NCBI GenBank assembly: GCA_016934095.1
Contig: JAFGTO010000276.1
Span: 1-35,013, forward strand
Direction of reading: 5' to 3'
Source of the DNA: Candidatus Glassbacteria bacterium
GTDB lineage: Bacteria; Gemmatimonadota; Glassbacteria; GWA2-58-10
Length of the DNA stretch: 35,013 nt
Below the pieces are notes generated by a model. That model had not been told where the DNA came from. It was given only the letters and a program-made list of their open reading frames with translations, and did no database searches. Numbering within the stretch: the stretch's first letter is position 1; every line of letters starts with the position of its first letter. Shown here in pieces: positions 1 to 35,013 of the stretch. The translations under genes were made by a program, and so were the position numbers.

Positions 1-116
1 CGGACCCTGTCCACGGCCAGGCCGAGGTCCTCTGCCACGCCGCGCGCCACCGCTATACCATGAGCATCGACCACTCCCGCCTTGAACCCGACCTCGATCC
101 GGTGTATCATTGCCAT
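1..116 (-). CDS. PurS-like domain protein, first 38 codons only (FGAM synthase PurS subunit, or the PurS-like N-terminus of a larger FGAM-synthase-type protein)
   Basis: Minus-strand frame is open to the window edge, with ATG at 114-116. Translation is MAMIHRIEVGFKAGVVDAHGIAVARGVAEDLGLAVDRV, which fits the PurS pattern KxGVxDxxGxAV...LG...V. The fragment is too short for a firm call. Confidence 0.35.
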   Translation of the reverse strand, partial: MAMIHRIEVGFKAGVVDAHGIAVARGVAEDLGLAVDRV

Positions 117-227
117 AACCCTGGTAATCTGTTGCCGAGAAAAGAAACCTTCATCCTCCAGCCGGGCCGGCTTGGATTCCGGTCGGCCCGGTACCCCTAA
201 AATAATAAAAATGCAGTGTACGAGCCA

Positions 228-269
228 TAAAAAGCGGAAAGCCCCGTCCACCGGGTGGTGAACGGGGCT
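228..269 (-). terminator. Rho-independent terminator downstream of the inositol-phosphate synthase gene
   Basis: Minus strand reads AGCCCCGT..(inner CCACC/GGTGG)..ACGGGGCT followed by TTCCGCTTTTTAT. The hairpin lies about 30 nt after the TAA stop at 299-301. Confidence 0.7.
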
Positions 270-298
270 CAGGGCTGTTGCCTCTGTTCAGGGAATAC

Positions 299-1426
299 TT
301 ATTTCACCGAGGCCAGCTCTATTTCATCAGAGGTGGCCTCCGGCCTGTCCTGCCGGTATGAGGCGATAAAATCCTCCACCATGTGCCGGGCCTCGTCATC
401 GACATACTGTACCGGCGGACTTTTCATGAAATAGGCCGAGGGGCCTAGCAGCGGGCCTGAGATCCCGTTGTCTATGGCCAGCTTGCAGCAGCGCACCGCA
501 TCGATTACCACTCCGGCCGAATTCGGGCTGTCCCAGACCTCGAGCTTGAGCTCCAGGTTCAGGGGGACATTGCCGAAAGTCTGGCCCTCGAGACGGATGT
601 GCGCCCACTTACGGTCGTCCAGCCACCCGACATAGTCGCTCGGGCCGATATGGATGTTCTTCTCCCCGATGTCGTAGTCGAGCTGGCTCGCCACTGCGTT
701 GGTCTTGGAGATTTTCTTGCTCTGCAGGCGCTCGCGCTCGAGCATGTTGAGGAAATCGGTGTTACCTCCCACGTTCAACTGGCTGGTGCGCATCAGCTTG
801 ACCCCACGGTCGAGGAACAGGCGGGTCAGCACCCGGTGCACGATGGTAGCCCCAACCTGGCTCTTGATGTCATCGCCGATGATGGGGACCCCCTGACGGC
901 GGAAACGGTCGGCCCACTGTTTGTCCTTGGCGATGAAAACCGGGATACAGTTGACCAGGCCGACCCCGGCCTCCAGCACTTTCTCGGCATAGAAGCGGGT
1001 GGCCTGCTCGCTGCCGACCGGCAGGTAGTTTACCGCCACATCCGCACGGGTCTTTTTCAACAAGCCGACCAGGTCCACTTCCGTCCCATCCGAGACTTCT
1101 ATCACCTCGGAAAGGTACTTGCCGATCCCATCCATTACCGGACCCCGCTGGACCTGCACCCCCAGCCTGGGCACATCGCAGAAACGATAGGTATTGTTCG
1201 GCTCGGAGTAGATCGCCTCTCCCAGATCCTTGCCCACCTTGTTCTTATCTACGTCCACGGCGGCTACGAACTCGATATCACGCACGTGGTAGCCGCCCAG
1301 GCTGGTGTGCATCAGCCCCGGAATGAACTCATCCTCGCTGGCTTCCTTGTAGAACTCCACCCCCTGGATAAACGAGCTGGCACAATTTCCTACACCGATC
1401 ACCGCAACGCGTACTTTGCTGGACAT
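299..1426 (-). CDS. ino1: myo-inositol-1-phosphate (inositol-3-phosphate) synthase, short bacterial/archaeal type
   Basis: 375-aa ORF. The N-terminal Rossmann motif [24 protein letters not shown] and overall length are typical of the prokaryotic MIPS family. Strong RBS AGGAGGAGGACTGG lies just upstream of the ATG. TAA stop. Confidence 0.85.
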
Positions 1427-1655
1427 CCAGTCCTCCTCCTGATGAATCGAGACAAGAATATTAGCTGGTTACTTTTAAAAGCAATGGCAGGAAAAACTCA
1501 ACTTATAACTCTGTAATATTATATCGACACTTTACATTATTAGTCAAATTTATTATTTTTATATATGGCATAAATTCAAATTATCATTAGGGCAGGCGTA
1601 CCTACAGGGACCACCTGCCTCTCAGTTAAAAACATACGAGGAAAGCGAGGCCCTC
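1427..1655. promoter_or_regulatory. Divergent AT-rich control region between ino1 and the LysR-family gene
   Basis: 229-bp spacer. Its core (about 1450-1600) is strongly AT-rich compared with the flanks. It contains the dyad TGTAA-N15-TTACA (about 1512-1536) and AT-rich repeats (ATTATT..ATTATT). No precise -35/-10 pair was assigned. Confidence 0.45.
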
Positions 1656-2570
1656 ATGCTGCTGGAACACCTGCGTTTTTTTTATGCCGTGGCCGAGAAC
1701 GGCAGCTTCACCCGGGCGGCCCGGGACCTGCTGCTGACCCAGCCGGCGGTGAGCAGCCAGATACGCAACCTGGAAGAAAGGCTCGGTCAGAGACTGTTCG
1801 AGCGCCAGGGCAAAAACATCCAACTGACCGAGGCCGGCAAGATCCTCTACAGCCAGTCGCGGAAAATCTTTCAGCAGCTGCGCGAAGTCGAGGTCGTGCT
1901 GAACGACCTGAAAAGCCTGGAGACCGGGCGGCTGAACCTGGGAACAGTAGATGTAATAAGCATTTACGTTCTGCCGATGATCTTCCGGGAATTCCACCAG
2001 CGCTATCCCCGGGTGGAGATCTCGATCGAGGTGGACAACTCTTTCAACCTCTGTTCCGGGGTAGCCGGGGGAGAGCTGGACCTGGGTTTCGTGACCCTGC
2101 CGGTGGAGGACAAGAGCCTGGTTTCCGTGCCGATCTATAATGATGTAATGCGGGTAATAGCCAACAGCCGCCACCCCCTGGCAGGCCGTAAGCTGGTAAC
2201 CCTGGAAGACCTGAGCAAGACCAACCTGATTATCTACAAGCGGGGCTCGGTAACCCGCCGGATCCTCGAGCAGATTTTCGAGAGCCACGGTTTCGAGCTG
2301 TCTCCGGACATGGAGATCGACCGGCCCGAGGCGATGAAAAAGCTGGTGGAGGTCGGGTTGGGCGTGTCGATCATCCCGGAGATGACAATCAAGCGGGAGG
2401 TAGAGGAAGGTTCCCTGGTAGTGCTGGAGATGGGTAACATCCGCTTCGAGCGTCAGCTCGGACTGGTCTACCGGAAGGGCCAGTTCTTTTCACCATCGAC
2501 CGCCGCATTCATCGAGGTACTGCAAGGCAAGCTCAAGTTCGAGAAACAGGCCGGTAACGCAGAATTTTAG
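1656..2570 (+). CDS. LysR-family transcriptional regulator
   Basis: 304 aa. N-terminal wHTH signature LRFFYAVAENGSFTRAARDLLLTQPAVSSQIRNLEERLGQRLFER, followed by a LysR substrate-binding-type C-terminus. GAGG RBS 5 nt upstream. TAG stop. Confidence 0.9.
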   Translation: MLLEHLRFFYAVAENGSFTRAARDLLLTQPAVSSQIRNLEERLGQRLFERQGKNIQLTEAGKILYSQSRKIFQQLREVEVVLNDLKSLETGRLNLGTVDVISIYVLPMIFREFHQRYPRVEISIEVDNSFNLCSGVAGGELDLGFVTLPVEDKSLVSVPIYNDVMRVIANSRHPLAGRKLVTLEDLSKTNLIIYKRGSVTRRILEQIFESHGFELSPDMEIDRPEAMKKLVEVGLGVSIIPEMTIKREVEEGSLVVLEMGNIRFERQLGLVYRKGQFFSPSTAAFIEVLQGKLKFEKQAGNAEF

Positions 2571-2628
2571 CCGCCCGGCGGATAGCCCCACGGACTAAAC
2601 TCCGGCAGGAGCCGGGGAGCGCGCCTGC

Positions 2629-3651
2629 TCATTCTATTGTCCTGTGCCTGCGGCTGATGCACTGCAGCAGTTTTTCTTTTGCAGATGCCTCCAGGAAAGA
2701 ATGCCGTGCACCCGCTTTCATCAGCAGGCTGACAGCCTCCGGGGACCAGTGCCAGGTCCGCACGCAGAGGGCGATTTCATCCTCGAGCCATGAGCCGAAA
2801 AATCCCGGGTCATCGCTCCCCAGGGTTACCGGCACGTGGTTTTTCAGCAGCACGGGCAGGGGGTGCTCTTCTATCCTGCCTACCGCCCGTGTCCTCAGGT
2901 TGCTTGTCGGGCAGCAGTCCAGGGCCACCTGCCTTTGCGCCAGCTCCCTCATCAGCGCCGCATCCCGGGCCGCCGCGATGCCGTGGCCGATCCTGTCCGC
3001 CCCCAGCACCTCCAGCGCTTCCCAGACCGAGTCAGGCCCCCCCACTTCCCCGGCGTGTACATAGCGCTTAAGCCCGGCCCGGCCTGCCAGCTCGAAAGCC
3101 TCTTTCAGCTCATCCGCCGGCAGCGACAACTCATCGCCACCCACCCCGAAAGCCACCACCGGAACCCCTGCCTGCCGGTCGGAGGCGGCGAGCCTTGCAC
3201 ACTCCACGGCGGCCTCCGCCCCCCACTGGCGCACCGTATCGTAGATCAGGCTCACTCTCGGGCCGCCCCGGGCCGCAGCCTCATCGAGCGCCCGCAGGAT
3301 GGCCCTGACTACTTCCTCGTGTTCCAGGCCGCGCCGCATATGGATCTGGGGGGTAAAAATACACTCCGCGTAGACCACTCCCTGCTCTGCCAACCGGCTG
3401 CAGAGCGTTTCGGCAACATGGTAGAAATCCCAGGGATCGGTTAAAAGCTCAACCACGCGGCGGTAGGCATCCAGGAACTCCCCGAAGTCGGCGAATCCAT
3501 AAATGTCCCCGGGCGGCAGCCCGCGCTCCGAGCAGATACGCGCCAGCAGCCCCGGCCCGACCGTACCCTCCAGGTGAAGGTGCAACTCGACCTTGGGCAA
3601 GCCGGAGATAAATCCCCCGTTCGCCGGGGATCTGGAACCATCGTCGGACAC
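2629..3651 (-). CDS. add: adenosine deaminase family metallohydrolase
   Basis: 340 aa with LPKVELHLHLEGT (the HxH metal site), HAGE, GHGI and the C-terminal TLGSDDPGFF motif of the adenosine/AMP deaminase family. GTG start at 3651 with GGAG upstream. TGA stop. Confidence 0.85.
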   Translation of the reverse strand: MSDDGSRSPANGGFISGLPKVELHLHLEGTVGPGLLARICSERGLPPGDIYGFADFGEFLDAYRRVVELLTDPWDFYHVAETLCSRLAEQGVVYAECIFTPQIHMRRGLEHEEVVRAILRALDEAAARGGPRVSLIYDTVRQWGAEAAVECARLAASDRQAGVPVVAFGVGGDELSLPADELKEAFELAGRAGLKRYVHAGEVGGPDSVWEALEVLGADRIGHGIAAARDAALMRELAQRQVALDCCPTSNLRTRAVGRIEEHPLPVLLKNHVPVTLGSDDPGFFGSWLEDEIALCVRTWHWSPEAVSLLMKAGARHSFLEASAKEKLLQCISRRHRTIE

Positions 3652-3805
3652 AGGCTCGTTCTCCGGGCAGAAGTCTGATTACTTGATCTTGGACGGCAAT
3701 TATATTACTATTTCTTGTCCATAATTGCAAATTATGTTTTACCTGGCCCCGTGCCGGTGTTTGTTTTCGCGTTCAGGCCGCCTGTCCCGGTGGGAAGGGG
3801 AAAAG

Positions 3806-4696
3806 ATGAAAACCGATATCCTGGAAAAACTGTCCGGCCGAGTGCTGCTGCTCGACAGCGCAATGGGCAGCTCGCTGCTCGCCGAAAAGTTCGGCAGCGG
3901 CCTCGAGGCCGGCGAGCTCTGGAATGTCGAGGACGGCAAGAAAGAAAAGGTAAGACAGATCCACCAGGCGAATGTCAGGGCCGGCAGCGATGTTGTCATC
4001 ACCAACACTTTCGGCGCCAACCGTTTCAAGCTCGGCCACTATGGACTCGCCGGGCGGGTGCGGGAGCTGAACAGCGCCGGCGCACGCCTTTGCCGCGAGG
4101 CAGCGGAAGGGAAAGCTCTGGTGGCGGGAGACATCGGCCCCACCGGGGAAATACTGGAGGGCTCGGGCGGAGACCGCACCCCCGACGAGGTCCGGGCCGG
4201 CTACGATGAGCAGGTGGCCGGCCTGCTGGAGGGCGGTGTCGACCTCTTCATCCTCGAGACTTTCATGGATGTCGAGGAGCTCAAGCTGGCGCTGGAAGCG
4301 GTCAGGGCCGCCAGCGAGCTCCGGGTCATCGCCTCGATGACTTTCCAGTCAGGCGCCGGCCGGCTGGCCACCATGTGGGGCCTTACTCCCGAGCAGGCGG
4401 CCAGGGAGCTGACCGAGGCGGGAACCGACATTGTAGGGGCCAACTGCGGCATGGGCAGCGAGGAAATGGTCCAGGTGGTGGGCCGGATGGCCGGGAGCAC
4501 CGGCCTGCCGATCTGCGCCCAGCCCAATGCCGGGCTGCCCGAAATGGTCGAGGGCAAGACAGTCTACCGCGAAACCCCGGAGCAGATGGCGGAAAAAGCC
4601 GTCGCGCTGGCTGCGGCCGGAGCGCGCCTGATCGGCGGCTGCTGCGGCAGCACACCCGAATATATCGCCGCCGCCAAGGTGAAACTGGGACTCTAG
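3806..4696 (+). CDS. homocysteine S-methyltransferase domain protein (stand-alone Hcy-binding domain, MmuM/BHMT/MetH-N-terminal type)
   Basis: ATG at 3806 is preceded by GGAAGGGG. Translation MKTDILEKLSGRVLLLDSAMGS...VVITNTFGANR...GANCGMG...IGGCCGSTPEYI carries the Zn-ligand Cys (NCG) and the GGCCG pair of Pfam S-methyl_trans. The ORF track starts at 3725, but that extension looks non-coding. Confidence 0.8.
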   Translation: MKTDILEKLSGRVLLLDSAMGSSLLAEKFGSGLEAGELWNVEDGKKEKVRQIHQANVRAGSDVVITNTFGANRFKLGHYGLAGRVRELNSAGARLCREAAEGKALVAGDIGPTGEILEGSGGDRTPDEVRAGYDEQVAGLLEGGVDLFILETFMDVEELKLALEAVRAASELRVIASMTFQSGAGRLATMWGLTPEQAARELTEAGTDIVGANCGMGSEEMVQVVGRMAGSTGLPICAQPNAGLPEMVEGKTVYRETPEQMAEKAVALAAAGARLIGGCCGSTPEYIAAAKVKLGL

Positions 4697-4910
4697 AGGG
4701 GCGTTGAAAAAAGACCTCAACGCCCCGTGATGAAATTTATTGATTCATGGTCTGTCAAGGGCAAGGCAAGCCGTTTCCATTGTAAATGTAAGATTTCCTG
4801 CATGTTATGCAATTAAAACTTCCTTAGCGCATGTTGTTGTCACAAGAGTGGAAACGGCCCTTGACAGCCTTGATACCCTGAATTCTCAATATTTCAACGC
4901 GCCTCTAGAA
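4691..4910. repeat. Nested inverted-repeat element (about 220 bp) in a low-GC intergenic stretch
   Basis: Outer arms CTCTAGAGGGGCGTTGAA (4691-4708) and TTCAACGCGCCTCTAGAA (4893-4910) match 16/17 as an inverted repeat. Inner arms CTGTCAAGGGC..CCGTTTCCA (4752-4779) and TGGAAACGGCCCTTGACAG (4849-4867) pair with an 8-nt bulge. No ORF with coding character lies inside. Confidence 0.6.
4698..4726 (+). terminator. Terminator-like hairpin immediately after the Hcy-methyltransferase stop codon
   Basis: GGGGCGTTGA-aaaaagacc-TCAACGCCCC, a 10-bp perfect stem starting 2 nt after TAG (4694-4696). The downstream sequence is only moderately T-rich (GTGATGAAATTTATTG). Confidence 0.5.
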
Positions 4911-5125
4911 GGGATTGTTGAAGCCGCCCCCTTGAGTCGGATCATAGCGTACCGTGCCCGCAATTGGGCAACCTCGCTTCCCCGGGCGCAAAAGAGGAAC
5001 ACAGGGACTAGCTGTCAACCAGGCTCGCGTTGTGCGTCGAACGTCAAGTAATCCTGCCGCCCCTCAGCCCGCTCGCGGACTGCCAATGACGGGCTTGCTA
5101 AAACAGTATCTTGCAGCTTTTCTCG

Positions 5126-5153
5126 GCAGGGGCGTGGCATGCCTCGCCCCTGC
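5126..5153. promoter_or_regulatory. 28-nt near-perfect palindrome upstream of the ABC exporter operon (operator or RNA hairpin candidate)
   Basis: GCAGGGGCGTGGCATGCCTCGCCCCTGC: 13 of 14 positions are self-complementary. It lies about 120 nt upstream of the ATG at 5274, inside a roughly 530-bp non-coding leader. Confidence 0.4.
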
Positions 5154-5273
5154 AATAGAATACAATGCCGCTCCCGTTCCCCGAGCTTTCTGTCCCGCTT
5201 TGCCGGCAGGGGTGTTCCGACAGGCCGGCACCTTTCACTGTCAGCCAGGCAAGCACACACGAGGTACCGAGTC

Positions 5274-7061
5274 ATGGCCCGCAAAAGCCTCGGCGGTTTT
5301 ATCAGGTCTTTAAGGCCGCTGAAAAAATACCTCGCCGCCCACCGGCGAATGTTCCTGGTAGGGCTGGCCTGCGCTTTCCTGACCAACTCCCTGGGCATGG
5401 TTTTCCCCCTGGTGATCAAGTCCGGCGTGGATAGTATCGGCGCCTCAAGGAGGACCGGGCTGCTGCTCAGCGTAGCCCTGCTGATTGCCATCAAGCTGGT
5501 GCAGGGACTCTTCCGCTTCCTGATGCGGCGCATCCTCATCGGGATCAGCCGGAAGATGGAATATAAAATCCGGGCCGACCTGTTCGAGCACCTGCAGGGC
5601 CTGCCGCTTTCCTTTTACCAGCGCTCGCGGGTCGGTGATATCATGAGCCGGGCCACCAACGACCTGAACGAGGTCCGCATGCTGCTGGGGCCGGCGATCA
5701 TGTATTCTTTCCAGACAGCGGTGACAGTGCTGTTCGCCCTGCCGGTAATGGCCTACATCGATCTGAAGCTTACCGTGCTGGCGTTCCTGCCACTGGCCCT
5801 GGTCAGCCTGAGCTACAAGAAAGTCGGCCGGATGATCCACGAGCGCTCGATGCAGGTGCAGCGCTCCCTCAGCGATATCACCGCCAAAGCCCAGGAGAAC
5901 GTGGCCGGCATCCGGGTGGTGAAATCTTTCACCCGCGAGCGGCAGGAGATCGAGCACTTCGATAAGCTCAACCGCGACTACCTGCGGCTGAACATGGACC
6001 TGATCAAGGTTTCGGGCTTGCTGTTCCCTTTCATGTCTTTCCTCAGCGGGTTGACTTCCCTGATCATGCTCGGCTACGGCGGCCTGCTGGTCAGCAGGGG
6101 GACAATCACCCTGGGAGATTTCACCGCCTTTTTCATCTACCTGGCGATGATGTACTGGCCGATGATTTCCATAGGCTTCGTGCTCAACGTGATCCAGCGG
6201 GGCCGGGCCTCGCTGGACCGGATCATGGAGCTGTTCAACACCCGGAGCGATATCACCGATGTCGCGGCTTCCGGGGCAGCGGTGCCGGGGCCCCGGCGGA
6301 TCGAGGGCAGGCTTAGTTTCCGCCGCCTCGATTTCAGTTACCCCGGCTGGGCCGCCGGCGTGCTGAAAGAGGTTTCCCTCGAGCTGGAGCAGGGAGAGAC
6401 CCTGGCCCTGGTCGGCCCGGTGGGCAGCGGCAAGTCCACCCTGCTGAGCCTGATCCCCAGGCTCTACGACCCCCCGCCCGGGACAGTGCTGATCGATGGA
6501 ACCGACGTGCGGGAGCTGCCCCTGGAAGAGCTGCGCCGCTCGGTCGCCATGGTCCCCCAGGACAGCTTCCTCTTTTCCGAGAGCATCCGCGAAAATGTGA
6601 TCTACGGGCTGGACCGCCAGGCGGCGGAAGAGGAGATCATCAAGGTGGTCAAGACAGCGGGGCTCTACAACGATATCCAGCAGCTTCCCAACGGGCTGGA
6701 CACCCTGCTCGGCGAGCGCGGGATCAACCTTTCCGGGGGGCAGAAACAGCGCACCTCGCTGAGCCGGGCGCTGATAGTGGATGCTCCGGTCCTGCTGCTG
6801 GACGACTGCTTTTCCAGTGTCGACACCCATACCGAGGAGGCCATCCTCGGCGCCCTGCGCGGTTATACCAGGGGCCGGACGACTATTATGGTCAGCCACC
6901 GGATAAGCACTGTCAAGTCTGCCGACCGCATAGCCGTGATCCAGGACGGCCGTATTACCCAACTCGGGAGCCATAGCCGGCTCCTGGAGGATGAAACGGG
7001 TTACTATGCTTCGCTTTACGAGAAACAACTGTTAAGAGAAAAGATCGAGAGGATCTCTTGA
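5274..7061 (+). CDS. ABC exporter half-transporter (TMD-NBD fusion), subunit carrying the degenerate Walker B
   Basis: Start at ATG 5274 (GAGG upstream) rather than the track start at 5139. Six-TM exporter domain followed by an NBD: Walker A GPVGSGKST, signature LSGGQKQR, Walker B VLLLDD followed by C (Asp replaces the catalytic Glu), H-loop VSHRIS. TGA stop. Confidence 0.9.
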   Translation: MARKSLGGFIRSLRPLKKYLAAHRRMFLVGLACAFLTNSLGMVFPLVIKSGVDSIGASRRTGLLLSVALLIAIKLVQGLFRFLMRRILIGISRKMEYKIRADLFEHLQGLPLSFYQRSRVGDIMSRATNDLNEVRMLLGPAIMYSFQTAVTVLFALPVMAYIDLKLTVLAFLPLALVSLSYKKVGRMIHERSMQVQRSLSDITAKAQENVAGIRVVKSFTRERQEIEHFDKLNRDYLRLNMDLIKVSGLLFPFMSFLSGLTSLIMLGYGGLLVSRGTITLGDFTAFFIYLAMMYWPMISIGFVLNVIQRGRASLDRIMELFNTRSDITDVAASGAAVPGPRRIEGRLSFRRLDFSYPGWAAGVLKEVSLELEQGETLALVGPVGSGKSTLLSLIPRLYDPPPGTVLIDGTDVRELPLEELRRSVAMVPQDSFLFSESIRENVIYGLDRQAAEEEIIKVVKTAGLYNDIQQLPNGLDTLLGERGINLSGGQKQRTSLSRALIVDAPVLLLDDCFSSVDTHTEEAILGALRGYTRGRTTIMVSHRISTVKSADRIAVIQDGRITQLGSHSRLLEDETGYYASLYEKQLLREKIERIS

Positions 7062-7078
7062 GGGCAGCCAGGAGTTAC

Positions 7079-8860
7079 ATGGTCGAGGATGAATTTACCG
7101 GGAAAGCCTACGATACCCGTCTGGCTCGCAGGCTCTTCGGGTTCCTGCGGCCTTACCGGCATTACATCCTGATGGCGACCCTGGCGCTGCTGGCCAGCTC
7201 GGCCTGCCAGCTCGCCGGCCCCTACCTGGTCAAGGTCGCCCTGGACAAGTACATTACTCCCGGGAAGCTCGACGGTTTCGGCATTTTACTCTGGACTTAC
7301 TTTGCAGTAATCAGCCTCGATTTCCTCTTCCGTTTCGCCCAGATCTACCTGACCAACTACCTGGGCCAGAAATCCATGTACGACCTGCGCATGGCCCTTT
7401 TCCGCCATCTGCAGAAGCTTTCCCTGAGCTTTTTCGACCGCAACCCTGTTGGCCGCCTGGTCACCAGGGCCACCACGGATGTGGAAGCGCTGAACCAGCT
7501 TTTTTCCACCGGCCTGGTTACCGTGATCGGGGACCTGGCGATGATTATCGGGATCATGGCGGCCATGCTCTGGCTCAGTCCCAAGCTGGCACTGGTCACT
7601 TTTTCGATCCTGCCGGTGCTGCTGGCGGTAACCTTCTATTTCCGTCGCAAGATGCGGGAGGGGTTCCGCCTGGTGCGGACCCGGATCGCCAGGATCAACT
7701 CCTTTCTGCAGGAAGCCCTGAGCGGGATGATGACCATCCAGTTATTCAACCGCCAGCAGAAAAGCCGGAGCGATTTCGATAAGCTTAACCTGGACCACAT
7801 GCAGGCCCATATCCAGACGATATTCTACTATGCGCTGTTCTATCCGCTGATCGACATGATAGCCGCCGTCTCAATGGCCATCATCATCTGGTACGGGGGC
7901 TTGCGGGCTATGGACGGTGCGCTGACTTTCGGTGTGCTGGTGGCTTTCATCCAGTACGTGGAAAAGTTTTACAAGCCGATCAGCGACCTGAGCGAGAAAT
8001 ACAACATCTTCCAGGCGGCGATGGCCGCCTCCGAGCGCATTTTCGGGCTGCTGGACACCAGGGAGAGCATAGAGAGCTCTTCGCATTCGGTCTATCGCGA
8101 CCGCCTCAACGGCAGCGTGGCTTTCCGTGACGTCTGCTTCTCCTACAACCAGGATGAGCCGGTGCTGAAAGGGGTCAGCTTCGAGGTGCTGCCGGGAGAG
8201 AAAATCGCCATAGTGGGGGCCACCGGCGCAGGCAAGACCACTATCATCAACCTGCTCTGCCGCTTTTACGATCCCCAGCAGGGAGAGATCCTGATCGACG
8301 GGGTTGACCTGAGGGAGCTCGACAAGACATGGCTGCGCAGCAATATCGGCCTGGCCCTGCAGGATGTAACCATCTTTTCCGGCACGGTGAAAAACAACAT
8401 CGCTCTCGGCCGGGAGAACCCCTCGCTCAAGCGCATAACCGCTGCGGCCGATGCCGTGGGAGCGATGGATTTCATCGAGAAACTTCCCGGGGGATTCGAT
8501 CACCTGCTCACCGAGCGCGGCTCCAACCTGAGCACCGGCCAACGTCAACTGCTCTCTTTCGCCAGGGTGATGTACAAGAACCCGCGGATACTGGTGCTGG
8601 ACGAGGCCACCAGCAGCGTGGACTCACACACGGAACACCTGATACAGCAGGCCCTGGAACGTCTGATTGCCCGGAGGACCAGCCTGATAGTGGCCCACCG
8701 CCTGTCGACCATCCGCCACGTGGACCGGATAATCGTCATGCACCACGGCAGGATCGCCGAAACCGGCACTCACCGGGAGCTCCTTGCCCGCAGGGGGATT
8801 TATTTCAATCTTTACCAGCTGCAGTACAAGGACCAGGAAATAACCGTCCCAGGGGAATAG
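7079..8860 (+). CDS. ABC exporter half-transporter (TMD-NBD fusion), partner subunit with canonical Walker B and degenerate signature
   Basis: ATG 7079 lies 5 nt after AGGAG. Walker A GATGAGKTT, signature LSTGQRQL (degenerate relative to LSGGQ), Walker B ILVLDEATS, H-loop AHRLST. It starts 18 nt after the upstream stop, so the two are operonic. Confidence 0.9.
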   Translation: MVEDEFTGKAYDTRLARRLFGFLRPYRHYILMATLALLASSACQLAGPYLVKVALDKYITPGKLDGFGILLWTYFAVISLDFLFRFAQIYLTNYLGQKSMYDLRMALFRHLQKLSLSFFDRNPVGRLVTRATTDVEALNQLFSTGLVTVIGDLAMIIGIMAAMLWLSPKLALVTFSILPVLLAVTFYFRRKMREGFRLVRTRIARINSFLQEALSGMMTIQLFNRQQKSRSDFDKLNLDHMQAHIQTIFYYALFYPLIDMIAAVSMAIIIWYGGLRAMDGALTFGVLVAFIQYVEKFYKPISDLSEKYNIFQAAMAASERIFGLLDTRESIESSSHSVYRDRLNGSVAFRDVCFSYNQDEPVLKGVSFEVLPGEKIAIVGATGAGKTTIINLLCRFYDPQQGEILIDGVDLRELDKTWLRSNIGLALQDVTIFSGTVKNNIALGRENPSLKRITAAADAVGAMDFIEKLPGGFDHLLTERGSNLSTGQRQLLSFARVMYKNPRILVLDEATSSVDSHTEHLIQQALERLIARRTSLIVAHRLSTIRHVDRIIVMHHGRIAETGTHRELLARRGIYFNLYQLQYKDQEITVPGE

Positions 8861-8915
8861 CCTGAGATTCCGCCCCAACTGTCCTGCGCTTGCCGGCCAG
8901 AATCAAGGCTCTCGG

Positions 8916-10133
8916 CTATTCAAACGGCTCTTCTTTCTCGATGGCTTTCAGCTCTTGCCTGGCCTGCTCGTGCAGGCCGTTATGATCGTGGGAGTCCAAA
9001 GCATAGCGGCAGGCGCGCTCGGCACGCTCCCACTCGCCCTGGTAGCGGTAGATGCAGGCAGTAAAGAGGTGGGCCCACGGGACTATCCATTCCGGGTGCA
9101 TGGGGTTGGAGATTAAAATACTCCTTACTCCGGCGAAAGCCTCGTCCATTTTCTTGAGCTTGACCTGGGCCTCCACCGTTCTAAGGCGGCTGATCTCATA
9201 TACTTCCTCGCTGTAACTCGGCACACGGCTCAGCACTTTGGCCGTGATGTTGCGGTACACCGCTTCAGCCTGTTCCCAGCGGGCCAGCTTTCGCTGGCAT
9301 TCTCCCAGCACCAGGTGCAGGACCGCATTGCTCGGGAAACTGTTGTGCAGGCGCTCTGCCAGTTTCAAGGCTTTCTCGGTATTGTTTTCTTCCCCCAGGT
9401 AAATGGTAAGCAGGGCCACGCTGGCCCAGAGCCGGCTGTCCTCTCCCTTGTCGGCACAGTCTTCCAGCAGGCTCAAACCCAGTTCTTTCTTGCCCCGGGG
9501 CACCATCGCCACGAACTGCGCCATCCTTTTCCAGACAGAGCTGCCTCCCCAGAAATAATGGAAAACAGCCAGCGGCAGCCAGACATCTATGTCCTGGGGC
9601 ACCAGGGCCACCAGCTCCTCGGCTGCTTCCTTTGCCCCCCGGGTCGTCCAGCGGGAGGAAATATAATTGCCGCGTATCGCCTTGAAACGCGCCTCGGTGA
9701 TCATGGCCAGGGCTTTGAAAAAAAGCGCTCTTGAATACTCGGGGTCGGAAGATTTTATTTTGGATGAGTGTTTGATGCAGGCCCTGAGAGATTCAGTGAA
9801 CTGGTTGTGGTACCTGCGGTTTTCCGGGCTGATCGCGATAAACCAGCCATAACAGGCGGCCCTGACGAAATAAGCCCGGTAATCTCCGGCATCTGCAGCC
9901 AGCAGGTTTCCTACCCGCTCCAGGCTCTCCGTGAACCTCCCGGAGAAGTTCAACTGCACCAGCTCGCCGACCGGCCCTTCCAGGTACTCCGAACCCCTGG
10001 CCTCGGCGATCTTTACCGCACCAAGACCCAGGAAAACCAGCAGGCAGCAACGGCATAAGAGCCTGTTAACCGCTATGCCGCCGGGAGCTCTCCGGCTGAA
10101 GAGACACAACTCTACAACTTCACCATATGTCAA
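8916..10133 (-). CDS. secreted TPR-like repeat protein (hypothetical)
   Basis: 405 aa. TTG start at 10133 is coupled to the upstream stop (TGAgTTG), with GGGAGGA 8 nt upstream. N-terminal hydrophobic segment LLCRCCLLVFLGLGAVKIAEA looks like a signal peptide. The helical-repeat content includes W/Y/A-rich TPR-like pairs (for example WEQAEAVYRNI and GEWERAERACRYAL). Confidence 0.6.
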   Translation of the reverse strand: MTYGEVVELCLFSRRAPGGIAVNRLLCRCCLLVFLGLGAVKIAEARGSEYLEGPVGELVQLNFSGRFTESLERVGNLLAADAGDYRAYFVRAACYGWFIAISPENRRYHNQFTESLRACIKHSSKIKSSDPEYSRALFFKALAMITEARFKAIRGNYISSRWTTRGAKEAAEELVALVPQDIDVWLPLAVFHYFWGGSSVWKRMAQFVAMVPRGKKELGLSLLEDCADKGEDSRLWASVALLTIYLGEENNTEKALKLAERLHNSFPSNAVLHLVLGECQRKLARWEQAEAVYRNITAKVLSRVPSYSEEVYEISRLRTVEAQVKLKKMDEAFAGVRSILISNPMHPEWIVPWAHLFTACIYRYQGEWERAERACRYALDSHDHNGLHEQARQELKAIEKEEPFE

Positions 10134-10134
10134 C

Positions 10135-11979
10135 TCATAGTCCTCCCAGACTCTCCTGGCGCACTACCACGTCCCTGGCACAGCGGAAACCCACGTTGTT
10201 GTAAATCATATCAAAAGCCCCGTCGCCGCGAAAAGCGCCGCGCGCGTAATCTCCCGTTTCCATGAAAGATCCCCCGCGCATCACCTTACGTCCCCCGGCA
10301 GAGGTGAAATAAAACGAGTCTTCCGTATAGCCGGGATATGGTTTAAGGTCGGCGTTCACCCACTCCCAGACATTGCCGGCCAGGTCCATAACACCGAACT
10401 CATTGGCTCCACCCAGGAAACTCCCTACAGGCATCATAGTGCCGTAACCTGCTTCCCGGGTATTGCAGTAATTGGGAAGAAACCGGTCGCCCCAGGGCCA
10501 GCGGAAACCGCTGGATCCTCTTGCCGCTTTTTCCCACTCCTGTTCCGTGGGCAACCTTTTGCCGATCCATCTGGCGTATTTGGTGGCATTGTCCCAACTG
10601 ACGTAGACAACCGGGTAGTCATCCTCTCCTTCCGGGTAGCTGCCGTCTTTCCAACTGATCGGCGGGCTGTTGCCGGTGCTCTCGAGAAACCTTTTGTACT
10701 GCCGGTTAACGACTTCATAGCGGTCGATATAGAAGGAATCCAGGAAGACCCATCGCTTGGGAATCTCGCGATAAAGCAGGCGGTTTTCACGGAACTCCAG
10801 CATAGTCTCGCCGAGCTCACGGCTGTTGCTGCCGAAACTGAACTCACCGGCCGGGATCAGCACCATATTGGCCTTGGAAATAAAGTCCTGACGGGCCAGG
10901 CTCAGGCTGTCATCCGGGAAAAGCTCCAGCAGCTTGAGGTAATAGACTAAAGCCCCCTCCAGGTCCTTTTTGCGGAACAGGTCATCGGCGACAACCCGGT
11001 AATAGCGGGCCAGGTCTTCGCGGCGGCGTTTTTCAACCTCCTTTTCCTTTTTCTTCTGTTCTTCCTCCTGGCTTTTTCTGATTTGCTCCCGGCGCTGTCT
11101 ACTGAGGTCCGCCACCAGCTTGAGCATCCGGTCGTTCTTCCTCAGCCCTTCTTTGGCGGCCATGTCATCCGGTTGAACCACGTTGTCCAGCAGGAATTGA
11201 AAATATTTCTTAGACTTGTCGAACTGTCCATTGCGGTAGTATTGCTCAGCCAGAGCGTAGTAATAATCCGGCGGGCTCCCTTTCCTGATAACACCCAGCC
11301 CGACCTGGGCCTCGGTATCGATCAGGTCCAGGCAATCCCAAATATTTTCGGTAGCGTTCTGCTGTTCCGGGTCGATCTTCAAGACCCGGAAATAATAGAT
11401 AAGGGCGTAAGCAAAACGTCCGCTGTTTCTCTCCCGGTTGGCCCACTGGTAGTAGCTGCGGACCATGGCCGACTTTAGAGCCGGGACCAGTCTGTTTTCA
11501 GGGTCGCGGGCCAGGATCCTGTTGCACTCCGCCAGGCAGTTGGCGCTGTCCGGCTCGGTGTACTGATAGGCGGCGAAGTAATTTCGGGCGTTCTCCTCCA
11601 TTTCCCTCACCACATCCACTCTCTCGAAAGTTCGAGGCGGCAGGGTCCCCTCGATATCGACAAACTGCCCCACCTTGAGGCTGTCCCGCGCCTGGACGAC
11701 CCTGGCCAGGCAGCTTTCCTCCGACACCGCTATTACCTGCATGTCGGCTACATTCAGCGTATTCCGGTCTTCATCGAACTCGAACACCATGCCTCGCAAA
11801 CCCTGCCTGACCCCGTGTATGCTTCCCAGGTTTATCGCGATCACCTCGCCCATCACCCCGGTAACCTTGCCCAGCCGGCTGCCCGCCTGCAGCCCCGGCA
11901 GCAACAGCCAGCCTGCTGCTGCAAAGGCGGTCAGCAAGAGGATTATTATACGCCATGCTTTTGTCTTGTCGGTAAACAT
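10135..11979 (-). CDS. membrane-anchored TPR / coiled-coil protein with C-terminal FGE-sulfatase (SUMF1/EgtB/PvdO family) domain
   Basis: Start chosen at ATG 11979 (MFTDKTKAWRIIILLLTAFAAAGWLLL, a single TM anchor); the track start at 12123 would overlap the upstream gene by 77 nt. The C-terminal 260 aa match the FGE-sulfatase pattern: MVLIPAGEFSFG, YIDRYEVVNRQY, YPVVYVSWDNATKYARWIGKRLPTEQEWEKAARG, GNVWEWV, RGGSF, GFRCARD. The middle contains TPR-like repeats and a KE-rich coiled coil (RREQIRKSQEEEQKKKEKEVEKRRRED). Confidence 0.8.
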   Translation of the reverse strand: MFTDKTKAWRIIILLLTAFAAAGWLLLPGLQAGSRLGKVTGVMGEVIAINLGSIHGVRQGLRGMVFEFDEDRNTLNVADMQVIAVSEESCLARVVQARDSLKVGQFVDIEGTLPPRTFERVDVVREMEENARNYFAAYQYTEPDSANCLAECNRILARDPENRLVPALKSAMVRSYYQWANRERNSGRFAYALIYYFRVLKIDPEQQNATENIWDCLDLIDTEAQVGLGVIRKGSPPDYYYALAEQYYRNGQFDKSKKYFQFLLDNVVQPDDMAAKEGLRKNDRMLKLVADLSRQRREQIRKSQEEEQKKKEKEVEKRRREDLARYYRVVADDLFRKKDLEGALVYYLKLLELFPDDSLSLARQDFISKANMVLIPAGEFSFGSNSRELGETMLEFRENRLLYREIPKRWVFLDSFYIDRYEVVNRQYKRFLESTGNSPPISWKDGSYPEGEDDYPVVYVSWDNATKYARWIGKRLPTEQEWEKAARGSSGFRWPWGDRFLPNYCNTREAGYGTMMPVGSFLGGANEFGVMDLAGNVWEWVNADLKPYPGYTEDSFYFTSAGGRKVMRGGSFMETGDYARGAFRGDGAFDMIYNNVGFRCARDVVVRQESLGGL

Positions 11980-12046
11980 CCTGGTCAACCGGTAAAATTT
12001 TATTCGCTGCCGTGCGCAATCCCCGCGGCTTGCCGCAAGGGGGTCT

Positions 12047-14275
12047 TCAATCCCGGGCACGATTGCTTTCCGTGTCTCCTGGGCTTGCGGCTTCACGCTT
12101 GCGGCAGGCCGCCACATGAGCAACGGCCTTTACCTTTGCCGAAAGGTACTGTTCCAGGAGCTGCGACATCCGCCGGGCCGTCGAGGAGCGGTAAGGCAGG
12201 CTCACCCGGTAGCTGCCTGCAGCGGCCTGGATAACCAGCTGGTATACGATCACGACATTGTTCCTGGTCAGCTTCTCGACCGAGATGGCTTCGATCTCCC
12301 GGTAGGGCAATTCTCTCTCTGTGCCTGCGACAATAAATTTAATCATTGCGCTGGTAAAGACCAGGCCACAGCGGGTGGTGAAAGATTCTCCGGAACCGCC
12401 GTTGCTGTACCTCAGCACCGCGCTGCTGCCGCAGAAGCGGTTAAGAGGAATGAATAGCAGGTCTTCACTTTTCGGGTCCGGCTCCCGCAGTTTTTGCAGA
12501 TAATTCTCCGATAGTATATACTTCCGGAAAGAAAGCTCCTCCAGTTTTTGCAGCAAGACTTGCTCAGGTGAATCCGATCCGACCGGCGATCCGCAGTTGT
12601 CGCAGAGCGTGCTTTCCTGACGGCTGGTGTGCCCGCAGTGCGGACATACCCTTCTGCCTAATGTTTCGATCTCTTCCGCAGTACCTGCTTCCCGACCGGA
12701 CTTCCGCCTGTCCCCTGCCGGGCCCGGGCCAGCAACCGGCTCTTCTTCAGCGCTTTTCTCAAGCGATTCCCCGGCTGCCCCGGCCGGCACACTGCCGTCT
12801 TCACCCGCTCCGCTCTTTTTCAGCGGCTCGGCGCAGTTGGGGCATTGCTCGAGTTCTCTTTCCAGGATCAACCCGCAGAACGGGCACTTGACCATACCCG
12901 CCGCGGCCCCGGGATCACCGGGCGGACCGCTGCTTCCGGCTTGTTCTCCGGCGGCTTCAGCAGCCTCAGTCCCTTTGTCGCCGTTCTCAATGGCAAAAAC
13001 CGTCCGTTTCTCCCTCGCCTCCGGCAGCCCGTTCCGCCGGGACAAATCATCTCCCGGACCTTCCCGCCTTCTTTCCGGCGGAACGAGCTCAAGTTGGATG
13101 TCCCGAGTGCTTTTATCGGGTCCGGCTCCACCTCCCGGCCGGTCTGTCTTTTTGCTTTCCTCCCGTTCCGCTGGCAGCTCAGTAGTTTCCTGCGCAGTCT
13201 CCCGATCAGGGAGAGGTTCTTTCAGCGCGGAAGATTTTTCTTCCGGCTTATCCGCAGCCGTCCCGGCTGCCATAGGCTTACCGCATTCCGGACAGAACTT
13301 TACCACGCAGGATGCTTTGCTGCCGCAATTGAGGCAGGTTACAAGGCCTTGAGGTGTTTTCGCCTCCGGGGGCTTTGCAGCATCCTGCGGGGCCGCGGTC
13401 TCGCTGAAAGATTTAAGGAAGTAGAAATAGTGGTACCCTCCGTCGGTCCTGCTCATGTCGCTGCAGGCCTGGCTGACTGCTACGAAATCCACCTGGTCCG
13501 AATACCTGCTGTGTGCTATTACCAGGGCCAGGTCTGCGACCGAGCAGATTATCCGCGGGCACCCCTTGGAATAATTAAAGATCCCGGTATAACCATCCTC
13601 GCTGAAGATCTCCCGGCCGGCGGGGTTGCCTGCCAGGTGGAGGCGGTGACGGATCATCTCGCGGGTGTCATCCCGGTCCATATTCCTCAGAAAAAACCTC
13701 ACCGGCAGCCGCTGGTAAAACTCGGGCATCCCCCGGAGCGTCTCATCCAGCGGCCGCTGGCCGGAGAGGATAAAAGTCAGCAGGAAAGCATCGGAAACAC
13801 AAAAATTTAGCAGGATACGCAGCTCCTGCAGCAGGTCGGGACGGTGGCAGAGCATCTGCCCTTCATCCAGGATGACCACGCACTTGATCTGCTGTCGGTG
13901 GCATTCCAGCAGGAAGCGGCGCAGCTCGTTTAACAGGGTGAGCTTATCGGTCGTATTGGCCCCGACTCCCAGTTGACGGGTTATTTCGCCTACTATCTGG
14001 TTGGCGGTAAGTGTGGGATGGTCGATGAAAACCACCCGGCAGCCGCCCTGATACTGAGTCTCGAGGTCGCGGCTCAGCCTGGCGAGCAGGCTGGTCTTGC
14101 CGTCCCCGGCGTTCTCGCTTACCAGTAATGCCCCGCCTTTGTTCGAGATCACGGCATACTGCAGCCTGATCAGCCCCTCCTGATGCTGCTTGCTCATATA
14201 GAGCATATCAGGGTCCGGGGTCAGGGAGAAAGGAGCCTTTTCCAGTCCCCAATATTTGAGGTACTCGGGGAGCAT
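12047..14275 (-). CDS. ExeA/GspA/MshM-family AAA+ ATPase fused to three zinc ribbons and a beta-rich C-terminal module
   Basis: ATG 14275 gives MLPEYLKYWGLEKAPFSLTPDPDMLYMSKQHQEGL, the canonical ExeA N-terminus. Walker A is SENAGDGKTS and Walker B VVILDEGQ. Three CxxC-N10-CxxC units follow: CLNC..CPEC (about 13277-13345), CPFC..CPNC (about 12826-12896) and CPHC..CDNC (about 12578-12650), separated by P/E/A/G-rich linkers. I see no TM helix and no PG-binding domain. An alternative GTG start exists at 14365. Confidence 0.75.
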   Translation of the reverse strand: MLPEYLKYWGLEKAPFSLTPDPDMLYMSKQHQEGLIRLQYAVISNKGGALLVSENAGDGKTSLLARLSRDLETQYQGGCRVVFIDHPTLTANQIVGEITRQLGVGANTTDKLTLLNELRRFLLECHRQQIKCVVILDEGQMLCHRPDLLQELRILLNFCVSDAFLLTFILSGQRPLDETLRGMPEFYQRLPVRFFLRNMDRDDTREMIRHRLHLAGNPAGREIFSEDGYTGIFNYSKGCPRIICSVADLALVIAHSRYSDQVDFVAVSQACSDMSRTDGGYHYFYFLKSFSETAAPQDAAKPPEAKTPQGLVTCLNCGSKASCVVKFCPECGKPMAAGTAADKPEEKSSALKEPLPDRETAQETTELPAEREESKKTDRPGGGAGPDKSTRDIQLELVPPERRREGPGDDLSRRNGLPEAREKRTVFAIENGDKGTEAAEAAGEQAGSSGPPGDPGAAAGMVKCPFCGLILERELEQCPNCAEPLKKSGAGEDGSVPAGAAGESLEKSAEEEPVAGPGPAGDRRKSGREAGTAEEIETLGRRVCPHCGHTSRQESTLCDNCGSPVGSDSPEQVLLQKLEELSFRKYILSENYLQKLREPDPKSEDLLFIPLNRFCGSSAVLRYSNGGSGESFTTRCGLVFTSAMIKFIVAGTERELPYREIEAISVEKLTRNNVVIVYQLVIQAAAGSYRVSLPYRSSTARRMSQLLEQYLSAKVKAVAHVAACRKREAASPGDTESNRARD

Positions 14276-14379
14276 GCAGTGATTTCCCGGTTCTCGGTGA
14301 AGACACCCGGCCTGAAAACAAAACGCTGCTAGCGCTCTGCTTTCGTTTGCCTCAGCGAGCGACACAAGCCTGCCTTATA

Positions 14380-14535
14380 TTATTTCAAAGGCTGGCGGCT
14401 GTCAAGAAATGATCCGTCCACCGAGCGTTTCATCAAGTGCACAAACAACTTATCGTAATACCGGGACTTTTTCCTGTCGCCGAGAGCGGAATAAAGATGA
14501 ACGCAGGCCAGCAAAAAATTCGCATCGGGATTCAT
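14380..14535 (-). CDS. small hypothetical protein (51 aa), possibly the first gene of the ExeA-like operon
   Basis: ATG 14535 has AGGAG about 11 nt upstream. Translation is MNPDANFLLACVHLYSALGDRKKSRYYDKLFVHLMKRSVDGSFLDSRQPLK. It matches no recognisable family, so coding status is uncertain. Confidence 0.25.
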   Translation of the reverse strand: MNPDANFLLACVHLYSALGDRKKSRYYDKLFVHLMKRSVDGSFLDSRQPLK

Positions 14536-14808
14536 TTTAGTGCATCTCCTTTGCCTATTGGGGGCTACCTGCAAAAGAACAGGCAATCTTCATGCCATCA
14601 ATGGTTTGACTCTCACGACATGGCGCAGGCAATTATTCCTCAAGCTCCCGGGCTTTTTTGCTGTTCAATTTAATAACGAGCGCATTACCCTTGAGCCAAG
14701 CTGCGGGTAATCTTCAATCTTGTCTTCTCTATACGCGGGTTATATATTTACTTACAGGTTATCAAGTCCCGACTCGCTCACCGGGCTCATTGAAAAACGG
14801 GGTATTAA

Positions 14809-16992
14809 ATGGCTAAAGCTACTGCTGAAACCAAAAAAAACGGCCCTACCGCGGCTGACGAAAAGCAGGTACTCAACAACCTGCTCAAAATGCTGGTTTC
14901 CAAAAGACAGATCAGCGAAAAAGACCTGGACACCGTACTCGAGATTACTATTCAAAAACTGGTCGAGCTGGTAAAAGCCCAGGCCATAACTATCTATTCA
15001 GTGGGTAAGGACGGCCTGATTCATTTTACCAACGTGTATTTCAGCGAGCTGCTGTACAAAGACAATGAGGAGCTGCACGAGGCGTTTCAGAAAAAAGCCG
15101 ACCGCCTGCGAAAAATCACTCTCAAGAAAGGCCAGGGTATAGTGGGCAAAGTGATCGAGTCGGCTGAGACCTATATCTCTTTCGACACCCAGAACGACCC
15201 GAATTTTTACAGCGGAGTGGACGAGGAAACCGGCTTCCAGACCAAGAGCATGATCACCGTACCGGTGATTACGGACCAGGTTATCGGCTGTATCCAGATT
15301 ATCAACAAGAACCCCCCGGACGGGCCGGGACTGTTCACCGAAAAAGACCGGCAGCTGCTCGAGGAAGTGGCGGACTATTCGGCAAAAATCATCCAGAAAG
15401 TCCACCAGCCGGAAGTGAAAATGACCGATACGGAGCTGGCCTACTACCTGGCGAGGCTTACCGACCACGAATATTACGAGATCCGGGATGACTACGTGGC
15501 GGATGAGAAGCTGATGAACCTGGTGGGTGAGAACAACCTCAAAAAATTCCTCATCCTGCCTATCAAGAAAACCGGCTCGCAGGCGGTGGAGATCGCCATT
15601 TCCAACCCGGTCGATTTCGAGCGAATCGACAACTTTCGCTGGGCCACCAAGCTGGGCGTGGACAAGATCGTGGTCTCGGCGGAGAGCCAGATCAAGAGGA
15701 TTATCGAGGAGTATTTCAAGAACGATTCGACCGGTATCGACGAGGTTGCCGCCCTGGTGGGCGATACTTACGGAAGCGGCACGGATGGGGTGGAATCGGT
15801 GGAGCTGGAAGATGACGTGGATGAGGAGAGCACCCCCATCGTCCAACTGGCCAACCGGATTATCGAGGATGCTTACACCCGCGGCGCCAGCGACATCCAT
15901 ATAGAGCCGTTCGAGAAAGAAATTTTGGTGCGCTACCGGATCGACGGGGTCTGCCAGATAGCGCTCAAGCTTCCCCCCAACTCGATGAAAGCCCTGATAA
16001 GCCGTCTCAAGATCATGTCGGGGCTGAACATCGCCGAGAGGCGGCTGCCGCAGGACGGCCGTATCGTGTTCAAGGAGTTCACCCGCACAGGCATCGATAT
16101 CGACCTGCGCGTGGCCACCGGCCCGATGGTCTATGGTGAAAAGGTGGTCATGCGTATCCTGGACAAAACCAGCACTTCTGTCAGCCTGGACATGATGGGA
16201 TACTCGAAACACAACCTGGCGATATACGAGAAGATAGTTAAAAGCCCCTACGGTATGATCCTGCACGTAGGCCCGACCGGAAGCGGCAAAACGACCACCC
16301 TGTACGCGGCGCTGAACTATATCAACGATCCGGGCATCAATATCCAGACTGCGGAAGACCCGGTGGAGTACATGCTTTTCGGTATCAACCAGATGCCGGT
16401 GCGAAAAGAGATAGGCCTTACTTTCGCCAGCGCGCTGCGCTGCTATCTCCGCCAGGACCCGGATGTGATCCTGGTCGGCGAGATCCGGGACCTGGAAACC
16501 GCGGAAATCGCCATCGAAGCCTCGCTCACCGGGCATTTGCTGTTCAGCACGCTGCATACCAATGATGCCGCAGGCACGGTAACCCGTTTCCTGGACATGG
16601 GCATTCAGCCTTTCCTGGTCTCCAGCTCCCTGCTCTGCGTCTGCGCCCAGCGTCTGCTGCGGCGGCTCTGTCCCAAGTGCAAGGAAGCTTACGAGCCGTC
16701 CGAACAGGAACTGGAAGTCCTGGGAACCCTGGCCGAGGGTGCCACGCTGTTCAAAGCCAAGGGCTGCGACGCCTGCCACGGCAGCGGCTATAAAGGAAGG
16801 ATCGGCACCCACGAAGTACTGACCATGAGCGAAGAGATCAAAGAGGCGATCCTGCGCAAGCCCTCATCCGAGGAAATCAAGGAAGAGGCTATCAAAGCGG
16901 GGATGATCACGATCTACCTGGATTCCCTGGAGAAAGCCGCCAAGGGGATCACCTCGATCGAAGAGGTCTTGAGGGTGGTGCGGGCCGAATAG
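14809..16992 (+). CDS. GAF-domain-containing type II secretion / type IV pilus assembly ATPase (GspE/PilB/MshE family)
   Basis: 727 aa. Residues about 60-200 are GAF-like (AITIYSV...GIVGKVIESAETYISFD...KSMITVPV...VIGCIQIINK). A T2SSE_N-type domain follows (LILPIKKTGSQAVEIAISNPVDF). The ATPase core has Walker A GPTGSGKTTT, VGEIRD, His box FSTLHTNDA, and the tetracysteine CPKC...CDAC...GYKGRIG. Confidence 0.9.
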   Translation: MAKATAETKKNGPTAADEKQVLNNLLKMLVSKRQISEKDLDTVLEITIQKLVELVKAQAITIYSVGKDGLIHFTNVYFSELLYKDNEELHEAFQKKADRLRKITLKKGQGIVGKVIESAETYISFDTQNDPNFYSGVDEETGFQTKSMITVPVITDQVIGCIQIINKNPPDGPGLFTEKDRQLLEEVADYSAKIIQKVHQPEVKMTDTELAYYLARLTDHEYYEIRDDYVADEKLMNLVGENNLKKFLILPIKKTGSQAVEIAISNPVDFERIDNFRWATKLGVDKIVVSAESQIKRIIEEYFKNDSTGIDEVAALVGDTYGSGTDGVESVELEDDVDEESTPIVQLANRIIEDAYTRGASDIHIEPFEKEILVRYRIDGVCQIALKLPPNSMKALISRLKIMSGLNIAERRLPQDGRIVFKEFTRTGIDIDLRVATGPMVYGEKVVMRILDKTSTSVSLDMMGYSKHNLAIYEKIVKSPYGMILHVGPTGSGKTTTLYAALNYINDPGINIQTAEDPVEYMLFGINQMPVRKEIGLTFASALRCYLRQDPDVILVGEIRDLETAEIAIEASLTGHLLFSTLHTNDAAGTVTRFLDMGIQPFLVSSSLLCVCAQRLLRRLCPKCKEAYEPSEQELEVLGTLAEGATLFKAKGCDACHGSGYKGRIGTHEVLTMSEEIKEAILRKPSSEEIKEEAIKAGMITIYLDSLEKAAKGITSIEEVLRVVRAE

Positions 16993-17089
16993 GCGGGAAC
17001 TGAAGAAAGAAGGCCCCGGCTGAGCGCCGGCCCGGCGGAGCCGTTTCCCGGCTTGGACCTCAACCCCGGCCCTATTGCCGGCTTTCGGT

Positions 17090-17719
17090 CTATTCTTCCA
17101 GCTTCTCCATTACTTGCCTGCTGATCTCCAGAGCGATTCCCTCTGCAGTCTGCCGGGCGTCGATGACCCGGATACGCTCCGGGTCCTGTTCTGCGAGCTT
17201 GAGGAAAGTCCTGCGCACCCACTCGTGGAAAGCCTGCCCCTCCCCCTCCATCCTGTCTGTTTCCCCTCCTGCCAGGCCTTTACGCTCAAACCCCGCCTCA
17301 GGCGGCAGGTCGAGCAGGAAAGTCAAATCAGGCAGGATCCCTGCAGTGGCGAAAAGGTTCATCTCGCGCACCATTTCCATGTTCAGCGAGCGGGCCCCTG
17401 CCTGGTAGGCAAGCGTGGAATGATGAAAACGGTCGGTAATCACCACCTTGCCCGCGCTCAGCGCCGGCTCGATAACCTGACTGACCAGCTGCGCCCGGCT
17501 GGCCAGGTAGAGCAGCAGCTCCACCCGGGCGTTTAGCTCGTGGTGGGACCGGTCGAGCAGGATCTCCCTTATTTTCTCTCCGATCTCAGTGCCGCCCGGG
17601 TCCCGCACGCTCAGGACCTGATAGCCGGCTGCGGAAAGGCTGCGAGCCAACAGGGTGGCCTGGGTGGTTTTCCCGGCCCCCTCGCCGCCCTCAATCGAGA
17701 TAAACTTTCCTCTGTGCAT
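17090..17719 (-). CDS. tmk: thymidylate (dTMP) kinase
   Basis: 209 aa with GKFISIEGGEGAGKTTQ P-loop, the DRF motif (VITDRFHHST) and LID-region arginines. TAG stop. Confidence 0.9.
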   Translation of the reverse strand: MHRGKFISIEGGEGAGKTTQATLLARSLSAAGYQVLSVRDPGGTEIGEKIREILLDRSHHELNARVELLLYLASRAQLVSQVIEPALSAGKVVITDRFHHSTLAYQAGARSLNMEMVREMNLFATAGILPDLTFLLDLPPEAGFERKGLAGGETDRMEGEGQAFHEWVRRTFLKLAEQDPERIRVIDARQTAEGIALEISRQVMEKLEE

Positions 17720-17802
17720 GGGTCAAGAAACCGGTAAAATCCGTGAAATCTCAGGCAGGAATACTTTGTTTGAGCGAAGGTTCTTTTCGCCCCGAGAGAA
17801 TG

Positions 17803-18417
17803 TCAGTCTTTGTCTTCTTCGAGGGGTACGCCGTGGGCCACGGCATAGACATGGAACATACGCTGGATCACTGTCAGGTTGGTGAAGATGGCCAGGGCCC
17901 AGAGCATGTAATAAAGTACCACGTGTCCCAGCAGGGCGGCGAACCCCAGGTAAACGATACGCTCGGGGCGCTGGAACATGCCCACCTGGCAGTCGATATG
18001 GAGCGCCTCCGCTTTCGATCGGGTATAGCTGACCATCAATGACCCGATGGTTACCAGCATCAGGATCCAGATCATCTCGTTCTGGTGGCGCTGCAAATAC
18101 AGGTACAACAGCCCCAGGTTGACTATCGTATCCGAGAGGCGGTCCATGGTGGAGTCGAAGAAAGAGCCGAACTTGCTGCTTAACCCCGTGGCACGGGCCA
18201 CCTTTCCGTCTATGATGTCGAAAGTCCCGCTGAACAGCAGGATCGCACCCGCAAGCTGGACATGGTCCCTGGCAAATGACACCGCTGCACCCACCGTGAT
18301 CCCGAACCCGATGATAGTCAGCAGGTTCGGTTCCACCCGGTGGCGGATACAAAAACGAATAAGCGGGCTGATCAGGTCAATATACCAGTATTTAATGAGC
18401 TTGGGTAAGAAAGACAT
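17803..18417 (-). CDS. CDP-alcohol phosphatidyltransferase family protein (PgsA-like, with features recalling the phosphatidylinositol-phosphate synthase subgroup)
   Basis: Signature D-x2-DG-x2-AR-x8-G-x3-D-x3-D is present as FDIIDGKVARATGLSSKFGSFFDSTMDRLSD, with multiple TM helices. ATG at 18417; an alternative GTG at 18426 overlaps the trxA stop by 1 nt. Confidence 0.8.
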   Translation of the reverse strand: MSFLPKLIKYWYIDLISPLIRFCIRHRVEPNLLTIIGFGITVGAAVSFARDHVQLAGAILLFSGTFDIIDGKVARATGLSSKFGSFFDSTMDRLSDTIVNLGLLYLYLQRHQNEMIWILMLVTIGSLMVSYTRSKAEALHIDCQVGMFQRPERIVYLGFAALLGHVVLYYMLWALAIFTNLTVIQRMFHVYAVAHGVPLEEDKD

Positions 18418-18425
18418 CCGGATCA

Positions 18426-18761
18426 CTAACTCTTTAACAGAGCATCCAGTTTGTTCTGCAGGGAAGATTCCCCTACATACCCGATAGATATGTCGGCAGG
18501 CTCTCCGCCCTTGAAGTAAATCAGGGTGGGGATACTGCGTATGCCGTATTTCTGCGCGGTTTTCGCATTCTCATCCACATCCAGCTTGAAAACCTTTACC
18601 TTACCTATATTGGCCTCTGCAAAAGATTCCAGTATCGGGGCCATCTGGATGCAGGGCCCGCACCACTCCGCCCAGAAATCAACCACGGCGATACTGTCCT
18701 CTTTGAGTACTTTTTCCTCGAACTCGGCGTCCGTAACGTGTACCGGCTTGTTGTCTGACAT
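18426..18761 (-). CDS. trxA: thioredoxin
   Basis: WAEWCGPCIQMAP active site on a thioredoxin-sized protein of about 110 aa. ATG 18761 has AAGGTGG 5 nt upstream. TAG stop. Confidence 0.9.
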   Translation of the reverse strand: MSDNKPVHVTDAEFEEKVLKEDSIAVVDFWAEWCGPCIQMAPILESFAEANIGKVKVFKLDVDENAKTAQKYGIRSIPTLIYFKGGEPADISIGYVGESSLQNKLDALLKS

Positions 18762-18950
18762 GAAAACCACCTTTCTCTATGGCTGGCCAGGCTCGCATTT
18801 ACCTGCGCCGCCCCTGTATAGCCGAATCAGTCGCTCCGGAAGAAAACTGCACTTACCGGCTGCAAAGAAACCGGATTGTCTATTATAATAAACAGGCTGC
18901 CGAAAATCAATCGAAACCTCCGGGCAACTCGCGCAAACCGGCGGTGAGTA

Positions 18951-18980
18951 TTGACAAATCAGCGCAGACAGTATTATCAT
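18951..18980 (+). promoter_or_regulatory. Candidate sigma-70-type promoter for nadE
   Basis: TTGACA (18951-18956), an 18-nt spacer, then TATCAT (18975-18980), about 130 nt upstream of the nadE ATG. The alternative TATTAT box would leave only a 15-nt spacer. Confidence 0.3.
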
Positions 18981-19109
18981 AAAGATACAAATCCATAAGA
19001 AAATCAAGGGGTTAATGGTTTTCACCCCGCTGCAACCTGGCTTTTGCGGCAACTTTCGTTTATCGACCCGCTGCCTGGATCCTATTATCCCCGGTATCAA
19101 TGGACCGTG

Positions 19110-19952
19110 ATGAACCCGAAAGCAGCAAAGAAAGTGTCTTCCGCCTTCAACTGCGAGGAGAGCCTCGGTTCCCTGACCGGCTTTATTCGCAGCGAAGTCG
19201 GGAAAACGGGGTTCTCGAAAGTTGTGGTGGGTCTCTCCGGTGGGATCGATTCCAGTCTTTGCGCCGCCCTGGCCGTGCACGCCCTGGGTGCAAGGAACGT
19301 GATCGGAGTGATGATGCCGTATGAGACCTCCACTGCCGACAGCCTCTCGGATGCCCGTCAACTGGCGGCCGGCTTAGGCATCGATCAGCGCCTGGTGGAG
19401 ATCACCCCGATGGTCAAGCCATACCTGGAGAGACATCCCGGAATGAGCCCGGTCAGGCGGGGCAACGTGATGGCCCGCATGCGCATGATCGTTCTCTACG
19501 ACATCTCGGCGGCGGAAAACTCCCTGGTTCTCGGCACAGGCAATAAGACAGAGTACCTGCTGGGATACTGTACTTTGTGGGGAGACACGGCCTGCGCTTT
19601 CAACCCGCTGGGAGACCTCTACAAGTCTCAGGTGCGCGCCCTGGCCGCATACCTGGGACTACCGGAAAGCATCACAGCCAAGACACCCAGCGCGGACCTC
19701 TGGTCCGGACAGACCGATGAGGATGAGCTGGGGTTCAGCTATGACGAGGCGGATGCATTGCTCGAGCTGCTGATCGACCGCGGGCTTGAACCGGAAGAGG
19801 TGGAAGAACTCGGCTTTTCCAGTCGGCTTATAGACACTATCCTGGAGAGGGTCGAGCGGACTCAATTTAAACGTCGCCTGCCCCCTATCGCTAAATTGGA
19901 CCACCGGAAGACCGGAGCTGAGCGCCCATCTCCCGGTAATAAGCATTACTAA
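19110..19952 (+). CDS. nadE: NH3-dependent NAD+ synthetase
   Basis: Start at ATG 19110 (MNPKAAKK). PP-loop VVGLSGGIDSSL and the downstream TGNKTE / LGDLYKSQV motifs are typical of NadE. Confidence 0.85.
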   Translation: MNPKAAKKVSSAFNCEESLGSLTGFIRSEVGKTGFSKVVVGLSGGIDSSLCAALAVHALGARNVIGVMMPYETSTADSLSDARQLAAGLGIDQRLVEITPMVKPYLERHPGMSPVRRGNVMARMRMIVLYDISAAENSLVLGTGNKTEYLLGYCTLWGDTACAFNPLGDLYKSQVRALAAYLGLPESITAKTPSADLWSGQTDEDELGFSYDEADALLELLIDRGLEPEEVEELGFSSRLIDTILERVERTQFKRRLPPIAKLDHRKTGAERPSPGNKHY

Positions 19953-19980
19953 ACCATTTTTCATCCCGGGTGGTTATACC

Positions 19981-20355
19981 ATGTCAACAACAATCCAAAT
20001 AATCTGTGCGGTGAGCCTGGTGGTTATCGCGCTTTATTTCCTGGTGCTGACCGTTCTCGCCATCATGGCTTATCTCAGGATCCGGAAGACAATCCAGTAC
20101 CTGAGGGAAATATGCGCCAGTAAGCTCGAGCCTGCACTCGACGTACTGGGAAGCGCGACCAGAAACCTGCAGGAGCTTGCCGAGAGCACCTCTCGAAAGG
20201 TGGATGACTTCACCGAAATAATCCCCGAGACCCGCGAAAAACTGGAAGAATTGATCGACCTGCTGGATTACGTGCAGGACAAGATGAAGAATCCCCTGTT
20301 GAACATAGTGGCCGCTTTCAAGGTTCTTGGGGATAAATTTAGTAAGTGGACCTGA
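19981..20355 (+). CDS. small membrane-anchored helical protein, DUF948-like
   Basis: 124 aa. N-terminal TM (IICAVSLVVIALYFLVLTVLAIMAYL) followed by a long helical region. The pairing with a downstream YtxH-like gene is the common DUF948/YtxH arrangement. Confidence 0.55.
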   Translation: MSTTIQIICAVSLVVIALYFLVLTVLAIMAYLRIRKTIQYLREICASKLEPALDVLGSATRNLQELAESTSRKVDDFTEIIPETREKLEELIDLLDYVQDKMKNPLLNIVAAFKVLGDKFSKWT

Positions 20356-20389
20356 CCTTTGTTGTAAACCACGTTTAAAGGAGGCTGAC

Positions 20390-20800
20390 ATGTCTGAGAA
20401 TACCGGCAGTTTTTCAATCGTCAAGGCCTTTCTGCTGGGAGCGATCTGCGGGGCCGGCGCGGCTCTGCTGCTCGCACCGCAAAGCGGGGAAGAGACCCGC
20501 AGGAAACTCGGCCAGAAAAAAGACGATGCCAGGAAAGCCCTGAAAGAAACTTCCGAACACCTGGCGAAAAAGGGCCATGAAGTAATCGATGAAAGCAAGA
20601 AGACCATCGATTCACTGAAAGGCGAGATGGGCAAGCTCTACGATGAGGGCAAGAAATCGATCGGCTCCATCCGCGGAGAGATCTCCAAGCTGGTCGAGGA
20701 GGGCAAAAGCACGGTCAAGCAGACTATCAAGGAAGAGTTGTCCGCCCTGGAAGAGGAGCTCAGCGACAAAAAGAGGAAGTCCGGCAAGCAGAAGGCTTGA
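20390..20800 (+). CDS. YtxH-like (general-stress-type) protein
   Basis: ATG 20390 lies behind AAAGGAGG. The N-terminus FLLGAICGAGAALLLAPQSGEETRRKL matches the YtxH motif (LAPxSGxETR). The rest is K/E-rich helical sequence. Confidence 0.7.
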   Translation: MSENTGSFSIVKAFLLGAICGAGAALLLAPQSGEETRRKLGQKKDDARKALKETSEHLAKKGHEVIDESKKTIDSLKGEMGKLYDEGKKSIGSIRGEISKLVEEGKSTVKQTIKEELSALEEELSDKKRKSGKQKA

Positions 20801-20889
20801 GGACGTTTTTCCGTAGCGGCCATCCAAAAGGGCACGGGCCTCGACTCCCTTAGGAGTATTTGCAGGCCCCCTGGATTGGACACCCGCTC

Positions 20890-20921
20890 GCATTTCCCCG
20901 CGGCTGGCCGCAGGGAAATGC
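20890..20921. other. 32-nt two-tier GC-rich hairpin in a convergent intergenic region
   Basis: GCATTTCCC-c-GCGGC-tg-GCCGC-a-GGGAAATGC. Function unknown. It sits 12 nt before the bidirectional terminator. Confidence 0.5.
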
Positions 20922-20932
20922 GACCTTAAATA

Positions 20933-20971
20933 AAAGAAGCCGCTGAAGTTAATAACTTCAGCGGCTTCTTT
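20933..20971. terminator. Bidirectional rho-independent terminator between the YtxH-like gene (+) and the 602-aa T9SS gene (-)
   Basis: AAAGAAGCCGCTGAAGTT-aat-AACTTCAGCGGCTTCTTT, an 18-bp perfect stem with A-run and T-run flanks that provide a U-tract in both orientations. Confidence 0.85.
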
Positions 20972-20997
20972 GCCTTGCTCTTCAGATACAACTGCAG

Positions 20998-22806
20998 CTA
21001 CTTCAACAGGACCATTTTTCTGGTCGAGGTATACTTGTCGGAACTGAAGCGGTAGAAATATACCCCGGAACTCACCTGGCGCCCGTGGTTGTCGGTGCCA
21101 TCCCAATTAGCCGTGTAGAAGCCCGGTCCTTTCACATCTTTGTCCAGCGTCCTCACCAGCTTACCACGGATGTCGTAAACGTTCAGGCTGAACGAGACAA
21201 AACCGGCATCCTCGGGTACCTGGTAATTGATGGTAGTGGACGGGTTGAACGGATTGGGATGGTTCTGGGCCAGTGCGAAAGCCTTGGGCAATGAAGCGCC
21301 CGGGCCGAGACCCTCTCCGCTGAGCGGCACACGGTTGTCAATGGTGGCCACGCCGTCAATCAACTGCATCGACATGTAGCTGCCGTCGGAGTCGAGAACA
21401 TTTGCCTGCTTGATTAACAGGCTGACATCGACAGAGTTATCCTCTGTGATTACGCCTTCCCAGCCTTCGATATCGAAAACCAGGCTCATGATCTCACCGC
21501 TTCCGACTTCAATCACCTTGTCGATTGAAGAGGCGAACGCCACGATTTTGATATACTCTGTGGAATCGGCCACATTGACCTGCCAGTTAGCCATCCTGTC
21601 GCTCTGCATAACCCCATCGGCGTCCAGGGAAAGCTCTATGGCCTCATCAGCCGAGAGCTTGCAAATCTGCAACTCCATCACCGACACCGGCAGGCTGTTG
21701 GTCATCATGACAGGCAGGTGCAGCTGGCCGTCTACGATCATGGCGATACCGCTGGCCTCATCCGCCTCACCCGGCTGATGGGCACCGGCTTTGACGCCGA
21801 CAATCAAGCTGTCGCCGAAAAACACGTCGGGTGCCAAGGTACCGATGGCAGGCTGCTGGAGAGCTGTCAGCGGAGCTCCGGCGGCATCGCTCAACACCAC
21901 GTCGGCCAGGGCTATGGAGATCGGGTCTCCCGCAGTCAGCCCTGAGGCAGCATACTCCAGGGTGCAGAGGGTGCCGAGCGGCCCCATGGCCACTTTTCCG
22001 CCGGAAAACGTGACGGTCGCAGTGGTCATCCCGTCCGCTGTCTCGGTATCGCCGATCGTGAAGGCCATCCCACCGGCCCGCGAGCCGGCTTTCACGCTGG
22101 CAAGGCTCAGGCCTGCAGGGTACGATACCTTGAAGCTCCCCGAGGCGATCTCATCCTTGTTCAGCACGTTGATCGGCAGGCTCAGCTTGCCTCCGGTGCT
22201 GGGGATCTCGGTGATTTCCGGCAGCTCCAATGCATCGTACGCCGGGATATCGGCAATCACGATCGGGTCTGCAACAACCGCCGGGAGAGTCCCCAAGGCC
22301 GCACCGGTGAACGGATATGCCAGTAAAAGAACTCCCTCCTGGGGCTGGGTAGCCCGGGTCAGCGGATGACTGCCGAACTCCATATCCTCAGGGACCTGGA
22401 GCGAATAGGTTAGCAGCACCCCGGATTTGGAAGGAATGTCTCCGTCATCTACCAAATCATCGAGATTGAAGCTCAGCAGAGAAAGCTGCAGCCCGCTGGC
22501 ATCCAGTTTAACGATATTGGGCTTTAACCCCGCTTCATCCTGCAGAACCTCGCCATATCCTTCACCCCAGGTATACCACTCAGCCCCAACCGGTGTAACC
22601 TCTGCCGGAATTCCCTGCATAATGACAACCACCCCACCGACAGCTTCTGAGTTAATGTGCGCCTCGTAGGTTATGGTAAGCACACCACCCGGACTGACCG
22701 GTGTGGTCTTGACAAATATCGTATCCGGAGAGGCTTGTGCCGCCAGATAAGCGATGTTGAACAGCACCAGTACTATTCCTAAGAATAGTATCTTAATTAT
22801 TTTCAT
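20998..22806 (-). CDS. secreted protein with about three cohesin-like modules and a T9SS C-terminal sorting domain
   Basis: 602 aa. Signal peptide MKIIKILFLGIVLVLFNIAYLAAQA. C-terminal LPKAFALAQNHPNPFNPSTTINYQVP...NVYDIRGKLVRTL...WDGTDNHGRQVSSGVYFYRF...RKMVLLK matches the T9SS type A CTD (TIGR04183-like). The internal modules of about 140 aa are beta-rich and cohesin-like (for example SLPINVLNKDEIASGSFKVSYPAGLSLASV). Confidence 0.8.
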   Translation of the reverse strand: MKIIKILFLGIVLVLFNIAYLAAQASPDTIFVKTTPVSPGGVLTITYEAHINSEAVGGVVVIMQGIPAEVTPVGAEWYTWGEGYGEVLQDEAGLKPNIVKLDASGLQLSLLSFNLDDLVDDGDIPSKSGVLLTYSLQVPEDMEFGSHPLTRATQPQEGVLLLAYPFTGAALGTLPAVVADPIVIADIPAYDALELPEITEIPSTGGKLSLPINVLNKDEIASGSFKVSYPAGLSLASVKAGSRAGGMAFTIGDTETADGMTTATVTFSGGKVAMGPLGTLCTLEYAASGLTAGDPISIALADVVLSDAAGAPLTALQQPAIGTLAPDVFFGDSLIVGVKAGAHQPGEADEASGIAMIVDGQLHLPVMMTNSLPVSVMELQICKLSADEAIELSLDADGVMQSDRMANWQVNVADSTEYIKIVAFASSIDKVIEVGSGEIMSLVFDIEGWEGVITEDNSVDVSLLIKQANVLDSDGSYMSMQLIDGVATIDNRVPLSGEGLGPGASLPKAFALAQNHPNPFNPSTTINYQVPEDAGFVSFSLNVYDIRGKLVRTLDKDVKGPGFYTANWDGTDNHGRQVSSGVYFYRFSSDKYTSTRKMVLLK

Positions 22807-22849
22807 AAATTCCCCCTGATGAGCTTAGTTGAATGTGAAGCTGTTGGCT

Positions 22850-22876
22850 GGCGGGCTCCCGTAGCGGGAGCCCGCC
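22850..22876 (-). other. GC-rich 12-bp hairpin between two T9SS-cargo genes
   Basis: GGCGGGCTCCCG-tag-CGGGAGCCCGCC, starting 17 nt after the TGA of the 1382-aa gene. It has no U-tract, so it is not a classical intrinsic terminator. It may be an RNA stability or processing element. Confidence 0.4.
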
Positions 22877-22892
22877 GCCATTCGTCAGTTCC

Positions 22893-25800
22893 TCACTTAA
22901 GGATAACCATCTTCCTGACCGCCGAAAAATCGCCGGCTTTCATTCTGTAGAAATAAACACCGGAGGAAACAACCCTTCCGCCCGCATCACGACCGTCCCA
23001 ATTCACCGTGTATCTTCCGGCGTCCTTTAGCTCATCAACCAGGGTAACAACCTTCTGTCCACGGATATTGTAAACATCCAGAACAACCCTTAACGCACCG
23101 GCCGATTCAGGCAACTCATAGCTGATCGTGGTGGAAGGGTTGAACGGATTCGGGCTGTTCTGAGCCAGCATAAAGGCCTTGGGTAAAACCGCCGCTGCAC
23201 TCACCTTGGCCGTTTCACTTCCGTAGACTTTACCGGTCAGGTCAGCAACCTCTACCCGTTCAAGACTGAGCTTGGCTTCCTCGAAACTCGCTCCCTCGAA
23301 CAAGACCTGGAACAATTCCCCTTCCAGCTCGGCAGGCACAAAACCGCTCCCCATATTGATGACATCCACTACAAGCTCGCCATCCAGGAAGAACGGTTTG
23401 ATCATCGCCGTGCTCGGCAGGGAACGGCCCAACTTCACGTCAGCCACCTTGTAAGTATTGTCGTAGCTGAAAGTGAAGCGCGCCACAATTATCTCGAAAT
23501 TGCTGTCCAGTCTGACCAGAGCGGCTCCCTCAGGCACGTTAGCATCGGTCAGGTCCTGCGCCGAGGCCAGCATGCTGCTGCAGTCCACAGTCTGTTCCAG
23601 CAGGTAGCTGATCAGATCTGCCAGATCCTGCAGGGAAGGCGGCACCGTGGCTACCAGGTAGGCGTAGAGGTCGCGCACGTCAATTACACCATCGCCGTTT
23701 AGGTCCCGTGGGTCTCTGGCGGAAATCGTAATCGCGCCGTTAATCACCCCGACAGAGATGGTGTTCGCATCCGGGTCCGAGAGCGAGACCTCCGCAAGCT
23801 CGACCGGGATCACCTCGCCCGGCAGGGCATCCGCATAGACCGAGAAGGTAACCTTGAACAGCATTTTATCGGCGCCTGCGGCAATCGGGTTGGAGAAGGA
23901 GAAATCAACCAGGCTGACCGCAAGCACACCGCTGGTATTGGCCCCGGCTATTTCCACGCCGACCGGAGTCATACTGGCGGCATCCGCACCGAGAGCAGTT
24001 GCGGTAATCTGCAGCTTCTCCGGGTCGAACACCACCTGGAAGCTCGCCCCTGCCACATCGACCTGAGTGGTCGACAGCACATCCAGGATAGCGCTTCCGC
24101 CTTTGCTGGTCGTGGCGCTGGTAATCTTCACCACGCCCTCGGCCACTCCCAGTATACCGTCCATGGTATACACCGGGATGGAATTGGCATCCGCATCGGA
24201 GAGCGAGGCCTCATCCACCGGCAGGGTCAGCTCGTATTCCATACCCGGAGTCGCATCCTCCGGGATCATGAAAGTAACCACGAACAGGTCGGTAACCGCG
24301 CCGGCTGCGATCTGCTTGCTGAAACTGAAGTCCACCAGGGAAACCTTCAGCTCACCCGTGCTGTTGGCTTCCTCGAGATCCACCCCGACAGCGGTGAATT
24401 CGTCGGGTATCCCGGCGGCTTTCTCCGCCGCGGTTATCTGGACTTTAGTCTGGTCGAAAGCCAGGGTGAACCCTGCCCCGGCAACGTCTGCTTCATCGGA
24501 ATAGACCTGGATCGTTACGTCCGCTTCCATGCCGGGCATGTCGAAAGCATCGACCACCTTGAAATAGCTCTCCGCCACTACCGGGGCTACTGGCGTGGCA
24601 GTCACCATCGCAGCTTCGGACTTGTCTCCGTCGGTATCGTAGGCGTAGAATATATAGGTATAGGTAACCCCGTTTTCCACGTCGGTATCGGACAGCGACT
24701 CCGGCTGCTCGGCCATTCCCATGCCGTCCACCACCATCACCGAATCAGTGTCGCCTGCCGCCCGGCGGTAGGCCCTGACATAATCGATCACGGCATTGGT
24801 CTTGTCGGCAGGGTTGGTCCAGCTTATCTCGACCAGCTGGTCCCCGACTACCACGTCATCCTGGGAAACGACCACCTTGTCGGGATAAACAGTCGGCAAA
24901 GGCGGCAGAGGAGAGAAAGGACCGACCGTAGTCGCGCCCTTGGTGTTGCCTGAAACGTCCCAGGTCTGGAACGAATAGGAATACCCCTCTTCGGCATCCA
25001 GGTCGACATCGCTCCAGGTGCTGATCAACTCCCCGGATTCCTTGCTGTTGAACAGAGTATCGACCGCACCCGTTCCTGCCTCGGTCCTCACCAGGGTTAG
25101 CAGGTCGAGGTCCAGGTCTGTCGGGTTGTCCCAGGTCAAATCAATCCGGCCTACTCCGATAGTGGCCTCGATGTTTCTGACCGAATCGGGCGGAGTTACA
25201 TCGACCGCGACTATGGTGAAATAACCCTCATCCGGGCTGATAGTCTTATATTCAGGCACGAATTCGGCGTTCATCACGGTGGCTTCACCACTGGACTTGA
25301 TCGAGGCCTTGTCGCCGGCCGTCATCGCACCGGTGGCGGTAAGCTGCAGGCTCAACAACTGTCGGGCCGTACCGCCTGCGGTGATGCTGTTCTCCTTACC
25401 CGTGTCGAACATCCCTATCCTGATGCTGTCCGCATAGGTACTGACAGCCGTATCCTCAGGAGTGTCGGCTTCCCAGATATCACCGTTGAAAGTCAGCGAG
25501 CCGGCGACATACTCCAGCGAGTCCGAGTCGAACTCGATGAGCATGTCAAGGCCGGCAACCGCTGCCTTGTTGGATATCTTGATGATGACCCTCTGGGTGG
25601 ACCCTACTCCACCGCTGACATCCACGACTTCGAACTCGTAGGCGCCACGGACGAAAAACACACCCTTCTGTATGTCGGTCGGACTGACCGTAACGTACTG
25701 CGGGATGAATTCTTCGTCTACAATGGTAACTTCTCCGGTCGCATCGATACTGTCGTAGGCGGCTGTGGCATCCTCATTGACATGCAGGATGAACTCGAAG

Positions 25801-27041
25801 GCCAGCTTTTCCTCCGTGCCTGCCGCGATAGTACTTTCGCCGACCGAAGCGGCGCTCACCGTCAGAGAACCGTCTCCCGGGGTGATATTAGTTTCGACAT
25901 CAGAAGGATCGCCCGAGAAGATATCCGCCATAACATCGACGTCGGTCTCACTGACAGTGTACTGGTCCTCGTCGAAGGTCAATCCGACCTCGTAGCCTAC
26001 AATCGCATCCGCGTTCTTCAAGTAGACCCTTACCGTGTCCGAGCCTTCGGGGTTTGCAGTAGCGTCCCTGCTGATCCTCAGGCTGAACTTACCGACAATA
26101 TCTACGTTACCGTTAATAACACTGGGAGTGTTATAGACCGGCTCGAAAGTATCCGTAAGCGTGTTCACGGTCGGGTCTGTTATATCTAATGCATTAAATG
26201 GCCCGGCAGTTGCAGTAGCAGCTGTCTTCATGGAAATCTTCGCGATCCACTGGCTGACCGCCGAGACCGGTATAGAGGCTTCTTCCCAGGTATAGAGGAC
26301 GAGCTTGATCTTGCCGTCGGCTGCCTCGGAAGAGTCAACCTCGAACTCGGGGGTGCCGTTCTGCCAGATATCCGGGTTTATCTCGACGTCGTAGTTGAAT
26401 TCCACCTGGGTGGGAGTGTAAGAAAGGTAGAATTCGAGCCCGACAACGTCCTCCGCGTTTTTCATATATATCGGCACTTCGAACGACATCCCCAGGCTGG
26501 TCTCGACACTGTCCGCCTCGAGGATAAACTTGCTGAGGACATTCACCGCTCCGTCCGTCAGATCAGCCACCGTATTATAGACCGGCAGGAAATCCGTCGA
26601 CAGTCCCACGAAATCCGCCGTGGGGGAGATAACAACGTCTCCCGGTAAAAGTCCCTCAGGAATATTCATCTGGATCGTGAATAGTTCTTTCGGAGTACTT
26701 GTCTCCACCAGGGGTGATTCCTCGGCCATGGTGTAGAATACCACCTTGACCTGGCCGGGCGTCGTCGTATCCACCTCCGGTGCATCAGCGGTCCAAACCT
26801 CCGGGTTGTGCACTATGCTTCCCCACTCGTATCCCAACGAGTCGGCATTGAAGGAAAGCGTAATTTCAGCCCCCGGATAAACCGTGTCGGTAGTTACGTA
26901 CACTTTCACCATAACGCTGCTGCCCGAGAATCCCTCACTATCCTCCACAATCACAGCGTTAGCCCCGTACAGACTGCCTCCGGTTAACAATAAAAATAAA
27001 GCTAGCACTCCTGCCAGGCTTAGAAGCCTTTTAAGTTTCAT
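22893..27041 (-). CDS. scaffoldin-like surface protein: 4 cohesin-like modules, 2 FN3, 2 cohesin-like modules, dockerin-like segment, 1 cohesin-like module, T9SS C-terminal sorting domain
   Basis: 1382 aa. Signal peptide MKLKRLLSLAGVLALFLLLTGGSLYGA, with RBS GGGGAGG upstream. Repeated modules of about 140-150 aa carry the cohesin-like core V.V....V.G..F.L.FD...L (for example VIIKISNKAAVAGLDMLIEFDSDSLEYV and ILDVLSTTQVDVAGASFQVVFDPEKLQI). FN3-like units contain IDLTWDNP and VEISWTNP. DLNGDGVIDVRDLYAYL looks like a dockerin/EF-hand loop. CTD is LPKAFMLAQNSPNPFNPST...GVYFYRM...RKMVILK. Confidence 0.8.
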   Translation of the reverse strand: MKLKRLLSLAGVLALFLLLTGGSLYGANAVIVEDSEGFSGSSVMVKVYVTTDTVYPGAEITLSFNADSLGYEWGSIVHNPEVWTADAPEVDTTTPGQVKVVFYTMAEESPLVETSTPKELFTIQMNIPEGLLPGDVVISPTADFVGLSTDFLPVYNTVADLTDGAVNVLSKFILEADSVETSLGMSFEVPIYMKNAEDVVGLEFYLSYTPTQVEFNYDVEINPDIWQNGTPEFEVDSSEAADGKIKLVLYTWEEASIPVSAVSQWIAKISMKTAATATAGPFNALDITDPTVNTLTDTFEPVYNTPSVINGNVDIVGKFSLRISRDATANPEGSDTVRVYLKNADAIVGYEVGLTFDEDQYTVSETDVDVMADIFSGDPSDVETNITPGDGSLTVSAASVGESTIAAGTEEKLAFEFILHVNEDATAAYDSIDATGEVTIVDEEFIPQYVTVSPTDIQKGVFFVRGAYEFEVVDVSGGVGSTQRVIIKISNKAAVAGLDMLIEFDSDSLEYVAGSLTFNGDIWEADTPEDTAVSTYADSIRIGMFDTGKENSITAGGTARQLLSLQLTATGAMTAGDKASIKSSGEATVMNAEFVPEYKTISPDEGYFTIVAVDVTPPDSVRNIEATIGVGRIDLTWDNPTDLDLDLLTLVRTEAGTGAVDTLFNSKESGELISTWSDVDLDAEEGYSYSFQTWDVSGNTKGATTVGPFSPLPPLPTVYPDKVVVSQDDVVVGDQLVEISWTNPADKTNAVIDYVRAYRRAAGDTDSVMVVDGMGMAEQPESLSDTDVENGVTYTYIFYAYDTDGDKSEAAMVTATPVAPVVAESYFKVVDAFDMPGMEADVTIQVYSDEADVAGAGFTLAFDQTKVQITAAEKAAGIPDEFTAVGVDLEEANSTGELKVSLVDFSFSKQIAAGAVTDLFVVTFMIPEDATPGMEYELTLPVDEASLSDADANSIPVYTMDGILGVAEGVVKITSATTSKGGSAILDVLSTTQVDVAGASFQVVFDPEKLQITATALGADAASMTPVGVEIAGANTSGVLAVSLVDFSFSNPIAAGADKMLFKVTFSVYADALPGEVIPVELAEVSLSDPDANTISVGVINGAITISARDPRDLNGDGVIDVRDLYAYLVATVPPSLQDLADLISYLLEQTVDCSSMLASAQDLTDANVPEGAALVRLDSNFEIIVARFTFSYDNTYKVADVKLGRSLPSTAMIKPFFLDGELVVDVINMGSGFVPAELEGELFQVLFEGASFEEAKLSLERVEVADLTGKVYGSETAKVSAAAVLPKAFMLAQNSPNPFNPSTTISYELPESAGALRVVLDVYNIRGQKVVTLVDELKDAGRYTVNWDGRDAGGRVVSSGVYFYRMKAGDFSAVRKMVILK
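23724..24572 (-). repeat. Tandem duplicated cohesin-like modules (coding repeat) inside the 1382-aa gene
   Basis: Module A (24144-24572) and module B (23724-24143) align in register. Compare DVAGAGFTLAFDQTKVQITA with DVAGASFQVVFDPEKLQITA, VSLVDFSFSKQIAAGA with VSLVDFSFSNPIAAGA, and SLSDADANSIPV with SLSDPDANTISV. Confidence 0.75.
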
Positions 27042-27171
27042 ATCTAAACCTCCCCGTCTCCTGACGAGCCGATATAAGAGGTAACTTCAACATATGCTTT
27101 TATCCCGTGAGTAAAGGTTACAATTATGTGATCAATATACGGAAAACGGACAATAATGATATTTCTTTGCT

Positions 27172-27210
27172 TAAAAAGAGTGCCGAATTCATGGAAGAAT
27201 TCGGCACTCT
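27172..27210 (-). terminator. Rho-independent terminator of the 1639/1687-aa T9SS gene
   Basis: Minus strand reads AGAGTGCCGAATTC-ttccat-GAATTCGGCACTCT followed by TTTTTAA. It begins 20 nt after the TAA stop at 27230-27232. Confidence 0.85.
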
Positions 27211-27229
27211 TCCCAGCATTGTCAACTCC

Positions 27230-30200
27230 TTACTTCAGAATGACCATCTTCCGGGTCTTGCTGAACTCACCGGCCTGAATCCGGTAGAAGTAGACACCGG
27301 AAGCCACGAAACGGCCATTATTGTCCTTACCGTCCCACTCGATCTTGTAGGAGCCTTCATCCATCGTCTCACTGGCCAGGGTGCGTACGAGCTGGCCGCG
27401 GATGTTGTAGACATTGAGACGGACGAACGCTTCCTTACCTTCCGGGATATCGAAAGCAATAGTCGTCGACGGGTTGAACGGGTTCGGATAGTTCTGACCG
27501 AGTGCAAAAGCCTTCGGCAGGATGGCTTTCGGAGACAGAGCCTCGCCGTTGATCTCCGCGGCGACATCCGGCTCAAACCCTGCTTCGAGCAGAGAAATCT
27601 CGCCTTCGCCGTCGAACTTCTCACCGACAGCCGAGACCGGGATGGTCAGGATCGCGCCGTTACCGGTGGAGATCGGACGGCCCTTGATGTTGATGACCAC
27701 TATGCTGTAAATACCTTCGGTTTCGTTGTTGGCGAAGTGGACATCAACTCCCTCGAGCCGCTGCGCGGCCTTTACCTCACCGAAGACGAACTTGTCGGTA
27801 TCGTACTTCACCCGCAGGGCGGCAAAGTTCAGGCTGCCCTGGTTCTCCAGGTTAATGGAGAGAGTCGCGGTGGCCTTGTCAATCGCTTCGTAAGCCATCG
27901 ACAGCTTGGCGGAACGATCCTGCTCTTCAGCAGCCGAGGCGAGCAAGGTGGTGGATCCACCTCTCCAGAGCGCCAGGACGGCCGTAATATCGGCAGGCTC
28001 GAACACCCAGTTGGCATCGCGGTCCAGGCCCAGGTAATCGATGAGCCTGTAGGTGATGGCCGGCGGGTCTTTCAGGAACAGGTAGACCGTACGGATCAGG
28101 TCGCCGACCTTGACTGCGTCAGCGGTAAGATCCTGCTTACCGGCTTTCGGCGAGACCGTGTAGGTGCCACCCATATCGTCCGTGGTATCGGTCCAGGTCA
28201 TGGTGGTGTCCAGGCCGACATCGATGACATCGATATCGTAAACCACCGTGGTCCCGAGCTTCTGCGCCGGGATAAGACCCGTAAACCTGACCGAGTCCTC
28301 AGTGGCCGTGGACACTTCCAGGGTGTCGACCACTGCGGTATCGCTGGTGGCCGCAGCGGCGTAAGTGCCGTCCTCCTGCAGCTCGAGCGCCGTAGTGATC
28401 GCCCGCAGGTAAACTATCTTCACGTACTCGGCATCACTGACGTCCGCCGTGATAGTCACACCGACGAGGGTATCCTGCACCAGCGCCGCCGGCGGGCTCT
28501 TGAAGTTGACAACCGAGGGACCTGTTATGACAACAGGGCTGGTGGAAACATTGAACTCCACCGCAGTGATCCCGGTGTTGGTCGGGACATCCACCTCCAC
28601 CGTGATCTCGTCGCTGGTTCCGGCTGTGAGCTTGGCCATGGCCTTGCCCTCGGCATTGGTTACCACCGACAGAGTATCGTTAGGCGTGGCCACGGTAACA
28701 CCCATGCTGTCCCTGAAAGTACCCGAACCGGAGGATACCACGTAACGCACCACGGAATCCGGCAACACGTTGCCGAAGGTGTCTTTCAGCAGTACCGTGA
28801 GAGACGAATCCACCACGGCCCCGGTGTTGGCTTTCTGCACCCCGAGGGGCTCGACAATAGTCAGCGAGCCGATAGTGGTGGGCTTCACTGTGACCAGCAC
28901 CGAGTCGCGTATGGTGGACTTGGCCGAATCGATCACCACCAGGTAATAGTCGGCAGCATACTTGGGTGTGATAAAGATGCTGTCGACGAGCGCGTACTTG
29001 GTCCCCGATGTCGCTAGCGTGTCATAGCTAACCCACAGCGAGTCGTACATGTGGCCGCCGTGGCCGGCTGTAGTACGCTGACGGACCGCGGTGTGCGCAC
29101 CGGTAAGGGTGGTGTCCGCGGACTTGAAGATCAAGCCCCTGTTGCCGGAGCCCATGTTCTTCACGTTACCGTGCCTGTCGCCGAGGAACACCTTGTACAT
29201 GTACTCCTGACCGGCAATCAGGGTGTCCTTGGTCTGGGTGATGCCGCTGCTGAAGTACTTGGGTACGGCAAGCGTGGTGCCGCCGGGGTTCTTCAGCTTG
29301 AGACCGCCGAAAGAGGCGTCTCCAGGCGCCCAGGCTGCATTGTTATGAGCCCAGACCGGGCTGGCCTTGGTGGCCACCTGCACCCCGTAGGAGGTGTCGC
29401 TCTTGGTCGGGTTGACAAAACCCTTGAGCCTGATATAGTAGTAGTCGTTTTCGTTCGCCTTGACCGAGACGACCACACCGATCGAGTCCTCCAAGCCTTC
29501 GCCGCCCTGCCCGATCGCCACGGCGTCGTAGTAGTTGACGTTGTCAACCGAGCATTCGACATCTTCCTTGGTGATACCCACAGGGATACCGGCTCCGTCC
29601 GGCAGGCTCATGAACTTGATGTAAGCCAGGCTGTCGGACCGGTTAGGTTCGATGATATTGTCGGTGGGTACCTTGAATTTCACCACCAGGCCGTTGTTCA
29701 GCACTGCTCCGGCCGTGTCCGCCGCGCTCGTAAAGGAGAAAGCGCTGACATTAGTCACGCTGTCGATGAGCGTGGGGCTCAGCAGGGTGAACAGCCCGAG
29801 GTCCGTAGACACGTCGGCCGGGGCCGCACCGTATTTGCCGGCCAGTCTGCCCGGCTTGTGGATCATGGTGAGGCGGTAGTTCACGCCCTGGTACTTCAGG
29901 CGCAGGCCCATGTCGTTGGCGCCCGAGCCGCCGAGGTTCAGGCGGCTGGAGTCCGCGCGCTCGAAGTCATAGTCATAGATAAAGGACGGGTCGGCCTTGG
30001 CGTTGGCATCGGCAATGTTGCCGCGCCCGGCGCTGCCGGTTAGGGTCATCGAGTCGATCTTGATCGAGTCGTTGGTGGTAGCACTAGCGTAATTGCCATA
30101 GCCCAGCGGGTCCACGCCATCGATCTTGAAGTTGATGGCGTTCAACACGCCGGCGGTGCTGGCTACGCTGACACCGTCCAGGAAGCCTGCATCGTAAAGC

Positions 30201-32149
30201 AGGTCCATGTTGGAAACATAGTTGTACGCCGTATCCAGTGCGAAGATCGGCAGCTCCACCGGGATACGCGCACCCTTGACCACCTCTCCGTCATCGATGG
30301 CCGTCTGCAGGTTGGCGGAAAACGTCGAGAGCTCCCAGGCGACCGGCGGGCTGGGCTCGACCGTAATCAGCGCGCTGTCGCGGACATCCGGGGTGCTCTG
30401 TGCGTAGACCACTACCCGGATCGCCTCGTTGTTGGGATGCGAGGTGGTGCCGTAATAGCGCACACTGCTGAAAGTCAGCACACCGCTGGAGCTCGTGGTG
30501 GCGTCGGCACCCTTGATCGTGTCGGCGACGAAAATATCCGTGCCGCTGGGATCCAGGAAATGGGTGGCCGGCCGATCGAAATCGCCGATGGACGTGCCGT
30601 CGTGGAGGATGCCGGTCATGGTCGAGTTCTGTGTCCAGCCGGTAATCTCCCCGTAGTCGTCTGAGTCGCCGTCATCGTCGTAAGTCAGGGTCAGGTAGCG
30701 GAGCTCGAAAACCAGCTTGTCGGTCTCCGTCCCGACATCCTTGGCGGCGAACAAGTCGCCGAATTTGTCCTTGATCGTCAGCGTGGCTGCGCCGGTGGTG
30801 CTCAGCGGCAGGCCGTTGTAATACGGGTTCTGGGTACCCAGGGCCGTTACTTCCGGCATGGTCAGCACGATCTCGCCGATCAGGTCGCTGACATCGGATT
30901 CGTAGAGCACTCTCCGGATGGTCACCGTGCGGTTGGCAGGCACACCGAGCAGGGTGCCCGCAGACTGCCTGGAGGCATCTTTGGAACCCAGGTTAATGGT
31001 AATGGAAATCGTATCGCCCTCTTCCACGGCGGTGGCCGTGGTCAGCTTGACGCCGAGGGTGTAAGGATAAGGCGATGCAGTGCGTGGAGTGGTGTTGCCC
31101 AGGAACAGCGGCACGTTGATCAGGTCATCGTTTTCCTTGGCCCTGACCGCCCAGGTATTGGTGCCGTTAATATCCACCTGCTGGTAGAGTTTACCAGTCG
31201 CGGCACCGCCGGCAGTACTGTCAAGCAAGGCGTTGCTGCTGAAAGACGAATGAAAAGCTGCGCCCGAGCCCTGGAACCTGATCTTGTTCCCGGCGCCCAG
31301 GGTATCCAGCAGCGCCTGCGGGACTGAGGCTACACCGTTGTTGACCAGGCGCGAGGTGAAAGTTCCCACGCTGCTGCCCACCGAGATGATCAGCGAGTCG
31401 TCGGTGTCGTCGAAGAAGTCCCGGACGAAGTTGCCGAAGCGGTCGACCACCATGATCGAGTCGCCGCCCGGCCAGTACTGCCCGCTGACGAAGCCCCCGA
31501 TGGAGGAGTTGTAATAGACACTGTCGGCGGCGTCGTTGGAAATGTAGAAGCTCGTGCTGTCCTGGAAGGTCGTGGTCAGGTCGCTGTGCTTGAATTTGAC
31601 CAGCATGTTGCCCTGGTCGTCCGTACCGTTGTAGCTGTACCTGTTTATCCCGGTGACGGAGCTACCATGGTAGAGGCCGCTCACGAATTCCACGTCATAC
31701 CTGGCGTACGAATTCCAGTCGCGGTGGGCGGTGATCACGATAACAGGCGGTGTGGAGGCACTGTAGCTGGACCCCAGCGGGTTGCCTGTCACCTGGATAT
31801 TGGCGGCGGGAACATAGTTGGTGACAATGTTCTCCGCAGAAAAGGTATAAGTGACCAGGATACCTTCATCTTCGAGCTCTTCCTGGTCGGTAACCGTCCC
31901 CTCGGGGAAAGTAAACCTATAAGTCGTAACGTCCTTGGCCTGGCTGCCCGCTTCCCAGGTAAATTTCCATAACGCCGGATGCCCTACCGTGTCTTCCCTG
32001 GCTGTAGTTGTAGTCCTGTAAGGAGCACCAGTCAGGTCGTTCTTCAATAGGAAGTCCACCGTAGTGGCATCGGAAAGCTGAGCAAAGAGGTTGGTACTGA
32101 ATAGTCCCAGTAACATAACGAGTGTACTGGCCAGAAAACGAGATTTCAT
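27230..32149 (-). CDS. giant surface protein: long unassigned N-terminal region, Ig-like domains, degenerate dockerin-like segment, cohesin-like module, T9SS C-terminal sorting domain
   Basis: Start chosen at ATG 32149 (MKSRFLASTLVMLLGLFSTNLFAQ, a signal peptide, with G-rich RBS GAAGGGGGG upstream). Alternatives are ATG 32224 (GGGGGGA 6 nt upstream) and the track start at 32293. An Ig-like Big_1-type stretch reads LTVLLKDTFGNVLPDSVVRYVV...VVTNAEGKAMAKLTAG. A cohesin-like module reads ATLSINLENQGSLNFAALRVKYDTDKFVF. CTD is LPKAFALGQNYPNPFNPST...GVYFYRI...RKMVILK. Confidence 0.8.
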   Translation of the reverse strand: MKSRFLASTLVMLLGLFSTNLFAQLSDATTVDFLLKNDLTGAPYRTTTTAREDTVGHPALWKFTWEAGSQAKDVTTYRFTFPEGTVTDQEELEDEGILVTYTFSAENIVTNYVPAANIQVTGNPLGSSYSASTPPVIVITAHRDWNSYARYDVEFVSGLYHGSSVTGINRYSYNGTDDQGNMLVKFKHSDLTTTFQDSTSFYISNDAADSVYYNSSIGGFVSGQYWPGGDSIMVVDRFGNFVRDFFDDTDDSLIISVGSSVGTFTSRLVNNGVASVPQALLDTLGAGNKIRFQGSGAAFHSSFSSNALLDSTAGGAATGKLYQQVDINGTNTWAVRAKENDDLINVPLFLGNTTPRTASPYPYTLGVKLTTATAVEEGDTISITINLGSKDASRQSAGTLLGVPANRTVTIRRVLYESDVSDLIGEIVLTMPEVTALGTQNPYYNGLPLSTTGAATLTIKDKFGDLFAAKDVGTETDKLVFELRYLTLTYDDDGDSDDYGEITGWTQNSTMTGILHDGTSIGDFDRPATHFLDPSGTDIFVADTIKGADATTSSSGVLTFSSVRYYGTTSHPNNEAIRVVVYAQSTPDVRDSALITVEPSPPVAWELSTFSANLQTAIDDGEVVKGARIPVELPIFALDTAYNYVSNMDLLYDAGFLDGVSVASTAGVLNAINFKIDGVDPLGYGNYASATTNDSIKIDSMTLTGSAGRGNIADANAKADPSFIYDYDFERADSSRLNLGGSGANDMGLRLKYQGVNYRLTMIHKPGRLAGKYGAAPADVSTDLGLFTLLSPTLIDSVTNVSAFSFTSAADTAGAVLNNGLVVKFKVPTDNIIEPNRSDSLAYIKFMSLPDGAGIPVGITKEDVECSVDNVNYYDAVAIGQGGEGLEDSIGVVVSVKANENDYYYIRLKGFVNPTKSDTSYGVQVATKASPVWAHNNAAWAPGDASFGGLKLKNPGGTTLAVPKYFSSGITQTKDTLIAGQEYMYKVFLGDRHGNVKNMGSGNRGLIFKSADTTLTGAHTAVRQRTTAGHGGHMYDSLWVSYDTLATSGTKYALVDSIFITPKYAADYYLVVIDSAKSTIRDSVLVTVKPTTIGSLTIVEPLGVQKANTGAVVDSSLTVLLKDTFGNVLPDSVVRYVVSSGSGTFRDSMGVTVATPNDTLSVVTNAEGKAMAKLTAGTSDEITVEVDVPTNTGITAVEFNVSTSPVVITGPSVVNFKSPPAALVQDTLVGVTITADVSDAEYVKIVYLRAITTALELQEDGTYAAAATSDTAVVDTLEVSTATEDSVRFTGLIPAQKLGTTVVYDIDVIDVGLDTTMTWTDTTDDMGGTYTVSPKAGKQDLTADAVKVGDLIRTVYLFLKDPPAITYRLIDYLGLDRDANWVFEPADITAVLALWRGGSTTLLASAAEEQDRSAKLSMAYEAIDKATATLSINLENQGSLNFAALRVKYDTDKFVFGEVKAAQRLEGVDVHFANNETEGIYSIVVINIKGRPISTGNGAILTIPVSAVGEKFDGEGEISLLEAGFEPDVAAEINGEALSPKAILPKAFALGQNYPNPFNPSTTIAFDIPEGKEAFVRLNVYNIRGQLVRTLASETMDEGSYKIEWDGKDNNGRFVASGVYFYRIQAGEFSKTRKMVILK

Positions 32150-32442
32150 AAGAGTTTTCCCCCTTCGAGAGTTAAAAGAAAGAACCGTTTTGCTGGTGGG
32201 CAAAGATGGTTGGCTTTGCTTCATAGACATTCCCCCCGTGGCTGGAATTGAAAGTTTACCCTGTGTCAAACCTGAATTAATTCTTACGAACATCTAAAGA
32301 AATATTGTATAAAATTCTAAACGCATTCCTCCTTTTCTCCGCCGTTTAGAAAAAAAGCCGGCAGAATGTAATTGCAGAAACACCAAGAGGTTAGGAATTG
32401 TCAGCGTATACATCGAAAATCAGGAAATCCCAAATTGGTTTA

Positions 32443-32471
32443 ATTATATACTCCTTTCAAAAATTTGTCAA
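32443..32471 (-). promoter_or_regulatory. Consensus sigma-70-type promoter (TTGACA-N17-TATAAT) upstream of the giant T9SS gene
   Basis: Minus strand reads TTCTTGACAAAAATTCTTGACAAATTTTTGAAAGGAGTATATAATTA. The -35 lies at 32466-32471, the spacer is exactly 17 nt, and the -10 lies at 32443-32448. A second copy of TTCTTGACAAA sits 13 bp upstream (32477-32487). Confidence 0.55.
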
Positions 32472-32485
32472 GAATTTTTGTCAAG

Positions 32486-32518
32486 AAAAAAAGCGCAAAA
32501 GGTTTTCCGAACCCTTGC
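32486..32518 (-). terminator. Probable intrinsic terminator after the dockerin-protein gene
   Basis: Minus strand reads GCAAGG-gttcggaaaa-CCTT(tt)GC followed by GCTTTTTTT (a 7-T run), about 50 nt after the TGA at 32568-32570. The stem is short and bulged. Confidence 0.4.
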
Positions 32519-32567
32519 CTGCTGCAAATCTCACAGATTTTCAGCACTTCATAATTGGTTATCAATC

Positions 32568-34220
32568 TCAGCCTGCCAAAATCCCCAAGAGGGCCAGCAG
32601 GTCGAAAATATTGGTCGACCCGTCCCGGTTGACATCCGATCCCAGGGACGGCTCCCTGTCGCCGGAAAGCACTCCCAGCAGGTTCAGCAGGTCGAAGATG
32701 TTGATCGTACCGCTCTCGTCCACGTCGCCAGGCACTGCAGTGTACTCCACCACCACCAGCTCGTAAGCTTCCGCCGGCGCTCCGGACGGCAACGACACCT
32801 CGTTCATGTTGTCCCGGGCCACCACGTAATACCTGATCGAGCCGCCCTCGCTCAACGGGCCGGCCACCTGGGCCGTGAACAGGTTGCCCGATGACCTGGT
32901 CAGCGCCGCCTCCTCGAATCCTCCCCCATCCACGGAATAATACAGCATCGCATCCGTGCTGCTCACCACCTCGTCATCCGTGATGTTCATCTTGAAAACG
33001 TACGGACCCTCCAGGTCGTAGGTCGTATCCACACCGGTCGATACCACCGTGAAATCCCCGGCCACCACTTTCAGGTCCGTGATCACCGGCGCCACCACGT
33101 CCACCACCGCCCCGATGGTGTAATCTACTATCGAATAATCCGTTACCGTAAACGTCGCCTCGTTCGCCTCAGTGTCCACCGCCACACCCTCCATCATTAC
33201 CCAGGTGCCCAGGCCCGGGTCATAGCCGAACACCGATAGCCGCGCCTCGGTAAAGTTCGGCACCTCGGTCGGCAGGTCCTCGTCAAAATAGCTCAGAGTA
33301 ACCTCGACATCCGCACCATCCACCGGCTCCTGCGAGCTCAGGTCAAGGCCCCAGCCGCGGCGGATACCATAGAACTGGCTGGTCAGCTCATCGCCAGCCA
33401 GGTAGGTGTACACACCCTTTTCGGCCTTGACCTTGCCGTCCCCGGCCGAGGCCAGCTCCGGCAGCCCGGCATTCTCCAAGAAGCCGGACTTCTCCAGGAA
33501 CTTGAACATCCAGCTCAGGGCCTGGCCGGAGTTGTTTTTGAACCTGGTTTTCAGCCCGAAACCGGGGGGCAGGAAATCATCTTCATCGCCGCTGGCCAGC
33601 TCGGGTGTCTCGACACTGTCGCGGCGCACTACCGCGATTTCCACCCTGACAGAATCGCTCACCCCGCCGTTGTCATCGACAGCCCAGAAGAGGAAGACCG
33701 CAGAGGAGATCTGCTCGTCCTCCGGCAGCAGGGCGGTGTCGAAGACGAATACGTTACCGTCGCGGATGCTGGCCGGGGGATTGTCGCCCATGGTCAGGAA
33801 GGGGACCCGGCCCGCGGTGAACACATCGACCGAGTCCTCGTCGGGATCGCGGTAGTTCACTGCAAAAGTTAAAATATCGCCCTCCACCACGCTCTGGTCA
33901 TCGATCCTGAAAACCACCGGCGGCAGGTTGACCTCGGCCACCGTAACCTGCACTGGCTTGTTCACCGCCTGGCCGCCGTCGCTGACAACGACCTCGAAAC
34001 TGTGGGTCCCGGACTGGGTATGGTCGGGAGCGAAACTGATCATCTTCCTCGCTCCGCTAAAATTCGCCCTGGCGTTTTTCGGCAGGCCGCTGGTAGAATA
34101 ACTCAAAGGGTCTCCGCCCGGGTCCTGGGCCGAAAGCTCTATCTCGAGCAGCCCGCCTTCGTTCACTCCCAGCTTCAGGGTGTCAGGGCCGGTAAGCTGC
34201 CCGCTAAAAGCAGGCTCCAC
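32568..34220 (-). CDS. cadherin/He_PIG-like repeat protein with C-terminal type-I-like dockerin (the 3' part of a frame interrupted by TAG)
   Basis: 550 aa as drawn from GTG 34220, with no signal peptide. Repeats of the type LSAQDPGGDPLSYSTSGLP continue the upstream ORF. The C-terminus GDVDESGTINIFDLLNLLGVL-(10 aa)-SDVNRDGSTNIFDLLALLGIL forms two Ca-loop/helix segments, the dockerin duplication. Confidence 0.7.
   Translation of the reverse strand: MEPAFSGQLTGPDTLKLGVNEGGLLEIELSAQDPGGDPLSYSTSGLPKNARANFSGARKMISFAPDHTQSGTHSFEVVVSDGGQAVNKPVQVTVAEVNLPPVVFRIDDQSVVEGDILTFAVNYRDPDEDSVDVFTAGRVPFLTMGDNPPASIRDGNVFVFDTALLPEDEQISSAVFLFWAVDDNGGVSDSVRVEIAVVRRDSVETPELASGDEDDFLPPGFGLKTRFKNNSGQALSWMFKFLEKSGFLENAGLPELASAGDGKVKAEKGVYTYLAGDELTSQFYGIRRGWGLDLSSQEPVDGADVEVTLSYFDEDLPTEVPNFTEARLSVFGYDPGLGTWVMMEGVAVDTEANEATFTVTDYSIVDYTIGAVVDVVAPVITDLKVVAGDFTVVSTGVDTTYDLEGPYVFKMNITDDEVVSSTDAMLYYSVDGGGFEEAALTRSSGNLFTAQVAGPLSEGGSIRYYVVARDNMNEVSLPSGAPAEAYELVVVEYTAVPGDVDESGTINIFDLLNLLGVLSGDREPSLGSDVNRDGSTNIFDLLALLGILAG
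32571..32735 (-). other. Dockerin module (two-segment, EF-hand-like) at the extreme C-terminus
   Basis: Both segments carry the D-V-(D/N)-x-(S/D)-G-x-x-N-x-x-D-L-L pattern. At DNA level the two segments (about 32598-32636 and 32685-32723) are visibly related, with a period of about 87 nt. Confidence 0.7.
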
Positions 34221-34226
34221 ATCCGT

Positions 34227-35013
34227 CTAAGTAACTTCCAGCTTGAAGCTGCGGCTGACACTCAGCGGGTTCCCGGAGTTATCATCCGTGGCCGTTACCC
34301 GGACATTATAGATCCCGGCGTCCAGGTAGCCCGGGGTAAAATCGATTGTGGCGGTAACCGGGTTCCCCTGGTCGTAGTTAAGCTCCGCGCCTTCCGGCAA
34401 GCCGGAGGCCGAGACCGAAAGCTGGTCGCTCTCATCCGGGTCCGAGGCGATAATCTCGAAACTCAGGCTCGAGCCTTCCGCCACCGACTGGTCCGCGACA
34501 GTCTCGATCTCGGGAGGACTGTTGACATCGCCGACCGTGACCACTACCCGGACGCTGTCCACGCCGCCTTCCTTGTCGTCCGAGGCGGTAAAGAGCACGA
34601 CATAGTTGCCGCTCTGGTCCTGTGCCGGGGTCCAGTCGAAAAGTCCCGAGGCTTCAGTGAAATCGGCCCCTTCCGGCAGGCCGTAGGCGGCATAGCTCAC
34701 CTCGTCTTCGTCCGGGTCCGTGGCGGCGACAGTAAACTGGAGGCTGGCCCCCTCGTCCACCGACTGGTTTTCTGCGACCAGGTCCGGCTTGCGGTTGACA
34801 TCCAGCACAGTGATGGTAACCGTCTCCGAAACATCGTTCGCGGAGGCGTCGAAAGCGTGGAAAGTTACCTCGTACTCGCCGGCCTGGTCGTAATCCGGAC
34901 GCCATTTCAGCAGGCCGCGGCCGAAAACCTCCGCCCCCTCGGGCAGGTTGTCGGCATCGAAGCTCACGTGCTGGCCGCTGGCGTCAGTCGCCTGGAGGTT
35001 GACCTTGAGCAGC
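34227..35013 (-). CDS. cadherin/He_PIG-like repeat protein, internal fragment (5' end outside the window), ending at an in-frame TAG
   Basis: The frame is open to the window edge (LLKVNLQATDASGQHVSFDADNLPEGAEVF...). Repeats of about 95 aa read xATDPDxDxxSxxAxGLPEGAxF...FxWTPxxDQxGxYxVxFTAxD...VxVTVxDVNxxP. Confidence 0.75.
   Translation of the reverse strand, partial: LLKVNLQATDASGQHVSFDADNLPEGAEVFGRGLLKWRPDYDQAGEYEVTFHAFDASANDVSETVTITVLDVNRKPDLVAENQSVDEGASLQFTVAATDPDEDEVSYAAYGLPEGADFTEASGLFDWTPAQDQSGNYVVLFTASDDKEGGVDSVRVVVTVGDVNSPPEIETVADQSVAEGSSLSFEIIASDPDESDQLSVSASGLPEGAELNYDQGNPVTATIDFTPGYLDAGIYNVRVTATDDNSGNPLSVSRSFKLEVT

Follow-up and report, generated by a model that had tools for sequence, protein, structure and literature searches.

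The window, i.e., the whole stretch of DNA analysed, is an entire contig of 35,013 bp from an uncultured member of the Glassbacteria (Gemmatimonadota, FCB superphylum), and its positions 20998-35012 carry four genes, all on the minus strand (Table 1). Three of them encode cohesin-bearing proteins of 602, 1382 and 1639 aa that end in a type IX secretion system (T9SS) sorting domain, and the fourth encodes an adhesin that ends in a dockerin; a signal peptide was present in every complete gene of the cluster. A sequence-only reading of this DNA had counted four or five genes; four stood, and the supposed fifth is one half of the adhesin gene, split by a TAG. All the features that it described were recovered where it had placed them, with scores well above chance. 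The 1382-aa protein, hereafter the scaffoldin, was taken to start at 27041 and not at the shorter database call P0001, because the N-terminus MKLKRLLSL is invariant in nine orthologues. The longest ORF of the 1639-aa gene extends to 32293, and we placed the start of the protein at M49 of this ORF on the basis of the signal peptide, an AGGGGG ribosome-binding site found 8 nt upstream of the ATG at 32149, and the gene call P0030. A putative sigma-70 promoter, preceded by a T-run, lies within the 418 nt that separate the adhesin gene from the 1639-aa gene.

Table 1. Positions of genes and features in the cohesin and dockerin gene cluster.
Feature	Position	Strand	Evidence or remark
Gene for 602-aa T9SS substrate	20998..22806	(-)	
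Scaffoldin gene, 1382 aa	22893..27041	(-)	
T9SS type A sorting domain of scaffoldin	22896..23153	(-)	TIGR04183 36.5 bits
Scaffoldin cohesin 7 (predicted), residues ~1165-1290, adjoins sorting domain	23172..23549	(-)	AlphaFold2 + Foldseek
Internal EF-hand/dockerin-like segment of scaffoldin	23562..23714	(-)	DLNGDGVIDVRDLYAYL + two further helices
Scaffoldin cohesins 5 and 6, residues ~820-950 and 955-1090	23772..24584	(-)	Pfam Cohesin 24.8, 25.5 bits (residues 815-950, 950-1085)
Scaffoldin cohesins 1-4, residues 21-157, 160-305, 312-451, 456-600	25242..26981	(-)	phmmer self-search
Gene for 1639-aa T9SS substrate	27230..32149	(-)	
T9SS type A sorting domain of 1639-aa protein	27233..27490	(-)	TIGR04183 40.6 bits; FlgD_ig E 1.4e-13
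Cohesin of 1639-aa protein, ORF residues ~1465-1600, adjoins sorting domain	27494..27901	(-)	Pfam Cohesin 21.5 bits, E 2.9e-4
Sigma-70 consensus, putative promoter	32443..32471	(-)	TTGACA-17-TATAAT, 12/12 positions match
Dockerin (adhesin) gene, 3' 2.4 kb, stops at contig end	32568..35012	(-)	
Two-segment dockerin, final 54 adhesin residues	32571..32732	(-)	GDVDESGTINIFDLLNLL ... SDVNRDGSTNIFDLLALL
In-frame TAG splitting adhesin into 246-aa and 550-aa ORFs	34227..34229	(-)	Asp in orthologues L001, L002

A T9SS type A cargo was recognized by a C-terminal sorting domain together with a Sec signal peptide, and the 602-, 1382- and 1639-aa proteins carry both. Their TIGR04183 scores were 33.2, 36.5 and 40.6 bits, respectively, against a curated cutoff of 23 bits, and the matches end 2-3 residues from the C-terminus, confirming the three type A tails noticed earlier. 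The signal peptides, assigned by reading the sequence, are MKIIKILFLGIVLVLFNIAYLAA/Q, MKLKRLLSLAGVLALFLLLTGGSLYG/A and MKSRFLASTLVMLLGLFSTNLFA/Q. For two of the three proteins, Pfam Por_Secre_tail (PF18962) fell short of the gathering score, and FlgD_ig was over its own; moreover, the sorting domains also matched the C-terminal domain region of PorU (NF033707, PDB 6za2). No T9SS machinery genes were found within the 35-kb window, and none of the eight large ORFs that were sampled at related MAG loci contained PorU. Within the window, the TPR/FGE-sulfatase ORF at 10135-12123 matched GldK with 62 bits, the cutoff being 350. To our knowledge, T9SS machinery and anchoring have been demonstrated in Bacteroidota only. 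Cohesins beside T9SS sorting domains were also seen in MAGs of several FCB-superphylum phyla, and the system is possibly present in Gemmatimonadetes and other phyla of this group (PMC11285876).

The scaffoldin consists of a signal peptide, four cohesins, two fn3-like modules, two cohesins, an EF-hand/dockerin-like helical segment, a seventh cohesin and the sorting domain. Pfam Cohesin (PF00963, gathering score 24.1 bits) gave 110.8 bits (E 8.1e-32) over five stretches of the protein; six of the seven cohesins were found by sequence and the last one by AlphaFold2/Foldseek. The first four, with the best Pfam stretch at residues 470-592, were found in all orthologues, and the site of cohesins 5 and 6 has zero or one cohesin in these proteins, leaving gaps in the alignment. 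Module 7 was modelled with a pLDDT of mostly 75-92, and its best ~20 Foldseek matches in the PDB were all cohesins (E 1.4e-4 to 2e-2), including 2vo8 (E 1.4e-4), 2xdh and 2jh2 (target-normalised TM-score 0.60, the maximum), so that the model predicts a cohesin-type beta-sandwich fold. In agreement, hhalign linked this module to cohesin 6 at 95%. In the internal helical segment, D1113, D1117, G1118, D1124, L1125 and Y1128 are invariant in nine orthologues; it gave weak EF-hand_5 and Dockerin_1 matches, and three helices were predicted (pLDDT 73-89). The internal segments of the scaffoldin and of the 1639-aa protein were both rejected as two-loop dockerins, since they have a single or degenerate loop.

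The 1639-aa protein begins with a signal peptide and ~1,300 lineage-specific residues, followed by a helical segment that resembles a degenerate dockerin, a single cohesin and the sorting domain; its database gene call is P0030, and only two full-length homologues were found. The N-terminal ~1,300 aa matched nothing in Pfam, NCBIfam or PDB, and AlphaFold2 modelled this part with a mean pLDDT of 32.7, too low for use. The cohesin scored slightly below the Pfam gathering score, and hhalign connected it at 84-90% to scaffoldin cohesin 7 and to module B of the 602-aa protein. The latter comprises a signal peptide, module A (25-195), cohesin B (196-335), cohesin-like module C (345-505) and the sorting domain (517-602). 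Module B reached 16.1 bits in Pfam Cohesin, under the gathering score, and this family did not match modules A and C or scaffoldin module 7. A profile of six orthologues of the 602-aa protein matched PDB cohesins via module B (2xdh_A, E 3e-5; also 5nrm, 5nrk and 2vn5), and hhalign linked B to C at 95%, B to scaffoldin cohesin 6 at 91%, and module A to no other module. Module 7 aside, the cohesin links of the weak modules come from profiles only (hhalign 84-95% among the weak modules). The three proteins contain ten cohesins in total; roughly 3, 7 and 1 had been proposed before, and the seven of the scaffoldin and the one of the 1639-aa protein held, whereas the 602-aa protein has two plus module A, which has no family. 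That the ~140-aa modules are cohesins rather than members of another Ig family, as first proposed, agrees with the Pfam, Foldseek and PDB-profile scores, all of which pointed to cohesin.

The adhesin is one reading frame, as the ORFs at 34227-34967 and 32568-34220 are separated solely by the TAG. It contains He_PIG (E 1.6e-28), Big_9 (E 5.8e-18), cadherin-like and PKD Ig repeats (also Cadherin_4 and PKD_4 in Pfam), a middle region with no family match and the C-terminal dockerin, in line with the cadherin-like cargo originally suggested. Dockerin_1 (PF00404, gathering score 22.9 bits) gave 28.0 bits (E 2.5e-6) at residues 497-544 of the 550-aa ORF, and no T9SS sorting domain was detected in this ORF with the TIGR04183/Pfam profiles, bearing out the description of a two-segment dockerin with no T9SS tail. 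Overall, the hmmscan profiles for Cohesin, Dockerin_1, TIGR04183 and He_PIG/cadherin-like repeats returned the domains that had been predicted. We defined a dockerin as two tandem segments of ~22 residues, in each of which a helix comes after an EF-hand-like Ca loop of 12 residues, D-x-[DN]-x-[DSN]-G-x-[IV/T]-[ND]-x-x-D. Upon reading the sequence, two such segments were found, DVDESGTINIFD-LLNLLGVL and DVNRDGSTNIFD-LLALLGIL; both loop motifs are intact, with a helix after each, and are kept in the orthologues. The near-identical halves would be consistent with a dual binding mode. Related to this dockerin are 456 clusters in a library of 1.84 billion proteins, and the Dockerin_1 scores of orthologous and related dockerins were 23-40 bits. 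At full length, the adhesin orthologues have 1468-1570 aa, a signal peptide and a cohesin at the N-terminus; this cohesin scored 24.0 bits in Pfam in orthologue L007 and was detected by a local HMM in P0081, P0084 and P0157. Because of the in-frame TAG, the copy in the window may lack a full-length, dockerin-bearing product.

The order of the three sorting-domain genes is identical in the window and in L001, L002, L005, L009, L085, L086 and L087, and the synteny of the cluster covers at least seven related metagenomic lineages. Directly upstream of the cohesin genes, a dockerin-terminated gene with no sorting domain was present in 5/5 loci where this position is visible. In four of them (the window, L001, L002 and L087), it encodes the giant adhesin, and in L086 its product has three cohesins and a dockerin. 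In L084, the adhesin gene lies away from the cohesin genes. Small proteins with a signal peptide, a cohesin and a dockerin occurred repeatedly. As to the hallmarks of a cellulosome, the 1382-aa protein is a multi-cohesin scaffoldin, but neither a CBM nor an SLH/sortase anchor was found, since no cluster protein matched CBM, SLH or LPXTG in Pfam/NCBIfam profiles, and the dockerin protein of the locus is an Ig-repeat adhesin, not a CAZyme client. The absence of recognisable enzymes noted by the sequence-only reading held insofar as no enzyme domain was detectable in the cluster proteins by Pfam, NCBIfam or PDB comparison; it is less complete for the 1639-aa protein, where an activity could hide in the ~1,300 aa with no family match.

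Domain identities, gene order and conservation establish a locus of three T9SS-tailed cohesin proteins and an adhesin with a dockerin. Collectively, these data suggest a conserved surface-assembly locus of uncultured Glassbacteria in which, on balance, T9SS-displayed cohesins probably take the adhesin dockerin to form a non-enzymatic coat. We infer cohesin-dockerin binding, export by the T9SS, covalent anchoring and an adhesive role. The three proteins, with 1, 7 and 2-3 cohesins, would leave via the Sec pathway, and their type A sorting domains would carry them over the outer membrane through the T9SS; the next step, on the model of Porphyromonas and Tannerella, would be their fixation to the cell surface. 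The two-loop, Ca2+-binding dockerin of the adhesin would plug non-covalently into the displayed cohesins. Since the orthologous adhesins begin with a cohesin, every docked adhesin would be a new socket, and layers or chains could grow. The same cohesins may take further dockerin proteins encoded elsewhere in the genome. With no recognisable enzyme in the locus, what it encodes itself most likely forms a coat with an adhesive or structural role and not a degradative complex. A point against the coat is that the adhesin, having no sorting domain, would need to cross the outer membrane. The conserved synteny and the dockerin neighbour argue strongly for the scaffold and cargo interpretation advanced earlier, which is partly supported.

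This arrangement shares parts with several known systems. In Ruminococcus flavefaciens ScaE-CttA, a surface-anchored cohesin binds the dockerin of a non-enzymatic adhesin with an Ig-like module directly before the dockerin; this is a Gram-positive system with a sortase anchor to peptidoglycan, and CttA binds cellulose as part of a true cellulosome, whose enzyme clients are many. Here too, the presumed pairing would serve adhesion and not catalysis, and an Ig-like module precedes the dockerin, but anchoring would rely on a T9SS sorting domain, and He_PIG/cadherin-like repeats make up the adhesin. The Clostridium (Acetivibrio) thermocellum cellulosome has the anchoring scaffoldins SdbA, OlpB and Orf2p, attached by SLH domains to the Gram-positive wall. 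A multi-cohesin scaffoldin, a two-repeat Ca-binding dockerin and differently sized cohesin anchor proteins encoded side by side are common to both, whereas the SLH anchor, the scaffoldin CBM3, the type I/type II hierarchy and the dozens of CAZyme clients were not found here. The best structural matches of scaffoldin cohesin 7 come from Clostridium perfringens non-cellulosomal cohesin-dockerin toxin/glycosidase complexes (2vo8, 2jh2 and 2w1n); pairing is likewise used there outside cellulose degradation, but the modules sit on secreted Firmicute glycoside hydrolases, 1-2 per protein, with no multi-cohesin scaffold and no outer-membrane anchor. T9SS surface coats are formed by the P. gingivalis gingipains/A-LPS and by the T. 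forsythia S-layer proteins TfsA/TfsB. These cargoes have the same N-terminal signal peptide and C-terminal Ig-like type A sorting domain, and a dense outer-membrane protein layer would be the expected outcome here as well; they differ in having no cohesin or dockerin modules.

The closest concept is the cellulosome-like complex predicted in silico, from MAGs only, for 'Ca. Stygibacter' (Cloacimonadota) by Williams et al. 2021 (PMC8542988), and the idea of a T9SS-anchored scaffoldin is not new. The sequence-only reading, which named SLH and sortase anchors in Firmicutes as established, was incomplete in this respect. The Stygibacter scaffoldin is a non-catalytic protein of 3,755 aa with tandem cohesins, CBM2/CBM3 and a T9SS C-terminal domain proposed as its own surface anchor, and the cargo consists of signal-peptide proteins with C-terminal dockerins, including GH18, GH57 and S8/C25 peptidases (PMC8542988). 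Both cases are known from MAGs of a diderm FCB-superphylum bacterium with a T9SS-tailed tandem-cohesin scaffoldin and C-terminal dockerins. Unlike it, the Glassbacteria locus belongs to the phylum Gemmatimonadota (class Glassbacteria), has no CBM or enzyme, and encodes three separately anchored cohesin proteins with an Ig-repeat adhesin, itself cohesin-bearing, as the operon cargo. What is new here is the presumed adhesin cargo and the putative self-linking modules, and cellulosome-type connectors are probably used to build a non-enzymatic surface coat.

It is also conceivable, although unlikely, that the seven-cohesin scaffoldin mainly recruits dockerin-tagged enzymes from elsewhere (peptidases, beta-helix lyase-like proteins and others) into a degradative cellulosome-like complex, with the adhesin as one client, e.g., a substrate-binding arm as proposed for Ca. 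Stygibacter. Seven cohesins exceed the need of a single adhesin, and there is a precedent for a scaffoldin anchored by the T9SS whose cargo comprises GH18, GH57 and peptidases (PMC8542988). Moreover, dockerin proteins of an enzyme-like type occur in relatives, so that adhesion may not be the sole role of the scaffold: in Glassbacteria locus L044, a Beta_helix protein carries a sorting domain as well as Dockerin_1 (40 bits), and Peptidase_S8 was present in three out of 50 proteins that have this dockerin type at their end, a limited sample and not a genome census. However, this sample is dominated by Ig-repeat and cohesin proteins (Cohesin 16, Big_9 15, He_PIG 14, Rhodanese 2), and no glycoside hydrolase was found in its top 25 families. 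The enzyme-like Glassbacteria examples have their own sorting domain and would need no scaffold for anchoring, a carbohydrate-binding module is missing from the scaffoldin and a CAZyme from the locus, and in every case the partner conserved in the operon combines cohesin and dockerin in a non-enzymatic protein.

Cohesin and dockerin modules are widespread outside cellulosomes, with partners not known, and several modules of this cluster are too divergent for Pfam. Both points fit a reading with no cohesin-dockerin pairing. Three independent T9SS surface proteins would then use their cohesin folds only as Ig-like spacers or to bind ligands, the dockerin would be a tail that either stabilises by binding Ca2+ or binds cell wall/polysaccharide, and the genes would be neighbours for shared regulation alone. 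We regard this as very unlikely, because the tail-less dockerin gene stays beside the cohesin-rich sorting-domain genes in every informative locus, even with the adhesin swapped, both Ca loops, like the duplicated NIFDLL helices, have been conserved in intact form, and the recurring small cohesin-dockerin proteins make little sense with no binding. Decay of the locus, with the adhesin a pseudogene in this organism and the assembly no longer forming, would agree with the TAG at the Asp codon of the orthologues and with a second assembly, L084, that has an in-frame TGA immediately ahead of the dockerin; yet it appears highly improbable. Metagenome assemblies commonly contain single-base errors or minority variants, the frame is otherwise open on both sides over 2.4 kb, with 54-66% identity to the orthologues, and the three cohesin genes are intact. 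Furthermore, L087 carries a complete adhesin orthologue that runs through with no internal stop.

This complete 35,013-bp metagenomic contig carries four genes on the minus strand from position 20998 to its end: three for proteins with cohesins and a C-terminal T9SS type A sorting domain, and one for an Ig-repeat adhesin with a C-terminal dockerin. The sequence-only reading had counted four or five genes, and the fifth was dropped: the 246-aa and 550-aa ORFs share one frame, only an in-frame TAG separates them, and the orthologous adhesins, with Asp at the codon of this TAG, are continuous, which rules out two separate genes. The start of the 1639-aa protein was placed at M49, on which the database gene call P0030, the signal peptide (MKSRFLASTLVMLLGLFSTNLFA followed by Q) and, 8 nt upstream, the ribosome-binding site AGGGGG agree.

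Positions of the cohesin and dockerin genes and of neighbouring features on the contig
Feature	Position	Strand	Remark
Neighbouring block	8916-16992		
TPR protein	8916-10133	-	
TPR/FGE-sulfatase protein	10135-12123	-	
ExeA-like AAA_22 ATPase	12047-14365	-	zinc ribbons
GAF-MshEN-PilB/GspE-type secretion ATPase	14809-16992	+	
602-aa gene	20998-22806	-	
Predicted signal-peptidase site, 602-aa protein	22735-22806		LAA, then QASP
1382-aa scaffoldin gene	22893-27041	-	
EF-hand/dockerin-like segment, scaffoldin	23562-23714		
Scaffoldin start lost in database call	26910-27041	-	P0001
Antisense ORF	27107-29017	+	636 aa
1639-aa gene	27230-32149	-	longest ORF reaches 32293
EF-hand/dockerin-like segment, 1639-aa protein	27899-28141		degenerate
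Antisense ORF	29051-30043	+	330 aa
Predicted signal-peptidase site, 1639-aa protein	32078-32149		LFA, then QLSD
Candidate promoter	32443-32471	-	TTGACA-17-TATAAT
Dockerin (adhesin) gene	32568-35012	-	runs off contig end
In-frame TAG in adhesin gene	34227-34229	-	

The cohesin-like character that had been proposed for the modules was borne out by Pfam in the scaffoldin, and by hhalign, Foldseek or PDB profile matches for the weaker modules. In the scaffoldin, Pfam Cohesin was found in five stretches (E 8.1e-32), a self-search delimited the N-terminal four cohesins (residues 21-157, 160-305, 312-451 and 456-600), and the modules at ~820-950 and 955-1090, scored alone, gave 24.8 and 25.5 bits against a gathering score of 24.1 bits. 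The module at ~1165-1290, adjoining the sorting domain, had no Pfam match; it was modelled by AlphaFold2 from nine orthologues with pLDDT mostly 75-92, and its top ~20 Foldseek matches in the PDB were all cohesins, the best being 2vo8 (E 1.4e-4), 2xdh and 2jh2 (target-normalised TM-score 0.60), indicating that the scaffoldin has seven cohesins, the seventh assigned from its predicted fold. A six-orthologue profile of the 602-aa protein reached solved cohesins through module B, the second of its three modules (2xdh_A, E 3e-5, then 5nrm, 5nrk and 2vn5), and module C was linked to module B by hhalign at 95%. Module A resembles a cohesin by eye and was left unassigned, with hhalign at most 2.3% and no Pfam match. 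The single cohesin of the 1639-aa protein, before its sorting domain, scored 21.5 bits with Pfam, just under the gathering score, and hhalign values of 84-90% connected it to the other weak modules. Thus, of the counts of 3, 7 and 1 first proposed for the 602-, 1382- and 1639-aa proteins, the last two hold and the first becomes two cohesins plus module A, which has no profile link. The exact 602-aa sequence was found in no other contig by exact-sequence look-up.

The sorting domains, also anticipated from sequence, lie at the very C-termini: TIGR04183, the NCBIfam model of the T9SS type A sorting domain, gave 33.2, 36.5 and 40.6 bits for the 602-, 1382- and 1639-aa proteins against a cutoff of 23 bits, and all three also exceeded the gathering score of Pfam FlgD_ig, a related Ig-like fold. 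When the PDB was searched by sequence and by profile, the 1639- and 1382-aa proteins matched in only the sorting-domain region (FlgD and PorU). Neither the window nor eight large ORFs sampled from loci in related MAGs yielded a T9SS machinery gene; the TPR/FGE-sulfatase ORF, considered as GldK/PorK, scored 62 bits where the cutoff is 350 and was rejected as such. Directly before the last cohesin, the scaffoldin and the 1639-aa orthologues carry an EF-hand/dockerin-like helical segment, whose Ca-ligand positions are invariant in nine scaffoldin orthologues. Together, segment, cohesin and sorting domain form a C-terminal cassette in both proteins, degenerate in the 1639-aa one, and similar cassettes occur in T9SS proteins of MAGs labelled Zixibacteria and Ignavibacteria (relatives L014, L036, L041 and L063); intramolecular capping and intermolecular linking are both possible functions. 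A cohesin adjoining a T9SS sorting domain was also observed in loci of MAGs labelled Zixibacteria, Ignavibacteria, Zhuqueibacter and others.

The fourth protein conformed to its first description as a dockerin protein with cadherin-like repeats and no T9SS tail. Its C-terminus scored 28 bits with Dockerin_1 (cutoff 22.9) and contains two Ca-loop-and-helix units, both intact and almost identical; no T9SS domain is present, and the preceding region matched He_PIG, Big_9, cadherin-like and PKD repeats in Pfam. At the N-terminus of the full-length adhesins L007, L087, P0081, P0084 and P0157, a signal peptide is followed by a cohesin, detected by Pfam in L007 (24.0 bits) and by a local HMM in the others; since a cohesin stands at one end and a dockerin at the other, the adhesin is both plug and socket.

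Conservation was assessed next to gene order. Full-length scaffoldin relatives were found only in MAGs labelled Candidatus Glassbacteria, a class of Gemmatimonadota in GTDB (PMC11316326), or 'uncultured Gemmatimonadales', plus two apparently mislabelled ones. The latter are the operons filed under 'archaeon' (L002/L007, DATKXY010000097.1) and 'Deltaproteobacteria bacterium' (L006, QMLQ01000307.1), where T9SS sorting domains and synteny with Glassbacteria contigs suggest that the labels are wrong. A set of 5.8 billion clustered proteins yielded two full-length homologues of the 1639-aa protein, which makes its family very narrow. The order 1639-like, scaffoldin, 602-like is shared by the window and L001, L002, L005, L009, L085, L086 and L087, and, where the locus extends, genes for YtxH, DUF948, NAD synthase, thioredoxin and thymidylate kinase lie downstream, as does a GAF-PilB/GspE ATPase in most loci. 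Scaffoldin orthologues vary between 5 and 7 cohesins and between 0 and 2 fn3-like modules; variable module numbers are typical of scaffoldins. The directly upstream gene was visible in five lineages, being the giant adhesin in four (window, L001, L002 and L087) and in L086 another protein, which has three cohesins and ends in a dockerin; in L084 the adhesin gene lies elsewhere in the genome. Hence a dockerin-terminated protein without sorting domain stands directly upstream of the cohesin-rich sorting-domain genes in 5/5 lineages, and no other indirect evidence speaks as strongly for a joint function of the dockerin and these cohesins.

Whether these modules display enzymes was judged from the four proteins and from the dockerin's wider distribution. 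Pfam and NCBIfam gave no enzyme family in any of the four, in line with the sequence-only reading; a true absence of enzymes is not proven, because ~1,300 aa at the start of the 1639-aa protein match no family. In that region, no Pfam, NCBIfam or PDB sequence match was found beyond a sub-threshold Big_1 and a MurT_C fragment. When the protein was cut into nine 190-aa pieces and searched with Pfam at E ≤ 10, Big_1 reached 22.5 bits against 34.9, and MurT_C covered only 47/110 positions and was set aside as probably spurious. The AlphaFold2 model of residues 72-1271, built on a three-sequence alignment, was discarded because its mean pLDDT was 32.7. An exhaustive search with the 62-aa dockerin returned 456 protein clusters at E ≤ 1e-3. 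Among 50 proteins with a single C-terminal copy of this dockerin type, Cohesin occurred in 16, He_PIG or Big_9 in 14-15, Peptidase_S8 in 3 and Rhodanese in 2, and no glycoside hydrolase appeared in the top 25 families. Small proteins of 240-380 aa recur that consist solely of signal peptide, one or two cohesins and, at the C-terminus, a dockerin of this type (P0058, P0059, P0072, P0075, P0076, P0078, P0092, P0102, P0108, P0131, P0153, P0164 and P0190); they could be adaptors or chain-forming units. MAG loci labelled Glassbacteria/Gemmatimonadales also contain a beta-helix protein with a dockerin and its own sorting domain.

From these data we infer the following arrangement. By analogy with Bacteroidota, the three cohesin proteins would be exported by Sec, translocated by the T9SS and fixed at the surface; the adhesin dockerin would then dock on them in a Ca2+-dependent manner, and the adhesin's own cohesin would permit further layering. 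What the data show directly are the domain identities, the gene order and their conservation, whereas binding, export route, anchoring and role are inferred; architecture and gene context support the interpretation well. Two defining features of a cellulosome are lacking from the locus, namely CAZymes as clients and a CBM combined with anchoring by SLH or sortase, and it is best classed as a non-cellulosomal cohesin-dockerin system; what it produces itself is most likely a coat with an adhesive or structural role. A more elaborate version of such a coat seems to us improbable when its three parts are taken jointly, as a self-extending adhesin polymer, T9SS hitch-hiking and a cassette within a self-linking logic. 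Head-to-tail adhesin chains could grow from the ten T9SS-anchored cohesin sockets into a branched coat of Ig-repeat fibrils, which could be held together by cohesin-dockerin links only. Lacking a sorting domain itself, the adhesin might bind a sorting-domain cohesin protein while still in the periplasm and pass through the outer membrane in this docked state, and the invariant C-terminal cassette (EF-hand/dockerin-like segment, then cohesin, then sorting domain) would contribute to the self-linking.

In textbooks, cohesin-dockerin pairs belong to the cellulosomes of Gram-positive bacteria, and they are widely used protein-assembly tools. Functionally, the closest experimental analogue is reportedly the ScaE-CttA adhesin attachment of R. 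flavefaciens. Among published ideas, the one closest to ours is a 'cellulosome-like' complex proposed in silico for Ca. Stygibacter (Cloacimonadota), in which a T9SS-anchored scaffoldin with CBMs is combined with dockerin-tagged hydrolases (PMC8542988). Natural Gram-negative systems are unmentioned in a 2025 cellulosome review, as are cohesin, dockerin and T9SS in two comparative Gemmatimonadota papers (including PMC11316326). If our interpretation is true, an uncultured diderm lineage has cellulosome connectors on its outer membrane, anchored through type IX secretion and displaying adhesins, not enzymes, which would extend the role of this module pair to surface-coat construction. It would also offer ten new cohesins and a matching dockerin as reagents, possibly orthogonal to existing pairs, raise the question of how a dockerin protein without sorting domain exits the periplasm, and strengthen the case that FCB phyla other than Bacteroidota commonly have T9SS-type cargo.

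Several features of expression and annotation were also recorded. The candidate promoter matches the sigma-70 consensus at 12/12 positions and lies in the 418-nt gap between the adhesin and 1639-aa genes, with a T-run between it and the adhesin stop; a perfect match at this place suggests that the three cohesin genes are transcribed as a separate unit. At the predicted signal-peptidase sites, Gln occupies +1 in the 602- and 1639-aa proteins and again in the L087 adhesin (AFA, then QTTSG; L087:362-430), and the scaffoldin has Ala. Gln at +1 agrees with the 'Bacteroidetes Q-rule' (cited in PMC11285876). Database call P0001 (1339 aa) begins the scaffoldin 43 codons late and loses the signal peptide; nine orthologues share the N-terminal sequence MKLKRLLSL without change. 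The giant adhesin gene contains a single in-frame stop in two independent assemblies, the window and L084, where a TGA (L084:5215-5217) replaces the window's Gly and leaves the dockerin as a 63-aa ORF (P0050); these stops could be assembly noise, population variants, pseudogenisation or read-through. Antisense to the 1639-aa gene, two ORFs with Arg/Gly-rich translations gave no signal of a real gene and most likely arise as a side effect of GC-rich coding sequence on the opposite strand. Rfam and tRNA scans of the window gave no matches.

Synteny also covers the neighbouring block in most relatives whose locus reaches it. Its ExeA-like ATPase scored 158 bits, under the cutoff, with a PEP-CTERM-associated ATPase model, and in the window the TPR/FGE-sulfatase and TPR proteins adjoin the ATPases. 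Finally, L016, from an 'uncultured Gemmatimonadales' MAG, encodes an MtrC/MtrF-like multihaem cytochrome (L016:314-2668; several CxxCH, PF22113 E 1e-9) with a dockerin-like segment at 20 bits, just under the cutoff, and its own T9SS sorting domain, which hints that surface-displayed electron-transfer proteins may be wired into the cohesin-dockerin module system.
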